A stretch of 64,000 nt of DNA from contig CBDBLO010000002.1 in assembly GCA_965207075.1 (NCBI GenBank), positions 1,088,001 through 1,152,000 of the forward strand, read 5' to 3'. Below the pieces are notes generated by a model. It was given only the letters and a program-made list of their open reading frames with translations, made no database searches and was not told where the DNA came from. Positions within the stretch are counted from its first letter, which is position 1; every line of letters begins with the position of its first letter. This stretch comes from Nitrosopumilus sp. (GTDB lineage Archaea; Thermoproteota; Nitrososphaeria; Nitrososphaerales; Nitrosopumilaceae). Below, in pieces: positions 1 to 64,000 of the stretch. The position numbers and the translations under genes were made by a program.

Positions 1-170
1 TTACTATGGATTTACATCCCCTTGCAACCGGGCGTAAACTCTACACCGTAGCCACACTTTGCACACGACGGGCGAACTCATACCATGCAGGACAAAAAAA
101 GCGTATGCCGCTAGACGAAAACCAGGATCAATGCTTTGCTAGGAGAGTCGCGCTGGTGTGATGGCTGGAC

Positions 171-3100
171 ATGACCACGACTGACTCGCTGCCCCAAGAC
201 CGTGCCCGGACTGTGCCTGCACGGAGCGCCCGTCTCTGCCTGCACGGGACGGCAGGATCGGCGGCGGCCCTTCGCTTGGCCGGATGCGGGATCCTCATTG
301 CGCTGCTATGTGCCGGCGTGGCGTTGCTTGCGACTGCGGGCCTTGCGCCGTCCCCGGGTGACGAACCAGCGCGGGTTTCGAGCGGCGCCGCCATGCATCC
401 TGATCATGCGTCTGCCCTGTTCGGGGCGGGGCGGACTACGACGACGACGATGGCCAATCCGGCAAACCTGGCGTTTGCCGCACACGACTCTCCCGTGACG
501 GGGAGCCTGGAGGTGGTGGCGCACATGAAGGACGGCGTTGACGGCTTCTTGGAGCTTCACGGCGCAAAAAACTCCATTGCATTCGGGATTGGCGGGGGCA
601 CGTACGCTGCAATCGCGGCCGACAGGGATAACGGCATCCAGATGGTGGATGTCACCGACCCGGCCAACCCTGTGGCCATCGCGCACGTCCGGGACAGCGA
701 CACCCGCGCGCTTGAAGGGGTCCGGGAGATGGACACGTTTGAGGTGGACGGCAGGACGTACCTGGTGGCCGTCTCAAAGTATGAAGGCGTCCAGATAATC
801 GACGTCACGGACCCCCGCAACCCCGCCGCGGCAGGATATCTGCTGGACAATGCCTGGAGAAGCCTTGGCGGGGCAGGCGACGTGGCCACCTTCGCGGTGG
901 ACGGGGAGATCTACGCGGCAGTGCCCGCCTCGCTTGACCACGCGCTCCAGATAGTCAACCTGACAGACCCACTCAACCCGGCCCTGGCCGGACGCCTCAT
1001 AGACGACTCCAGCTTGGAGCTGGGAGGCGCGCTTGGCGTTGACGTCTTTGATGCAGGCGGCAGCACCTATGCGATAGTCACCGGAAAGAAAGACAACGGC
1101 ATCCAGATAGTCAACGTCACCGACCCGTACAACCCGACCGCGGCAGGCCGCCTAGCCGACAGCGCCGCGCTGGAGCTCTACCACGCATTCGACGTTGCCG
1201 TGTTCGTGGTAAACCAGAGCACCTACGCGGTGGTTGCCGGATACGAGGACTATGGCATCCAGGTGATCGACATCAGCGACCCGTACAGGCCTGTCGCGGC
1301 GGGACGCATCTCGGATCCCAACGGGTGGATGATGTACGTCCAGGTTGACACCTTTACGGCAGGCGGCCACCCTTACGCGCTTCTGGCATCGTATGACGGC
1401 GCACACCTCCACCTAGTGGACCTCTCCGATCCGTACAGCCCCGCCGAGCTGGCCTCCATCCGGCCCCCGGAATACCGCAAGGGGTTCGCGGCCGAAGTGT
1501 TTGGGGTGGGCGGCAGCCTGTATGCGCTGACCACTAGCACCATCGAAGATTCCGCATACATAGTGGGGATTAACATGAGCGTGGACCTGCCGCCCGGACT
1601 CGTCCCCAACCCGCCGGCAACTACATACGTACGGGCCGGTTCTGCCTATGAGGACGCCGGCGCCACCTGCACCGACGAGGCAGACGGCGACCTCACCGGC
1701 CAGGTGCGGGCCGTCTCGACTGTAAACTTCGCCATTCCGGGCGTCTACACCGTCACCTACGCGTGCTCGGACTCGGCCGGCAACGAGGCCACGGCCGTCC
1801 GGACCGTGACGGTGGCCGAGGCAGGCCCCGCCGCGACCCCGGAGGGCGCGCCTGCCATCACCGTACTGGGCGCCGACCCTGCCGCGGTGGCCGTCGGGGA
1901 CGCCTACTCTGATGCCGGCGCCACCTGCGTTGACGAGGCAGACGGCGACCTCACCGGCCAGGTGCGCGCCGCCTCCGGGGTCAACGTCTACGCGAGCGGC
2001 AACTACACCGTCACCTACGCGTGCTCGGACTCGGACGGCAACGAGGCCACGGCAGTCCGGACCGTGACGGTGACTGATACTGACGCCCCCGACATTGCAC
2101 TCGTCGGCGGCGCAACGGTCAGGCTGTACGCCGGGGACCCCTATACGGACGAGGGCGCCACCTGCATCGACGAGGTGGAAGGCGACCTGGAAGACTACGT
2201 GGCAGCCACCGGAGAGGTTGACACGGCAACGGCCGGCCTGTACACGGTAACCTATACATGTTCGGACTCTGCCGGCAACGAGGCCACCACCTCCCGGACA
2301 GTCGACGTGCTTGAGCCGATCCATCTGATAGCCGACGGCGTGGGCAACTTCACCGAGCTTGACGGCGCCGAGGACGTGGCCGTCTTCAGTAGGGACGGCG
2401 GCACGTACGCGGTCATCGCGGCCTACCACGACGACGGCGTCCAGGTGGTGGACCTGAGCGGCCCGGCCCGGCCCGTCGCGGCAGGCAGCCTCTCTGATGG
2501 CGCCTCCACGGAGCTTGACGGGGCGCGCGGCGTGGCCGTCTTCAGTAGGGACGGCGGCACCTACGCGGTCGTCGCGGCCTACCACGACGACGGCGTCCAG
2601 GTGGTGGACCTGAGCGACCCGGCCCGGCCCGTCGCGGCGGGCAGCCTCTCTGATGGCGCCTCCACGGAGCTTGACGGGGCGCGCGGCGTGGCCGTCTTCA
2701 GTAGGGACGGCGGCACCTACGCGGTCGTCACGGGGTACCTTGATGACGGCGTCCAGATAGTCAACGTCACCGACCCGGCCAACCCGGTCGCGGCGGGCAG
2801 CCTCTCAGATGATGCCTCCACGGAGCTTGACGGGGCGGCAGGCGTGGCCGTCTTCAATAGGGACGGCGGCACCTACGCCGTCGTCGCGGCCTACCGCGAC
2901 GACGGCGTCCAGATAGTCAACGTCACCGACCCGGCCAACCCGGCCGCGGCGGGGCGCGCCCGCGACGGCCAGGGCCTGCACCTTGACGGCGCGATGGGGG
3001 TGGCCGTCTTTGAGCGCAGATACAACACCCACGCGGTAGTCACCACGTTTATGGACAACACCGTGCAGATAGTCAGGGTTACGGATCCCTCCCAGCCCAG

Positions 3101-6100
3101 CGGCGCGGGGCACATAGCCTACCCTAGCGGCCTCATCCTCGGCCTGGACGGCGTTGACGTCTATGAGGGCAGCGGCGGCAGCGCCCATGCTGTCATCGCG
3201 CAGAACATGCACAGCGGCGTCCAGGTGGTGGACGTCTCGGCGCCATACAAGCCGGCCCTCCTGGGGACCACCCACGACGACACCCACCTCAAGCTGGCCG
3301 GCGCCCAGGATGCGGCCACGTTCAGCGTCGGCGGCAGGGTCTACGCGATAGTCACGGCCTTTGATGACGACGGCGCCCACGTGTTATCGATAGACGCCGC
3401 AACCCCCGCGCCCGCGCCCCCGGTAATCACGCTCAACGGGGCGTCTCCGGTCCGGATAACTGTAGGTTCCGACTATGGCGCCGACGCCGGGGCCACCTGC
3501 GTTGACGAGGCAGACGGCGACATCACCGGCCGCATGCAGGTCGCCTCGACAGTCGATACGGACGTCCCGGGAAGCTACACCGTCACATACACGTGCATCG
3601 GCTCGTCCGGCCAGGCCGCAACCGCCGTCCGGGAGGTCCGGGTGGAGGGTGCCGCGGCGCCTGCCTTCCTCTCAGCCTCGTACTCGGCCGGCAACGGCAC
3701 GCTTGCGGTCGCCTTTGACATGCCGGTCAACTCGACGGTCCACCTGGACCGCCTGCACGTGCGCGATGCGGGGCAGTCCTCCGGCGGCACCGCGCTGGAG
3801 GGGGCCGCCGCCTGGTCGGTGTCGGGACCGACACTGGACGTGAGCCTGACCGCCACCCAGACGGCCGCCGTTGCAGGCCTGGCAGTCCCGCAGCTGGACA
3901 TAGGCCAGGACGCCGTATTCAGCGCGGCCGGCGCCGGGATAGCGGCCGCGCCGGACAGGCCCATCCTGGTCGACGGGAACGGCACGGCGTCCGACGACGA
4001 GCCGCCCACCCGGAGCTTTGCCGCCGTGCTGGATCCGCCCGCCCCCCTCGGCTCCAGAGACATCGGCAGGATCACCCTGAACAGCTCCGTCCCCGGGACC
4101 ATCCAGGCGACCTGGGAGGAGCCTTCCGAGGATCCGGCCAACTACCGCATCGTGTGGGCCAAGGTCGGCGAGCCCTTCAAGACGTGGACAGACCCGTCCG
4201 GCAACGCCTTCCCGACTGCCCCCTCCCATACCATCACCGGCCTGGAAGGGGGCGAGCAGTACAAGGTGAAGATTCGCGCCTCATACGCCGGGACGAGCGG
4301 CGGCTGGAGCGGCGAGCTGGCCGTCACCGTCGCGGAGTCGGCGCCTGCCAACCGCCCCCCGGCCGTCGACGCCGGCCCCGACCGGACCGTCCAAAAAGGG
4401 GAGACTGTCACGCTGTCTGGCACCGCCACCGACCCGGACGGTGATCCGATGGCCTATGTGTGGACCTCGGACCGGCCCGGCCTGTCCGTCTCGGGAGGCC
4501 GCACCCTCTCGCCCTCGTTTGCCGCCGCCGGGGCATCCTCGGACACCACCATCACCTTTACCCTGACGGCCACCGACCCGCACAACGCCACCGGCTCGGA
4601 CACCGTGGCCGTCACCGTCCTGAACGCGGACTCCCCGCCCCGGAACATAGTCGTGCTGGAGCCCCCCGGCACACAGGGCCCCCGTGACATAGGCACCATC
4701 ACGCTCAACGGCTCCCTGCCCGGGACCATCCAGGCGACGTGGGCTGGGCCTTCCGTGGATCCGGCCGACTACCGCATCATATGGGCAAAGTCAGGCGACC
4801 CCTACAAGACGTGGACCGACCCGTCCGGCAACGCCTTCCCGGCGGAACCGTCCCACACGATCACGGGGCTCGAGGAGGGCGAGGAGTACAAGGTAAAGAT
4901 ACGCGCCCGGTACGGCCCCGACGGTTCGGGCGGCTGGAGCGGCCAGGCTGCCATCACAGTCGCGGCGTCCCAGCCGGCCAGCCCGCCCCCCGCAGACCGC
5001 CATGGCCCCTTTGTCACCACCTGGAAGACCACCTCCCCGGGCGAGTCGATTACCATCCCGGTGGGGGGCGCCCCTGGCACCTACACGGTAGACTGGGGTG
5101 ACGGGACCGTGTCTGCAAACGTGACCGGCAGCCAGATACACGCGTACGACGCCCCCGGGACCCACACCGTCAGCATATCCGGCAACTTTGAGAAGATATA
5201 CCTCAACGGGCAGCCAAACGCAGAGAAGCTCCAGTCCATAGAGCAGTGGGGCGACGTGGGCTGGACGTCGATGAACTCGGCGTTTGAGGGGGCCTCAAAG
5301 ATGGTCTACCGCGCAACCGACACGCCGGACCTTTCGGCAGTGACCGACATGTCTGAGATGTTCCACGACGCGTCCTCCTTTGACGGCGACATCTCAGGCT
5401 GGGACGTCTCCTCCGTGACTGACATGCAGTGGATGTTCCACGGCGCCTCCTCCTTCAACCAGAACCTCTCCTCATGGGACGTCTCCTCCGTGACTGACAT
5501 GTCGCGCATGTTCTCCCTGGCCTACAACTTCAACGGCGACGTCTCAGGCTGGGACGTCTCCTCCGTGACTGACATGGGCACAATGTTCAGCCAGACCCCC
5601 TTTGACGGCGACATATCCGGCTGGGACGTCTCCTCCGTCACCGACATGCACTCCATGTTCTCATTTGCCGCCTCCTTTGACGGCGACGTATCCGGCTGGG
5701 ACGTCTCCTCCGTCACCGACATGCACACGATGTTCTCCGGAGCTAGATCCTTTGACGGCGACATCTCAGGCTGGGACGTCTCCTCCGCGACCAACACGTT
5801 TAGGATGTTCTTTGGCGCCTCCTCCTTCAACCAGAACCTCTCCTCGTGGGACGTCTCCTCTGCGACCAACCTGCGGGGGATGTTCTACGAGGCCTCCTCC
5901 TTTGACGGCGACATATCCGGCTGGGACGTCTCCTCTGCCACCGACGTCTCCAGAATGTTTGCGCATGCCGCCTCCTTTGACGGCGACATATCCGGCTGGG
6001 ACGTCTCCTCCGTCACCGACATGCACGCGATGTTCTACGAGGCCTCCTCCTTTGACGGCGACATATCCGGCTGGGACGTCTCCTCCGTCACCGACATGCA

Positions 6101-7505
6101 CGATATGTTCTACAACGCCGCCTCCTTTGACGGCGACATCTCCGGATGGGACGTCTCCTCCGCGACCAACATGAGCGGCATGTTCGAGGGCGCCAACTCC
6201 TTTGGCCAAAACCTGGGGAACTGGTACGTCGTCCTCGATGCCGTCCAGACCGTCGGCCAGGACGGGGAGATAGGAAGCATATCCGCGCAAAACCCGTTCC
6301 TTGGCAGCCACAGGCCCGCATACGGACTGGGCTCGGGCCATGACTCTGGCTCCTTTGAGATAACCGACGGCTCCGTACTAAAGCTCAAGACCCCCTACGA
6401 CGCCGCAAGAGACCCGTACGTAGTGACCGTAACGTCTACCGGATACTTTGGCACCCACAACTTCCGCATATTTGAGATCACGCTTGCCGCAACTGGGACG
6501 AACGACACCTCTGTCACGGTGCGGGACGTTACCGACGATCTGAGGCCGTCCACGGTGGTGCTGGGACCCAAGGAAGCGCCCAACTCCCGCGACATAGGAA
6601 CCATCACCCTGACCAGCCTCCAGCCCGGCACCATTGAGGCATCATGGGCGGAACCCGCAGACACGCCTGCAGACTACCGTATAGCGTGGGCAAAGTCCGG
6701 CGAGCCCTACAAGACGTGGACCGACCTGTCGGGCAACGCCTTCCCGACGGAACCGTCCTATACGATCACGGGGCTCGAGGGGGGCGAGGGGTACAAGGTA
6801 CAGATAGTAGCCCGGTACGGTCCGGGCAGTTCGGGCGACTGGAGCGGGGCCGCAGTAATCATCGTCCGGGCTTCCCACTCCGACAATCCGCCGGCCGTAG
6901 ATGCCGGGACAGACCAGGCAGTACGCGAGGGCGACACCGTCACACTGCGCGGCACGGCGTCAGACCCCGACGGCGACGCGATGACCTACCTGTGGACGCA
7001 CGACATGCAGGGCCTTGGAATATCGCTTGGCAACGCGACGGCCCTTTCAACCACGTTTGCCGCGCCCAGTGTGGACTCTGAGGCCGCCGTGACGTTTACG
7101 CTTACCGCAACTGACGAGAACGGCGCCGCCGGGTCCGACACCGTGACCGTCACGGTACGGGACGCTCCAAGCGATCCGCCTGCAAACGTGGTCGTTCTGG
7201 AGCCCATCGGCACCCAGGGCCCCCGCGACATAGGCACCATCACGCTCAACGGCTCCCTGCCCGGGACCATCCAGGCGACGTGGGAGGGGCCCTCGGAGGA
7301 TCCCGCGAACTACCGCATCATGTGGGCCAAGGTCGGCGAGCCCTACAAGACGTGGGCCGACCCGTCGGGCAACGCGTTCCCGACTGCCCCCGCCCATGCC
7401 ATCACCGGCCTGGAGGGGGGCGAGCAGTACAAGGTCAAGGTGCGCGCCTCCTATGCCGGCACCGCGGGGGGCTGGAGCGGCGAGCTGGCCATCACCGTGC
7501 GATGA
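171..7505 (+). CDS. Giant modular surface protein: N-terminal hydrophobic segment, two LVIVD-type repeat blocks, DUF5011-like Ig domains, 4 FN3-like modules, PKD-like domains, 11 DUF285/BspA-type repeats
   Basis: 2444-aa ORF with repeats GVQIVNVTDPANP, GATCxDExDGDLT, RDIGxITL...YKVK, DAGPDxTV and FDGDISGWDVSSVTDMxxMF. Exact start uncertain. Confidence 0.85.
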   Translation: MTTTDSLPQDRARTVPARSARLCLHGTAGSAAALRLAGCGILIALLCAGVALLATAGLAPSPGDEPARVSSGAAMHPDHASALFGAGRTTTTTMANPANLAFAAHDSPVTGSLEVVAHMKDGVDGFLELHGAKNSIAFGIGGGTYAAIAADRDNGIQMVDVTDPANPVAIAHVRDSDTRALEGVREMDTFEVDGRTYLVAVSKYEGVQIIDVTDPRNPAAAGYLLDNAWRSLGGAGDVATFAVDGEIYAAVPASLDHALQIVNLTDPLNPALAGRLIDDSSLELGGALGVDVFDAGGSTYAIVTGKKDNGIQIVNVTDPYNPTAAGRLADSAALELYHAFDVAVFVVNQSTYAVVAGYEDYGIQVIDISDPYRPVAAGRISDPNGWMMYVQVDTFTAGGHPYALLASYDGAHLHLVDLSDPYSPAELASIRPPEYRKGFAAEVFGVGGSLYALTTSTIEDSAYIVGINMSVDLPPGLVPNPPATTYVRAGSAYEDAGATCTDEADGDLTGQVRAVSTVNFAIPGVYTVTYACSDSAGNEATAVRTVTVAEAGPAATPEGAPAITVLGADPAAVAVGDAYSDAGATCVDEADGDLTGQVRAASGVNVYASGNYTVTYACSDSDGNEATAVRTVTVTDTDAPDIALVGGATVRLYAGDPYTDEGATCIDEVEGDLEDYVAATGEVDTATAGLYTVTYTCSDSAGNEATTSRTVDVLEPIHLIADGVGNFTELDGAEDVAVFSRDGGTYAVIAAYHDDGVQVVDLSGPARPVAAGSLSDGASTELDGARGVAVFSRDGGTYAVVAAYHDDGVQVVDLSDPARPVAAGSLSDGASTELDGARGVAVFSRDGGTYAVVTGYLDDGVQIVNVTDPANPVAAGSLSDDASTELDGAAGVAVFNRDGGTYAVVAAYRDDGVQIVNVTDPANPAAAGRARDGQGLHLDGAMGVAVFERRYNTHAVVTTFMDNTVQIVRVTDPSQPSGAGHIAYPSGLILGLDGVDVYEGSGGSAHAVIAQNMHSGVQVVDVSAPYKPALLGTTHDDTHLKLAGAQDAATFSVGGRVYAIVTAFDDDGAHVLSIDAATPAPAPPVITLNGASPVRITVGSDYGADAGATCVDEADGDITGRMQVASTVDTDVPGSYTVTYTCIGSSGQAATAVREVRVEGAAAPAFLSASYSAGNGTLAVAFDMPVNSTVHLDRLHVRDAGQSSGGTALEGAAAWSVSGPTLDVSLTATQTAAVAGLAVPQLDIGQDAVFSAAGAGIAAAPDRPILVDGNGTASDDEPPTRSFAAVLDPPAPLGSRDIGRITLNSSVPGTIQATWEEPSEDPANYRIVWAKVGEPFKTWTDPSGNAFPTAPSHTITGLEGGEQYKVKIRASYAGTSGGWSGELAVTVAESAPANRPPAVDAGPDRTVQKGETVTLSGTATDPDGDPMAYVWTSDRPGLSVSGGRTLSPSFAAAGASSDTTITFTLTATDPHNATGSDTVAVTVLNADSPPRNIVVLEPPGTQGPRDIGTITLNGSLPGTIQATWAGPSVDPADYRIIWAKSGDPYKTWTDPSGNAFPAEPSHTITGLEEGEEYKVKIRARYGPDGSGGWSGQAAITVAASQPASPPPADRHGPFVTTWKTTSPGESITIPVGGAPGTYTVDWGDGTVSANVTGSQIHAYDAPGTHTVSISGNFEKIYLNGQPNAEKLQSIEQWGDVGWTSMNSAFEGASKMVYRATDTPDLSAVTDMSEMFHDASSFDGDISGWDVSSVTDMQWMFHGASSFNQNLSSWDVSSVTDMSRMFSLAYNFNGDVSGWDVSSVTDMGTMFSQTPFDGDISGWDVSSVTDMHSMFSFAASFDGDVSGWDVSSVTDMHTMFSGARSFDGDISGWDVSSATNTFRMFFGASSFNQNLSSWDVSSATNLRGMFYEASSFDGDISGWDVSSATDVSRMFAHAASFDGDISGWDVSSVTDMHAMFYEASSFDGDISGWDVSSVTDMHDMFYNAASFDGDISGWDVSSATNMSGMFEGANSFGQNLGNWYVVLDAVQTVGQDGEIGSISAQNPFLGSHRPAYGLGSGHDSGSFEITDGSVLKLKTPYDAARDPYVVTVTSTGYFGTHNFRIFEITLAATGTNDTSVTVRDVTDDLRPSTVVLGPKEAPNSRDIGTITLTSLQPGTIEASWAEPADTPADYRIAWAKSGEPYKTWTDLSGNAFPTEPSYTITGLEGGEGYKVQIVARYGPGSSGDWSGAAVIIVRASHSDNPPAVDAGTDQAVREGDTVTLRGTASDPDGDAMTYLWTHDMQGLGISLGNATALSTTFAAPSVDSEAAVTFTLTATDENGAAGSDTVTVTVRDAPSDPPANVVVLEPIGTQGPRDIGTITLNGSLPGTIQATWEGPSEDPANYRIMWAKVGEPYKTWADPSGNAFPTAPAHAITGLEGGEQYKVKVRASYAGTAGGWSGELAITVR
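5330..6200 (+). repeat. Coding tandem repeat, ~75-bp (25-aa) DUF285-type units
   Basis: tgggacgtctcctc recurs about every 75 bp; 11 WDVSS motifs. Confidence 0.9.
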
Positions 7506-8041
7506 CCCTCACGCGCGTGGCGCGCGGAGGCCTCCGGAGCGCCGCCCGGCGAGGGGCGCCGGACTGGTGCCATGACTGCAGACTGCTGCGCTGGGCGATC
7601 TTTGCGCCCGCGTCTTGCAATTCTTGGAGGACGGGCGGCGCTGTCCCGCCTTGCAGATTTGCTCCCCAATCTCAGTTAACCGCACCCGGCAGTCAAGGCG
7701 CGACGTCACGGGGGATCGCGATGACATCCGGGGAGACCGGGCACGCCATGGGGGCGGCCCGGCGCGCGTGCGGGCGCGCTATGCGCCGTGTCGCGGCGCT
7801 CCGAGAGGCAGTCGGGCAGGCCGGGGGCGGCGCCCGGGCCACGAGGCGCCCGGCCGGCCTTGCCGCGCGCGCCCCCACGCGGCGGCGCTAGGTCAAAAAC
7901 GCGCGCGAGGAGGCCGTCCGGCCGATGCAAGGTCCGCGTGAATCCATGCGCCGCCGCCTGCTGTTGCATACTTAATAAACATAATCGAGTCACCGATCGC
8001 ATGTTCCGTATTCGGATAGCCGCGCCACCCGGTGGCGTGAT

Positions 8042-11000
8042 ATGACTGCCAAGGTGCTGCGGACAGCCGTGACAGCGGCGGCCCTGCTGGCGGTAGCGGT
8101 TCTGGGGATGGAGCAGCCCTACTGGCACGGCCTGACGTGGGAGGCCGACCCGTCCCACCCGGACACGCCGGCTCCCGGATGGCATGCGCTAGCGCAGGTC
8201 GTCCAGACGCTGGTTCTGAGCCCGACTGACCGGATCACCGACACCGGCAGCCTCGAGCTTGACGGCGCCCGCGGCATAGCCATCTTCGAGATAGGCGAGC
8301 GCACCTACGCGGCCGTCGCGGCCTACTACGACGACGGCGTCCAGATACTTGACCTGACCGACCCCGGCAACATCAGTGCAACCGACCAGATCGACGACAC
8401 CGACAGCCTCGAGCTTGACGGCGCGGCCGACATTGACATCTTCGAGATAGGCGAGCGCACCTACGCGGCCGTCGCGGCCTACTACGACGACGGCGTCCAG
8501 ATACTTGACCTGACCGACCCCGGCAACATCAGGGCGGCAGGCCAGATAACCGACACCATTCGCCTCGAGCTTTACGGCGCCCGCGGCATCGACACCTTCG
8601 AGATGGACGGGCGCACCTACGCGGTCGTCGCCGGACACAAGGACCACGGCGTCCAGATACTTAACCTGACCGACCCCGGCAACATCAGCGCAACCGACCA
8701 GATCGACGACACCGACAGCCTCGAGCTTTACGGCGCCCGCGGCATAGCCACCTTCGAGATGGGCGGGCGCACCTACGCGGCCGTCTCGGGACTCAAGGAG
8801 GGCGGCATCCAGATGCTCGACCTGACCGACCCCGGCAACGCCGTGGCAATCGGGCGGATCACCGGCGATGGCGTCCGCGATCTTGTAGGCCCTGCCGAGA
8901 TCGCCACCTTCAAGATAGGCGAGCGCATCCACGCGGCCGTCGCAGACAACTACGGCAACAGCGTTCAGATACTTGACCTGAGCCAACCCGGCAAACCTGA
9001 ATGGTCCGGCCAGATCGGCGACACCGACAGCCTCGAGCTTTACCACGCAACCGGCATCACCACCTTCAAGATGGGCGAGCGCACCTACGCGGCCGCTGCC
9101 TCGTGGGGTGACAACGGCGTCCAGGTGCTCGACCTGACCGACCCCGACAACATCGGGGCAGTCGGCCAGATCACCGACACAGGCAGCCTCGAGCTTGGCG
9201 GCGCGCTAGACGTTGCCGTCTTCAAGACAGGCGGGCTCACATATGCGGCCGTCACGGGACACGACGATGACGGCGTCCAGATAATCGGCATGGCCGTGGA
9301 TCACCTGCCAGCCGCCGACGCCGGCCCCGACCAGACAGTCCTGGAGGGAGCCGCCGTCACCCTCCGCGCCACCGCCTCCGGCCCGGACGGCGACCCCCTG
9401 ACCTACGGCTGGTCCCACGACCACCCAACCCTGAACATAACACTGGCCGACCCGGCGGCCCTTGCGACCACCTTCACCGCCCCGCAGGTGTCCTCCAACA
9501 CCACCGTTACCTTTACCTTCACCGCCACCGACCCCCGTAACGCCACCGCCTCGGATGCCGTCACCATAACCATCCTGGACGCCCCCGCAAAGGAGCCGCC
9601 GCCGTCCCTGAACTTCACCGCCGTGCTGGAGCCAACCGGGACGCTGGGCCCACGCGACATCGGCAGGATAGCCCTGCTGAGTTCACAGCCGGGTACAATC
9701 AACGCCACCTGGGCGGAGCCCCGGGGTGCATCTGACGACCCTCCGGCCAACTACAGGATATCCTGGACCAAGGCCGGCGAGAGCTTCCTGCCCTGGACGG
9801 ACCCGGCCGGCAACGCCTACCCGACCGAGCCCTCCTACGACATCACGGGCCTGGAGGACGGCGAGCAGTACGAGGTGAAGGTGCGCGCCTCGTACTCCGG
9901 AAGGGCCGGGCCCTGGAGCGGCGAGCTGGCCATAACCGTCGCAGGGCCTGCTGCCGACAACCGCCCCCCGACCGCCGACGCCGGCCCCGACCGGACGGTC
10001 ATGGAGGGAGACGCCGTCACCCTCGACGCCATCGCATACGATCCCGACCCCGGCGACACCCTGACCTACGGCTGGTCCCACGATCGGCCCGGCCTGAACA
10101 TAACGCTGGCCGACCCGGCGGCCCTTGCGACCACCTTCACCGCCCCGCAGGTATCCTCCGACACCGCCCTCACCCTCACCCTGAGGATAACAGACGGGTA
10201 CGACGCCACGGCCTCGGATGCCGTCACCATAACCGTTTTGGATGCCCCCGCCGGCGATCCCGCGCGCGCGGGCCACTTTGTCACCACCTGGAGGACCACC
10301 GAGCCGGGCGAGTCGATAACCATCCCGGTGGGGGGCGCCTCGGGCACCTACACGGTCGACTGGGGTGACGGGACCGTCTCGGCCAACGTCACCGGGAGCC
10401 AGACGCACGCGTACGACGCCCCCGGAATCCACATAGTCGGCATATCCGGCGACTTTGCCCGGATATACCTCAACGGCCAGCAGCCCAACGCAAACAAGCT
10501 GGCGTCGATAGAGCAGTGGGGGGACGTGCGGTGGGAATCCATGAAGTCGGCGTTTGCCGGCGCCTCAAACATGGTCTACCGGGCGGCCGACGCCCCCGAC
10601 CTGTCCGGCGTAACCGACATGTACCGGACGTTCTCGGGCGCCTCCTCCTTTGACGGCGACCTCTCCGGATGGGACGTCTCCTCGGTGACCGACATGCAGC
10701 AGGCGTTCCGGCAAGCCTCCTCCTTTGACGGCGACCTCTCCGGATGGGACGTCTCCTCGGTGACCGACATGCACAGGATGTTCTCGGGCGCCACCTCATT
10801 CAACGGCGACCTCTCCGGATGGAACGTCTCCTCCGCAACCGACATGCAGCACATGTTTGATGGCGCGGACGCCTTTGATCAGAACCTGGGAAACTGGTAC
10901 ATCGTGCTTGACGGCCTGCAGGTCGGGGAAGCCGGCGGGACGGTCGGGACTATATCCGCGCAGAACGCGTTCCTTGCCGCCCAGGAGCCGACGTACGGGC

Positions 11001-12775
11001 TGGGCCCTGGCGGGGACTCGGGCTCCTTTGAGATAGTCAACAAGACCGTCCTGAAGCTCAGGACCGCCCCGGACGGCGGCACGCCAAAGGGATCCTACGC
11101 GGTGACCGTAACCTCCACCGGCGACTTTGGCACCGGCAACTCCCGCACGCTCGAAGTTACGCCGGAGGTTCGGGCGGTCGAGCCGCCGCCCCTGAACCAC
11201 ACCGCCGTGCTGGAGCCGCCCGACCCGCTCGGCCCCCGCGACATCGGCAGGATATCCCTGGCAAGCTTCCAGCCGGGGACAATCAACGCAACCTGGGTGG
11301 AGCCCCGGGGGGCGTCTGACAACCCTCCGGCCAACTACAGGATATCCTGGACCAAGGCCGGCGAGAGCTTCCTGCCCTGGACGGACCCGGCCGGCAACGC
11401 CTACCCGACCGAGCCCTCCTACGACATCACGGGCCTGGAAGAGGGCGGGCAGTACAAGGTGAAGGTGCGCGCCTCCTACTCCGGCAAGGCCGGGCCCTGG
11501 AGCGGCGATGTCGTGGTGGACGTTGCGAGATCCCCCGATGACCACCCGCCCGCCGCCTACGCCGGCCCTGACAGGGCCGTCCAAGAGGGCTCTGTCGTCC
11601 CCCTCAACGGCACCGCCTCCGACCCCGACGGCGACCCCATGACCTACAGCTGGTCCCACGACCACCCGACCTTGGAGATCGCCTTTGCCAACGCCACGTC
11701 CCCGACGACGACCTTCACTGCCCCGCAGGTCGCCGCCAACACCACCCTCACCCTCACCCTGACCGTCGACGACGGGGACCAGACGGCCTCTGACTCCGCC
11801 ACGGTAACAATCATCGACGCCACCTCCGAACGCCAGCGCGCCGCGCCCACCCCCGCCAACCCCGCCGATAACCGGATCATCCTGCTGCTGCCGCCGACGG
11901 TCAGTGTCGGCCCCGACCTAACCGTCGACGAGGGGTCGCCGGTGTCGCTGTCCGGCATCACCGTCCACGCCGGCGACCAGCCGACCTACCGGTGGACGCA
12001 CGACTCCTCCCTGGACATCGTCCTGAGAGGAGACGCCACCCCGGCCGCCGCGTTCACCGCCCCGTCCGTCGACTCGGACACCACCGTCACGTTCACCCTG
12101 ACCATAACCGACCAATACGGCGCCACCGCCGCCGACACGGTCGACGTCACCGTCCTGAACGTGCCCCCGGGCGACCCGCCGCCTGCCACGATCATCCTGC
12201 TGCCGCCGACGGTCAGTGTCGGCCCCGACCTAACCGTCGACGAGGGGTCGCCGGTGTCGCTGTCCGGCATCACGGTCCACGCCGGCGACCAGCCGACCTA
12301 CAGGTGGACGCACGACTCCGCCCTAGACATCGCCCTGACCGGCGACGCCACCCCGGCCGTCGCGTTCACCGCCCCGGCCGTCGACTCGGACACCACCATC
12401 GCGTTCACCCTGACCATAACCGACCAATACGGCGCCACCGCCGCCGACACGGTCGACGTCACCGTCCTGAACGTGCTCCCGGGCGACCCGCCGGCCGCCC
12501 CGGCCAACCTCAGGGCCACTGCCACTGACACCGCCGTCACGCTCATTTGGGACGACCCGGACGACGATACCATCACCGGCTACAAGGTGCTTTCCCGGAT
12601 GGCCCTGACGGAGTCGAAGCTCTACGTGCTGGTCGCCGACACCGGCTCGGCCGCCGCCACCTACACGGTGGACGGTCTCAATCCGGACACCATCTACGTC
12701 TTCAGGGTGGTGGCAGTCAACGGGCTCGGCGAGTCTGGCGTCTCAAACTTTGTCAGGCTGTCCACCCTGCAGTAG
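8042..12775 (+). CDS. Modular secreted/surface protein: signal peptide, LVIVD repeats, PKD, FN3, DUF285 repeats, C-terminal FN3
   Basis: 1577 aa; signal-like start MTAKVLRTAVTAAALLAVAVLG; same modules as 171..7505; near-identical internal duplication ~11878-12185 / ~12190-12495. Confidence 0.85.
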   Translation: MTAKVLRTAVTAAALLAVAVLGMEQPYWHGLTWEADPSHPDTPAPGWHALAQVVQTLVLSPTDRITDTGSLELDGARGIAIFEIGERTYAAVAAYYDDGVQILDLTDPGNISATDQIDDTDSLELDGAADIDIFEIGERTYAAVAAYYDDGVQILDLTDPGNIRAAGQITDTIRLELYGARGIDTFEMDGRTYAVVAGHKDHGVQILNLTDPGNISATDQIDDTDSLELYGARGIATFEMGGRTYAAVSGLKEGGIQMLDLTDPGNAVAIGRITGDGVRDLVGPAEIATFKIGERIHAAVADNYGNSVQILDLSQPGKPEWSGQIGDTDSLELYHATGITTFKMGERTYAAAASWGDNGVQVLDLTDPDNIGAVGQITDTGSLELGGALDVAVFKTGGLTYAAVTGHDDDGVQIIGMAVDHLPAADAGPDQTVLEGAAVTLRATASGPDGDPLTYGWSHDHPTLNITLADPAALATTFTAPQVSSNTTVTFTFTATDPRNATASDAVTITILDAPAKEPPPSLNFTAVLEPTGTLGPRDIGRIALLSSQPGTINATWAEPRGASDDPPANYRISWTKAGESFLPWTDPAGNAYPTEPSYDITGLEDGEQYEVKVRASYSGRAGPWSGELAITVAGPAADNRPPTADAGPDRTVMEGDAVTLDAIAYDPDPGDTLTYGWSHDRPGLNITLADPAALATTFTAPQVSSDTALTLTLRITDGYDATASDAVTITVLDAPAGDPARAGHFVTTWRTTEPGESITIPVGGASGTYTVDWGDGTVSANVTGSQTHAYDAPGIHIVGISGDFARIYLNGQQPNANKLASIEQWGDVRWESMKSAFAGASNMVYRAADAPDLSGVTDMYRTFSGASSFDGDLSGWDVSSVTDMQQAFRQASSFDGDLSGWDVSSVTDMHRMFSGATSFNGDLSGWNVSSATDMQHMFDGADAFDQNLGNWYIVLDGLQVGEAGGTVGTISAQNAFLAAQEPTYGLGPGGDSGSFEIVNKTVLKLRTAPDGGTPKGSYAVTVTSTGDFGTGNSRTLEVTPEVRAVEPPPLNHTAVLEPPDPLGPRDIGRISLASFQPGTINATWVEPRGASDNPPANYRISWTKAGESFLPWTDPAGNAYPTEPSYDITGLEEGGQYKVKVRASYSGKAGPWSGDVVVDVARSPDDHPPAAYAGPDRAVQEGSVVPLNGTASDPDGDPMTYSWSHDHPTLEIAFANATSPTTTFTAPQVAANTTLTLTLTVDDGDQTASDSATVTIIDATSERQRAAPTPANPADNRIILLLPPTVSVGPDLTVDEGSPVSLSGITVHAGDQPTYRWTHDSSLDIVLRGDATPAAAFTAPSVDSDTTVTFTLTITDQYGATAADTVDVTVLNVPPGDPPPATIILLPPTVSVGPDLTVDEGSPVSLSGITVHAGDQPTYRWTHDSALDIALTGDATPAVAFTAPAVDSDTTIAFTLTITDQYGATAADTVDVTVLNVLPGDPPAAPANLRATATDTAVTLIWDDPDDDTITGYKVLSRMALTESKLYVLVADTGSAAATYTVDGLNPDTIYVFRVVAVNGLGESGVSNFVRLSTLQ

Positions 12776-13375
12776 GCCGCGCCCGGCGCGCCGCCTGTGC
12801 GCGGACGGCTTGCGGCAGGGGGCGCCAGCCCGTCCCGCCTCGCGGGTCTGCCGCGCGGGCGGCAGCGCTTGCGGCCGTCTGCGCCTTCCGTCTCGTCTCA
12901 TCTCCTCCATCTCCCCTCCTCTCCCCTCTTCATTCCAAAGAACTGGCGGACGGGGGCGCGCTGGGGTTTGCATAATACCTCGGGAGTTTTCCCGAGCGCT
13001 CACCGGCCCTGCCCCTCCGATCCATCGCTGCGCGCAGCTCCTCAATCTCTGAACCGGGGACCTCGTCCTCCTCTACTCCAGTGCGAGCACGCGCCGCTCC
13101 AACTGCCCCCTGCCGGCGCCCCCTGTCCACTTCACGCGGACGGCGGGATTCAAAACACGTGTGGTGACGCGTCCACTGACGAGCCGTTGCCCCCTGGCCA
13201 TCATCGGTAGTACGGCCAGAACGCGCAGGAAGACGGAGGGTGGCCACGCTCCTGACCGTCATAATGGCCGAAAGCAAGTCTTCCTCCTGCCGCCAAATGG
13301 ACTGTAGCATATTATGACGGAATACACCAACATGATCATAAAAATTGATATAATGGTCACGATAGATTGTGACAT

Positions 13376-13594
13376 ATGAGCAGCAGTGAAGAATCGGAAT
13401 TTGTATTGAAACTTCTGCAAAACAGGGGGAAGTATGCAGGCAAGTGGATCGCAGTCTTGGACTCTAAGGTTATCGCAGAAGGGGACAGACTCGAAGCGGT
13501 CTACAGGGATGCGACAAAGGTGGCAGACGGGCGGACTCCTCTGTTTGAACGAATCCCCTTGCGGCAGGAAGAGCGCGAGACGTTGATTCTATAA
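13376..13594 (+). CDS. DUF5678-like small protein
   Basis: 72 aa with KYAGKWIAV...VIAEG pattern; AT-rich upstream region. Confidence 0.65.
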   Translation: MSSSEESEFVLKLLQNRGKYAGKWIAVLDSKVIAEGDRLEAVYRDATKVADGRTPLFERIPLRQEERETLIL

Positions 13595-13625
13595 CGTCAT
13601 ATTACAGCGGTACGTGAGGTGCGAC

Positions 13626-14159
13626 ATGTCTGCTGGCAGGCTTTATTTCAAATATGGGACAGATCGGTTGGGGAAGAAGAGCGATGATGGTGACAATGGC
13701 TGTGGCGCTGTAAGCGGGGCTGTGCCAGCCTCCAGGCCGCGTATAGATGTCATATTTAGAAAATTATCAAAACCCCCAGATCCATTGACAAATCCAGAAT
13801 TCAGGGCGCGCGCACTGGTAGATTCGGGGGCCGACATCTGTTTTATTCCAAAAGCCGTGGCAGATGTCCTGCGGCTTGACACCGATGAGAAGTCCAAAAA
13901 AGCCATCATCGGCGCAGGAGGAGTGTTCACCGCGTATAGGTCAAACATGCATCTGGAAATGTTGTACGAGAGGAAGCGTGTCCGCATTGGCATGGTAGAA
14001 GTTGCCTTCCCAGAAGACGATCCGCCCGGAGTTGAACCTGAGAGAAGTATCCTCATTGGCCGCAGCGGCCTGTTCACCCAGTACAAGGTAACGTTCAATG
14101 ACAGGCAGAAGATCATAGAGCTGGAAATGTTTGACGATGTAGCAGGATGCAGAACATAA
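13626..14159 (+). CDS. Retropepsin-like (clan AA) aspartyl protease
   Basis: ALVDSGAD catalytic motif and ILIGR motif. ATG at 13626; GTG at 13614 is an alternative start. Confidence 0.8.
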   Translation: MSAGRLYFKYGTDRLGKKSDDGDNGCGAVSGAVPASRPRIDVIFRKLSKPPDPLTNPEFRARALVDSGADICFIPKAVADVLRLDTDEKSKKAIIGAGGVFTAYRSNMHLEMLYERKRVRIGMVEVAFPEDDPPGVEPERSILIGRSGLFTQYKVTFNDRQKIIELEMFDDVAGCRT

Positions 14160-14222
14160 AAGACGGAAAGACTGTCGGAGGCATGACTCGGGAACTGCTT
14201 CCTTGAATATGAATAGAAAAAG

Positions 14223-14303
14223 TGGACCGGGTGGGATTCGGGCCCGCGACCTTGACTTGCGCAGCGTGGGTGCGGCATCCAAACCACGCTGGACGGCCGG
14301 TCC
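14223..14303 (-). pseudogene. Degenerate tRNA-like sequence, probably derived from tRNA-Val(CAC)
   Basis: Minus strand has a GGACCGG/CCGGTCC acceptor stem, D-arm GTCC-AGCGTGGTTT-GGAT and anticodon loop CCCACGC. The T-loop is CCCGAAT instead of TTCGAAT and the variable region is abnormal. Confidence 0.6.
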
Positions 14304-14812
14304 GTTTTGGCTTGAGAATGCGCCGCTTTTTTGTCTATTGCCAGTTTGTTTGTATGAATTCGCATGGCCCTTGTACCGGCCGTCCTCTTCGTACGCGTTT
14401 CTGCCCCGCCTCCGCCACGCGGGAACGCGCGCGGCAAAGCCGGCCGGGCGCCCCATGGCCGGGCGCCCCCCGGTTTACCAAATCATCTTACGGAGCACCG
14501 CGATATGGCGCAGCGCCCTTCCGCCCGCGCTGTTCGCGGTGGGATCGACGCCGGGATGACCCCGGGAGCGCAAGCATGCGCAGCGCCTGCCGCCATCGCC
14601 GCCACAGCTTGCCAGACGCCCTGATCATACCGGGATCACACTTTTCTGTCACGGTACCAGTCCGTTACATACTGCGTCTTGTCTTTGGGTCCGGCACGCA
14701 CGGCCGTCTCCGCGGCATCGGGGCGCGTGGGGCCAGCCGCCATTATGGCGCACCGGCCGGGGGGTGGGGGTGGGGGAAGGACACGGTGGCAGGTTCGGGG
14801 ATTTCTGGCATC

Positions 14813-16093
14813 CTACGGCAGGGTGGACAGCCTTACAAAGTTGGACCGGCCAGACTCGCCGCCCTCGCCGAGTGCGATCACCCGGAACACGTAGATCGTC
14901 CCCGGATCGAGGCCGTCTACCACGTGCGACGTGTCCGTGGAATTTGTGTCTGCCACAAGCACCGAGAGTGTGTTCTGCGTCTGGGGCGTCCTTGAGAGGA
15001 TCTTGTAGCCGGTTACACCGTCTGCTGAGGGCTGCTCCCAGTCCAGGGTTATTGAGGTCCTGGCTGCCGTGGCAGCGAGGTTCTGCGGTGCTGCCGGCGG
15101 CTCTGGCGCGGACTCTGTGACAGATACCGTGGCCTGGCCGCTCCAGTCGCCTGCTGGCCCCCCGTACCTTGCGCGCACCTTCACGTTGTACTCTCCCTCC
15201 TCAAGACCTGTTATGGTGTGGGAGGGCTCGGCAGGATATGCGTTGCCTGTCAGGTCCGTCCACGTCTTGAAGGACTCGCCTGACTTGGCCCACATGATGC
15301 GGTAGTCGACGGGCTCTTCCGCGGGGACGTCCCAAGTCGCCAGCACGGTGCCCGGCCCCGTGTTCTCAAGTATAATGCCGGCTACGTCGCGCGGCCCTGA
15401 TGCGGCTGTCTGATTGCTTTCGAGATTGGTTGCAGACAGCGATTGAACTTCGACTGTGATTGTGACCGTATCATTTGAAACCGACTCTCCATATTCTATC
15501 ACCTCAAGCATGAATGTCAGGACGGCGTGGCCGTCAGGCGCTGTAAACGACGGCGACTCCCAGTCAGCGTTTCTCAGGTTTACTGTTTCACCCGTGAGTT
15601 GGCTCCAGGAATAAATCAGGTCGAAGCCGCGGGGATGCGTTGACGCGGAGCCGTCAAGCGTGACTTCGGCTCTAGGTTGGACTGTCTGGTTCTGCCCTGC
15701 ATTGGCTGTAGGCGGATGGTAAGGGACTCTGATTGTGACGGTATCAGTCGAGGTACGGCTTGCACCGTCCGTCACGGTGAGCATAAAGACGAGTGTTGTG
15801 GTTTCTGACGGCGCGGTGAAGGTGGGCTCCTCTGCCGCGGGGTCTAAAAGCGTTACGGTGATGCCGCCGGTCTGGTTCCACATGTACGACAGGTCGGTGC
15901 CAGTCGAGCCGCTGCCGTAAAGAGTGACTGCGGCGCCGGTGTACACCCCCTGATCCCATCCCGCGTAGGCTACCGGCGCCGGCTGGGGCGCATGGGTTGC
16001 GTGAGTCTCGGAGATGAATGGGGCTGACGCCAGGACCAAGAGTGACACTGACAGGGCGCACAGCAGGGACGTCTCTCTTATCGCGCGGGCCAT
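14813..16093 (-). CDS. Secreted PKD/FN3 domain protein
   Basis: Signal peptide, two PKD-like units (AGWDQ/AGQNQ...PTFTAP), one RDVAGIIL-type FN3 module, C-terminal FN3 homologous to that of 8042..12775. Confidence 0.8.
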   Translation of the reverse strand: MARAIRETSLLCALSVSLLVLASAPFISETHATHAPQPAPVAYAGWDQGVYTGAAVTLYGSGSTGTDLSYMWNQTGGITVTLLDPAAEEPTFTAPSETTTLVFMLTVTDGASRTSTDTVTIRVPYHPPTANAGQNQTVQPRAEVTLDGSASTHPRGFDLIYSWSQLTGETVNLRNADWESPSFTAPDGHAVLTFMLEVIEYGESVSNDTVTITVEVQSLSATNLESNQTAASGPRDVAGIILENTGPGTVLATWDVPAEEPVDYRIMWAKSGESFKTWTDLTGNAYPAEPSHTITGLEEGEYNVKVRARYGGPAGDWSGQATVSVTESAPEPPAAPQNLAATAARTSITLDWEQPSADGVTGYKILSRTPQTQNTLSVLVADTNSTDTSHVVDGLDPGTIYVFRVIALGEGGESGRSNFVRLSTLP

Positions 16094-16379
16094 GTCAGCG
16101 GCTCCCGGTCATGCAGACTGCAATTATCTGGTTGGTGGCAGCGGCAGTCTCTGCATCTGACCGTGCCGTCCGGTGAGCCATGTACATTAACTCTGATATA
16201 TTGGTAATTAAATGTGCCTTGGACGGTTCTGCTGCGAATTCGTACTATGAACGCGCAGGCGTGCGGTTCTGGAGGGTGTGTAGCACTTGATGCCCTGCCG
16301 ACACGTCATCCAGAGGACATTCTGCATGGCATGATCTGCCCCCGCGGGGAGATTTATACAACTACGCGGTAGAAACCAT

Positions 16380-17333
16380 GTGAACAAAACACACTATGCG
16401 GGATTTCTTGTAGTGGTGATTCTAACCGTGTCTGTACCCGCGGTTGCTTATGCATATGACCGTACAGTAGACGGGTTTCTCGAAGTGATGACCGATCTGT
16501 TTGCAGAGTACCTAAGAGGAGACGTATCAGAAGCCGAGATGGTGAGCTTGTTCAAAATGATGGAGTCAATCGGCTTTATCTCGTTTCCCTCCTTCGTAGA
16601 GGATGAGGGCGATTTCAAGGTGCGGTATGAATCTCCTACGGCCGCGGAATGGCAGGGATGGGAGGAGTGGATACGGGATGAGGGATCCTTTGAACGTGAA
16701 ACATCTTGGCTCAATGATAACTTCAAGTTGCCTGTGGACATCCATATCGTGGGGAAGTTGTGTGGCCAAATCAATGCGTGGTACGATCCTTCGAAGAACG
16801 AGATAGTCATGTGTTATGAGCTCTTTAATGAAGTGTACGGCAACTTCCTAGGGGTAGAAGATGATCCCGTGGAATCTATGCTGCATGTTATCGACTATGT
16901 ACTCTATCACGAGATGGGCCATGCACTGATTGACATGTATGATCTGCCGTACACTGGCTTGCAGGAGGACGCGGCAGATCAGTTTGCATTCTATATCATG
17001 ACCGAGATGACCAATGATGAACTTGGGTATGATACCTTGTACAGTACCGTGATACACTATTACATATGGAATGAGAAGTATGGCCACCTCGATTATCTTC
17101 AATATCATGATACGCATCAGTTCGGCAAACAACGTATGTACAATACTGCCTGTTTCATGTATGGAAGCGACCCTGAGACGCATCACGAGTGGCGTGGCAC
17201 AGAATGGTTGCCTGAGGATAGAGCGGTTCATTGTATACAAGAGTACGAGCATGGGATAAGATCTTGGGATAGACTGTTAGCTCCATATCTACACTACGAC
17301 CCTGAGACTTTTGAGCTGGATCTCACGAATTGA
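16380..17333 (+). CDS. Secreted metallopeptidase, DUF4344-like
   Basis: Signal peptide, CGQINAWY, HEMGHA zinc motif, EDAADQ; GC visibly lower than the flanks. Confidence 0.75.
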   Translation: MNKTHYAGFLVVVILTVSVPAVAYAYDRTVDGFLEVMTDLFAEYLRGDVSEAEMVSLFKMMESIGFISFPSFVEDEGDFKVRYESPTAAEWQGWEEWIRDEGSFERETSWLNDNFKLPVDIHIVGKLCGQINAWYDPSKNEIVMCYELFNEVYGNFLGVEDDPVESMLHVIDYVLYHEMGHALIDMYDLPYTGLQEDAADQFAFYIMTEMTNDELGYDTLYSTVIHYYIWNEKYGHLDYLQYHDTHQFGKQRMYNTACFMYGSDPETHHEWRGTEWLPEDRAVHCIQEYEHGIRSWDRLLAPYLHYDPETFELDLTN

Positions 17334-17499
17334 GAGCCTTTTTGACATGAAAAAGTAAACACCGCCCCTACTGTGCCAAATTTGTTTCCATTCGAGGCAC
17401 TGGTGCGAATTCGTGATGTGGATTACAAGCCGTCGGGTAAAACATCGGGCATAATCCTCAGCGGCAACCGCAGGCGGAGGGTAGTCAGTCCAACGCAGA

Positions 17500-18171
17500 T
17501 CAGAGGCCGCCGAAGTCAACGAAGTCAACGCCATCCGCCCACGCGTCAGGTGCATGGCCGTAATCGGACGCGGCCATGTACCCGATCACGGGCCCGGACA
17601 TGCCCATGGCCAGCATCAACGGCATGTACGCTTCATTGCCTGTAGAATTGTAGAACCCTGCAGGGTCGTTCTTGTACCTGTCATGCAACTTGGCGTATTC
17701 CGCCATGGCCTTTTGCCGCTCTGCCTCAAGCGCGGATACGCCCGCATCCGTCAAATCCCACATCTCGGGAGTGTCTTTTTCCTGCATGATTGCTGCTACA
17801 TCCTCAAAGTAGCGGCGGTCGTCCTTTGTTGCAGTATCTTTCACGTTGTCTGCGTATGCCTTGAACCGCGGTGACTTTCGAAATGCGTTAATTCGTTCCC
17901 TTTCGTCGAATGTCGGCTCCCTGTCAAGTTTGGCGACCAGTCCGTGGGCATACAGGCGGAGCATTGACCTCGTGAAACGCATCGTACCAACCTTCATCGG
18001 GGCTGCCATGTCTTCGCGGCGCATCATTTCAAGCGCCGCAAAGTCCCACGGTTCCAACGCGGCCGTTCTTGCCTGATTTAGCATGTCCTGCTGCCGTTCG
18101 GCGTCTGCGGTCAGCCACCCGGCATCGGCATCCGGCGGTTCTGACGGCCCGTAGAAAAGCGACTGGTGCAT
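17500..18171 (-). CDS. Hypothetical protein
   Basis: Protein-like composition from MHQSLFYG (ATG at 18171); the upstream extension in the ORF track runs into the IS. Confidence 0.5.
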   Translation of the reverse strand: MHQSLFYGPSEPPDADAGWLTADAERQQDMLNQARTAALEPWDFAALEMMRREDMAAPMKVGTMRFTRSMLRLYAHGLVAKLDREPTFDERERINAFRKSPRFKAYADNVKDTATKDDRRYFEDVAAIMQEKDTPEMWDLTDAGVSALEAERQKAMAEYAKLHDRYKNDPAGFYNSTGNEAYMPLMLAMGMSGPVIGYMAASDYGHAPDAWADGVDFVDFGGL

Positions 18172-18218
18172 GCTTATGAATAATAACGGCAGTTCATATC
18201 CGTTTAGGTCGAGGCGGC

Positions 18219-19865
18219 GTATGCACTCAGGTCGACATATCTCACGACACGAGCATATGTGAAGCGCCGTCTCAGCATGTCGCAGCGATGGCGGCGGCAT
18301 GAGGCGTTGTCGTTGTAGCCTGCATGGTCTGTTCTGGGCAGTCGGGCGGCTTGAATATGCGCCAGTCCGGATCCTCGATCATGCGCTCCACCGCCGCGCG
18401 CGGGAACATACCCACCTTTTGGCACGTGCGCGCGACGGACACCAGCACGGAGAACACCTGGCGCCCCTCCGGCTCGGACAGCTGGTGGCGCACGTTGCGG
18501 TGCAGCACGACCGTGTCGCGTATCTCCAGCTCGGCGGCGTTGTTGTGAGGGGGCATGCCCGGATGCCTCAGGAACGTGAACAGGTGCGGGGCGGCGTTCT
18601 CCAGCGTTTCGCGGAACCTGTGGCCCTCTTTGTAGCCTGACGCTATGCGCAGCACGGCCTTCTCCAGGCCCAGGCACTCTGCACCGGAGGCCGACTCGCG
18701 GTGTTTGATCCTCTTGTACATGGAGAGCAGCCTGCGGTAGCACGACAGGTCGTCCCCGCCGTTTCTCACGGCGTATTTCTCGGCCTCGCGCAGCAGGTGC
18801 ACCCAGCAGCGCTGCCTGACGGGAAGGATGCCGTACGCGACATACCCGTCAGTGACTGACGGCTTGCCGAGCAGGCCGCCAGTGCAGGTCCAGCACGGCC
18901 GCGGCCCTGCTCGGGGCTGCCACCACGTACGTGGCGTTCCCCGCCGTCGCCAGCCACGCGTACCCCCTTTTGCCGTTCATCTTGATGACCGACTCGTCAA
19001 ACTGCACGAACGCGGCGCCCGAGATCTCCTCCAGGATGCCGTCGTAGGCGGCCTTGAGCAGGTTCCTTATCGCCCTGCGCGCGTTCCAGACGGCGTTCGC
19101 TGACACCGAAAAGCCGTAGAGTGCCCCGAAATAGTACGCTATGGTCGCGTCGGTGGACCTCCTGGCGTAGTATTCGAGTATGAATCCCAGGGCCCCGGGG
19201 CCGAACGACGTGCCGGGCAGCAGCATGGGGGCCCGGGCGGTGCTGACCATATCGCACCTCTTGCACAGGCCGCGCTCGAGCACGTACGCGACGGTCTCGA
19301 TGCGCCTGCCGTCCCCGTCCGGAAAGTCGTTTGCGATCCTTGTGACGGGTGCCGCGTACGCGAGGCGCCCGCGCCCGCAGTTCTGGCACCGGCGCAGGCG
19401 CAGGCGCGTCCTCCTCGAGGGCCTGTTGCCGTGGGACGCGCCCTCGTGCCCCTCCGGAGGCCCCTGCGCCCGGCCGCCGCATGTCCCTCCGGTTCAGGTC
19501 CCCCCTCGCCCTTCTCCTCTGCCAGCCGCTTCCGGAATGCATCCCGCTCCGCATTGTACATGGAATCAGTGGAGGACGGCGCGTTCGGATTCTCGTATTT
19601 GGCCAGCCTCCTGTCCTGCTCTGCAATGGTTTCCATGAGCAGGTCTATCTGCTCTTCAAGGCCGGCCCTTGTCCTGTCACGCTCGGCCTTCACCTGGGCT
19701 ACTGCATCCTGCAGCCTCTTGATCTCCGCCGTCATCTTGGCCAGCTCGCCGCGCAGAAGCGCCATCTCGGACCTGCCCATGGGAATTCGTAAAGTATATG
19801 ATCTATAAACCCATTGTTTTGCCGAAATAATCGACAGGGTCACAGGCGTGAACCTGAATGCATAC
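18219..19865 (-). mobile_element. IS66-family element, single-ORF (ISBst12-like organisation), 1647 bp
   Basis: TIRs gtatgcactcaggtcgac (18219-18236) and gtgaacctgaatgcatac (19848-19865), 15/18 match; perfect 8-bp target duplication GAGGCGGC at 18211-18218 and 19866-19873. Confidence 0.9.
18272..19780 (-). pseudogene. IS66 transposase (TnpC-type), frameshifted
   Basis: Coiled-coil N-terminus + NAPSS, Zn ribbon, QFDES, TDGY..QRCWVH and HNNAAELEIR lie in different frames. Confidence 0.85.
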
Positions 19866-19873
19866 GAGGCGGC

Positions 19874-20130
19874 TGCAGGGGGATACTCTGGCATGTCGCG
19901 AATCCGCACCGGCACCCTTTGGACGGCCGGCAAGAGTCCCGCCCCTCACGGCATACAGGTGCCGCGGCCGTAGGCGGCGCCCGGCCTGGCCGTACATGAT
20001 CGTCTTGTGGGCCTTTTCCGCCGGGTTATGCCCCCCAGCGCGCTGGATCCTCTCAGACGCGCCGTACGCGGTGCAGCCGTCCATCGTGACGGGTATGCGG
20101 AAGCACGGGCGGCGCGTGTCCGGCACGATC
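19874..20130 (-). pseudogene. Possible older IS66 transposase fragment
   Basis: IPVTMDGCTAYGASERIQR.. parallels the TDGYVAYGILPVRQRCWVH of the adjacent IS66. Confidence 0.35.
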
Positions 20131-20463
20131 CCGCCCTTTGAGTCGCCGTTCGTGTATCATGCGGGCCGTAGGACACACAAGAAGGGAGACGAACCCCCTC
20201 CCCCCCGGGGGAGGGGCGCGTTTCTGCCTGCTGCGGGGACTCGATCTGATGCCGGGCCTGTCCGGGAGTGTGAGTATGGGGACGAGAACCGGACTCCCCC
20301 CGAATGGGTGGGCGCACTGCGGGCGCGTGTGCGCGGAAAATTTGCTGGCGGCAGCAGAAAGCCGCTTCTTTTCGCCTATAGTGCGTGCGTGCATTCCTTT
20401 TATTGCCTTGTCAATATTATCTGACCTTGAGTCTTATGTGCAAACACGCCGAAAAACCAGCGA

Positions 20464-23400
20464 ATGCTGACTTTCCGCGGTTTTGCCACAGTTGCTGTCG
20501 GCCGTGCCGGACCCCGGAGACGGTCGCCGGGTCGGCCGTTGGCCGTATTTGCGGTGCTGCTGCTGGTGGCGACGGCCGCCGGGGCGCTCGTGCTGCTGCC
20601 CGGCCTGCAAGGCGCGCCGCAGGCGGACGATGGCGGATCGGAGCGGGGGGCGCCGTATGCGCAGCCGGCGCTGTATGCGCAGCCAGCGCAGGGCAGCGGG
20701 ACGCCTGCGTGGCCGTTCCCGTACGCGCCGGCGCAGGCGCTGCACGCGGCCGGTGCGGCAGGGGCCGCGCCATCCGCGGATCTCGCGCCCGCCCCGCCTT
20801 GGCCCGCCCTGGCGGATGCGCCGGGGCATGCGGCGCTACTGCTGCTGCCGCAGGCGCACGCGCAGGCGCCTGACACCGGCGCCTTTGTCACCACGTGGAA
20901 CACCACCGGGAGGCCTATCAGCTCTACTTCCAGCCTGGCGGACGTCCGCTTCCACATAGGCGTGGCGCCCGGCGGCCAGGCGTACATAGACTGGGGGGAC
21001 GGCTACGCGCCGCGGTCGTACAACGCGTCCGGACCAGTGTACCGCTTTTACACGTACGACGGGCCTCCCGCGCCCAGAAATGCCACGGTGTCGATCTCCG
21101 GCGACTTGGCGCACTTTTACTTTCACTACTATGAACCCTCCCTGACCGGGGACACCCCGGATAAGCTCCTGTCACTGGACCAGTGGGGCGACATCAGGTG
21201 GTCCGACATGACGTACATGTTCAGGGGCGCCAAAAACATGCAGTACCTAGCGGCCGACGCGCCGGACCTCTCCTCCCGGCCCTCAGTGGCGGGCATGTTT
21301 TACAAGACGTACTTTGACGGCGACCTGTCCGGATGGGACGTGTCGCCCCTGACCAGCACAAAACAGATGTTCTACAGGGCCTACGGCTTTGACGGCGACC
21401 TGTCCGGATGGGACGTCTCCGGCGTGACCGACATGACGTACATGTTCTTTGGAGCCAGCGCATTCAACGGCGACATCTCCGGATGGGATGTCTCCAGCGT
21501 GGAGCACATGACGCAGATGTTCATGTCCGCAGACTCCTTCAACGGCGACATCTCCGGATGGGACGTCTCCTCCGTGAAGTTCATGACGCAGATGTTCAAG
21601 GCCGCAGAGTCCTTCAACGGTGACATCTCCGGCTGGAACGTCTCCTCCGTGGACGACCCGTACGGCATGGCTCTCATGCTGGACTACGCCTTCTCCTTTG
21701 ACAGGAACCTGGGGCCGTGGTTTATCGTCCTGGATGACACGCACGTAGACCACGGCGGGACGCTGGTTGCGGACATATCCCCGCAAGTCGGGTTCGACAC
21801 TGGCGTTGACAACTACAACATCACGGGCGCCGACGCCGATCATTTCGCGATCACGGACGGGCGACTCGTCCTCAATTCCGCGTCTGACCATCACTCCAAA
21901 TCCGAGTACCGCATAACGATAACTGCCAACACCACCGAGGTGAACCTCATCTCTCCCGGCATGGAGCATTCCATCTCCCCCACCATCAGGGTCAAGTCAC
22001 CCTCCCAGTCGGCCCCGGTCGTCGCCTCCATCACGAGGCACGACCCCGCCTTTGCCACCACCGACGGCGGCACGCTCGTGTTCGGCGTGGAGTTCAGCAA
22101 GGCCGTGACCGGCGTGGACGCGGGCGACTTTGCGCTAGCCCCGGGCAGCCCGGGCGTCGACTACCTGAAGCACACGTACTCCAGCTCGCCGGCCCTGCGC
22201 GTGCCGTACGACGTATACACGGATGACACGATTACAGTCACCGACTCCGGGAAGGCCTCGTCCGTGTCAGTATCGGTGGACATCGAGCACGACTACATCA
22301 GCGACCTCCTAGTGCAGCTCGTGGCGCCCGACGGCACCGCCAGGATGCTGCACGACCGCGCCGGCGGCGGCGGCAACAACATAACCAAGACCTACGAGGT
22401 GGACCTTGCCGGCGTCGAGATCAACGGGGACTGGGCGCTGCGCCTCCACGACGACTACGACGGGGACGAGGGCACCCTGCACAGCTGGAACCTGACGCTC
22501 GGGGTGGACGCCAAACGGGTGACCTCCGTTGCCGGCTCGGGCAGCCAGTACTACGTCACAGTCGCGTCGCCGCAGCCAGGCACGTACAACCTGGATATCT
22601 CGCGGTACAACGACATCGCGGATAGTTCGGGCCGCGCCCTGTCGTCCCTTGCCCCTGCAGGGGACGACCAGTCCTACACCGTCACCCCCCCGTCCCGGCC
22701 GGTGATCACGCTGCTTGGATCGCCGACCGTGTCCGTGCCGGTCGGCTCCACATACGCGGACGCCGGCGCCGCGTGCGACGACGGCCACGGCAACGACATC
22801 TCGGCCAGGCTGGTCACCGTAAATCCAGTAGACACGGGCGCCGCCGACACGTACACAGTAACTTACGAGTGCTCATCCGATTCGGGTAGGTCCGCCGCCC
22901 CTGCAACCCGGACTGTAACCGTGTCGGAGCCGCCCCCGCACGTGGAGTCCATCACGAGGCACGACCCGGCCGACGCCGCCACCGACAGCGGCACGCTCAC
23001 GTTCGGCGTGGCGTTCAGCAAGGCCGTGACCGGCGTGGACGCGGGCGACTTTGCGCTCGCGGCTGGCAGCCCGGGCGCCGACTACCTGGAGCACGCGTAC
23101 TCCAGCTCGCCTGCCCTGCACGTGCCGTACGACGTATACACGGATGACACGATTACGGTCACCGACTCCGGGAAGGCCTCGTCCGTGTCAGTATCGGTGG
23201 ACATTACGCATGGCTACATCGGCGACCTTTTGGTGCAGCTCGTGGCGCCCGACGGCACCGCCAAGACGCTGCACAACCGCACCGGCGCCGGCTATGATAA
23301 CAACATAACCAAGACCTACGAGGTGGACCTTGCCGGGACCGAGATCAGCGGGGACTGGACGCTGCGCCTCCACGACAACTACGACGGGGACGAGGGCACC

Positions 23401-25815
23401 CTGCACATCTGGAACCTGACGCTCCGGGTGGACGCCACACGGGCGGCCTCCGTTGCCGGCTCGGGCAGCCAGTACTATGTCACGGTCGCGTCGCTGCAGG
23501 CGGGCACGTACAACCTGGACGTCGCGGGGGACAACGACATCGTAGATGGCTCGGGCCGCGCCCTGTCGGGCCCTGCTCCAACAGGCGAAGACCAGTCCTA
23601 CACCGTCACCGTCCGGATTCTGCCGGTGATCACGCTGCTTGGATCGCCGACTGTGTCCGTGCCGGTCGGCTCCACATACGCGGACGCCGGCGCCACGTGC
23701 GACGACGGCCACGGCAACGACATCTCGTCCAGGCTGGTCACCATAAATCCAGTAGACACGGGCGCCGCCGACACGTACACAGTAACTTACGAGTGCTCAT
23801 CCGATTCGGGTAAGTCCGCCGCCCCGGCAACCCGGACGGTGACCGTGTCAGATCCACCTCCATACGTGGAGTCCATCACGAGGCACGACCCCGCCTTTGC
23901 CACCACCGACAGCGGCACGCTCGTGTTCGGCGTGGCGTTCAGCAAGGCCGTGACCGGCGTGGACGCGGGCGACTTTGCGCTCGCCCCGGGCAGCCCGGGC
24001 GCCGGCACCCTGATGTATGAATACTCCAGCTCGCCTGCCCTGCACGTGCCGTACGACGTGTACACGGCTGACACGATTGCAGTCACCGACTCCGGCGCGG
24101 CCTCGTCCGTGTCCGTGTCCGTTGACATCGAGCACGGCTACATCGGCGACCTCCTGGTGCAGCTCGTGGCGCCCGACGGCACCGCCAAGACGCTGCACAA
24201 CCGCACCGACAGTCACAATGACAACATAACCAAGGCCTACGAGGTGGACCTTGCCGGAACCGAGATCAGCGGGAACTGGACGCTGCGCCTCCACGACAAC
24301 TACTACTTAGACGAGGGCACCCTGCACAGCTGGAACCTGACGCTCGGGGTGGACGTCGAACGGGTGACCTCCGTTGCCGGCTCGGGCAGCCAGTACTACG
24401 TCACAGTCGCGTCGCTGCAGCCGGGCACGTACAACCTGAATATCGCGGAGGACAACGACATCGCGGACGGCTCGGGCCGCGCCCTGTCGGGCCTTGCCCC
24501 GGCAGGCGACGACCAGTCATACACGGTCACCCCGCCGTCCCAGCCGGTGATCACGCTGGCCGGCCCGCCGACGGTGTCCGTATCAACCGGCTCCGCGTAC
24601 GCGGACGACGGCGCCACGTGCGATGACGGCAACGGCAACGACATCTCGTCCAGACTGGTCACGACGAATCCCGTAAACACGGGTGTCGCCGGCACGTACA
24701 CCGTAACGTACGAATGCTCATCCGATTCGGGTAGGTCCGCCGCCCCGGCAACCCGGACGGTGACCGTGTCAGATCCACCTCCATACGTGGAGTCCATCAC
24801 TAGATATGACCCGGCCGACGCCGCCACCGACAGCGGCACGCTCGTGTTCAACGTGACGTTCAGCAAGGCCGTGACCGGCGTGGACGCGGGCGACTTTGCG
24901 CTCGCGCCTGGCAGCCCGGGCGCCACCCACCTGGAGCACACGTACTCCAGCTCGCCGGCCCTGCACGTGCCGTACGACGTGTACACGGCTGACACGATTG
25001 CAGTCACCGACTCCGGCGCGGCCTCGTCCGTGTCCGTGTCCGTTGACATCGAGCACGAACACGTAGGCGACCTCCTGGTGCAGCTCGTGGCGCCCGACGG
25101 CACCGCCAGGACGCTGCACGACCGCGCCGGCCGATCCGCCGACGACATAACCAAGGCCTACGAGGTGGACCTTGCCGGAACCGAGATCAGCGGGAACTGG
25201 ACGATGCGCCTCCACGACAACTACGATGCGGACGAGGGCACCCTGCACAGCTGGAACCTGACGCTCGGGGTAGGCTTCGACCCGGAGACTTCCGTTGCCG
25301 GCTCGGGCAGCCAGTACTACGTCACAGTCGCGTCGCCGCAGGCAGGCACGTACAACCTGGATATCGCGGAGGACAACGACATCGCGGACGGCTCGGGCCG
25401 CGCCCTGTCGGGCCTTGCCCCGGCAGGCGCCGACCAGTCCTACACGGTCACCGCCACGCCTGGATCCAAAACGCTCGCGCGTACCAGCTCGCCGGCCCTG
25501 CACGTGCCGTACGACGCGTACACGGCTGACACAATTACAGTCACCGACTCCGGCACGGCCGTGTCCGTGTCCGTGTCCGTTGACATCGAGCACGAACACG
25601 TAGGCGACCTCCTGGTGCAGCTCGTGGCGCCCGACGGCACCACCAGGACGCTGCACGACCGCGCCGGCCGATCCGCCGACGACATAACCAAGACTTACGA
25701 GGTGGACCTTGCCGGAATCGCTATCAACGGAATATGGACGCTGCATCTTCACGACAACTATAACGGAGACGAGGGCACCCTGAACAGCTGGACACTTATG
25801 ATCGACTACAGATGA
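20464..25815 (+). CDS. Surface protein: DUF285/BspA-type repeats, 5 proprotein-convertase P-domain-like modules, 3 DUF5011-like Ig domains
   Basis: Hydrophobic N-terminal segment; 5 W(D/N)VS repeats; 5 copies of VSVDIxHxxxxDLLVQLVAPDGT...GxWxLxLHD...GTLxxW; ~920-bp internal period. Start uncertain. Confidence 0.85.
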   Translation: MLTFRGFATVAVGRAGPRRRSPGRPLAVFAVLLLVATAAGALVLLPGLQGAPQADDGGSERGAPYAQPALYAQPAQGSGTPAWPFPYAPAQALHAAGAAGAAPSADLAPAPPWPALADAPGHAALLLLPQAHAQAPDTGAFVTTWNTTGRPISSTSSLADVRFHIGVAPGGQAYIDWGDGYAPRSYNASGPVYRFYTYDGPPAPRNATVSISGDLAHFYFHYYEPSLTGDTPDKLLSLDQWGDIRWSDMTYMFRGAKNMQYLAADAPDLSSRPSVAGMFYKTYFDGDLSGWDVSPLTSTKQMFYRAYGFDGDLSGWDVSGVTDMTYMFFGASAFNGDISGWDVSSVEHMTQMFMSADSFNGDISGWDVSSVKFMTQMFKAAESFNGDISGWNVSSVDDPYGMALMLDYAFSFDRNLGPWFIVLDDTHVDHGGTLVADISPQVGFDTGVDNYNITGADADHFAITDGRLVLNSASDHHSKSEYRITITANTTEVNLISPGMEHSISPTIRVKSPSQSAPVVASITRHDPAFATTDGGTLVFGVEFSKAVTGVDAGDFALAPGSPGVDYLKHTYSSSPALRVPYDVYTDDTITVTDSGKASSVSVSVDIEHDYISDLLVQLVAPDGTARMLHDRAGGGGNNITKTYEVDLAGVEINGDWALRLHDDYDGDEGTLHSWNLTLGVDAKRVTSVAGSGSQYYVTVASPQPGTYNLDISRYNDIADSSGRALSSLAPAGDDQSYTVTPPSRPVITLLGSPTVSVPVGSTYADAGAACDDGHGNDISARLVTVNPVDTGAADTYTVTYECSSDSGRSAAPATRTVTVSEPPPHVESITRHDPADAATDSGTLTFGVAFSKAVTGVDAGDFALAAGSPGADYLEHAYSSSPALHVPYDVYTDDTITVTDSGKASSVSVSVDITHGYIGDLLVQLVAPDGTAKTLHNRTGAGYDNNITKTYEVDLAGTEISGDWTLRLHDNYDGDEGTLHIWNLTLRVDATRAASVAGSGSQYYVTVASLQAGTYNLDVAGDNDIVDGSGRALSGPAPTGEDQSYTVTVRILPVITLLGSPTVSVPVGSTYADAGATCDDGHGNDISSRLVTINPVDTGAADTYTVTYECSSDSGKSAAPATRTVTVSDPPPYVESITRHDPAFATTDSGTLVFGVAFSKAVTGVDAGDFALAPGSPGAGTLMYEYSSSPALHVPYDVYTADTIAVTDSGAASSVSVSVDIEHGYIGDLLVQLVAPDGTAKTLHNRTDSHNDNITKAYEVDLAGTEISGNWTLRLHDNYYLDEGTLHSWNLTLGVDVERVTSVAGSGSQYYVTVASLQPGTYNLNIAEDNDIADGSGRALSGLAPAGDDQSYTVTPPSQPVITLAGPPTVSVSTGSAYADDGATCDDGNGNDISSRLVTTNPVNTGVAGTYTVTYECSSDSGRSAAPATRTVTVSDPPPYVESITRYDPADAATDSGTLVFNVTFSKAVTGVDAGDFALAPGSPGATHLEHTYSSSPALHVPYDVYTADTIAVTDSGAASSVSVSVDIEHEHVGDLLVQLVAPDGTARTLHDRAGRSADDITKAYEVDLAGTEISGNWTMRLHDNYDADEGTLHSWNLTLGVGFDPETSVAGSGSQYYVTVASPQAGTYNLDIAEDNDIADGSGRALSGLAPAGADQSYTVTATPGSKTLARTSSPALHVPYDAYTADTITVTDSGTAVSVSVSVDIEHEHVGDLLVQLVAPDGTTRTLHDRAGRSADDITKTYEVDLAGIAINGIWTLHLHDNYNGDEGTLNSWTLMIDYR

Positions 25816-25816
25816 C

Positions 25817-26092
25817 GTGCCTGAACAGCCGGCCTCCTATGGCCAACTGCAGGCTGCAACGGACATCGCCCTTTGGAGCAGTCTGCCGGCCAGAGCCAAA
25901 CTGGCTTGTACGAACAGTCGTATTCCAGATGCGCCGCCGCCCTTCATGCTTTCCGCGGCAGTATACAACTCGTGGGTCATGGCAAACGCCATGCTGGCGC
26001 GGCGCCACAACGTATCGGCCGGGGAGCCTCTCATCACACAGCAGCAGATCAAAGGTGGTGAAAGTGAAGGGCGTCAATTCCAAGCTTCATGA
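25817..26092 (+). pseudogene. Possible C-terminal remnant of an archaeal IS4/ISH3-like transposase
   Basis: FMLSAAVYNSWVMANAML...PLITQ resembles the terminal helix of these transposases; heavily degenerate. Confidence 0.3.
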
Positions 26093-26671
26093 GATAACAA
26101 AAAAGCCAATACTCCGAATGATGGCGCTCTTAGGCCCGTACAATCCCAGAAGGACGTGCTTGACGCGCTGGACCGCTCCATGTGCGACAGGAGGGAGTTG
26201 GGCAGACTTCAGAAAATATGGTCTTCTTGATTTCACAGGCATGATGTGATGGGTCTCCCCCATCCAAACGTCAATTATCAACGTGTTCAGTACGCTTATT
26301 GAAACCTAAAAAAGCAGCAAACTGGGTGCGAATTATACAAGAGTGTGGGCCGAATACAATAGACGAGACTGTGGCCCCGTCGACCGGACCGTCCGGATCA
26401 AGCGGCGCTCCTGCCATGTTACAAAGTATTGCCAAGGCCGCCCCGTGCAGGGCCCGGTCTCCCTGCTGCCTGTAGCATGCCCCGGTGCTCTCCTCCGGTA
26501 CCCCCTGTCGACATCAGTGTCCCCCGCTGCACCCGCCCCGGCGGTAGGCTGGCGGCGTGGGCCATCAGGCCGCCTGTGATCCTGCGTCGTGCGCGGCGGT
26601 GTTCCGGCCTCGGATCCACATGATGGGGTCGTGCGCGGCGCGGCATCTCCGCCCTTCCGTGCATGCCGCAT

Positions 26672-26869
26672 TCACAGGTTCGACGCCCTTTCGAACTTTA
26701 CGTCCGTGTCGTCCCTGTCGAGCGCGAATCCGCAGTTGCGGCACCTCGTCCCATCAAACGTGTTCCTTTCTGCCAGCCTGCCTGACTTTGTGCGGTGCTG
26801 CGTGCAGCTTCTGGGGCACGTGCGGAGCCTCCCTGCCGGCGTCTTTGCCCCCATGCATGCCGGACGCAC
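26672..26869 (-). pseudogene. Possible TnpB (IS605-type) C-terminal Zn-ribbon remnant
   Basis: RTCPRSC...F...CRNCGFALDRD resembles the TnpB CxxC...CxxCG...DRD motif. Confidence 0.4.
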
Positions 26870-26937
26870 GCGCTCTATTTTACTGATGCTGGCGACGGGA
26901 CTCGATTCGGTGCGCTCCTATGCGTGCACGCGGCGCG

Positions 26938-27984
26938 TCATGCGCCGTCCCCGCCACTGCTGCTGAGATACTCGTCTACGTCTAGCGCTGCCATGCAGCC
27001 AAACCCCGCCGCCGTGACGGCCTGCCTGTAGGTTGCATCGTGGACGTCCCCGGCGGCAAAGACTCCCTTGGCGCTGGTGCCCTGCCCGTCGCCCTTTAAC
27101 ACCACGTACTTTTTGGCGTCGAGATCGACCTGCCCCTCGAATAGGTCCGTGTTCGGCTTGTGCCCTATTGCAACGAAGAGGGCCCCCACGTCTAGCGTGT
27201 CCTCGTCGCCGGTCTTGGTGTTTCTTAGCACGATCTGCCTTACTTTGTTCTCGTCACCCCTTATGTCGGTCACCACCGAGTCCCAATGAAACACCATCTT
27301 CTTGTTTGCAAAGGCCCTTGTCTGCATGGCCTTGCTTGCGCGCAGCTCGTCCCTCCTGTGTATCAGGTGCACCTCCGTTCCGAACTTTGTCAGGAACGTC
27401 GCCTCCTCCATGGCCGTGTCTCCGCCCCCCACTACCACAATGGGCTGTCCCCTGAAGAACGGACCGTCGCACGTGGCGCAGTACGAGACCCCGCGCCCTC
27501 CGAACGTCTGCTCGCCCTCGAGCCCCAGTTTTTTCGGAGTCGCGCCCGTCGCTATGATTATGGCCCGTGCCTCGTATTCGGCGCTACCCGTCAGTACCCT
27601 GAGTGGGTTGCCCCTAAAGTCCACGTTTGTGACCTCGTGGTCCAGTATGGTGGTCCCCATCCTGGCACACTGCTTGCGCATGTCGATCATCAGGTCGGGG
27701 CCCATCACGCCGGACTTGAACCCGGGATAGTTCTCCACGTCCGTGGTGTTCACAAGCTGGCCTCCCGGCAGTATGCCTGAGAGCAGGAGCGTGTCATAGC
27801 CGCCACGGGAGCAGTATATCCCGGCCGTGTACCCGGCAGGACCTCCTCCGATTATAATCACATCGTACGATGTCTTGTCCCTGGCAGGGCCCGCATCGGC
27901 GTCTGGCCTTCTTCCTGCTCCGCCCGCGCCGTCACCGGAGCCACTGGCCTGTGACTCTGCAGCAGCTTCTGCTCCCGCCATCAT
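26938..27984 (-). CDS. trxB: Thioredoxin-disulfide reductase
   Basis: IIGGGPAG, VENYPG, SYCATCDG, VGGGDTA, VFAAGD. Start trimmed to MMAGAE. Confidence 0.95.
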   Translation of the reverse strand: MMAGAEAAAESQASGSGDGAGGAGRRPDADAGPARDKTSYDVIIIGGGPAGYTAGIYCSRGGYDTLLLSGILPGGQLVNTTDVENYPGFKSGVMGPDLMIDMRKQCARMGTTILDHEVTNVDFRGNPLRVLTGSAEYEARAIIIATGATPKKLGLEGEQTFGGRGVSYCATCDGPFFRGQPIVVVGGGDTAMEEATFLTKFGTEVHLIHRRDELRASKAMQTRAFANKKMVFHWDSVVTDIRGDENKVRQIVLRNTKTGDEDTLDVGALFVAIGHKPNTDLFEGQVDLDAKKYVVLKGDGQGTSAKGVFAAGDVHDATYRQAVTAAGFGCMAALDVDEYLSSSGGDGA

Positions 27985-28207
27985 GAATGCAACCCGAGCC
28001 ATGACAAATTTAAAGCCAATGCTGACGCGGCTTCCGCAAGCCGGCCTGCCGCGGGCGCGCCGGATGCCGCGCGCCGTGCGGCTTCTGACCCGTCCAAAGG
28101 GATGGGCGCCGCCGGGCGGACATCCAAACCGTAACAATACGTTTGAATACATACTAGATCGGCATATTTTTATATTCGTACCTAATTGTACCGTTAAGGA
28201 AGGTACA

Positions 28208-28597
28208 ATGCCAAAAGAAGGATTCAAGTCGATAACCGTCTCTGACTATATCTACGACCGGTTCCAGGAAGTCTACAACGGCAACAAGGAGACTCTGGCC
28301 ACGAAGGGCGTCAGGAGCCTCTCCGGCTACGTCTCGTACATGCTAGAGGAGGCCATGAACCGCGACGAGACTTTTGCCCGGTATGCGCCAAAGATCGAGA
28401 GCATCTCAGTTGAGGACGACCGCGTCATACTCAAGGACAACCTGAAGAACCGCATAGTGGAGATAGTGCTTCAAAAGGGCGAGCTGCACTGCTTCCTTTG
28501 CGATGCGGCGGACTGCATACACGTGGGCTATGTGTATTCGATGCCCGACGTGTACACCGCCCTTGACGCAAAGGGCATGGGCCGGCGCCCCGACTGA
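28208..28597 (+). CDS. Conserved-type small protein: RHH-like N-terminus + CxxC...CxH zinc finger
   Basis: MPKEGFKSITV..., HCFLCDAADCIHVGY; AT-rich TATA-like region upstream. Confidence 0.75.
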   Translation: MPKEGFKSITVSDYIYDRFQEVYNGNKETLATKGVRSLSGYVSYMLEEAMNRDETFARYAPKIESISVEDDRVILKDNLKNRIVEIVLQKGELHCFLCDAADCIHVGYVYSMPDVYTALDAKGMGRRPD

Positions 28598-28798
28598 CGT
28601 CGAAGGGACAAGAGCCGTGCCTGACACTGGCTGCAAGAAAGACTCTCTGTGTCTTTTTTTTTCACTGCATGCTTGCCCAAAAGTAGGCCCGGATGATTGG
28701 TTTTTGGTACTGGGTGTATCAGGCCTCAAACATCAGCGCGTATGGATTCATGGGGGGGGGGGGTGGAGGGGGCGCGGCAGCGGCAACCGTACGCCAAG

Positions 28799-29614
28799 TC
28801 ACGCCTTCATCTCATCGACCATTCTCCGGTGCCTGGCGCATAGCCGCGGGCTTGACACCTGGGTGCGTATCAGCTCGCTCTGCCAGTGTGCGTTATACAT
28901 GCGGCACGCGTCGTCCTGGCAGAACGCCTCCCCCGTCTCAAAGTACGCGACTGCCTGCAACAGGTACCCTCTTGCAATGTCCGGCATGCGGCGGTCGCCG
29001 CGTGTCATATAATCATATTTTCCGGCATCCTTGGCCGACACGTCGCCTGCGCCCCGCGCACGGCCGCCGGCCATGGCCGCGGCGTACAGTCCCGCAAGGC
29101 GCTCCGTATAGTACCCCCTAGGCCTTGCAGGGCCCTCGACAATCCCCTGCAGTGACACCAGGAACGGATTGGCCCCGACAAGCGTCCTTGCATGATATCT
29201 TTGGTCCCCCTCGTCAAACGTGCACGCAAGAACCCCCGTGAATACGACATGCAGTGTGGCGGGATCCGTGTGTGTCGGCCCGGGCCCCGCCCCAATCGTC
29301 TCGGACGCGGCATCGCACAGGGCAAACCCGTCGTACATGGCCGAGGAGCCGCCGTCCGGGCCGTCGCCACCACTGCCACCATCGCCTGCAGCCGCGACTG
29401 GTCCTCCCGCCACGTGTCCTGCGCGGCGCGCGCCCTCCGCACCGCATATCAGGGCCTTGGCCCTGTCACCCTCCGCAAAGGACCAGTCCTGCCTCAGTTC
29501 CACCCGTACCGCCGGAAACATGCCTCGTACGAACTCTGGCAGCCCCCGCGCGTTGATCTCTGTTGATACCTGAGGCTCGCAGCTGATTGCAATCCTTGAC
29601 GCCCTCATTGTCAT
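28799..29614 (-). CDS. Putative metallopeptidase-like protein (DUF6775-like)
   Basis: YHAR, GIVEGPARPRGYY, FC..DACRMYNAHWQ, LCARH. Confidence 0.6.
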   Translation of the reverse strand: MTMRASRIAISCEPQVSTEINARGLPEFVRGMFPAVRVELRQDWSFAEGDRAKALICGAEGARRAGHVAGGPVAAAGDGGSGGDGPDGGSSAMYDGFALCDAASETIGAGPGPTHTDPATLHVVFTGVLACTFDEGDQRYHARTLVGANPFLVSLQGIVEGPARPRGYYTERLAGLYAAAMAGGRARGAGDVSAKDAGKYDYMTRGDRRMPDIARGYLLQAVAYFETGEAFCQDDACRMYNAHWQSELIRTQVSSPRLCARHRRMVDEMKA

Positions 29615-29677
29615 CTACACCTCCGCCGATTCCTCAAACCGGCGCCGCGGGATCTGCCCCACGCCCCCGGCATCCTG

Positions 29678-30499
29678 CTATCTTTCCAGCTCCTTTATCT
29701 TTGCGGCCGTAATCTCCGCCGCCCTCTTTCCTGAAAACAGCATGGAACCAAAGGTGGGCCCCATGCGCGGGAGCCCGTGCGTTTCAGTCACGGACATGCC
29801 GGCGGCGACCAGTCCCGGATAGACCTCCCCCGTCTTTTCAACGACGCTCTCCTCGCCCTCGTTGACGTACATCGGATTCATGCCCTTCCATGTGACGAGG
29901 CCCCTGTCGACCAGCCTCTTCACCGCCACAGAGTCGTGCCCTGACGCGTCGATTATCATTCTCGCCTCGAACGCGACTGGGTCGACGCACGTTATGTTGC
30001 GCGGCAGCGCCGAGACGGGCATCCAGTTTACGACTATGCCGGAGACCCTTCCGTTTTTCATTACGAGGTCGTCAAACTTTGTCAGGTTGAGGAACTTGAC
30101 GCCCGCGTCACAGGCTCCTGCTATCAGCTTTGAGACCGCGTGTGGGCCAGGCGTTATGTACAGGCCCTCTCCTGCTTTTTTGTACGGAACTCCGAGCTCG
30201 TCCCATATCTTCTGGGCCGGCTCCCTGACCGTAACGGGGTTCATCATGTAGCCCCCCAGCCAGTACCCGCCTCCAAGATAGTTGTTCTGCTCTATTATCA
30301 AAACCTTGAACCCCATGTTTGAGAGGTCCCTGCCGGCCGTCAGCCCCGAGGGCCCCGCCCCTATTATAATGACGTCCGAGTCGGCCCTGTCTATCAGGAC
30401 GTCGTGGAACTCGTTTGCGATGGCCCTTGTGATCTCGACCTCGCTTACGTCCGCGAAGATCTTGGGCTGCACCTCTGTAACGACGGCGGCCTCTTGCAT
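29678..30499 (-). CDS. thi4: Thiazole (adenylated thiazole) synthase, THI4 family
   Basis: IIGAGPSG, LGGGYWLGG, TCVDP, RMGPTFGSMLFSG. Confidence 0.92.
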   Translation of the reverse strand: MQEAAVVTEVQPKIFADVSEVEITRAIANEFHDVLIDRADSDVIIIGAGPSGLTAGRDLSNMGFKVLIIEQNNYLGGGYWLGGYMMNPVTVREPAQKIWDELGVPYKKAGEGLYITPGPHAVSKLIAGACDAGVKFLNLTKFDDLVMKNGRVSGIVVNWMPVSALPRNITCVDPVAFEARMIIDASGHDSVAVKRLVDRGLVTWKGMNPMYVNEGEESVVEKTGEVYPGLVAAGMSVTETHGLPRMGPTFGSMLFSGKRAAEITAAKIKELER

Positions 30500-30681
30500 G
30501 TGTGTGCTGCCCCGGCTTTACAATTAATACCTTGCCAAAAGTATCTGGGCAGAATTGTTAGCGCGCTTCTGCCCGTGGCGCCTAAAGACGAGCTGCGACT
30601 CGCCGCTCGCGTCCGGCCGTTCCGGAATCTAGAGCCCGGAAACCTCATCAAATTTATAATCCGCCTCTGCAAAACTGTTAC

Positions 30682-32568
30682 GTGTCTCAAACGCCGCACG
30701 CCTCCAAGCATGATTCTGCATCCACGTCCGCGTCCGGCCAAAGACCGCGGCTGGAATCGGCGCGGCCCGAGGAGCGCAAGCCACGCGAGAACTGGGCCAG
30801 GCGCTCCGAGGCGGACCACTTTGCTGACACCGTAAAGCTGTACCGGCAGGGAAGGTACGACGCGGACAGCTTTAGGCGCTTCAGGCTGCAGCACGGCGCG
30901 TACGGGACCCGAATGACCGGGGACTATGCAATGGTGCGCATAAAGATTCCCGCCGGCGTGGCGTATCCCCACCAGCTGGAGGCCATATCCAGACTCAGCG
31001 AGCAGTTCTCCATTGGCAGCGCGCACATATCGACCCGGGAGAACATACAGCTGCACTGGGTGGTGCTGGAGGACGTCTCGGAGATATTCAGGGGACTGGC
31101 CCGGGCGGGACTCACGTCGCGCGAGGCCTGCGGGAACACCGTCCGCAACGTGATGTGCAGCCCGCTTGCCGGCGTCTGCCCGTCAGAACCGTTTGACTCC
31201 ACGCCCTACGCGGTCGCCGTCGCCCGGTTCTTTCTGCGCAACCCCCTGTGCCAGAACCTGCCGCGCAAGTTCAAGTTCAACTTTACCTGCTGCGAGGAGC
31301 ACGGGATGGCCCGCATGGTCGACGTGGGGCTGATCCCGCAGACCCGCATGATCCCGGACGTCGACGGGAACGGGCAGCGCGAGCAGCGCGGCTTTAAGGT
31401 GTTCCTGGGCGGGGGCCTCGGAAACAGATCCTTTGTGGGGCACCAGCTTGAGGAGTTCACCCCAGAGGACGACCTGCTGTACACGTCAATTGCCACAATC
31501 CGAATATTTGACAGGCTCGGGGACCGCAAGAACATGGCAAGGAACCGCATGCGCTACCTGGTCGACGAGATGGGGTGGGAAAAGTTCCAGAGCCTGATAC
31601 TGATGGAGAGATCAATCGTCCGCGCCACGCAGTCGGTGGTCACGCGCCTAAAGCCGGACTTTGCCCCTATGGAGATACGGCGCCCCCTGCGGATATCCGA
31701 CGAGTCGGGCCCCGGCGCGGCGCCCCAGGACGGCTATTCGAGGTGGCTTGCGACAAACACGATAAGGCAGAAGCAGGATCCGTACCACACGGTCTTTGTG
31801 ACGCTGGAGGCCGGCGACATTACGGCGGGCCAGCTCAACTCGCTTGCGGAGCTGGTGCGCAGGTACTCGTGCGAGGGCGTGGCCCGCATAGGGTTCGTGC
31901 AGAACGTGGCCCTGCGGTTCGTGCATTCTGACGACCTGGGCGCCCTGTACGCGGGGCTCTTGGGGGCGGGACTTGCAAAGTCCGGGGCGCTTACGATGGC
32001 CGCCCCGATCGGGTGCTCCGGCACGACGTCGTGCAACCTGGCCCTGACCAACTCGCACAGGCTTGCAAAGGAGATCCAGAGGAAGTTCCTCGAGCTGGGG
32101 CTTGACAAGGATCCCGACCTTGCGGACTCTACGATAAAGATAAGCGGCTGCCCCAACTCCTGCGGGCAGCACGGCATTGCCACGATAGGGTTCTTTGGCG
32201 GCGGCGCGCGGGTCGGCAAGGACATGTACGCCAACTACCAGATGCTGCTTGGCGGGCGCTCGGACGGGCTGACCATGCTGGGCCAGACCTGCACCCGGGT
32301 GCCTGCAAAGAGGGTCATTCCCGTGATACTGAGGATAATCGAGGTGTTCAGGGCAAACCGCAGGCCCGGCGACACCCTCAAGTCCTGGATCCACAGGGTG
32401 GTGTCCGACGCGGAGGACTCGGGCGTGTCGTCGATAAAGGACATCAAGGCGGAGCTGCAGCCGCTGCTGGCCCCGCCTGCAAAGGACGACGATCCCGACT
32501 TTTACCTGGACTATGGCAGCGACACCAGCTACCACACAAAGACTGGCAAGGGCGAGTGTGCGGCTTGA
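30682..32568 (+). CDS. Ferredoxin-dependent sulfite/nitrite reductase (siroheme, 4Fe-4S)
   Basis: STRENIQLH, LPRKFK, CSGTTSCNLA, ISGCPNSCGQH; TATA-like tttataat at ~30653. Confidence 0.9.
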   Translation: MSQTPHASKHDSASTSASGQRPRLESARPEERKPRENWARRSEADHFADTVKLYRQGRYDADSFRRFRLQHGAYGTRMTGDYAMVRIKIPAGVAYPHQLEAISRLSEQFSIGSAHISTRENIQLHWVVLEDVSEIFRGLARAGLTSREACGNTVRNVMCSPLAGVCPSEPFDSTPYAVAVARFFLRNPLCQNLPRKFKFNFTCCEEHGMARMVDVGLIPQTRMIPDVDGNGQREQRGFKVFLGGGLGNRSFVGHQLEEFTPEDDLLYTSIATIRIFDRLGDRKNMARNRMRYLVDEMGWEKFQSLILMERSIVRATQSVVTRLKPDFAPMEIRRPLRISDESGPGAAPQDGYSRWLATNTIRQKQDPYHTVFVTLEAGDITAGQLNSLAELVRRYSCEGVARIGFVQNVALRFVHSDDLGALYAGLLGAGLAKSGALTMAAPIGCSGTTSCNLALTNSHRLAKEIQRKFLELGLDKDPDLADSTIKISGCPNSCGQHGIATIGFFGGGARVGKDMYANYQMLLGGRSDGLTMLGQTCTRVPAKRVIPVILRIIEVFRANRRPGDTLKSWIHRVVSDAEDSGVSSIKDIKAELQPLLAPPAKDDDPDFYLDYGSDTSYHTKTGKGECAA

Positions 32569-33395
32569 GCGGTAGCGACGTCGCCGGCGCCGGCCCTGCG
32601 CCCGCGGTCACGACGGACGCCGACGTGCTGCGCGGCGAGATCAGGGACAGGAGCGCCGTCGTGATAGACGCCCGCAGGCCGGAGGACTACAAGCGCTCCC
32701 ACATCCCGACCGCGGTAAACCTGCCGCTTGCAGATCTCTTGTCCGACGACGGCCCCGACAGGGTCGCCAGGATCGCCGGCTCGCTTGGAATTGGAGACGA
32801 GACGCGGGTCGTCGTATATGACGACTCGTTCGGGGCCCTCGCGTCGAGGATTGCGTGGACGCTGGAGTACATCGGGCACGCCGACGTCACGCTGCTTGAC
32901 ACCACGTATGCTCAGTGGCGCTCCATGGGGATGGAGACTGACGACGCGGCGCCGCCGGTCACGCCGCGGGAGCACTCGGCCGCCCCCGAACCCGGCATAC
33001 TTGCGACCCACGAGTACCTGGAGAAGGCCGTCGCGGATCGCGGCGGCGACGGCGTGGTTCTGGTCGACAACAGGGAGAGGCTGAACTTTCTGGAGCAGCA
33101 CATACCCGGCGCCGTCAGCCTGCCCTACAGGACGCTTGCGGGCCCCGACCGCATACTCCGGGGGCGCGAGGACATGAGGCGCCTGCTTGCAAACCGCGGG
33201 ATTGGCGACGGTTCTGAGATCATCACGTACTGTGGAAGCGTGGGGACGCTCTCGGGGCTAGCATACTATGCCATGAAGTCTGCGGGACTCTCGAACACCC
33301 GGCTGTATGTGAGGTCGTTTAAGGAGTGGAAGAGCCTCCAAAAGCCCACCGCCACCCAGGCCGACGCAAACTACTGGGATCTGTCCGCCGAGTGA
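32556..33395 (+). CDS. Tandem-domain rhodanese / sulfurtransferase
   Basis: Two HIP(T/G)AV domains, active-site YCGSVG; overlaps the reductase stop (TTG at 32565 is a possible start). Confidence 0.88.
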   Translation: MCGLSGSDVAGAGPAPAVTTDADVLRGEIRDRSAVVIDARRPEDYKRSHIPTAVNLPLADLLSDDGPDRVARIAGSLGIGDETRVVVYDDSFGALASRIAWTLEYIGHADVTLLDTTYAQWRSMGMETDDAAPPVTPREHSAAPEPGILATHEYLEKAVADRGGDGVVLVDNRERLNFLEQHIPGAVSLPYRTLAGPDRILRGREDMRRLLANRGIGDGSEIITYCGSVGTLSGLAYYAMKSAGLSNTRLYVRSFKEWKSLQKPTATQADANYWDLSAE

Positions 33396-33437
33396 CCGGA
33401 CGGCCGCCGGACACCGTTGCCGCATGCCGCCTGGCAC

Positions 33438-34643
33438 TCACGCCAGCTCGCGGCGTATCCTCTTTGTCAGGGCGGCCTCTATGTTGTCAAACAGGTCCAG
33501 CATCCTCTGCCTGTTCTCTGAGATGTAGTCGTCGCCCCTGTCCTTGAGCCGGATCTTCCACAGCCTGATCTCCCTGTGCTCGTCAAAGAAGCTCTCTATC
33601 ATCTGCACCCCGAACTTGTCGGGGTCGGTAAACTTGTCAAACACCGCAATGGACTTTTCGGCGTCGCCCTCCGATATGGTCTCCTTTGCGGACCGTATGG
33701 CCTGTATCAGCTCCTTCATGTTCTTGATGGGCTGCGGCAGCGTCCTTCTGGTTATGCCGAACAGGCCGCGCTTCTCCTTGCCTATCTTTTCGGCCACGCT
33801 GGGGGCAAGGTCGTAGATTGGTATGCGGCTGAGACCCTCGCGCTTTTCGTTCTGCAGTATGAGCCCCTTCTCGAGGAGCTTTCTGAGCGCCGTCTCCGCG
33901 TCGGCCTTGTCAAGGAACGTGGTCCACACGATGGCCCCGATCGTGTGGTATCCCTGCTTTATGGACTCTAGCACGACAACCTCCTGTATGCGCTTGAACC
34001 CCTCCTCTATCCTTACGTTGACAAAGTCTTTGTCCCTGACGGACTTTCTCGCGTTCTTGACGTCGATCTCGATTGAGCGCTTGAGGGCCTCAAGCGACTC
34101 CGGGACCTGGTTGAGGAGCGAGAGGTAGCACCCCTTGTTGTACCACGCCATGCCGTACGTGGGATCCGACTCGATGGCCTTTTCGACCGAGTCGAGCGCC
34201 TTTGCGTAGTTCTTCTGCTCGTAGTGCACCAGCCCCTTGAGGTTCCAGGCCTCCGGGTTCGTAACGTCGATGTCAAGTATCTTGTCATATACCGCAAGCG
34301 CCTCGCTGTGCTCGTCCAGGTGGAACTTTGCGTACCCGAGCTTTAGCATCGTCTCGACGCTGCTCGGATCTATCCTGAGCGCCTGCTCGAAGGTCATTAC
34401 CGCATCCTCGAGCTTTTGGTCCGCCATCAGGTTGATGCCCTTTTTGTAGAGCTTTTTGCGGTTGTAATCTACGTCTACCAGGCTCCTCTCCTTGGGGATC
34501 CCGGACTGCTCTTCTGCAAGCTCGATGTCTGCGCCGCCGCGCCTGGGGTCGTCACTCTTGGCGTCGTTGCCGCCTTCTGTTACGGACTCGTCGGAGCCTG
34601 CTGATTTTTTCTGTCCCCCGCCTCTCCGAAACTGGCTCTTCAT
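33438..34643 (-). CDS. Tetratricopeptide repeat protein
   Basis: AWNLKG / AWYNKG TPR units; start trimmed to MKSQFR. Confidence 0.85.
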   Translation of the reverse strand: MKSQFRRGGGQKKSAGSDESVTEGGNDAKSDDPRRGGADIELAEEQSGIPKERSLVDVDYNRKKLYKKGINLMADQKLEDAVMTFEQALRIDPSSVETMLKLGYAKFHLDEHSEALAVYDKILDIDVTNPEAWNLKGLVHYEQKNYAKALDSVEKAIESDPTYGMAWYNKGCYLSLLNQVPESLEALKRSIEIDVKNARKSVRDKDFVNVRIEEGFKRIQEVVVLESIKQGYHTIGAIVWTTFLDKADAETALRKLLEKGLILQNEKREGLSRIPIYDLAPSVAEKIGKEKRGLFGITRRTLPQPIKNMKELIQAIRSAKETISEGDAEKSIAVFDKFTDPDKFGVQMIESFFDEHREIRLWKIRLKDRGDDYISENRQRMLDLFDNIEAALTKRIRRELA

Positions 34644-34899
34644 CGCACCGTATGGGTTATTTCTAGTTAAAAACCATCCCCCGCGTCGCGTGTGGGCGGA
34701 GGGGCGAGAGGGAATGGCGGCGGTGACAACAGCATGAGAAGGGTGGAGCGCGCGGCTACGTCGCACACCGTGCCTGCACTTCCCGTGCGCATGCGTGCCG
34801 CGCCGGCAGCATCCTGGCCGGCATGCCTTGCCGGCCGTGCCCGACGCTACTGCAAACCCGATCGGTTAATCTAAAATACTTGCTGCGCATACGACTCTT

Positions 34900-36861
34900 G
34901 TGTCACTAAAGCCCGGCCTCAAGGTTGGCGGCAAGGCTCCGTTTGTAAAGCCTGGCGTGTACGAGGTCAAGATATCGATATCAAAATCAAAGCCTTCTGA
35001 GGAAGACGTCAGGCGCAACAAGTTTGACAGCCTGTGGAGCGACCATTTTCACCTGCGCGTAGAGGACGGCAAATTTTCAGAGACGCTGGGTTCGGAGGGA
35101 AACCCGATTCCGGACTCACTCAAGAATTACACGACGGTGTGGATTGTAGTATCTGACATATTCTCCTCGGCAAACTCCGTATTTGACGTGCCGCTGGAGT
35201 CCTCCCAGAGAGCCGCAAAGGCGGACAAAGACACAAAGAAGAAGGCGACGGCGGACACTCCCTCCAAAAAGAGGCCGGTTCCGCCCCCTCCTGCCCCGGG
35301 GTCGCCAAGAGCGGCAGCAGGGCATCCGGCAGACGGAGACCGGAGGGGGGCCACTGACCCTTCTGCCGACTTGCCGGGCGCCCCCGGAAAAAAGGAGAGG
35401 GATCCTTCCGGCGCGCAATCCGGACCGCGCCCCGTACGCCCCCCACAACCACCCACGCCCGCCCCGCCGTCTTGGGACTCCCCCCCCAGCGCGACTGCCG
35501 GCACCGCCCGCCCTTCTACTATCCCTGATTCTACGACAACTGCGTCTGCCGGGCGCATGGGCCCTTCGGGGCCTCAGGGTCCGGCCGGCATGCCCGGCCC
35601 CGCGGGAAGACGCGGCGCCGCTGGGCCCACGGGCCCTGCGGGGGACAAGGGACCCGTCGGCGACAAGGGCCCTGCGGGGGACAAGGGACCCGTCGGCGAC
35701 AAGGGCCCTGCGGGGGACAAGGGACCCGTCGGCGACAAGGGCATTACCGGCGACAAGGGATCCAAGGGCGACAAGGGCCCCGCAGGCCAGCAGGGCGACA
35801 AGGGCGACAAGGGCCCCACGGGCGAAAGGGGTGTTATAGGAGACAAGGGCGTAGCGGGAGACAAGGGCGACAAGGGCGACAAGGGCATTACGGGCCCGCC
35901 CGGAGACAAGGGCGACAAGGGCATTACGGGCCCGCCCGGAGACAAGGGCCCCGTGGGCCTCAAGGGCCCCGTCGGAGACAAGGGCGAGCGTGGCATTACG
36001 GGCCCGCCCGGAGACAAGGGCCCCGTGGGGCCGCGCGGTTCTGTCGGAGACAAGGGCGAGAAGGGCCCCTCCGGCCCGCCCGGAGACAAGGGCATCACAG
36101 GAACCATAGGCCCCCCGGGCGAAAAGGGGACGACTGGCCCAGTAGGCACCCCGGGCGAAAAGGGCTCCCAGGGCCCCCCGGGCCCGATCGGAGAGCCAGG
36201 ACCACCAGGACAGGCCGGCTCCCCCGGAGACAAGGGCCCCCAGGGCCCCCAGGGCCCTGCCGGGGCAAAGGGGCTTACCGGAGTGCCTGGACCGCAGGGC
36301 GACAAGGGCGACAAGGGCCCAGTAGGCCCGCAGGGCGACAAGGGAGAGACCGGGACTCAGGGGCCTGTAGGAGAAAAGGGCCCCCAGGGCCCCCAGGGCC
36401 CTGCCGGGGCAAAGGGGCTTACCGGAGTGCCCGGACCGCAGGGCGACAAGGGCGACAAGGGCCCAGTAGGCCCGCAGGGCGACAAGGGAGAGACCGGGAC
36501 TCAGGGGCCTACTGGGGAGAAAGGCCCCCAGGGACCGCAGGGCTCGCAAGGAGAGCGAGGCCCGCCAGGACCGCCCGGCGACAAGGGCCCACAGGGCCCA
36601 CAGGGCATTCAGGGGTTGCAGGGCGAGCGCGGTCCGAAGGGACAGCCAGGCCCTGACGGTGAGCAGGGCCCACAGGGCCCACAGGGCCCCCTGGGACCGC
36701 AGGGCTCGCGCGGGCCGCCGGGGCTACCCGGGGAGAAGGGACCGTCGGGCGGAATGTCTGCGGAACAAAAGGCACTGTTCAAGGATCTGCTGGAGATTCT
36801 CACCAACAAGGGAGTCATAAACACCGAGGAGCAGATCAAGCTTATGAGCTATCTATACTAG
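34900..36861 (+). CDS. Collagen-like protein
   Basis: Continuous Gly-X-Y run at ~35551-36750 (GDK, GPQ, GPP) between globular ends. Confidence 0.9.
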
Positions 36862-37226
36862 GCCGCGATACTACTTGCGGCACTGCCCGCCCTCTGGACT
36901 GGTGGGACTGGCCGTGCCGCCGCTTTGCTGCGTGCCGTCTGGCCTATGCCCTTCTTACCCCTTTCGCCTCCTTGCCACTCTGCTGTGACGTGGATTGTGC
37001 TGATGCATCCCACGTCGTGCACAGACGACGACGCGATGAACGCAGCTCAGGTGCGTGCCATTCTGATTGAATTCATAACGCTAGCTGACTGAAACCAAGA
37101 TCGCGGCCATGCCGTGTTCATCCTTCTGACTGCAAAGCCACTTCACATCCGGGCATCATTATCTGATACTAAAATAAGAAAAACACGTCGCCAAAGCGAC
37201 GGTTGTGGATTTGCCACTGTTTCGTA

Positions 37227-37979
37227 TTACTTCTTGCCCTTGGCCTTTGTTGGCGGCCTGCCCGGCTTGCGCTTTGCAACGGTCGCCTTCTTTGCAGCAG
37301 TAGCCTTCTTGGCTGGTCTGTCCGGCTTGCGCTTTGCAACGGTCGCCTTCTTTGCAGCAGTAGCCTTCTTGGCTGGTCTGCCCGGCTTGCGCTTTGCAAC
37401 GGTCGCCTTCTTTGCAGCAGTAGCCTTCTTGGCTGGTCTGCCCGGCTTGCGCTTTGCAACGGTCGCCTTCTTTGCAGCAGTAGCCTTCTTGGCTGGTCTG
37501 CCCGGCTTGCGCTTTGCAACGGTCGCCTTCTTTGCAGCAGTAGCCTTCTTGGCTGGTCTGCCCGGCTTGCGCTTTGCAACGGTCGCCTTCTTTGCAGCAG
37601 TAGCCTTCTTGGCTGGTCTGCCCGGCTTGCGCTTTGCAACGGTCGCCTTCTTTGCAGCAGTAGCCTTCTTGGCTGGTCTGCCCGGCTTGCGCTTTGCAAC
37701 GGTCGCCTTCTTGGCTGGTCTGCCCGGCTTGCGCTTTGCAACGGTCGCCTTCTTGGCTGGTCTGCCCGGCTTGCGCTTTGCAACGGTCGCCTTCTTTGCA
37801 GCAGTAGCCTTCTTGGCTGGTCTGCCCGGCTTGCGCTTTGCAACGGTCGCCTTCTTTGCAGCAGTAGCCTTCTTGGCTGGTCTGCCCGGCTTGCGCTTTG
37901 CAACGGTCGCCTTCTTTGCAGCAGTAGCCTTCTTGGCTGGTCTGCCCGGCTTGCGCTTTGTAGCTTTTGGTCTTGCCAT
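37227..37979 (-). CDS. Histone H1-like Lys/Ala-rich repeat protein with AT-hook-like KRKPGRP motifs
   Basis: 250 aa: 10 x 20-aa units, 2 x 14-aa units and a terminal partial unit; AT-rich upstream region at 37980-38090. Confidence 0.8.
   Translation of the reverse strand: MARPKATKRKPGRPAKKATAAKKATVAKRKPGRPAKKATAAKKATVAKRKPGRPAKKATAAKKATVAKRKPGRPAKKATVAKRKPGRPAKKATVAKRKPGRPAKKATAAKKATVAKRKPGRPAKKATAAKKATVAKRKPGRPAKKATAAKKATVAKRKPGRPAKKATAAKKATVAKRKPGRPAKKATAAKKATVAKRKPGRPAKKATAAKKATVAKRKPDRPAKKATAAKKATVAKRKPGRPPTKAKGKK
37261..37960. repeat. Near-perfect 60-bp tandem repeat, with two 42-bp variants
   Basis: cccggcttgcgctttgcaacggtcgccttctttgcagcagtagccttcttggctggtctg repeated; one substitution at 37321. 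Confidence 0.97.
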
Positions 37980-38617
37980 GTTTTTATCGAAATTATGGTT
38001 ATTTTTCAATGGTTAATATTAAAAAAATTATACAAATCGATCGTAAAAAATAGAGCTATTTTTTGTAGAAACTACGTTTTTTACGATCGCAAAACACATG
38101 CACGCGGATGGGCATTTTCCAAAATACAGCGGCTTTATCCAAACACGATCGTGTTTCTTGCGCGCGCGGTGCGGACCGGGCCTGTACCGTGTCACGTGTC
38201 CACTGTAATATCCGCCCCTGGCCATATTTGTGCCAATTCTACGAATAAGCGGGCGTATTTTTGGAGGCGCGCCCGCCCGCATGACTTCGTGTCATTCTGC
38301 CGCCGCGCTTTTTTGCGCCTTCGCTTTTTTGCGATCTCAGACTGTGCGTGACTTGCGGCGCGCCATCATGCAATGGCATTGCATGGCATGCTGGATGCGC
38401 TGTTATGTGCGATCCTTTCTATGAAATTATTTTGTTGCAAAAACTGCTGTTTTGGGACGTTTTTGGGTTTTTTGCAACCGCGGTGGATTTGCACCCGCGG
38501 TTCCGACCCGTCCCTTCCATGTGCGCGCGGCGCACGATTCGTCTGTATTTCAGGGCCGGCCGGCGCTGTGTGGTTCTGCTTGCGCGCGCGGCGGAGCGGC
38601 GGCGCGCACGCAATTTG

Positions 38618-39739
38618 TTATGCGCCCCTTGCCTTTATTATCGTCAGTACGTCTTCGTCCTGCAGTATGTGCCCGAGTCCGACCCTCTGGCCTCCGAACT
38701 TGACACTCTTTCCCCAGATCATCCCGTACCTGAATTCCCTGCGCATCCTGCGGTGGATCTTGTTGCAGACGTCCTCGACGCTGTCCCCCTCCCTTGCGAT
38801 AAGCGGTTCGTCGTAGTCTGTGGGCCCGCCCTTCGGGCGCATGTATATCCTGATGAACCTTAGTTTCTCGTATATCTGCTGCTTGAGGGCGTCTATGTTG
38901 ACCTCGGCGTTTGCAGAGACCTCGACGGCCGGCGTCCTCGACTCGCTTGCCCTCCTCTGGCGCAGGTCCTGCAGGAACTCCGAGTCCACCAGGTCAATCT
39001 TGTTGAGCACCGTAATTGCCTTAGAGTACGACACGTTGCCTGCCATGTGATCCGCTAGCTGCTCGGACGTCACGTCCTCGCGTGTAACAACCCTGGCGCT
39101 GACCACCCCGTACAGGTGCAGTATGTCCTTGAGGTGCCCCTCGGTGATCTTGGTGAGCTTGACCTGCTGCGCAACCGCGATGCCGCCCATCGACGCCTTC
39201 TCTATTGTTATGTTTGGTGGAAGCTGGTTGAGCCGTATGCCTATGTTCCCAAGCTCGTTTATCAGGACGTCCTCGTGGTGCGGCTGGAAGACATCAAGGA
39301 TGAGCAGCACGAGGTCCGCGGTCCTTGCGACTGAGAGTATTCTCTTCCCAAGGCCCTTGCCAGACGATGCCCCCTTTATGATTCCGGGAAGATCGAGCAC
39401 TTGGATCCTTGCGCCCCTGTACTCCATCATGCCCGGCACAACCGTCAGCGTGGTAAACTGGAACGCGCCGACAGTTGACTTTGCATCCGTCAGCTTGTTT
39501 AGCAGCGTGGATTTCCCGACGCTTGGAAGTCCTATGAACACCACGGTCGCGTCTCCAGTACGCCTGACGTCAAAGCCGTCCGACTTTGCGCCCGACTTTT
39601 TTATCGTGTTCTCTTCCTGCTCTCGCTTTAGCTTTGCAATCTTGGCCTTTAACAGGCCTATGTGGTGCTCTGTGGCCTTGTTGATCTGCGTCCTTGCCAT
39701 CTCATCCTGTATGGCCTTTATCTTTTCGGGAATGCCCAT
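38618..39739 (-). CDS. DRG-type OBG-family GTPase with TGS domain
   Basis: GLPSVGKS, FTT, DLPG, NKID, WGKSVKFGGQRVG. Confidence 0.93.
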   Translation of the reverse strand: MGIPEKIKAIQDEMARTQINKATEHHIGLLKAKIAKLKREQEENTIKKSGAKSDGFDVRRTGDATVVFIGLPSVGKSTLLNKLTDAKSTVGAFQFTTLTVVPGMMEYRGARIQVLDLPGIIKGASSGKGLGKRILSVARTADLVLLILDVFQPHHEDVLINELGNIGIRLNQLPPNITIEKASMGGIAVAQQVKLTKITEGHLKDILHLYGVVSARVVTREDVTSEQLADHMAGNVSYSKAITVLNKIDLVDSEFLQDLRQRRASESRTPAVEVSANAEVNIDALKQQIYEKLRFIRIYMRPKGGPTDYDEPLIAREGDSVEDVCNKIHRRMRREFRYGMIWGKSVKFGGQRVGLGHILQDEDVLTIIKARGA

Positions 39740-39832
39740 GAGGGCGCCGTCCCACCCTGTTAAAATAAAACTATTGGATTTTAGTGTTTTTTGCGGCTTT
39801 TATAGATTTCAACTGGTAGGCATGGAAACAAG

Positions 39833-41134
39833 ATGAAAATCACTAGGGAGGAGTTCGAGGAGACGGCCGACGCGACGGCGGGCGACCCCATGGAACTGTT
39901 CATGCAGGGGATCAGGTCAGAGGAGACAAAGCGCTATTATGTGCACATGTTGCGACTCATACTGTGTGAAGTGCTGGGGGACGTACTGGACGGCACGTTT
40001 GAGCAGCGCGCCGGGCAGATCGTGCGCATGGCGCGGGACGACCCTGACCGGACGCTGTCCCTGATGCTGCGAATCTCCGCAAAACTGAGGGAGCGCACGG
40101 AGCTGCCGCACGACAACCCGGACTACATCAACCCGACGAGCATCAAGAACTACTTCAGTCCGATCAAAAAGCTGTTCAATATGAACAACGCCCCGATGCA
40201 GTGGAAGCGCGTGCACTGCACGTGGCCCGAAAGAGACAACGTGCCCGAGTCCAGGGGGTGGGAACGGCACGAGATACAGCGGATGCTCGGGTACGCCAGG
40301 AATAAGAGGGACAGGGCGCTCATACTGGTGGCCGCCAGCTCCGGCATGAGGGCGGGGGGCTTTGAGTCGCTCAGGTGGTCCGACCTCAGGCCCGTATACG
40401 TGGACGGCCGGGGGGAGCCTGCGTTTGGCGACGACCGCAGCGTGGATGGGGGCGGGGGAAGCCCGCCGGCCTGCGCCATGCTCACCGTATACGGCCGCAC
40501 CAGCGCGAGCTACCCGGCGTTCATCACGCCGGAGGCGTACGCCGCCCTGATGGAGTACCGAGAGGTGCTGACGCGCCAGTCGGGCAGACGCCCCAAGCCT
40601 GACGAGTCGATGTTCGTGGTAGTGGGGAAGCGCGGGGCGGCATCAAACGCCATGACGCAGACGGTCAGGGGGAGCATAACCCGGATAGTCACTATCACCG
40701 GACTGCGTGACAGTGGGCGCAGGGGACGGAGGTCGTATGACGTGCCAATCATGAACGGCTTCCGCCGCTTCTGGAACAAGGCGTGCAAGGAGTCGCTCTC
40801 CAAGGACTCGGCCCTGTCATCATTGATCAAGAAGGAGTACATGATGGGACATGTGGGCCTGGTGAACCTTGACAGGAACTATTTCAAGACGCACGTACTG
40901 GAACTGGCCGCGGAATACATGCAGTCCGTACCGGCCCTGACCATAGGGGACGAGGAGCGCCTCCGGCTGGCGAACGCCGCGCAGGCCGCCAGGATAGGGA
41001 GCATGCAGGACGAGCGGGACGCCGAGATCGCCGGGCTCAAGCGCACCGTAGCGGAGCTCACGCGCAGGATGGAGGGGTTCATGCGGGACGGCGGAGACGG
41101 CGGAAGCAAAGGCGGCGCGGGGATCGGAGGGTGA
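39833..41134 (+). CDS. Tyrosine recombinase / integrase
   Basis: SGMR (Arg I), NGFRRF (HxxR-equivalent), MMGH, DRNYF (Tyr); C-terminal coiled coil. Confidence 0.85.
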   Translation: MKITREEFEETADATAGDPMELFMQGIRSEETKRYYVHMLRLILCEVLGDVLDGTFEQRAGQIVRMARDDPDRTLSLMLRISAKLRERTELPHDNPDYINPTSIKNYFSPIKKLFNMNNAPMQWKRVHCTWPERDNVPESRGWERHEIQRMLGYARNKRDRALILVAASSGMRAGGFESLRWSDLRPVYVDGRGEPAFGDDRSVDGGGGSPPACAMLTVYGRTSASYPAFITPEAYAALMEYREVLTRQSGRRPKPDESMFVVVGKRGAASNAMTQTVRGSITRIVTITGLRDSGRRGRRSYDVPIMNGFRRFWNKACKESLSKDSALSSLIKKEYMMGHVGLVNLDRNYFKTHVLELAAEYMQSVPALTIGDEERLRLANAAQAARIGSMQDERDAEIAGLKRTVAELTRRMEGFMRDGGDGGSKGGAGIGG

Positions 41135-41634
41135 GTCCGATACCGCCGACCGAGAACCGCCACGTTAAATTGAAACGAAGGCAGCTTGCGCATGGCACCG
41201 TCTCCGCCCTCCCACGCCACGACGGCCGCCGACCGGGGGTACGCGGATTGACACCCTCCACCAGGGACGCCGCCTGCCTTTGCCACTCCCCCGCTCCCCC
41301 TGCTGCAGACACGCCGTACGACACGCGCGTAATCGCGGAGTCGGAGTGCTCCATCTGCGGCTCGCGCGCCGCCGCCATGATGCCGGCCGCATACATCGGG
41401 TGTTTCCTGTCCGACGGCCGCGGTCCGCAGGGGCGCTCCGTGCGCGTGTGGTGCGGTTCGTGCGGGCTGCACCGCTACGAGTCGGTGGGCGGCGTGCACA
41501 GGCTTGGGTGTCCCGTACCGTTTTCAGGCGCCCGGCCATTCAGGCAGCCGGCGGGCGCGCCGTCGCCATTCCTTCCGCTTCCACCCGCTCCAGACCCTAT
41601 GCACGTCCGCCACCGCGCGGTGAGCGCGCAATGA
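41131..41634 (+). CDS. Hypothetical CxxC protein
   Basis: CSICG and WCGSCG; GTGA/ATGA overlaps at both ends. Confidence 0.45.
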   Translation: MSPIPPTENRHVKLKRRQLAHGTVSALPRHDGRRPGVRGLTPSTRDAACLCHSPAPPAADTPYDTRVIAESECSICGSRAAAMMPAAYIGCFLSDGRGPQGRSVRVWCGSCGLHRYESVGGVHRLGCPVPFSGARPFRQPAGAPSPFLPLPPAPDPMHVRHRAVSAQ

Positions 41635-41945
41635 CCGGCTCCAACAAAGGTGGTAACTCTGTCTGCATCCGCTGCGGCTGCCGCGTGCCGGACGCCCGTC
41701 TCAACGCCGACGGTGTGTGCGCCGGCTGCGTCCGCGCGATGTTCTCCAGCGGGATCAGGCGCGCGTTCCGCAACCTCGACGACATAGACGAGATAGCCCG
41801 CGGCGTGCACCTCGATTGGACCATCTACACGCGAGACGAGACCGACGGCATACTCGCGAGCACCAAGAAAATCCGCACCCACTTGGGCAAGCTCAACCGC
41901 ATGGGAGGGAGCGGAAACTCCCGCACCCGCCGCTCCGCGGGTTAA
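41631..41945 (+). CDS. Small Zn-ribbon protein
   Basis: CIRCG...CAGC. Confidence 0.55.
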   Translation: MTGSNKGGNSVCIRCGCRVPDARLNADGVCAGCVRAMFSSGIRRAFRNLDDIDEIARGVHLDWTIYTRDETDGILASTKKIRTHLGKLNRMGGSGNSRTRRSAG

Positions 41946-41969
41946 AAGCAACACGCTGCCCTTGCGTTC

Positions 41970-42221
41970 ATGGACAAGACCGTCGAACTCATGACGCCCC
42001 GCGGGGCCGCCCTCCTGGCTCTGCGCGACGAGGCCAAGGAACTGGTCAGCGCCATTGACATCATAGAGGACTGGGGGTGGGTCGCGGGCCGGGACGACAG
42101 CGAGCGGCTTGACGAAAGCATCACGGGCACGGAGTCTGCCATGCACAAGTACCTGGAGACGCGTCCGTCGGACGCGGACGGCGCAAAGGGGCCGACAGAA
42201 TCCGGCCGCCAAGAGAGCTAA
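41970..42221 (+). CDS. Hypothetical acidic helical protein
   Basis: 83-aa ORF with protein-like composition. Confidence 0.55.
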   Translation: MDKTVELMTPRGAALLALRDEAKELVSAIDIIEDWGWVAGRDDSERLDESITGTESAMHKYLETRPSDADGAKGPTESGRQES

Positions 42222-42263
42222 TAATAACCTAACATTTATAAATAATAGGTTGTATGACATATC

Positions 42264-42392
42264 ATGAGCAAGTCATTCAGCGCGGCCGTACTTGTGGCCG
42301 CGGGTCTGGGCGGCGTGCATCTTGGTGAATTTTCCGCGCATTGCGGCCCTTGCACGCTCGACCTGTACAAGTACAGGGAGGCGGCGGCCTGA
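42264..42392 (+). CDS. 42-aa microprotein (not in the ORF track)
   Basis: MSKSFSAAV...HCGPC...EAAA*; TATA-like tttataaata at ~42235. Confidence 0.4.
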   Translation: MSKSFSAAVLVAAGLGGVHLGEFSAHCGPCTLDLYKYREAAA

Positions 42393-42435
42393 TACCCCCC
42401 CGGTCTTTTATGATTATGGGTGCATGGGGGTCGAC

Positions 42436-43167
42436 ATGATGCCAGCTGGTTCCGGAGCAAATGCAGTGGATGTCCCGCGCGGGCCCAAGCCGAGCGCCGA
42501 TATTATGCGCAAGCATGATGAGGCTGGGGACAAGAATGAGATCGACTCCATTTTCTGCGAGGTCTGCGACGGCGAGATAAGGACGACTGATGTGCGGAAG
42601 CCCGGACTGACCGTCGAGGAGTACGCCAAGGAGCCGCACGTCGTGGTGAACCGCATGGGCCATGACGGATATTCCGTGTCGATCAGGTGCCGGCACGCGT
42701 CCTGTGACGCGGGGGTGGTGCCAAGTTGGCAATTCACCGAAGAGTTCCACAGGAACGTAATCTGGCCGATAGACCGGCATACGCTCCCGACGTGCCGGAT
42801 GTGTGGTTATAACACGCCCGACTTCCGGAAGTTTACAGCCCACATGGAGTCGGAGCATGGCATTACCGTCGCCGAGAGGACTCCCGAGAAGACTTCGGAG
42901 ACGCGCACCGTCAGGCGGTGCCGGAAATGCGGGCTCCGGCTCGGACGCGAGGTCGAGCTGCCCGAGGGGTTCGCGGTGTTATGCGCCGCGTGCATCAGGC
43001 TCGTGGGCAAGGGCCTGCCGGACGCGCCGTTTGGCATTGCCCATGAATGCGAATGTGGAGACACCCTGGACGAACACGAGTACGTGGAAGACGAGAGCGA
43101 TGCCCCGTCCCCGTGCAATGAGTGCGGCTGCGAGGACTGGCGCGAGAAGAAAAAGGAGGAACCGTGA
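42436..43167 (+). CDS. Multi-zinc-finger protein (includes a C2H2-like unit)
   Basis: CEVC, CRMC...HMESEH, CRKC, CAAC, CECG...H...CNECGC. Start uncertain (42424 or 42436). Confidence 0.7.
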   Translation: MMPAGSGANAVDVPRGPKPSADIMRKHDEAGDKNEIDSIFCEVCDGEIRTTDVRKPGLTVEEYAKEPHVVVNRMGHDGYSVSIRCRHASCDAGVVPSWQFTEEFHRNVIWPIDRHTLPTCRMCGYNTPDFRKFTAHMESEHGITVAERTPEKTSETRTVRRCRKCGLRLGREVELPEGFAVLCAACIRLVGKGLPDAPFGIAHECECGDTLDEHEYVEDESDAPSPCNECGCEDWREKKKEEP

Positions 43168-43219
43168 TGTCGGGGTACCACTGCTGCCGCTGGGCACTGT
43201 ACAAGGGTGTGTCCGCGTG

Positions 43220-44080
43220 ATGGCGCCGGCGGCAACGACAAAGACAATGGCGCCAGCCGCGTCTAGGCAGATACAGTGCCACAAGTGCGGCCGGAACATG
43301 AGGAGCCGGCTGCTTGCAAACGGCGAGACCAAGCGCCACTACTGCGAGGTGTGCGCAAAGGGCAACCGTCTGTGCGAGGTGCGCTACCACTGGGACAAGC
43401 ACGCCAACGGCCTGTGCGGCAGGGACAAGAAGGCATGCGCATACTGCGGGAGCGGACTCAAACTCGTATGCGACCCAGACGACCGTGACATCGGGCGCAT
43501 GATGCAGGAGGACGAGGAGGACGAGCCCTGCAGCTATCTGGAAATCCTGTGCCCCCTGTGGTTTGAGAAGCTGCACCGCGGCATGCTCGAGGACCTCGCC
43601 ACGTTCGACAAGGACGTCGTCTCGGAGGCCTGGGGCTGGAGCGACAAGTTCCGCGAGGTGGGCGGAGAGTATTACTGCGAGGACTGCATCTCGTACAGCT
43701 ACATGCTCTTCAACGGGTCGTACCAGTTCGGCACCACGTGGGTGGAGATAAAGCTAGTCGAGACCGCAGAGTACTTTGCCCAACACTACTTTGAGATGCA
43801 CGATGGGCGAGAGGGCGAGAGGGGTCGCGCCAGGTACCTCGACGCGTGCCACGGCATGGCCTCGGCGCTGAACGGCCTTGAGACGTTCTCATTCCGCTGC
43901 AGGGAGCTGAAATACGACGACAGGAAGGACGACCTGCTGCCGTTGCTGGGGGAGCTGCGCAGGCGCTTCGTAAATGACATGCACTACAAGGCGAACGCCG
44001 CGTACGACAAGGAGGAATACGACGGCGTCATGGAACACTTCGACGGCGTCGAGAAGAACATCAGGGAGGGTTTCAAATGA
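43220..44080 (+). CDS. Cys-rich hypothetical protein
   Basis: CHKC, CEVC, CAYC, CEDC; TGATG start. Confidence 0.65.
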   Translation: MAPAATTKTMAPAASRQIQCHKCGRNMRSRLLANGETKRHYCEVCAKGNRLCEVRYHWDKHANGLCGRDKKACAYCGSGLKLVCDPDDRDIGRMMQEDEEDEPCSYLEILCPLWFEKLHRGMLEDLATFDKDVVSEAWGWSDKFREVGGEYYCEDCISYSYMLFNGSYQFGTTWVEIKLVETAEYFAQHYFEMHDGREGERGRARYLDACHGMASALNGLETFSFRCRELKYDDRKDDLLPLLGELRRRFVNDMHYKANAAYDKEEYDGVMEHFDGVEKNIREGFK

Positions 44081-44343
44081 TCCTCGAACGGGCTGATTGG
44101 AGCGACGCGACCAACAACGGACAGCTTAAGGGGACTGCTGCAAAGCGGGTCAGGCCGCGCGACAGATGTCCCGGGTGCGGGCATGCGTCCGACGCGTGGC
44201 TGGCCAGGCGCGTGCTGGAGACCGACGGCAATGAGTTTCACGACGGCGACGTATACGACTCCATGGTCTGCCGCAGCTGCGGTTACACGCTGCCGTTCGT
44301 GACGGCGACCAGGGAGATCGGCGGCAAGGAGGAGCCCGCCTGA
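44077..44343 (+). CDS. Zn-ribbon protein
   Basis: CPGCGH...CRSCG. Confidence 0.65.
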   Translation: MILERADWSDATNNGQLKGTAAKRVRPRDRCPGCGHASDAWLARRVLETDGNEFHDGDVYDSMVCRSCGYTLPFVTATREIGGKEEPA

Positions 44344-44618
44344 TGCCCTGCCGCGGCGTCTGCAGGCGCCCCGAATACGCGTTCCGTCCAACGTTCCGGG
44401 TCAGGGGCCGGCAGTCGCTGTATGCGTGCGGCGCCAAGATGTGCATTCCGTGCGCGGCGTGGCTGGAGTGGGACGGGCGGCTCTGCCCCTGCTGCAGCAA
44501 GCAGCTGCGCACGCGTCCACGCAACGCTAGATTCAAGCGCAAATGGATGGAGAAAGTACTCGTGGCGGCCACCGTGCAAGCCGGAGGCGCCCCGGCCAAG
44601 AGGGAGGGGCGGGACTGA
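44343..44618 (+). CDS. Small Cys-rich protein resembling a common thaumarchaeal family
   Basis: MxCxGxC...CxxC...WDGxxCPCC...LRTRPRN. Confidence 0.7.
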   Translation: MPCRGVCRRPEYAFRPTFRVRGRQSLYACGAKMCIPCAAWLEWDGRLCPCCSKQLRTRPRNARFKRKWMEKVLVAATVQAGGAPAKREGRD

Positions 44619-46403
44619 ATGGCGGACGAAATACATGACACCACCACCACCGTCCCCACCACGGCGGCGGCGGAAGCGCCCGCCGCGGCAGGAAACACAG
44701 CAGCCATGGGGGAGACTGCCGCGGTCCAGCCGCCCGCCGCCCTGGAGCAGCACATCGCGGCCGTGTCAAAACGCATAGACGATTCTGAGGCGGAGGCCAG
44801 CGCCAAGTACGACGAGATGCGCAGGGATCTCGGGGAAAAACTCGCCGCCGCCCGCCGGGTGCTGGACGGCTACGAGGCGGAGGCCAGCGCCCAGTACGCC
44901 AAGATGCGCAAGGAGTATGAGTCAAAGCTTGATGCCGCCCGCCAGGAGATCATAGACCTCACGCTTTCCGCGGAGCCGGAGCCGGAGCAAAAGACCGGAT
45001 ACCATCCGGGCGCCACCGAGCTGTTCGAGGGCCTCGGCGTCGACCTCGCGGAGTTCCGCAAGTTCGCCGAGCACCCCTACTTCATGTACCCCGGCAAAAA
45101 AGGCAGCGTCTACGTGATGGTACCCAAGTTCTACCCGAGGTTCCAGTGCGGGTGGCTGCTTGACACCGTAGATGATGTTTGGAACCGCTATGAGATCAAT
45201 CCGTACTCGGTGCTCTTCGGCAGCGTGCCGGAGGACATCAAGAAGCACCTCGACCTGCCGACCCCGATCCCAGTCACGGTGGACGGCGACCGCATAACCT
45301 TCAGGCCGGAGGACCGCAAGGAAGTGAGGCGGCGCCTGCCGTCCCACCTGACGGACTGGACCGAAAATTCGGCCCGCATCACTAAAAACAACGAGTTCAA
45401 CATCATCGACCGCATTCTGCGGTCCGGCAGGGTGCCGTTCACGCCGTACCCCGTCAGAGACGAACACGCCCGCGGGCCGGCGCCGGCGTTCAAGCTGCGC
45501 CCCTACCAGCAGGAGGCCTTTGACAACTTTCTGAAGACGGGCGCCGTCGGCGTCTTCCACCCGACCGGCAGCGGCAAGTCCTACGTCGGGCTTTCCGCGC
45601 TGTCGCGCATACGCGTCGGCAGCCTGCGGAACCTCATAATAGTCCCGACGCGGACGCTGATCAGCCAGTGGCAGGCATACATGAGGGAGCACGCGCCGGA
45701 GGCCCTGAAACGCACCCTCATAGTCACATACAAGGCCAACTTTGACTATTCTGAGCGGTTCGGGCTTGTCATATACGACGAGTGCAGGCAGTTGCCGGCG
45801 CCCACGTTCGCTAGGCTGTCCACCATCAAGACCGAGTACCGGATGGGGCTGGACGCCACCCCCTACCGGGAGGACGGGCAGAACCACTTGATAATGACGC
45901 TGACCGGCCACTCGCAGACGCTGAACTGGCAGCACTACATGAGGACGTGGGGTCCTGGCTACCATGCGGTGAACGTGCACGTCGTCAGGAGGACGCAGGA
46001 CAAGATGGAGAGGGCAAAGAAGCTGTACGACCCGAGGCGCCGCACGATGTTCTATTCGTTCCACCTGGAGCCCGGCCAGAAGCTGGCCCGCAAGTTCGGG
46101 CTGCCGTTCATCAGCGCCGCCACCGAGGACAGGCTGGCCGTCATCGAGGAGAACCGGTCGTTCGTCTGCAGCAGCGTAATGGGTGAGGGTGTCAGTATTG
46201 CGGACCTCGACGACATCATCGAGATCGACTTCCTCTACGGGAGCCGCCGCGAGGAGATGCAGCTCTCCGGCAGGCTCATGCATTCCAAGCGCCCGAACAA
46301 GCGCCACCACATAATCATGACCGAGGAAGAGTTCGACAGGTACGAGAAGAGGCTGTTCAGTCTAGAGGGGAACGGCTTCCACGTGAAGCTGGTGAGGGGC
46401 TGA
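44619..46403 (+). CDS. Superfamily 2 helicase (XPB/Rad25/ResIII-like)
   Basis: LRPYQ, PTGSGKS, IIVPT, YDEC, GLDATP, GEGVSI, QLSGRL. Confidence 0.85.
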   Translation: MADEIHDTTTTVPTTAAAEAPAAAGNTAAMGETAAVQPPAALEQHIAAVSKRIDDSEAEASAKYDEMRRDLGEKLAAARRVLDGYEAEASAQYAKMRKEYESKLDAARQEIIDLTLSAEPEPEQKTGYHPGATELFEGLGVDLAEFRKFAEHPYFMYPGKKGSVYVMVPKFYPRFQCGWLLDTVDDVWNRYEINPYSVLFGSVPEDIKKHLDLPTPIPVTVDGDRITFRPEDRKEVRRRLPSHLTDWTENSARITKNNEFNIIDRILRSGRVPFTPYPVRDEHARGPAPAFKLRPYQQEAFDNFLKTGAVGVFHPTGSGKSYVGLSALSRIRVGSLRNLIIVPTRTLISQWQAYMREHAPEALKRTLIVTYKANFDYSERFGLVIYDECRQLPAPTFARLSTIKTEYRMGLDATPYREDGQNHLIMTLTGHSQTLNWQHYMRTWGPGYHAVNVHVVRRTQDKMERAKKLYDPRRRTMFYSFHLEPGQKLARKFGLPFISAATEDRLAVIEENRSFVCSSVMGEGVSIADLDDIIEIDFLYGSRREEMQLSGRLMHSKRPNKRHHIIMTEEEFDRYEKRLFSLEGNGFHVKLVRG

Positions 46404-46477
46404 GTGTTGCACATGAATTCACCCGCCTCACACGTACTGCAACGCCCCCCTTATTTACAATCGGAGGTGTTACACCC

Positions 46478-46876
46478 GTGAGCCAGGTACTCCCCCCCGC
46501 CCCCGCGACGACCCCGCGCGATACGTGCGGTACCTGCGGACATTCCACGTACGAGCACATGTCCGGCTCCCCGGTCTACCTGATGTACCACGCCGGCACC
46601 ACGTATGTCCTGCGGTCCGTCGACCCGGGGAACGTGGAGCGCGACGTGCGCAGCCTGTATGGCCGGTGGGGGATGGAGTCGACAGACAGCACGACCGTCA
46701 CCATAATCGAGGTACCGGCCCGCCGGATAAACCGCAGTGCGATGCACGCCGACCATTGGACGCGCTGGATAGATGACGGCAGGCGCACGGAGGCGGAACT
46801 AGTGACGGATACAGGGATACGCATTTCAGAGCAGGTCATACGCGGCAGGCCCGTGTACGGCACGGAGGAGGGCTGA
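46478..46876 (+). CDS. Hypothetical protein with N-terminal CxxCGH motif
   Basis: CGTCGHSTYEH; upstream ttatttac and GGAGG. Confidence 0.6.
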   Translation: MSQVLPPAPATTPRDTCGTCGHSTYEHMSGSPVYLMYHAGTTYVLRSVDPGNVERDVRSLYGRWGMESTDSTTVTIIEVPARRINRSAMHADHWTRWIDDGRRTEAELVTDTGIRISEQVIRGRPVYGTEEG

Positions 46877-46882
46877 GGACTG

Positions 46883-47032
46883 ATGGTTGACGTATACCCT
46901 CGCGCGTCCGCCCCGGACGACAGTCATTGCGCCGGATGCGGACACCGTGAAAATGGCCACCTCATAGATGCCTGTCTGCATGACGGATGTGATTGCAACG
47001 GGTTCAGCCCCAGCGACGGAGGCTCTACCTGA
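46883..47032 (+). CDS. 49-aa Cys/His microprotein (not in the ORF track)
   Basis: HCAGCGHRENGH...CLHDGCDCNGF; paralogous to the N-terminus of 51270..51581. Confidence 0.7.
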   Translation: MVDVYPRASAPDDSHCAGCGHRENGHLIDACLHDGCDCNGFSPSDGGST

Positions 47033-47322
47033 TGTCACTCACCGGAGTCTCGGCAAAGGCGATCCAGCTACGGCATGAAGAATCCAAGAGGATCGCACGA
47101 CTGCCGCCCTCTGACGCCGCCCCGTCGGCGGCGCTGGCGGTGCATGTCGTCGAGATACGCGCACTGGCAGACTATCTCGAAGCAGCCATAAACGACAACG
47201 ACAAGATTGCTGAGGCCATCAAGACATACGCTAGATGGCGCCTTGTCTCTGGCAACTGGGTCTACGATATGGACGCCCTGATGAAGCGGTGCGCCGCAAA
47301 AGGAGGGGGAACCGCCGCATGA
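47032..47322 (+). CDS. Hypothetical helical protein
   Basis: TGATG start, ATGA end. Confidence 0.6.
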   Translation: MSLTGVSAKAIQLRHEESKRIARLPPSDAAPSAALAVHVVEIRALADYLEAAINDNDKIAEAIKTYARWRLVSGNWVYDMDALMKRCAAKGGGTAA

Positions 47323-47660
47323 CCGTCACCCGCCGCAACTGGTTACAAACCGTCCCGCCCAGCATCGCCAACCACGACGCGCTGTTTGACTTTGTATATG
47401 ATGCCGAGAACTGGACGGGCGTCGAACCCCACTGCGAGGACATCATGCGCCGAGCCACGCTGGATGGCGGGCACATGTGGCTGCACCACGACACGCGACA
47501 CGCGACCACCACCTTTCACAGCATCCAAACCAAGCTCCGCATAATGTGGTTCATGTGCGTGTCCTGCAGCCGCGTCCGCATCGAGGTCAAGCCGGTGGCG
47601 GCCGAGCCGTGGGAGGACGACGCCACTGCCCGCTTTTACACCGCGAGGCCGCTGCCATGA
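47319..47660 (+). CDS. Hypothetical protein, paralog A
   Basis: NWL...EPHC...GGHMW...MCVSC...FYTARPLP. Confidence 0.7.
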   Translation: MTVTRRNWLQTVPPSIANHDALFDFVYDAENWTGVEPHCEDIMRRATLDGGHMWLHHDTRHATTTFHSIQTKLRIMWFMCVSCSRVRIEVKPVAAEPWEDDATARFYTARPLP

Positions 47661-48004
47661 CCACCATAAAGCCAAACTGGCTGTACGACCCGCCGGACAC
47701 CATCGCCACCCCCAACGGCGTGCCGTTCAAGTGGATAAGGGACACCGACAGGTGGTCTGCGCGCGAACCCTCCTGCAACTACGGCAACGATGAGGACGGC
47801 GGCCACATGTGGCAGGAGCACGGTACCAGGTTCGCCCGCAACACGTACTTTGGCAAGCTGACGAACCTGGAGATCATCTGGTACATGTGCATATCATGCC
47901 ACAGGCTCCGCATCGACGTGCGCCACCACGTGGGCAAGGCTTCAAAAGATGCAGACTTGATCCGCACGTTTGCCCACTTTTACACTGTGAGGCCGCTGCC
48001 ATGA
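47657..48004 (+). CDS. Hypothetical protein, paralog B
   Basis: NWL...EPSC...GGHMW...MCISC...FYTVRPLP. Confidence 0.7.
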   Translation: MTTIKPNWLYDPPDTIATPNGVPFKWIRDTDRWSAREPSCNYGNDEDGGHMWQEHGTRFARNTYFGKLTNLEIIWYMCISCHRLRIDVRHHVGKASKDADLIRTFAHFYTVRPLP

Positions 48005-48207
48005 CCGTACAGGACTGCATTGACATCTGGCGCAACACCGCTGTCTCCCTCAAGAAGGAGGCGGAACGGGCGCCCCCGGATCTTGGAGACTTCATCGCAT
48101 CCATACGGGACAAGGCGTCAATATACGAGGAGTGCGCCAAGAAGCTTGAGGAAGAGGTAGGAAACACTGACACGGTTGGCCACAGCCACGCGGGAGGCGG
48201 CGACTGA
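48001..48207 (+). CDS. Small helical hypothetical protein
   Basis: MTVQDCIDIW...; overlaps both neighbours. Confidence 0.55.
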   Translation: MTVQDCIDIWRNTAVSLKKEAERAPPDLGDFIASIRDKASIYEECAKKLEEEVGNTDTVGHSHAGGGD

Positions 48208-49181
48208 TGGACGGCACCCCACACGGCCATGAATGCACTGCAGACGGCTCCATGGAGCCCACCACGTACCTGCTGACTGATGAAAATTACGAAAGGGCGG
48301 TCATACTGGAATCACCGCCGTCCTCGTCTGCGGTTGTGTGTATCATGCGCGCCTGGCCCGCGCCGGCTGGGACGCGCCCGCACTCTCAAACCTACGGCCA
48401 GTACGGCATAATCCATGAGGTGCCGTCCTCGCGCGTGCTGTACGCGGCGCTGGCGGACGGCACGCATTCCCTGCCGGAAGTGGTCCCGACGTGTAACGGC
48501 GACAACATGCGCGCGGAGGGCTACGACGATCCGTTCGTTGCCATACACCCGCCGGAGCCGGACTGCCCCCACGCCCCCAAAGACGGTAAAGACCGTGGGC
48601 ATCTGTGGGGGGCGCACTGGCGCGTGTCCGGGTGCCGGATAGAGGACAAGCCGGGCATATCTCCCGACGCCGCCGGGCGCGGGCTGATCATCAGGGAGCA
48701 CTGCACGCGGCCCAGCTGCTACGCGACAAGGACGCGCGAGACGGATGCAGTGGATGACGGACGTGACGCCGAGACTGAGTGCTACCTGCGCATCACATAC
48801 GGCAAACTGCCGGCCGAGTCCATGGCGGATCACGACAAGACGTACGGGCCTAACCCGCGCGTACTGCAGGCGGACGCGCTGAAACTCATCCCCGACGACG
48901 GCGAATACCACGACATCGGCGTGGAGTGGAGGGGGCACGAGTATCTCATGGCATGCACCGTCGACGGTGACGGCGGCTCACATGTCTGCCCCGGCGCCAG
49001 GCGCATCCCGGTCTATGGGAAAATATGGACGGGCGGCTCTCGGGTCATATCGGTGGACGGTTCGGGCAGGTATACCACGAAGCCCAAGGTTGCCGGCCTG
49101 CAGCTCCTAACCACGTTCTGCGACGCGTGCGGCCTGGAGGCGGACGCCCACCCTGACATTGCAGTGGAGGCGGCGGCCTGA
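48207..49181 (+). CDS. Hypothetical protein with an EPxC...GHxW...CxxxxC module
   Basis: 324-aa ORF with TGATG junctions at both ends. Confidence 0.6.
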   Translation: MDGTPHGHECTADGSMEPTTYLLTDENYERAVILESPPSSSAVVCIMRAWPAPAGTRPHSQTYGQYGIIHEVPSSRVLYAALADGTHSLPEVVPTCNGDNMRAEGYDDPFVAIHPPEPDCPHAPKDGKDRGHLWGAHWRVSGCRIEDKPGISPDAAGRGLIIREHCTRPSCYATRTRETDAVDDGRDAETECYLRITYGKLPAESMADHDKTYGPNPRVLQADALKLIPDDGEYHDIGVEWRGHEYLMACTVDGDGGSHVCPGARRIPVYGKIWTGGSRVISVDGSGRYTTKPKVAGLQLLTTFCDACGLEADAHPDIAVEAAA

Positions 49182-49444
49182 TGGCAAACAAACACCCCTC
49201 ACGAACTGTGGACATTCCAGGTCTCGGGCGGGCAGAAATTGACAAGGAGATGGTGTCAGTCATCACCGAGCTGAACCGGCTCGGCTTCCGCACGTTGAAG
49301 TGCTGTCAGGGCGACGACGAGTGGATACGCTACATAGAGTTTGACATGGGCGCCGTCGAATGCGAGTTTGAGGATGCAGAGATTGATGATGATGGCAGGC
49401 ACAAGCCCAAACTGCGGATCAGCGTAAAGGGGGCGGCGGCCTAA
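49181..49444 (+). CDS. Hypothetical protein
   Basis: ID.EM...I.ELNRLGFRT..CCQG...YIEF. Confidence 0.6.
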   Translation: MANKHPSRTVDIPGLGRAEIDKEMVSVITELNRLGFRTLKCCQGDDEWIRYIEFDMGAVECEFEDAEIDDDGRHKPKLRISVKGAAA

Positions 49445-49587
49445 TGTCCTGCGACATGTGCGGACACAGCCACGAGGGCCAGACGTGTTCCTTTGCGGCG
49501 TGGGTGGACGTGGTGGATGGCGTCGGCCACGTAAGCAAGGAGTACATCCGATGCCAGTGCCTAAACTACGAGGAGGCGAAGGACTGA
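49444..49587 (+). CDS. 47-aa Cys/His microprotein (not in the ORF track)
   Basis: MSCDMCGHSHEGQTC...RCQC; TAATG and TGATG junctions. Confidence 0.65.
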   Translation: MSCDMCGHSHEGQTCSFAAWVDVVDGVGHVSKEYIRCQCLNYEEAKD

Positions 49588-49796
49588 TGGGCGGTGTAAT
49601 GGTATCGGACTCGATTTCGCGCGACGAGCCGTGCTCGGACTGCGGGCATCCGAAATACGACCACGACGACCACAGGTGCGGGCAGTGCCCGTGCACGAAC
49701 ACCTTCACGTGCAGTGGCTGCGGGCACGCCTGGTTCCACCACCACTTTTCAAACTGCGAGGGCGGCTCCGACTGCCCGTGCGACAGGAGGCCCTGA
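49587..49796 (+). CDS. Microprotein with two CxxCGHxxxxH...CxC units
   Basis: CSDCGHPKYDH...CGQCPC; CSGCGHAWFHH...C...CPC. Confidence 0.65.
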   Translation: MGGVMVSDSISRDEPCSDCGHPKYDHDDHRCGQCPCTNTFTCSGCGHAWFHHHFSNCEGGSDCPCDRRP

Positions 49797-49798
49797 GA

Positions 49799-50077
49799 AT
49801 GTTTGAACAGAACCCGCAGTACGCCGGCGGCATACGCACCCTCAAGTGCACCGAGGACACGATCAAGAGGTGGATGCGCCGCCGCGGGGCGGTTCGCATA
49901 TGCAACGTCTGCAAAAAGACAATAGACCTGGGGCAGTGGTATACCGTAGAGCACGTCGGCGTCATGGACCCGATCTGGTTCGTCAAGCACGTCGAGTGCA
50001 TGACCGCGCCGAGGGACTGCGGCGACAGCTCGCTCAGGGAGATCAGGGAGCACATCAGGGAGGCCGACGCCCGGTGA
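49799..50077 (+). CDS. Small CxxC...HxxC protein
   Basis: CNVCKK...HVEC. Confidence 0.6.
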   Translation: MFEQNPQYAGGIRTLKCTEDTIKRWMRRRGAVRICNVCKKTIDLGQWYTVEHVGVMDPIWFVKHVECMTAPRDCGDSSLREIREHIREADAR

Positions 50078-50241
50078 CATGCAAGAACTGCGAACACGAC
50101 GCGGACGACCACGCAAGCGAGGCCGTGGTGGCCGGCGGCGGGTCGCCGTGCACTGCCGGCGTCACTTCGGCCGACGACGACCTCGGGGGCGGCATGCAGA
50201 CGGTGAGTAGGTGTCCGTGCAAAGGATGGGAGGCGGCCTAG
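50074..50241 (+). CDS. Cys/His microprotein
   Basis: CKNCEHDADDH...C...RCPCKGW; GTGA overlap. Confidence 0.6.
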   Translation: MTCKNCEHDADDHASEAVVAGGGSPCTAGVTSADDDLGGGMQTVSRCPCKGWEAA

Positions 50242-50652
50242 ATGGGCGATCCGAAGTGCGGCGGGCAGATCGTCATGAAGGACTGCAAGCGCCACGGCCG
50301 CAAGCACACGGGCACCATGTGCCCGCAGTGCATACCGTCATGCATCGGCGAGCGGCCGCCGGACGTCCGGACCGAGCATGAATGGAAGAAGACCCCACAC
50401 AAGAACCAGAAGCTGAAGTGCGCCAAATGCGGCGCCATAGTGGTCGTGCGCGGGCTGCTGTTTGACATAACCCGGCTGCCGCGCGGGCTCGTCTCCGAGA
50501 AGCTCCCGGCCTGCAGTCCGGGCCGCATGCACGAGTGGGACGTGCTAGACAACAAGGATTCGTCGTTCACCGTTGGGTGCCCGCGCTGCGGCAAGTGCGT
50601 CAGGATTGACGGGTTCGGCTTTGAGATCACCAAGGGGTGGAGGCATGAGTAA
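50242..50652 (+). CDS. Multi-CxxC protein
   Basis: CPQC, HEW..CAKCG, HEW..CPRCG. Confidence 0.6.
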   Translation: MGDPKCGGQIVMKDCKRHGRKHTGTMCPQCIPSCIGERPPDVRTEHEWKKTPHKNQKLKCAKCGAIVVVRGLLFDITRLPRGLVSEKLPACSPGRMHEWDVLDNKDSSFTVGCPRCGKCVRIDGFGFEITKGWRHE

Positions 50653-50842
50653 TGAGCAGGCCGACCAGGCTGACGACAGTCCGGTGAAACTACACCACAT
50701 TTGCGACGACATGTGCTATTCGATTGTTACGCACGAGCACCCGGAATACGCGATATGCGACACCGCGCAGGAGCGCGACAGGGACATCTGGGGGTGTGAC
50801 GACGAATTTGAGGACGAGTTCTGCGAGGAGGGTGAAGACTGA
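50645..50842 (+). CDS. Small acidic Cys/His protein
   Basis: HHICDDMC...; D/E-rich tail. Confidence 0.5.
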   Translation: MSNEQADQADDSPVKLHHICDDMCYSIVTHEHPEYAICDTAQERDRDIWGCDDEFEDEFCEEGED

Positions 50843-51270
50843 TGCCTGCAGACGCCGCCAGTCTACATCCACATGGGGCCGAAAACCATGGAAGCTCTCA
50901 AAAAATGAGCGCGGAACCATACGACTACGCATCATGCGAGTTCCGCCGCGTCAAGGACAACGACAGTCATAACTACGATGCGAAGGTGAGGTGCCTCGGC
51001 GTGAAGTACTCCTGCTTCGGGGACATGCCAAGCTTTGACGGCACGCCGGCATGCGGCGGCAACTGCCCGCAGAAGGGCACGTGGCGCGGCCCAAAGTGCG
51101 GGGCCGTCATGCCCGACCGGGACGCCAGAAACCACGCATACCACGTGCACGACGTTACGTCGTGGGAAGTATCAGCTACGTCCGGAGGCTTCATGCACGG
51201 CGGCGGCGCCCCCAGTTCAAGCTGGGAAGACCAGCCGCCGCCGAAGAACATGTTGGAGGCGTTCACGTGA
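50842..51270 (+). CDS. Cys/His-containing hypothetical protein
   Basis: TGATG junctions at both ends; KCG...NHAYHVH. Confidence 0.55.
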   Translation: MPADAASLHPHGAENHGSSQKMSAEPYDYASCEFRRVKDNDSHNYDAKVRCLGVKYSCFGDMPSFDGTPACGGNCPQKGTWRGPKCGAVMPDRDARNHAYHVHDVTSWEVSATSGGFMHGGGAPSSSWEDQPPPKNMLEAFT

Positions 51271-51581
51271 TGGCAAATGAAAAGAGATGCGCCGCCTGCG
51301 GCCACCTGCTGCGGTGGCACCGCACGGCGGACGGCGACTGCCTCCACGACGGCTGCGCGTGCGAGAAATTCACCCCCGAGCAGCGCATCGACAGGGGGCG
51401 CAACGGGCGCAGAAAGTACCCCGTCGTGCCTCCCGAGGAGCTCGCCAAGTACTGCGGGGTCTGCCGCAACGGACAGCACTCCAGCTGCACGGGCAGGCGC
51501 ATCAAGCCGGGACACCCGCGAAGCCCCAAGTCCCCGAAGGTGCCGTGCGAGTGCCCTCGGCACGGAGGGGGGAGCGCCTGA
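51270..51581 (+). CDS. Two-module Cys/His protein
   Basis: CAACGHLLRWH...CLHDGCACEKF plus CGVCRNGQHSSC...PCECPRH. Confidence 0.65.
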   Translation: MANEKRCAACGHLLRWHRTADGDCLHDGCACEKFTPEQRIDRGRNGRRKYPVVPPEELAKYCGVCRNGQHSSCTGRRIKPGHPRSPKSPKVPCECPRHGGGSA

Positions 51582-51769
51582 TGTCCCTGATCAAGCAGTA
51601 CATCAGGTGGCGCATGCGCAACGCCGGCAAGTACTGGAGGTGTGACTTGTGCGGCGCCGAGTCCGGCACTGACGGTGACGTGGTTGCCAAGGCGGCCGAG
51701 CACACGCGCTTCCACGAGACCGGCGGGATTGAACGCCCGCGCGGCGCGCACACGGAGGCCCGGGCATGA
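51581..51769 (+). CDS. C2H2-like microprotein
   Basis: WRCDLCG...EHTRFH. Confidence 0.6.
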   Translation: MSLIKQYIRWRMRNAGKYWRCDLCGAESGTDGDVVAKAAEHTRFHETGGIERPRGAHTEARA

Positions 51770-51954
51770 TGGGCTTCGGAGGATACACCGGCAGGTACGG
51801 GCAGATCAGCATGATGCCCTACGAGGTGCGGAGGCGCCTGACGTCCGCCTGTTACAGCGGTCACCACAACAAGTGCGGCGGCGGCAACAACGCCCAGCGC
51901 CTGGATCCGTGCCCGTGCCCGTGCCACGGGCCGGAGGAGGCGACCGCGGCTTGA
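51766..51954 (+). CDS. Cys/His microprotein
   Basis: ACYSGHHNKC...PCPCPCHG; similar to the C-terminal module of 51270..51581. Confidence 0.6.
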   Translation: MMGFGGYTGRYGQISMMPYEVRRRLTSACYSGHHNKCGGGNNAQRLDPCPCPCHGPEEATAA

Positions 51955-52157
51955 CCTCCCACACAACGGCACTGCGGGACGCCGCATGCGTCGTGTGCGG
52001 AAAGCCGTTCAACGCGGACGGCACGGGCAACGACATATGCGTGTCATGTTGGTCGCACCCCGGTGACGCGTGCGCCGGGTGTGGGCTTGCGCGCAACGAC
52101 CACTTTCATCCGGACGGCGCGGGCGGCTGCCCGGGGTTCAGGGAGCCGGCAAAATAG
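51951..52157 (+). CDS. Cys/His microprotein
   Basis: CVVCG...CVSC...CAGCGLARNDH...CPGF; TTGA overlap. Confidence 0.55.
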   Translation: MTSHTTALRDAACVVCGKPFNADGTGNDICVSCWSHPGDACAGCGLARNDHFHPDGAGGCPGFREPAK

Positions 52158-52170
52158 GAGGAATGGAGGA

Positions 52171-52449
52171 ATGGCAAGCCCGGTCACCGTATTGTGGGTC
52201 GACAAGTATGACAAGTACTACTGCAGGGAGTGCAATGACTTCATCAGGCCTGAGTCATGTCGAGACCGCCGCGACAGCCAGTACGTGCACGATCTTGACA
52301 AGGCGTACGCCCACGTTATGGAGGCGCACCGCGCGAACGCCATGACGGTCCGGAAGGTGAGGAAGTTCCCAAGGCCGCCTGTAAAAAGACTCGCCGACGT
52401 CTTGGGCGGAGACGCAGCTGACGTGGAAGAGGGGGAGGGGCGCCGATGA
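52171..52449 (+). CDS. C2H2-like small protein
   Basis: YYCREC...AHVMEAH; GGAGG upstream. Confidence 0.6.
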   Translation: MASPVTVLWVDKYDKYYCRECNDFIRPESCRDRRDSQYVHDLDKAYAHVMEAHRANAMTVRKVRKFPRPPVKRLADVLGGDAADVEEGEGRR

Positions 52450-52501
52450 CCACCCCGCCCCACGCCGCCACCGTGACAGTGGCGTGGCGGAGGGCTGTGC
52501 C

Positions 52502-52864
52502 ATGAGCTTGGAACGCGGCGGCCGGATTGCCGTGTTCGGCGACGGCGGTCACCCCACGTCCGCCGCGCCGACGACCGCGCCGATTCAGTCCCCCACCAAG
52601 CAGGACCCGTTCGCCATGCCCTCCGAGCAGGAGCTTGTCAGGTGCATCATCGAGTCCACCCGCGAGGTCGACGAACGCTCCGCCCAGGTGTCCGACATGC
52701 TGAAGGACTTGGCAAGCCCCGGTGCCGGACGGGACGGGCCCGCCACGGTCCGCGCCGAAAGCGACATCCATGCCGCGTACACGCGGCTGGCCGACGCCCG
52801 GCTCGCCCAGAGGCGGGCGGCCGTGAGGTTGTGGAGGGCGCGCAACGACGCGGGTGCGCGGTGA
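52502..52864 (+). CDS. Hypothetical helical protein
   Basis: ATG at 52502, GGAGG upstream. Confidence 0.45.
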   Translation: MSLERGGRIAVFGDGGHPTSAAPTTAPIQSPTKQDPFAMPSEQELVRCIIESTREVDERSAQVSDMLKDLASPGAGRDGPATVRAESDIHAAYTRLADARLAQRRAAVRLWRARNDAGAR

Positions 52865-52937
52865 AAAGCGCGCCTGCAGCAGCTGCCCTGAAGTTGGGGA
52901 GGATCCGTTTTTTATACATCGCCCGCGAGCGATCGGC

Positions 52938-53102
52938 ATGGGTTCTCAATGCTATGTGTGTGGCAGTGAAATACACGACGGGCTGTTTGAAGGCGAGTCG
53001 GCAATAAGATGTAGTGCGTGTGGCAACTCTGTCCACGACAGTCCGAATTGCCGCGGCCTGAAAGACGGCAGCGTCGTGTGCGGCATATGCTCCGCAAGAT
53101 GA
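52938..53102 (+). CDS. PHD/RING-like Cys-rich microprotein
   Basis: CYVC...CSAC...H...C...CGIC; TATA-like ttttatac ~25 nt upstream. Confidence 0.6.
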   Translation: MGSQCYVCGSEIHDGLFEGESAIRCSACGNSVHDSPNCRGLKDGSVVCGICSAR

Positions 53103-53141
53103 AGTCTGGCTCTCGCCGTCCCGCATGCGGTCCGCAGCCGA

Positions 53142-53675
53142 TCAGACGGCGGTCTTGCCGCCGTCCTTTTTGTAGTCTCCCGTGCAGCGGTGCACGTCGC
53201 CGTACTGCTGCAGCACGCGGTTCTTATGCCGGACGAGCAGCCCGTGGAATATGGTCGGCCCGTCTGACTTGGAACCGGGCAGCACCGGAACGGTCGACGA
53301 CCCGCCCAACTCCTCCGCGCTCTTCCTGACAACCCTCCACAGTTCGCGCTCAAACTTGGCATTTTCCGCGAGTCCGGCAAACCCGATGCCGCAGGTGAGC
53401 AGCGCCGCCGCCAGATTCTTCCCCCACTCGCCGGATTCAACGGACACCATGAAGTTAGCCGGGTGCCCCCTGATGGACACGTGGTAGTATTTCCTGCAGC
53501 CCGCCACCGTACGCAGTACGCCGTCCTTTACCGCCGTCACGTCCTGCCACTGCGGCGTGTTGGCGTTGCTGTAGCGCTCGATCTCGTGGAACCCGTCGTT
53601 GAGAAAGAACTCCTGTATGCGCCCGGCCAGCTCTGACAGGTCGACCGAGCCGCCGAACCACTCGAACCTCGTCAT
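53142..53675 (-). CDS. Hypothetical protein, possibly membrane-associated
   Basis: MTRFEW... with a Gly/Ala hydrophobic stretch (LAAALLTCGIGFAGL). Confidence 0.6.
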   Translation of the reverse strand: MTRFEWFGGSVDLSELAGRIQEFFLNDGFHEIERYSNANTPQWQDVTAVKDGVLRTVAGCRKYYHVSIRGHPANFMVSVESGEWGKNLAAALLTCGIGFAGLAENAKFERELWRVVRKSAEELGGSSTVPVLPGSKSDGPTIFHGLLVRHKNRVLQQYGDVHRCTGDYKKDGGKTAV

Positions 53676-54300
53676 GCCCGGAGTGGCGGCGTCCGCATAA
53701 AAGCCACGCCTTTCCCGGGTTCTGTCAAATCTGGGTGGCCTGAGCAAGGGTGTCGAATCGGTGACCTGGAAATTCTACAGAATCATGAACCCGGCTTGAT
53801 TTCCGATCCAAGCATTGTCAGTATGCGTTTCAACACAGGTCCTGTGAACGAGCCGAGGCCCGACAAGATCAATGCGGCAAGCGGGATGTCGCCCAACGAA
53901 AAAGGCACATTGTCCGTCCCGGTCAGAACGACGAGCCCATAGGTCATGCCGATATGCAGGTAGATGATCCTCTTGATCCAACACGGTATGCCGGTGTCAC
54001 CTTCGCCAGGACTGTCGGGCCCTGAGGGGACGTCACTTGCGTTTTTCATCAATAGAAGTGACGATTCTTGCAACCTCACGATTAACACCACCTGAAAACA
54101 TACTATCCTGACCTTCGCGATCAGGATTCTTGGGGGCCTGTCGCCCCTTCATCTACCTATTCTCTTACAGACTATATAAGTAGTGCTTGGAAAGTGTTGG
54201 AAGATGTTGGAAGGTTCCGATCTCAGCATACGGTTTACTAAAGTATGTAGTTTCCACGTGCCGGACTCCGGGTGGAAATTTATGTCGCCACCCACCCACC

Positions 54301-55116
54301 ATGGCAGACATGGCGGGAGCCGGATTGCTTGAACTGGACGGAGCGCGCATGCTTGCGGCCTGCCCGCTTACGGCCAGTGCCAAACTGATAAACCAGATGG
54401 CAAAAATCGGCTTCCGCGTGATCGTGGCAAAGACGGTCACCGCGGAGCCGCGGCTCTTCAAGTACAAGTTCGGCGACAGGAACACGCTGCGGATCGGCGA
54501 CGGCAGCATGCTGAACGCCATCGGTTTGGCAAACCCCGGATGCGAGGCGGCCGCAAATGACCTGCGTAATGTCGCCCGCGGCATAGACGTCATACAGAGC
54601 ATCCACGGCTCCTCCCCGGAGGAGTACGACCGCATCATACCCGCGTTCGACGGCGTGCCTTGCGTCAAGGCATACGAGGTGAACGTCTCGTGCCCCAACA
54701 CCTACAGCAGGACGTGCGGTGGGGAGGAACCCGAGGCGGTACGCCGTATCCGCGACCTTACGGACAAGCCCATACTGGTCAAGATCTCGCACTGGCTGGC
54801 GGCCAGGGCCCCCGCATACATCAGTCATGGTGCCGACTACATCACGGCGATCAACACCATACCCGCGGCGGCCGCCCATCCTGACGGCCATACGGGCATC
54901 TGCGAGGGCGGGCTGTCGGGCGGCGCCATCAAGCCCGTGGCGCTGCATACCGTGCACCGTCTGGCACTGTGCGGCATCCCGACCGTGGGATGCGGCGGCA
55001 TCTCCACTGCTGTTGATGCCGCCGAGTTCCAGCGGGCCGGCGCCAAGGCCACGCAGGAGGCCACAAGCGTGATGCTAGGCGCGGGCTGGGGCCGAGTCCC
55101 CGGGCCGGAAAGCTAG
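54301..55116 (+). CDS. pyrD: Dihydroorotate dehydrogenase family 1-like FMN enzyme (divergent)
   Basis: KTVT, NAIGLANPG, EVNVSCPN, VKIS, INT, GGLSG, GCGGI. Confidence 0.75.
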   Translation: MADMAGAGLLELDGARMLAACPLTASAKLINQMAKIGFRVIVAKTVTAEPRLFKYKFGDRNTLRIGDGSMLNAIGLANPGCEAAANDLRNVARGIDVIQSIHGSSPEEYDRIIPAFDGVPCVKAYEVNVSCPNTYSRTCGGEEPEAVRRIRDLTDKPILVKISHWLAARAPAYISHGADYITAINTIPAAAAHPDGHTGICEGGLSGGAIKPVALHTVHRLALCGIPTVGCGGISTAVDAAEFQRAGAKATQEATSVMLGAGWGRVPGPES

Positions 55117-55152
55117 TACGGCGTCTTTTACACGCCACCGCGTACTGCATGC

Positions 55153-56085
55153 ATGCTCACGGTCTGCGGCACCATCACGCTCGACACCATACAGGTTGGC
55201 GGCCGCACGTTCGCGGACGTGCTGGGCGGCTCCGCCTCATACGCAGCCGCGTCGGCCGGGCTCTTCACGAGGACGGGGCTGGTCGGCGTGGTGGGGTCGG
55301 ACCTGCCAGCGGCATACCGGCGCATGCTGGCGCGGCGAGCATCGCTGGACGGCATAACCGTCAGGCGGGGCAGGACGTACAGGTATTCGTGCAGGTACGG
55401 CGGCGGCGGGGACCCGGACGCCCGCACCACGCTCGGCGTGGACCTTCGTATAATCCGCGGGCTCCGTCCGGTGCTGCCGGACTCATACTCCTCCTCGCGC
55501 CACGTGTTCCTGGCAAACTACGACCCGGATCAGAGCATTGCATTGCTCAGGCAGTTCGACAGGCGTCCGGCGTTCATCATGTGTGACACCGTCGACTACT
55601 GGATACGCGAGAAGAGGCGGTCGGTAGTGAGCATGTTCGGCATGGCGGACCTGGCTCTTCTCAACGACGCGGAGGCCCGGCAGCTAGCAGGCGACCATGA
55701 CTTGGCGGCGTGCGCCAGAACCATACGCGAAGAGACCGGCGTCCCGTACCTGGCAGTCAAGAGGGGGCGGCACGGCTCCCTCTTGTTCCACGACGGCGGC
55801 GTCATAACGGCCCCCGCATACGTGCTTGAGCGCGTTGCCGACCCCACTGGCGCCGGCGACGCGTTCGCCGGCGGGATCATCGGGCACGTGGCCGCCTCGT
55901 GCGGCAGGCGCAGGCCGTCGCTCCGGGACCTGTGGCGGGCAGTCACGTACGGTACTGTCATGGGCGCCCTGACGGCCGAGGGGCACGGCATGTCAGCGCT
56001 GCTGAAGGCGACGCGGGGCAAGGCGGAGCTGCGCGCCCGCAGGTACGCAGACGGGCTGCCGGTGTGGAAGCCGCGGCCGCCATGA
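55153..56085 (+). CDS. PfkB/ribokinase-family kinase
   Basis: LGGSASY, VGVVGSD, NDAEA, VKRG..GS, DPTGAGDAF. Confidence 0.88.
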   Translation: MLTVCGTITLDTIQVGGRTFADVLGGSASYAAASAGLFTRTGLVGVVGSDLPAAYRRMLARRASLDGITVRRGRTYRYSCRYGGGGDPDARTTLGVDLRIIRGLRPVLPDSYSSSRHVFLANYDPDQSIALLRQFDRRPAFIMCDTVDYWIREKRRSVVSMFGMADLALLNDAEARQLAGDHDLAACARTIREETGVPYLAVKRGRHGSLLFHDGGVITAPAYVLERVADPTGAGDAFAGGIIGHVAASCGRRRPSLRDLWRAVTYGTVMGALTAEGHGMSALLKATRGKAELRARRYADGLPVWKPRPP

Positions 56086-56131
56086 AGCCCGTAGCTAAGT
56101 AGGTTATAAGGTACTGGTAACATGACTTGCG

Positions 56132-56326
56132 ATGTCAGACGAACGCGCGGAGTTGGTGACGGAAAAGGAAAGACTTGAAGCAGAGTTTATTCAGATGGAG
56201 AACGCAGAGATACTGGCCATAAGGGATGACAACCAGGTGCACCCTGATGTCCCGAAACGGAAGGACGAAATCAAGGCAAGGCTGGGAGAAGTCAACCGGC
56301 GGCTGAACGAGATACGCGGCGCTTGA
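56132..56326 (+). CDS. Small coiled-coil protein
   Basis: 64 aa, charged heptads; TATA-like ttataag at ~56104. Confidence 0.6.
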   Translation: MSDERAELVTEKERLEAEFIQMENAEILAIRDDNQVHPDVPKRKDEIKARLGEVNRRLNEIRGA

Positions 56327-56378
56327 GTCAATCGCGCCGCCGCAAGAATAACCTAACAGTTATAAATTTAGGAGCCGT

Positions 56379-56954
56379 ATGACAAGCATGCCCTGCCAGG
56401 AATTTGCAGCGTTGGACGGATACCTCACCCGGGCGGTGGACCCGTCCTATCTGGGCGATGCAAGGCTTACGCACGTGACGGCGTCGGCCGAAATATGCGA
56501 CAGGATACTGCGCGAGGGATGGGTCGTGCCGACCGCGAGGCCGCAACACGAAAGCTACGACCTGCCGCAGGGCGTGTGGATCTCGGTCAACGGCAGCTGG
56601 GAAGATTATTGCAAGTACTGGCCCGAGGAAAAGGGATGGACCGGCGGCGTGCTCGACGTGGAACTGAACCCGGGGGCGCGCCTGCTCAAGGCGGACAAGC
56701 CGGTCGAGGCATGGAGGTTCCACCGGGACTTTCCGACGACGGACGACGACGCGGAGATCCCGCGCGGGTACGTCGACTGGACGAGGGTGGCCGCCGCGTA
56801 TGACGGCATATACTTTGCAAACTACTGTGAGATGCGCCAGGAAAGCAAGACGTGGTACTGGTGGGACGTCGACTGCGTGTGCATGTTCGACGCGTCAAAG
56901 GTCAGGATATGCGGGCGCGGACCGCCGGTCGAGCGGGTGCGCCGCGATGGGTGA
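56379..56954 (+). CDS. Hypothetical protein, possible ADP-ribosyltransferase-like fold
   Basis: LTHVT...ILREG, GVWIS, YDGI, CMFDASKV; TATA-like ttataaa at ~56360. Confidence 0.5.
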   Translation: MTSMPCQEFAALDGYLTRAVDPSYLGDARLTHVTASAEICDRILREGWVVPTARPQHESYDLPQGVWISVNGSWEDYCKYWPEEKGWTGGVLDVELNPGARLLKADKPVEAWRFHRDFPTTDDDAEIPRGYVDWTRVAAAYDGIYFANYCEMRQESKTWYWWDVDCVCMFDASKVRICGRGPPVERVRRDG

Positions 56955-57061
56955 ATGCGAGTCCCGTTCCTGCCCGCACATTCTTTTATCATGTCGTATT
57001 GGTGACCGCGCATGACGGACGTTGGCAGCGGCGGGAACCAGCCAGCCCGGGCGGCACGCCG

Positions 57062-57289
57062 TCAACCGGGTATCCGGCATCCGTCGTGGTTGTCCTCCAA
57101 GTGGAACCTGCAGAACAGCTTGCCGCACCTCCCGCACTTCATAGCCTCGTGGCTGGTGCCGGAACAGCCCTGTTCCTGGCAAGGGGGGGATGAGTGTAGC
57201 CCATGTTCCCTGTGTTCCGGGCAGTAGGCGAGCATGTCAATCGTCGGCTTGCTGCAGCCCTCGTAGGAACACGTGCTCATGGGCGCCAT
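57062..57289 (-). CDS. AN1-like zinc-finger microprotein
   Basis: CSYEGC...YCPEH; CQEQGC...KCGRCGKLFCRFH...H..C. Confidence 0.65.
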   Translation of the reverse strand: MAPMSTCSYEGCSKPTIDMLAYCPEHREHGLHSSPPCQEQGCSGTSHEAMKCGRCGKLFCRFHLEDNHDGCRIPG

Positions 57290-57352
57290 GCCGCGCCCCC
57301 CATAAAAGACGCGCATGCCGGGGGCTTTTATGCGGATGCGGGCCTGCAGGGC

Positions 57353-57469
57353 ATGTCTGAGAACAACCACAGCAGCGGCCCGTGCCCCACGTGCAGGCGC
57401 GACTTTGCGCAGCACACGGACGCCGAGGTCATAGAGTGCGCGCGCGCCCTCGTGGCGGCCGTGCACTGA
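57353..57469 (+). CDS. 38-aa CxxC...H...C microprotein
   Basis: CPTCRRDFAQH...EC; back-to-back TTTTATG boxes at 57301-57332 serve this gene and the AN1-like gene. Confidence 0.55.
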   Translation: MSENNHSSGPCPTCRRDFAQHTDAEVIECARALVAAVH

Positions 57470-57480
57470 CCCCGGCGGGG

Positions 57481-58107
57481 TCAGTCATCCAGCACCTTTT
57501 TCATCTGCTCGTATTCCCCCGCCGTAATCTCACCGCGGACGTAGCGCATCTTGAGCGCATGCAGCGGGGCGTCCTCCTGCCGCTTCTCCTTGCAGGGTTC
57601 CTCTTCATTGCCGACGACCCGCACATCCTGCTTCTTTTTCTTGGCCTCCCTGATGCGCTCCCGGATGTACCGGTACGCCGCCTCGGCCTTGTCCCTGGGC
57701 AGGGCGTCTATGGTACCGGGCGTGTCGCGGCTCCACGGGCTGTACGCCGCCGAGTTTGTATTGCGCTCGATGTTGGACATCTCGGTCTGCCCCGGTATGG
57801 TCAGCACTATAGACGACGACATCATCCCGCGCTCCAGGCGGACGTTCGTGATGTCGTCGTATGCAAAGCTTTCGACCTGCTCGCCCAGCCCGAGGCGCGT
57901 GGGGTTGCGTATTATGACGTGTTGGGGCGTCAGAAATACGGCGTTCGGCGTCACGGGCGAGCCGCCCGCCAGGAACCGAGACTGCCTGATCGAGATGACA
58001 ACGCGCTCGCCGGGGTCGAGCCGGTCACTGATCTTCTCGTTGAGCTCCTCGTCCAGCGGGAACTCTCCGCCCTTTACACCCTCGCTTCTGCCGAAAACCA
58101 CGCCCAT
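57481..58107 (-). CDS. Bacterial-type PH domain + C-terminal SHOCT domain protein
   Basis: VFLT..HVIIR...YDDITNV; LKMRYVRGEITAGEYEQMKKVL. Confidence 0.75.
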   Translation of the reverse strand: MGVVFGRSEGVKGGEFPLDEELNEKISDRLDPGERVVISIRQSRFLAGGSPVTPNAVFLTPQHVIIRNPTRLGLGEQVESFAYDDITNVRLERGMMSSSIVLTIPGQTEMSNIERNTNSAAYSPWSRDTPGTIDALPRDKAEAAYRYIRERIREAKKKKQDVRVVGNEEEPCKEKRQEDAPLHALKMRYVRGEITAGEYEQMKKVLDD

Positions 58108-58168
58108 GGCCCGTCTTGCGGCTTTTAAGCAGGATTGAGAAAAAATCAGCCCCTTTTATACATATGAT

Positions 58169-58474
58169 GTGGGTATGGACATGGTGTTTTCAGAAAAAGC
58201 CCCGGAAGACATGAAGAAGCTGAAGAACGGCGTTATAGGCGTGGTCATCTTGCTGGCCATCGGTGCACTCTCCCCCACGATCATACAGGAGTTTACGGGC
58301 GTCGACCTTGAGACACTGTGTGGCAAGGGCGAAACCCCGCCCGCCGGCGAGACAGACTGCCTGGGTACCAGCGAGGACATCAGCAAGCAGGTGTTCAAGG
58401 CCCTTGGTTCCGTACCGGCCGTGGTCGCCGTGATTGCCTTTATCGGGTTTGCCATAGTGGGCGGAAAGTACTAG
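58169..58474 (+). CDS. Small two-TM protein, TrbC/VirB2 pilin-like
   Basis: Two hydrophobic helices: KKLKNGVIGVVILLAIG and VVAVIAFIGFAIVGGKY. Confidence 0.5.
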   Translation: MGMDMVFSEKAPEDMKKLKNGVIGVVILLAIGALSPTIIQEFTGVDLETLCGKGETPPAGETDCLGTSEDISKQVFKALGSVPAVVAVIAFIGFAIVGGKY

Positions 58475-58900
58475 TTGTACAGCCCCTTCCCCATCACCAC
58501 TGTTTTTACACTGGCGGCGGCGGCCGCCGGCGCGTCGGCCGGTTTTTTTCTACTTGGTTATGATCCGGCCCGACTGCTTTACGTCATGGTCGCGGCGTGG
58601 CTGTGCGCATGCGCCCTTGACATGGGGCACACCATGCGGCAGGGTTTACAGGCCGTACGCGCATACGAGCAGAATCCCGTCATGTGCGCCGTCCTGCGGC
58701 GAACTGGAAGCTTGCGGGCCGCCGCCGCCTTGGCCATAGCCACCGAGGCCGCGCTCATCACGTCCGGATCATTCGTCATAATGCACGCGTGGGACCCGCA
58801 CGTGTTCGGCGTGCTGTGCGGCGCGGCCGCCGGCATCCACCTGTCGGGCTATGTGGAGAGCAGGCGGTTCCTGCGTAACGCGCAGCGTGCACGCGCCTGA
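58475..58900 (+). CDS. Membrane protein (YEQNP motif, DUF5658-like)
   Basis: About 4 hydrophobic segments; LD..HT...EQNP. Confidence 0.55.
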   Translation: MYSPFPITTVFTLAAAAAGASAGFFLLGYDPARLLYVMVAAWLCACALDMGHTMRQGLQAVRAYEQNPVMCAVLRRTGSLRAAAALAIATEAALITSGSFVIMHAWDPHVFGVLCGAAAGIHLSGYVESRRFLRNAQRARA

Positions 58901-58928
58901 TGAAAAAGGGAACCCTGATGCGGCGGTC

Positions 58929-59069
58929 CTACTCTACCGGGTGCCCGTGTGCGTATATCTTCATGTGGTTGTTGACCCAGTTGCTGGGAGTCCGCCCGTC
59001 GCTGGCGGCCGCCTTCTCGATATAACTAATGACGTCCGGGTCCAAGGTCCAGCCCACCTTTCCTTTCAT
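58929..59069 (-). CDS. 46-aa ribbon-helix-helix (CopG/Arc-like) regulator (not in the ORF track)
   Basis: MKGKVGWTLDPDVISYIEKAAASDGRTPSNWVNNHM... Confidence 0.7.
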   Translation of the reverse strand: MKGKVGWTLDPDVISYIEKAAASDGRTPSNWVNNHMKIYAHGHPVE

Positions 59070-59162
59070 GCCCTGAGTACGCTATTAATTAATATAAGTT
59101 TGTCTGATTTTATCCACTTATGGTAGATAATGACTTATATCCTATTAAGAATTAATAGTATC
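59070..59162. promoter_or_regulatory. AT-rich divergent promoter region with palindromes
   Basis: tattaattaata (59083-59094) and ctattaa-gaa-ttaatag (59142-59158). Confidence 0.6.
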
Positions 59163-59363
59163 ATGAAAACGTCATCCACAGACGAGCCGCGCGTCATGTC
59201 CCGACACGTGCGGTCTGCCAGCGTCCCGGGACGCACATATTTGGTGGAGATCAACTTGGACACCCGGCGCGGACAGTGCCAGTGCCTCGGCTATCTTTTC
59301 AGGGGCAGGTGCCGCCACGTCAGCGAGATGCTGGATGAGTACGCCGCGGCACCGCCGGAATGA
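59163..59363 (+). CDS. SWIM zinc-finger microprotein
   Basis: V.S...TYLV...CQC..YLFRGRCRHV. Confidence 0.75.
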   Translation: MKTSSTDEPRVMSRHVRSASVPGRTYLVEINLDTRRGQCQCLGYLFRGRCRHVSEMLDEYAAAPPE

Positions 59364-59404
59364 CCGCGCGGTCGGAAAAAACGCGCCTTTAAGCCGCTCC
59401 CAGC

Positions 59405-62400
59405 TTGGATTTCATGGGATGGCGTCTTGCAAACCGCAGGCAGCCCGCGGGCGCGCTGCTGGACGCGCCGGGGTTCGCGTCGGTCGTTGGCATGGGCGGC
59501 GAGCTGCGCGCCCGCCGCGTGAGCGTGCCGACGGAGGTCGACGTGCAACGGGCGCTGGAGAACGCCGGCGGGCTGGCGTCAGACGGCATCAGGTCGCTCG
59601 AGTTCTGGTGGGACAATCCCGGCCGGCGGCTGGACGTCGTACTGGTCGCGGAGCGGGGCGACATGCCGGCCTACGAGCAGGACTTTGCCGCGACGTACGT
59701 GAACGCAACGTTTGACGACTGCCCGGTTTACCCGGAGTGGTACGACCGCAGGTACTACGAGGAGGAGGCGGCCCTGGACGGGGGCGGCAGGGAGGCCGCC
59801 GCCGCAATACTGCGCGGGAACGGGCGCGCGGACGCGCCGGCGGACAGCGCGGACGGAGGCGGGGACGAATTGGGGGAGGGGGAGGAAGGCTCAGAGTACG
59901 CCGCCAGGGAGCACGCCGGCCTGGAGTGCACCGTCTTTGACGTGGGGTACCGCCACGGACACTTCCAGGCCGCGTTTGACACGCGCACAAAGCACGACAC
60001 GATCACGCAGGTGTCGTCGGTCATGCAGCTTGCCCGGTACGGCTGGCTGCAGCTGGTGTTCTGCAAGGCCGACCTCACCCGGGAACTGCAGTCGCTTGCC
60101 GCCGCCATGAAGTCAAAGTATGCGGAGGTCACGGAGTCCAAGCACCAGTCCACCTCGGACATGCTGCTCTCCACCTCCCCGGAGGCCAAGATGCGCGACC
60201 ACCCGGAGAAGAAGGGCGACTTTGCCGCGTACTACCAGTCGCTGCAGTCGTACCTGGTGCAGAAGCTGCAGGACGAGCAGGCCGTGGTGTCGGTGCGGGG
60301 GCTGCTGGAATCCGAGCACAAGGTGCGGCTGGACTGGAGCGGCGTCAGCGCCGCGCAGGCGCAGGGGAGCAGCCTCGACCACCTGACGGCAAACGAGTAC
60401 GGGTATGCGGAGTTCGTGGGGCTGCGCAAACGGAAGAACAAAGGCGGCGGCGGGCTGTTCGGGCGCCGCGCAAAGGCCGTCCCGGCCGCCGAGCCGCCCC
60501 CACCGCCCGAGCCGAAGTACCGCTGGGAACCTGACATCACGCTGCGCATAGACGGCAAGAAGCGCAAGCACCGCACGCGCCTCGAGATATTCGAGCACAG
60601 GCTGCTGCCCGACGTGTCCGCCCTGCGCCGCCCGGTCTCCAAGTACGTGTCAAAGCGCCTGCTCGGCGGCTACGGCACTCGCATGTCGCCGCCCTTCATA
60701 CTGATGACCCTGCCCGAGCTGGGCCTGCTGCTCAGGCTGCCCGATACGGACGCCACCCCGAACCTCACGATAACCCGGCAGCAGGTACTGCCCAAGCAGC
60801 CGCAGCAGGCAAAATCCGGGTTCTGCCTGGGCTTCTTCGAGCGCAAAACTTCGGTCGGGATGGCCGCGGAGATGCCAGACCTGGACGGCTGGGACGGGGA
60901 GCCCGGCGCTCCTGCGAACGGCCGCCAGTACGAGGACGACGGGGAGGACGTCCACGCCGAGCCGGTCCCGGCGGAGGCGACATCTGCTGGCGCGGGCGCC
61001 GGCGAATGGTGGAGGGGCGAGTTCGGCGTGGACGGGCAACAGGCTGCCGCCGGGGACGACATCCGGGCGGCGGCCACCGGCGGATCCACCGGCTCCCCAG
61101 CGGGACGCGCGTCCGCCGGCGACGGCGGCGATGCGGACGCGTGGTGGAGGGGCGAGTTTGACATACCCGACTCCGCGTCCGCGCGTGAACCCGCACCCGC
61201 CGCCGACCCCGGTTCCGCCCCCGCCCCCGCCCCCGCGGAGCTTGGCCGCGACGACGCGCTTCTCCCTGTGCCCGTTCCCGACCCCGAGCCGGACGCGGAA
61301 CAGGGGGGGCAGGAGCCCGGGATTACCGCCCCCCTGCCGGACATGTTCGGCCAGCCGGGGCTCGGGGCGTCGGTAATGCAGGGCGTCGTGCTGTCCCCCG
61401 AGGACCTGCAGACGCACATCTACATTACGGGCGGCACCAAGTCGGGCAAGACCACGATCATCCGCGACATAGGAAAGCATTTGGAACTCGCCAACCTGCG
61501 CGGGACGTTCCCCAACGCGTTCATATTCATCGACCCCAAGGGCTCCGATTCCTACGACTTTCTGCGGCAGTGCGAGCCGGAGTCGTACGACGCTGGCAAC
61601 GTGACCTTTCTCGACCCCATAGAGACGAAGTTTTCAATCAACGTGCTGGAGCTGCCGTCCTACGACGGCCCGGAGGACAGGCAGGTCGTCGTGTCGCAGT
61701 ACGTCGGCTACATCATGAAGATGATCGAGTACTGGTACCACGGGTCCGACGCGTTCGTCAGATTGAAGCGCATACTCGACACGCTCCTGCAGTACGTGTA
61801 TCTGAGCAACGACAAGCCCACCTTTCTCGACGTGTACGAGATCATAGTGAGCATGCAGCAGAAAGGCGAGGACATGCTGACCCGCATGTTCAAGGAGCTG
61901 GGGGTGCCGGAGGACGTATTGAAGCAGGCCATACAGTCTGTGGCCAACATGGACAAGCAGGCGTACGAGCCAGCTTTGAACAGGCTTGAGAAGTTCGCCA
62001 CCGACCCCATATTGCGGCACATGTTCTGCGTGAGGGAGTCGACCGTGCGCTTTGAGGACATGATCAAGGCCGGCTCCTACACGATCATCAGGATGTCGAA
62101 CCTGTCAATCCCGGAGCACATCATCACGCTGACCAAGCAGACGCTGGTGATCAAGCTGTGGTTCGCCATACAGGAGAGGGCGAACAAGGTAAAGCTGGAG
62201 TCCGAGCGCACGCAGGTGCTCCTGGCGCTCGACGAGTTCCAGGACTTGGCGGGCCTGCCGGTCATAGAGTCCATGCTCACGCAGGCCCGGTCGTACGGGC
62301 TGGGGCTGCTGCTCGCCCACCAGTCCAGCATGCAGCTGGAGGACAGCCTCTTTGAAATCATACTGGGAAACGCCGGCACGCAGTTCGTCGGGCGCGTGTC

Positions 62401-63442
62401 CGGAAAGGACGCCGCGAGGTTCGGCGACGCGTGGGATCCCTCGTACTCGAAGGAACTAAAGTCGCAGCTTGCCACGCAGGAGTACCACCACTGGACGGCG
62501 CGCATGGTCGCGGGCGGCGGCGAGTCCCAGCCCCTGCCCGTGCAGTTCTGGCCCGTGTACATTCCCCCGCGCAGGAGGTCCGAGCAGTTTTTGTCGGAGT
62601 TCATAGCTTGGCAGAAGCGGAAGTACGGCAGCGGCGAGGTGGGCGTGTCCATGATGCGCGAGGCCGAGAACAAGTCGACGAAGTGGCTGGACAACGTACC
62701 GTACATGCCGCCCTCGCGCGACGACTGGGAGCTGATGTGCGTCCTGAAGGAGGCGGGCACCTCCCTCATACTCAAGAAGGTGGTAGAGCGTTTCCGCGGC
62801 GGCACGACGGCGTCCGACACGGTGGCCGGCATATTGAGTGAAATGACAAAGAAGAAGCTTGCCGCCCGCGACGGCCGCAAGTACATGCTGCCGCATGACG
62901 TGTCCGACAAGTACCTTACGTTCGACCCGACCGCCATCGGCACGTCGGAGGACATCCCGCTCTCCACGGATACGGCCGTCAGGTATTACCTGGGACGCCG
63001 TCACTTCCTATGCGTGGCGTCGCAGAAGGTGCGCAAGGGCAGGTACCGGACCGACCTCGTGGCCTACGACTACGCTTCGGACGCGTCCATAAGCGTCGAG
63101 ATAGAGTCGTCCGCGGAGGTGCACCGACACCCGGAGCACGTCAAGCTTAACATGACAAAGTGGCGGGAACTGGGGTTCGAGCGGTGCCACGTGTGGTCGA
63201 CGCACCCGGGCATCCGCGACATATACGAGGGGCTGACCGGCGAGCAGAGGGAGGGTGTGGAAGTGTTCCTGGTGGGCGGGGGTAGTAGTGGCGGTGGTGA
63301 CGGCGACGGAGTGGTCTCCCCGGACCAGTCCGATCCATCCGACCCACCACCACCACTGCAAAAACTATACGGACGGCGCCAGGAGCCCGACGCGGCCGGC
63401 AATGCCGGTGACGGCAGCAGTGACGTCGCCGATAGCAACTGA
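59405..63442 (+). CDS. VirD4/TraG/HerA-like P-loop ATPase with C-terminal wHTH + PD-(D/E)xK-like region
   Basis: HIYITGGTKSGKT, IDPKG, LALDEFQD, QARSYGLGLLLAHQ, ILGNAG; C-terminal RTDLVA...VEIES. Start uncertain. Confidence 0.8.
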   Translation: MDFMGWRLANRRQPAGALLDAPGFASVVGMGGELRARRVSVPTEVDVQRALENAGGLASDGIRSLEFWWDNPGRRLDVVLVAERGDMPAYEQDFAATYVNATFDDCPVYPEWYDRRYYEEEAALDGGGREAAAAILRGNGRADAPADSADGGGDELGEGEEGSEYAAREHAGLECTVFDVGYRHGHFQAAFDTRTKHDTITQVSSVMQLARYGWLQLVFCKADLTRELQSLAAAMKSKYAEVTESKHQSTSDMLLSTSPEAKMRDHPEKKGDFAAYYQSLQSYLVQKLQDEQAVVSVRGLLESEHKVRLDWSGVSAAQAQGSSLDHLTANEYGYAEFVGLRKRKNKGGGGLFGRRAKAVPAAEPPPPPEPKYRWEPDITLRIDGKKRKHRTRLEIFEHRLLPDVSALRRPVSKYVSKRLLGGYGTRMSPPFILMTLPELGLLLRLPDTDATPNLTITRQQVLPKQPQQAKSGFCLGFFERKTSVGMAAEMPDLDGWDGEPGAPANGRQYEDDGEDVHAEPVPAEATSAGAGAGEWWRGEFGVDGQQAAAGDDIRAAATGGSTGSPAGRASAGDGGDADAWWRGEFDIPDSASAREPAPAADPGSAPAPAPAELGRDDALLPVPVPDPEPDAEQGGQEPGITAPLPDMFGQPGLGASVMQGVVLSPEDLQTHIYITGGTKSGKTTIIRDIGKHLELANLRGTFPNAFIFIDPKGSDSYDFLRQCEPESYDAGNVTFLDPIETKFSINVLELPSYDGPEDRQVVVSQYVGYIMKMIEYWYHGSDAFVRLKRILDTLLQYVYLSNDKPTFLDVYEIIVSMQQKGEDMLTRMFKELGVPEDVLKQAIQSVANMDKQAYEPALNRLEKFATDPILRHMFCVRESTVRFEDMIKAGSYTIIRMSNLSIPEHIITLTKQTLVIKLWFAIQERANKVKLESERTQVLLALDEFQDLAGLPVIESMLTQARSYGLGLLLAHQSSMQLEDSLFEIILGNAGTQFVGRVSGKDAARFGDAWDPSYSKELKSQLATQEYHHWTARMVAGGGESQPLPVQFWPVYIPPRRRSEQFLSEFIAWQKRKYGSGEVGVSMMREAENKSTKWLDNVPYMPPSRDDWELMCVLKEAGTSLILKKVVERFRGGTTASDTVAGILSEMTKKKLAARDGRKYMLPHDVSDKYLTFDPTAIGTSEDIPLSTDTAVRYYLGRRHFLCVASQKVRKGRYRTDLVAYDYASDASISVEIESSAEVHRHPEHVKLNMTKWRELGFERCHVWSTHPGIRDIYEGLTGEQREGVEVFLVGGGSSGGGDGDGVVSPDQSDPSDPPPPLQKLYGRRQEPDAAGNAGDGSSDVADSN

Positions 63443-63473
63443 CTGTCGCGAGATGCCTCGGTCCTGAACGCGG

Positions 63474-63950
63474 CTACGGGGTGAACGCCCCTCCCCCTTC
63501 CATTCGCGGCGGCCTTGACGGCGGCCGCGTCAACCCGCGCTTCTCCAGGGCCTCTTTGACCTCCGGTATAAGCCACACGTACTGCACGTGCACGCAGGTG
63601 TACTCCTCGCAGTATTCACACCACGCGTCCTCGCCGGAAAACACCACCCGTATGATCCTGCCAAGCGGCTCCACCCTGTTGTCCAGTATGCTGACGGTGT
63701 CGTCGACCTTCTCCATGAGGGTGAAACGCTTGGCCTCTATCTTGCCCAGCAACTCGCGCACCGACATCTCGAGGAACTCCGCCTGGTTGGTCAGCCCCAT
63801 CTCCTGTGCGGTGGTCGTCCTCAACGCCCGCCTCACCTGCAGCAGCAGTGGAATCTTCATGCTGACCGACGTCCAGTTCCTATTGGCATCTTCGTCACCT
63901 TTACTCTTGGCGCCCTTGCTCTTGGCGCCCTTAACACTACTCCCCTCCAT
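63474..63950 (-). CDS. RHH-like + CxxC...CxH protein, homolog of 28208..28597
   Basis: WTSVSMK..., FLEMSVRELL, WCEYCEEYTCVHVQY. Confidence 0.7.
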   Translation of the reverse strand: MEGSSVKGAKSKGAKSKGDEDANRNWTSVSMKIPLLLQVRRALRTTTAQEMGLTNQAEFLEMSVRELLGKIEAKRFTLMEKVDDTVSILDNRVEPLGRIIRVVFSGEDAWCEYCEEYTCVHVQYVWLIPEVKEALEKRGLTRPPSRPPRMEGGGAFTP

Positions 63951-64000
63951 CGCGTATGATACGTCAGAGGTTTATTTATCTTTAATGTAAATGTACGTGA

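Follow-up and report, generated by a model that had tools for sequence, protein, structure and literature searches.

The array of about 30 small plus-strand genes at positions 41131-53102 of a 64,000-nt stretch of Nitrosopumilus sp. DNA (the window) makes up the first 13 kb of a 150.9-kb integrated conjugative-plasmid-like element. It is variable cargo, and at least three further blocks of this island are filled by the same kind of array, giving at least four in all. Thus, the self-contained 12-kb array behind a recombinase that an initial annotation had seen here is in fact the integrase-proximal part of a much longer element of a described class. The whole reading, in which one 150.9-kb ICE carries the array as its integrase-proximal variable cargo and the array products serve that element, has a probability of roughly 0.6. 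Its structural part, an ICE cargo region, is highly probable, while the functional part, small zinc-binding modules serving the element, is put forward tentatively. The host, whose genome encodes AmoA, is a thaumarchaeon and ammonia oxidiser in the family Nitrosopumilaceae.

The array genes are real, as indicated by their GC3 signal, their SD-like motifs and their homologs at 33-84% identity with conserved Cys residues. All of them are co-oriented and lie directly downstream of the integrase gene, so the run of short genes described in the initial annotation is borne out. Sliding GC3 tracks the proposed plus-strand frames from 39833 to about 52860, mostly at 0.75-0.95 in frame, and is weak at 46820-46910 (g11), 42140-42400 and 52850-53100 (g31). 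Automatic gene calling by codon usage retained 28 genes within 41131-53102, 28/28 on the plus strand (median length 94 aa). The hand model comprises 31 ORFs (Table 1); g02, g11 and g31 are absent from the automatic calls, and g31 also shows no clear GC3 signal.

Table 1. Features in and around the array, in window coordinates
Feature	Coordinates	Strand	Basis or remark
Host DRG-type GTPase gene, island left flank	38618..39739	-	ORF list; name by sequence reading
attL core, 10-bp direct repeat CTATTGGATT	39771..39780	+	One copy per island junction
Candidate promoter, TATA-like AT-rich box	39797..39806	+	~30 nt upstream of integrase ATG; by eye
Integrase, 433 aa	39833..41134	+	Probable tyrosine recombinase; sole integrase of island
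g02, 167 aa, GTG start, 2 CxxC	41131..41634	+	GC3 0.82-0.90 in frame; translation
g03, 104 aa, 2 CxxC	41631..41945	+	GC3, translation, automatic caller
g04, 83 aa, acidic, no Cys	41970..42221	+	GC3, translation, automatic caller
Candidate internal promoter, AT-rich TATA-like spacer	42233..42247	+	Sequence
42-aa ORF	42264..42392	+	Automatic caller; ends in shared junction word GGAGGCGGCGGCCTGAT
g05, 247 aa, several CxxC pairs	42424..43167	+	C-terminal part with L063 homologs
Putative 17-aa micro-ORF between g05 and g06	43167..43220	+	TGATG at both ends, GGAGG upstream
g06, 286 aa	43220..44080	+	N-terminal 8-Cys region, then helical C-terminal part
g07, 88 aa, 2 CxxCG	44077..44343	+	Translation, GGAG motif analysis
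g08, 91 aa, 8-Cys protein	44343..44618	+	Homologs; no Pfam family
g09, 594 aa	44619..46403	+	Pfam, PHROG, PDB matches
Candidate promoter, TATA-like box	46450..46461	+	74-nt gap after helicase; by eye
g10, 132 aa	46478..46876	+	Partial CxxCGHx4H motif
g11, 49 aa, one C2H2C3 domain	46883..47032	+	Motif alignments; weak GC3
g12, 96 aa, 1 Cys	47032..47322	+	Homolog in L063
g13, 113 aa	47319..47660	+	Paralog of g14, 39% identity
g14, 115 aa	47657..48004	+	Paralog of g13
g15, 68 aa	48001..48207	+	GC3, translation, automatic caller
g16, 324 aa	48207..49181	+	Homologs, paralogs
g17, 87 aa	49181..49444	+	Translation, GGAG motif analysis
g18, 47 aa	49444..49587	+	C2H2C3 domain with insert
g19, 69 aa	49587..49796	+	Two C2H2C3 domains in tandem; orthologs P0011, P0016
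g20, 92 aa	49799..50077	+	Translation, GGAG motif analysis
g21, 55 aa	50074..50241	+	C2H2C3 variant
g22, 136 aa, several CxxC	50242..50652	+	Translation
g23, 65 aa, acidic, 5 Cys	50645..50842	+	Translation, automatic caller
g24, 142 aa (121 aa with start 50905)	50842..51270	+	Translation, automatic caller, GGAG motif analysis
g25, 103 aa, C2H2C3 domain N-terminal	51270..51581	+	L063 homolog
g26, 62 aa, CxxC...HxxxH	51581..51769	+	Translation; L063 homolog
g27, 62 aa, Cys-rich	51766..51954	+	Translation, GGAG motif analysis
g28, 68 aa, 3 CxxC	51951..52157	+	Translation
g29, 92 aa	52171..52449	+	Automatic caller, GGAG motif analysis
Putative 19-aa micro-ORF between g29 and g30	52446..52505	+	GGAGG upstream
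g30, 120 aa, 1 Cys	52502..52864	+	L063 homolog, 33% identity
g31, 82 aa, 4 CxxC	52854..53102	+	ORF list; coding evidence weak
Further island cargo block	53142..57300		Four ORFs (next four rows)
177-201-aa ORF		-	
DHOD-like gene	54301-55116		Pfam DHO_dh 106 bits
Sugar-kinase-like gene	55153-56085		Name by sequence reading
191-aa ORF			
38-aa CxxC gene	57353..57469	+	Homology, 45% over 42 aa
bPH + SHOCT protein	57481..58107	-	Pfam
Two-TM pilin-like (101 aa) and membrane protein (141 aa)	58169..58900	+	ICE backbone; 'pilin-like' by sequence reading
Coupling ATPase, TraG/VirD4/TrwB-like, 1345 aa	59405..63442	+	ICE backbone; Pfam

The borders of the island are defined by comparison with related genomes and by a short repeat. 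Three genomes of the same genus (G151, G265 and G325) are syntenic with the window as far as the DRG gene, which is included at 77-79% DNA identity; the gene that follows it there matches the present genome (G000) from C2:1278921 on, at a distance of 151 kb. The repeat CTATTGGATT has its second copy at C2:1278668-1278677, equivalent to window positions 190668-190677 and thus beyond the window; besides these two copies, one at each junction, the 2.19-Mb contig has none on either strand. No further att-like copy, with up to three mismatches to a 13-mer, was found between 39.8 and 64 kb. In addition, a 19,195-nt metagenome contig (run X8) from a close relative shows 26 differences in the 781 letters of 39000-39780 and, past 39780, runs on into right-flank-like sequence (24/30 positions matching, by eye). 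This contig shows the empty insertion site. The site is intergenic, with the host DRG gene on one side and a HAD-like gene on the other.

In family clustering, the gene next to the left junction has no other member of its protein family in the island, and it has paralogs with 57% identity at C2:2129341 and C2:1912461. Its product is probably a tyrosine recombinase, as had been proposed: the position at the att junction fits, but the sequence match is weak, with Pfam PF00589 (Phage_integrase) at 22.3 bits, below the cut-off of 27.1, and a sequence search against PDB gave no match. The SF2 helicase placed inside the array by the initial annotation, g09, is confirmed (Pfam ResIII 48.6 bits, with DEAD also matched). 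It consists of a coiled-coil N-terminus, a family-specific domain and an XPB/Rad25-like SF2 helicase; its closest solved relatives are archaeal XPB/Rad25 proteins (PDB XPBII, E 2e-19), and it matches the DNA helicase PHROG 16 (E 7e-23). Full-length orthologs are found in 8/301 genomes of the order and on 35 IMG/VR contigs. The frequency of this helicase family among predicted viral contigs (IMG/VR) is a point against the reading preferred here.

The content of the array varies between related elements. A related contig, L063, carries homologs of g05, g06, g08, g12, g25, g26 and g30 together with genes from two other blocks of the island (119-124 kb and 140-147 kb). These homologs from three blocks all lie on one strand and in a different order. 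In L063, g07 is missing between the g06 and g08 homologs, and the g25 homolog adjoins that of g26. Another contig (run X7, record 20) lacks the 344 nt at 47633-47976, that is, one of g13 and g14, whose ends have a 36-nt repeat (family D5) in common, and is continuous across 47632|47977. The spacer at 42233..42247 is a divergence point of alternative contigs, with loose ends at 42220 and 42251 (runs X2 and X6), and the junction word GGAGGCGGCGGCCTGAT that ends the neighbouring 42-aa ORF constitutes repeat family D6. Paralogs also occur within the island, at 101429-101941 and 119224-119919 for g16 and at island coordinate 133818-134024 for g08, which has a further paralog at C2:419442. The gene set is thus shuffled and differs between related elements. 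Cassette-like recombination, taking place where gene junctions are conserved, may let the cargo grow and change. This variation fits an expandable library, as the initial annotation called it.

The array proteins are small and rich in Cys and His. Cys makes up 4.27% of their residues, with 1.03 CxxC per 100 aa, against 1.07% and 0.08 in the rest of the genome; at least one CxxC is present in 68% of array proteins and at least two in 32%, compared with 14% and 6% elsewhere. The difference persists among proteins shorter than 150 aa (5.07% vs 1.74% Cys). This property extends beyond the array, as the whole island is packed with small Cys-rich proteins: it holds 68 of the 128 small proteins with at least two CxxC on the chromosome. 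In 21 best-hit pairs with L063, Cys is conserved at 101/116 aligned positions and other residues at 1014/1977 (51%), a contrast somewhat inflated by BLAST scoring, which favours C-C pairs. For single proteins compared with L063, conservation reaches 9/9 Cys in g05, 8/8 in g08 (which also has a homolog in G172) and 10/10 in g25, and among its homologs 13/15 Cys of g06 are invariant, its four homologs having 98, 70, 68 and 67% identity. The Cys/His ligands are conserved in the homologs. An unnamed C2H2C3 zinc motif recurs in six copies in five array proteins and also in a conserved host protein, and its seven ligands are invariant in the alignment of 15 sequences. By contrast, the C2H2, PHD/RING and Zn-ribbon labels given initially are not supported, as no Pfam model for them was matched at its cut-off; zf-C2H2_2 reaches only 14.1 bits in g05, HVO_2753_ZBP 18.8 bits in g22 (cut-off 33.2) and DZR_2 18 bits in g28 (cut-off 27). 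AF2 models gave a pLDDT of 73 for g11 and of 45.5 for g06, the latter unusable.

The arrangement of the genes suits the polycistronic expression that had been suggested. All 22 overlapping stop/start motifs listed in the initial annotation are present at the positions given there (10 TGATG, 1 TAATG and 11 (A/G/T)TGA), including the one at which the g02 start overlaps the integrase stop. By itself, an NTGA overlap arises easily by chance, since three of the four possible bases in front of TGA produce a start codon; this does not apply to TGATG. In the automatic calls, 1- or 4-nt overlaps account for 10/28 junctions in the array, 63/175 in the rest of the island and 163/1279 in the rest of the genome; the hand model, which picks an overlapping start wherever one exists, has about 21/30. 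GGAGN{5,12}ATG occurs 91 times in the window vs 64 +/- 8 in shuffles, and within 41131-53102 there are 27 occurrences on the plus strand and 4 on the minus strand. About 19 GGAG(G) SD-like matches in the array end exactly on predicted start codons. The array would be transcribed as about three polycistrons, starting from three TATA-like boxes, one upstream of the integrase and the others at 42.24 and 46.45 kb, and translation would combine SD-guided initiation with re-initiation at the 1- and 4-nt overlaps.

Searches of the array proteins against Pfam (at cut-off), PHROGs and PADLOC gave no match except for the helicase, of which PADLOC matched the core only, and a weak one for the integrase; the large g16, with two homologs at 94% and 78% identity, likewise matched nothing in the three collections. 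For this reason, any function of these proteins, the helicase apart, is one that we infer. Anti-defence, host takeover and metal buffering, as named initially, find no support in the PADLOC and PHROGs results. The products may be small zinc-binding modules with nucleic acid or host proteins as their targets, acting to the benefit of the element, possibly by regulating the ICE, by controlling transcription or DNA transactions of the host, or by neutralising defences of the recipient once transfer has occurred. The XPB-like helicase could work on DNA of the element itself, during replication, recombination or transfer.

The remainder of the island identifies the element. Its ICE genes include TraG/VirD4-like and VirB4-like ATPases, TadC- and PilB-like proteins, primpol-S3H and ArdC-N. 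The coupling ATPase, which has paralogs, exceeds the cut-offs of PF10412 (38 bits), PF12696 (32.3) and PF02534 (22.1); the VirB4-like protein matches AAA_10 at 40.5 bits, and T2SSF, T2SSE, primpol+D5 domains and ArdC-N were also matched. A peptidase A24 match (21 bits) is below its cut-off, and TFIIB has a Zn-ribbon match only (17.3 bits). Two further islands of this genome contain paralogs of about 25 backbone families, and the array genes have none there; the pilin-like and membrane protein genes, for instance, recur in the two other ICE copies. The homolog of the 38-aa CxxC gene directly follows both integrase paralogs (E2, E3), whereas here this gene lies 16 kb downstream of the integrase. 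The cargo block after the array has host paralogs at 36% and 52% identity and no match at the DNA level in G151, G265 and G325.

At 151 kb, the island far exceeds the 64 kb given as the median for thaumarchaeal ICEs, so it might include a second, piggy-backing element. PMC6563490 describes thaumarchaeal ICEs with such a gene set, with att sites down to 8 bp and with intergenic targets. The initial annotation had considered that the block might be a fixed, already-described provirus or ICE backbone; the class is indeed described, but the block is cargo and is not fixed. In its gene set, short att site and intergenic insertion site, the island matches this class of thaumarchaeal ICEs.

The array of small + strand genes behind the integrase is cargo of a large ICE-like element, whose identity and borders are established by comparison with relatives and by its gene content. 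The genome that carries it has 2.23 Mb in two contigs with 60% GC and encodes an archaeal AmoA (387 bits). On this basis, and because a conserved host protein described below has named relatives in Nitrosopumilus and Nitrosarchaeum only, the host is placed as an ammonia-oxidising thaumarchaeon of the Nitrosopumilaceae. On these grounds, and from the taxon of a related contig (L063, below), an assignment to Methanomassiliicoccales, which GC content and the look of the flanking genes had suggested, was rejected. The host gene on the left flank of the island, a DRG gene, is 77-79% identical in the three nearest species genomes (G151, G265 and G325). In all three, synteny with the window reaches this gene and then ends, and the DNA that follows matches the 2.19-Mb contig (C2) from C2:1278921 onwards, 151 kb downstream. 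No counterpart was found in these genomes for 53103-58000 or for most of 56000-64000. The 10-mer CTATTGGATT has exactly two copies on the contig, in direct orientation and one per junction, at window 39771 and C2:1278668. In addition, a 19,195-nt contig from metagenome run X8 differs from the window at 26 of 781 positions over 39000-39780, leaves its sequence at 39780 and, compared by eye, then agrees at 24 of 30 positions with what follows the repeat on the right; it represents the empty site of a close relative. Thus, from the repeat pair and an empty site seen in three species genomes and one metagenome contig, the insert has 150.9 kb and extends from window 39781 to the equivalent of 190677, in a numbering that continues that of the window past 64 kb.

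No tRNA gene was found in the window, so there is no tRNA target, and no Rfam family was detected in 38-60 kb. A 12-mer common to 39791 and 58116 was considered as an att site and dropped, as its alignment showed no extension. Coverage by run X8 is near zero over 45.0-52.9 kb, with no listed contig joining across, and this is not counted as absence. An array of 60-nt tandem repeats occupies 37183-38039, a short way upstream of the DRG gene. Its - strand (37227-38009) encodes a 260-aa protein of KKATVAKRKPGRPAKKATAA units that is AT-hook or histone-tail-like, and the region is repetitive in the three nearest relatives too.

The island has one integrase only, and several of its conjugation genes were recognized by family models (see the table). 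The integrase reaches 22.3 bits against PF00589 (Phage_integrase), below the cut-off of 27.1, and no relative of it was found in the PDB. R173, R311/R312, H340 and Y350, candidates for the tyrosine recombinase catalytic set R..H/KxxR..H..Y, are invariant across three integrase paralogs. A Peptidase_A24 (prepilin peptidase) match of 21.2 bits lies below its cut-off of 26.5, and the pilins were judged by eye. A 285-aa protein at 161436-162293 weakly matches a TFIIB Zn-ribbon at 17.3 bits (cut-off 29), and its 257-aa neighbour has a MazE/AbrB-type match only. In gene content, in its short att repeat and in its intergenic target, the element matches the thaumarchaeal ICEs as far as the text of PMC6563490 describes them; there, a TFIIB homolog usually has ParB as its neighbour, att sites go down to 8 bp, 15 of 68 elements are intergenic and the median ICE size is 64 kb.

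Features of the island and its left flank, in window numbering continued past 64 kb
Feature	Coordinates	Strand	Evidence or remark
DRG gene (host, left flank)	38618-39739	-	
Integrase	39833-41134	+	
Array of about 30 small genes	41131-53102	+	
XPB-like SF2 helicase (g09)	44619-46403	+	
TraG/VirD4/TrwB-like ATPase, 1345 aa	59405-63442		PF10412 38, PF12696 32.3, PF02534 22.1 bits, each above cut-off
Shorter CxxC gene runs	64-74 kb and 99-102 kb		
ArdC-N protein	112634-113473		family scan; about 60 kb from array
Run of small, overlapping, co-oriented CxxC genes	118886-124665	-	
Run of small, overlapping, co-oriented CxxC genes	129881-147147	-	
VirB4-like ATPase, 704 aa	182372-184486		AAA_10 40.5 bits (cut-off 27.5), DUF87 27 bits (cut-off 23.2)
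Run of small, overlapping, co-oriented CxxC genes	186238-189748	+	
T2SSF (TadC-like)	island		50.2 bits
T2SSE (PilB/FlaI-like)	island		63.8 bits
Primpol fused to D5-type helicase	island		family scan
Eco57I-like methylase-endonuclease, NucS-like protein, RNase-H-like protein	island, outside array		family scan
PD-(D/E)XK nuclease	island		family scan
Nampt, RNA ligase, HMG-CoA reductase, ThiF, DUF5131	island		family scan
Two bPH-SHOCT proteins and DHOD-like protein	island		family scan

For about 25 backbone families of the island, paralogs occur in two further islands of this genome (C2 about 710,400-760,600 and about 1,719,400-1,783,800), which have no Cys-rich cargo. These paralogs include pilin-like, TraG-like, VirB4-like and T2SSE/F proteins as well as large proteins of 1150-1250 aa; the array genes have none there. 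Further TraG paralogs lie at C2:1919690 and 1941400, adjoining an integrase paralog. The two integrase paralogs elsewhere in the genome are 57% identical and each is directly followed by a 45-46-aa CxxC gene; one of them also has, 6 kb downstream, a TraG paralog. In the island, this small gene has its homolog at 57353-57469. Genes that are neighbours elsewhere are thus separated here by about 16 kb, the array included. Within the same part of the island, DHOD-like and sugar-kinase-like genes (54301-56085) have diverged host paralogs, 36% and 52% identical, at C2:601143 and C2:123554. A 40-aa CxxC-type ORF at 59241-59363 stands directly upstream of the TraG-like gene, preceded by a strongly AT-rich spacer (59070-59165).

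The initial annotation had described a single microprotein array. The array is real and the phenomenon wider than proposed, and it belongs to an element of a known class. Outside the array, the small proteins of the island contain 4.82% Cys, and 68 of the 128 chromosomal proteins below 200 aa with at least two CxxC motifs fall in the island, which makes up 6.9% of the chromosome length. The two other ICE copies are not hot spots for such proteins. The largest CxxC runs lie outside the window (118886-147147, C2:1206886-1235147) and hold about 90 genes on the - strand, broken by the HMG-CoA reductase, Nampt and RNA ligase genes.

Within the array, g09 encodes a helicase whose core aligns to archaeal XPBII and Rad25 chains in the PDB (E 2e-19 to 2e-17). 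It matches Pfam ResIII, and the second RecA-like domain is weak (Helicase_C 14.2 and ERCC3_RAD25_C 14.9 bits). The motor core and the weak ERCC3_RAD25_C match liken it to the XPB/Rad25 (ERCC3) SF2 helicases, whereas an N-terminal extension of 290 residues, which contains coiled-coil repeats and a domain specific to this family, sets it apart from them. This extension is common to the orthologs from mobile elements and viral contigs. In the order, g09 as a query matched 128 of 301 genomes at E <= 1e-5 (a tally that includes the unpublished G260 and G108), mostly through the SF2 core only; a more distant host copy is found at C2:1648410. Full-length orthologs occur in 8 of the 301 genomes. Their loci share no other array gene, except for a g08 homolog in one genome (G172), and the two that were mapped have co-oriented small CxxC genes around the helicase. 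Besides these, G265, a genome of the same genus, has a 261-nt remnant, 70% identical in protein, at a locus (C1:1122000-1141900) that also holds homologs of two backbone genes and, from its sequence, looks like a decayed relative of the element.

The helicase family is also frequent in IMG/VR. Of 277 candidate stretches there, 209 were confirmed as members that include the part N-terminal to the SF2 core, and 35 of the 80 kept stretches are near full length. From this frequency, g09 therefore belongs to a gene pool shared by viruses and plasmids. One such contig looks like a tailed virus by eye, with genes that resemble those of a large terminase, an HNH nuclease and a RecB-like nuclease. Viral genomes typically have small overlapping genes in long co-oriented runs, and the Nampt, RNA ligase and DUF5131 genes of the island would also suit a viral source. 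Such observations favor the view that the block stems from a provirus, as its early or replication region, or is a virus-derived module within the island, and that its zinc proteins are viral early proteins. Nevertheless, no capsid, portal or terminase was found among the scanned island proteins (40 outside the array and 30 inside, of roughly 260), and g06 has no relative in IMG/VR, a collection in which mis-called integrated elements are also present. In the phage collection, neither g25 nor the helicase leads to an isolated virus; the sole match is an unannotated 9-kb record with 24% identity to the helicase. We consider a viral origin of the block unlikely.

It is likewise rather improbable that 39.8-53.1 kb, or the stretch to 57.3 kb, forms a separate small cryptic element at the edge of the conjugative island or nested in it. 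The 16 kb between the integrase and the small gene at 57353 do look inserted, and the helicase loci of the eight other genomes have no TraG, pilin or other backbone genes within the 4.6-20 kb examined. Moreover, the text of PMC6563490 lists a cryptic element from Thaumarchaeota whose replication protein is an SF2 helicase. Even so, the 10-mer brackets the whole 151 kb without a third copy, no near copy of the repeat (13-mer, at most 3 mismatches) was found over 39.8-64 kb, there is a single integrase, and the empty sites of relatives lack the entire 151 kb. Other genomes also speak against a separate unit, since the helicase remnant of G265 sits beside backbone-gene homologs and a contig from a Nitrosopumilaceae MAG (L063) mixes array homologs with homologs of island blocks 80-100 kb away. 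The array is thus better taken as an integral part of the cargo of the conjugative element.

Names for the array proteins are scarce. They had been labelled C2H2, RING/PHD and Zn-ribbon proteins, labels that do not hold at the level of Pfam, where no such model reached its cut-off. The best sub-threshold zinc matches are zf-C2H2_2 with 14.1 bits (cut-off 26.9) and RUBY_RBDX with 18 (26.5), followed by HVO_2753_ZBP with 18.8 (33.2) and DZR_2 with 18 (27); RING and PHD models gave no match to array proteins. Across Pfam, PHROGs and PADLOC, only the integrase (weakly) and the helicase of the array could be named.

Several of these proteins have a compact motif in common, C-x2-C-[G/Q]-H-x4-H-x(4-9)-C-x(2-5)-C-x-C, hereafter C2H2C3. 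It is present in g11, g18, g19 (twice), g21 and g25, in partial form in g10, and in three further island proteins. All seven ligands are invariant in alignments of 7 (A4) and 15 (A5) sequences. A profile search of 1.84 billion representatives returned 48 proteins at E <= 0.001, some with five or six tandem copies. A Pfam scan of ten relatives gave no family on the motif; PCAF_N matches on two multi-repeat relatives (E 0.024 and 0.058) were below any threshold and were set aside. The profile also matches 143 of 151 sampled Nitrosopumilaceae genomes, a tally that includes the unpublished G271, G381 and G382. Most of these matches fall in a reading frame of about 200 aa that encodes a conserved hypothetical protein, for which 785 relatives were found. 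This host protein of about 194 aa (for example, L074:1378-1959 on the - strand) has no Pfam domain and carries C2H2C3 near its C-terminus. The AF2 model of g11 has a pLDDT of 73, and its best Foldseek match in the PDB (E 2.2) brings up generic zinc fingers only. The A5 profile reaches at best E 0.12 against PDB sequences. By these comparisons, the g11 model resembles no solved structure.

The abundance of Cys and His could also point to zinc buffering, and the helicase core matches PADLOC PbeA (61 bits) and HamB (24 bits), while an Eco57I-like methylase-endonuclease and a NucS-like protein are encoded elsewhere in the island. It might thus be proposed that the block is not a tool of the element but a helicase-based anti-virus system, or a metal store, that benefits the host. 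Yet the PADLOC matches are confined to some 70 residues in the shared SF2 motif region, nine other proteins tested have no PADLOC match, and the closest solved relatives of the helicase are XPB/Rad25. Pfam scans of the array found no metallothionein-like or transporter family, and the block is absent from the nearest relatives. A host-beneficial role of this kind is very improbable.

The genes of the array are real. As the initial annotation had it, + strand ORFs run unbroken from the integrase to about 53102 (31 ORFs in a model drawn by hand), and all 22 of its proposed stop/start junction motifs are present at their coordinates, of which the NTGA overlaps are frequent by chance and the TGATG ones are not. 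Frame changes in a sliding GC3 plot agree with the hand model, with GC3 mostly 0.75-0.95 in the proposed frame and a weak signal at 42140-42400, 46820-46910 (g11) and 52850-53100 (g31). A caller based on codon usage and trained on the long ORFs of the genome kept 28 genes in the array, all 28 on the + strand and with a median of 94 aa, and missed g02, g11 and g31. By its calls, 1- or 4-nt overlaps occur at 10 of 28 same-strand junctions in the array, at 63 of 175 elsewhere in the island and at 163 of 1279 in the remaining genome; by the hand model, about 21 of 30 array junctions overlap. The proposed Cys richness is borne out too, at 4.27% of array residues vs 1.07% in the rest of the genome (5.07% vs 1.74% among proteins below 150 aa), with 1.03 vs 0.08 CxxC motifs per 100 aa.

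In archaea, the 3′ end of the 16S rRNA pairs with GGAGG. The pattern GGAGN{5,12}ATG occurs 91 times in the window vs 64 +/- 8 in shuffles and, in the array, 27 times on the + strand vs 4 on the - strand. About 19 of the array matches end exactly at predicted starts, including those of bridging micro-ORFs at 43167 and 52446. This newly found SD-like signal is the strongest support for the coupled translation that the sequence predicts. Between otherwise divergent genes, certain junction words contain an SD-like GGAGG or GAGG together with the stop/start overlap. A 17-nt word recurs at 42377-42393, 49166-49182 and 49429-49445 (88-100% identity), and a 36-nt repeat is found at 47627-47662 and 47971-48006 (92% identity).

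The ligands of the array proteins are conserved in relatives, and gene content turns over. Among 5.8 billion proteins, g06 has four relatives, of 98, 70, 68 and 67% identity, with 13 of its 15 Cys invariant, and g16 has two relatives in the protein collection. Homologs of g06 lie on contigs of 458 and 812 kb. The ESM Atlas offered no useful lead, with a best score of 0.77 for g06 and no match for g16; the AF2 model of g06, from five sequences, has a pLDDT of 45.5. The L063 contig (30 kb) encodes homologs of g05, g06, g08, g12, g25, g26 and g30, all on one strand, as well as homologs of 14 genes from island blocks at 101, 119-124 and 133-147 kb. Its gene order differs and it lacks g07 between g06 and g08; g05-g06 and g25-g26 persist as pairs. 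The conservation of Cys that had been looked for in homologs is found here: 101 of 116 Cys vs 1014 of 1977 other residues are identical over 21 best-hit pairs, in a count where some ORFs serve two paralogs and BLAST scoring favors C-C matches. At closer range, a 96-97% identical contig of run X7 is continuous from 47632 to 47977, so that 344 nt, amounting to one of g13 and g14, are absent. Both genes end in the 36-nt repeat, and the break falls there. Alternative contigs of runs X2 and X6 diverge at an AT-rich spacer (42220-42251).

That many of the small ORFs are chance products of GC-rich DNA, with only the helicase and a few larger genes real, is scarcely credible: long ORFs do appear in every strand and frame at 60-68% GC, the automatic caller left 3 of 31 hand-model ORFs unpicked, and GC3 is weak or absent for g11, g31 and two micro-ORFs, but frame-specific GC3 fits the model over nearly all junctions, the SD-like motifs favor the + strand and predicted starts, seven array proteins have homologs on L063 and two (g06 and g16) in the protein collection, and the seven ligands of the g11 motif are invariant in 15 sequences.

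In the reading that we favor, three polycistrons would start at TATA-like boxes (39797, 42235 and 46450, read by eye), the array proteins would bind zinc and the helicase would process DNA. The products may serve the element, for example by regulation, by acting on host factors or by countering defence once it has been transferred. A bolder reading, to which we give a probability of about 12%, is that the element is an archaeal conjugative one with a library of more than 60 microproteins that bind zinc and recombine, including at least nine stand-alone copies of C2H2C3, the domain that also forms part of the conserved host protein. The microproteins would then compete with zinc-domain proteins of the host or serve as their decoys, and would counter defence when expressed on entry. 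In Pfam and PHROGs, the array proteins gave no match to any named anti-defence family.

For ammonia-oxidising archaea, knowledge of mobile elements comes almost entirely from sequence, and the cargo is annotated as hypothetical. The present element offers a clean, delimited case, with base-exact borders, relatives in which the site is empty and, in the same genome, two sister ICEs that lack the cargo. About 100 kb of small zinc-protein genes have built up in a single element; they are conserved, differ in order between relatives and are arranged for coupled translation, and a compact zinc motif outside all Pfam models links its mobile microproteins to a conserved host protein. Two testable questions follow: what role the small CxxC proteins of archaeal mobile elements play, and how such gene sets grow. 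Small shares of the array were also found in three sponge metagenome runs, a hint that the host appears to live in sponges. In that habitat, the element may bear on symbiont genome plasticity.

Compared with the thaumarchaeal ICEs, so far as the text of PMC6563490 covers them, the island shares integration behind a probable tyrosine-type integrase, the very short intergenic att repeat, the pair of VirD4/TraG-like and VirB4-like ATPases, T2SSF, T2SSE, prepilin-peptidase-like and pilin-like proteins (the last two weak or judged by eye here), a replication protein made of a primpol fused to a superfamily 3 helicase, and conserved genes without synteny between copies. It differs in its 150.9 kb, well above their 64-kb median. 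Unlike in the two other ICE copies of the genome, about two thirds of its genes are cargo without a paralog there, with small CxxC proteins in long runs predominating. Arrays of small zinc proteins are not described in the main text of PMC6563490, whose supplementary annotation may list comparable genes. The same text gives no origin of transfer or relaxase as known for archaeal ICEs.

Other known systems share some of these features. The array has the short CxxC proteins and the dense, co-oriented, overlapping runs of its archaeal viral and plasmid counterparts. Archaeal viruses and plasmids carry small zinc-finger or zinc-ribbon ORFans, from which the island departs in scale, with 68 multi-CxxC small proteins that are over half of the chromosome's total, and in a recurring seven-ligand motif that is also found within a conserved host protein. 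Bacterial conjugative plasmids, in turn, carry leading-region anti-defence islands. In these, too, co-oriented small accessory genes lie at one end of a conjugative element, and the island also carries an ArdC-N-like protein, whose gene, unlike in the bacterial case, is about 60 kb from the array. If the decoy and counter-defence reading is true, the array would be an archaeal counterpart of these leading regions, built on the mimicry of a host domain.
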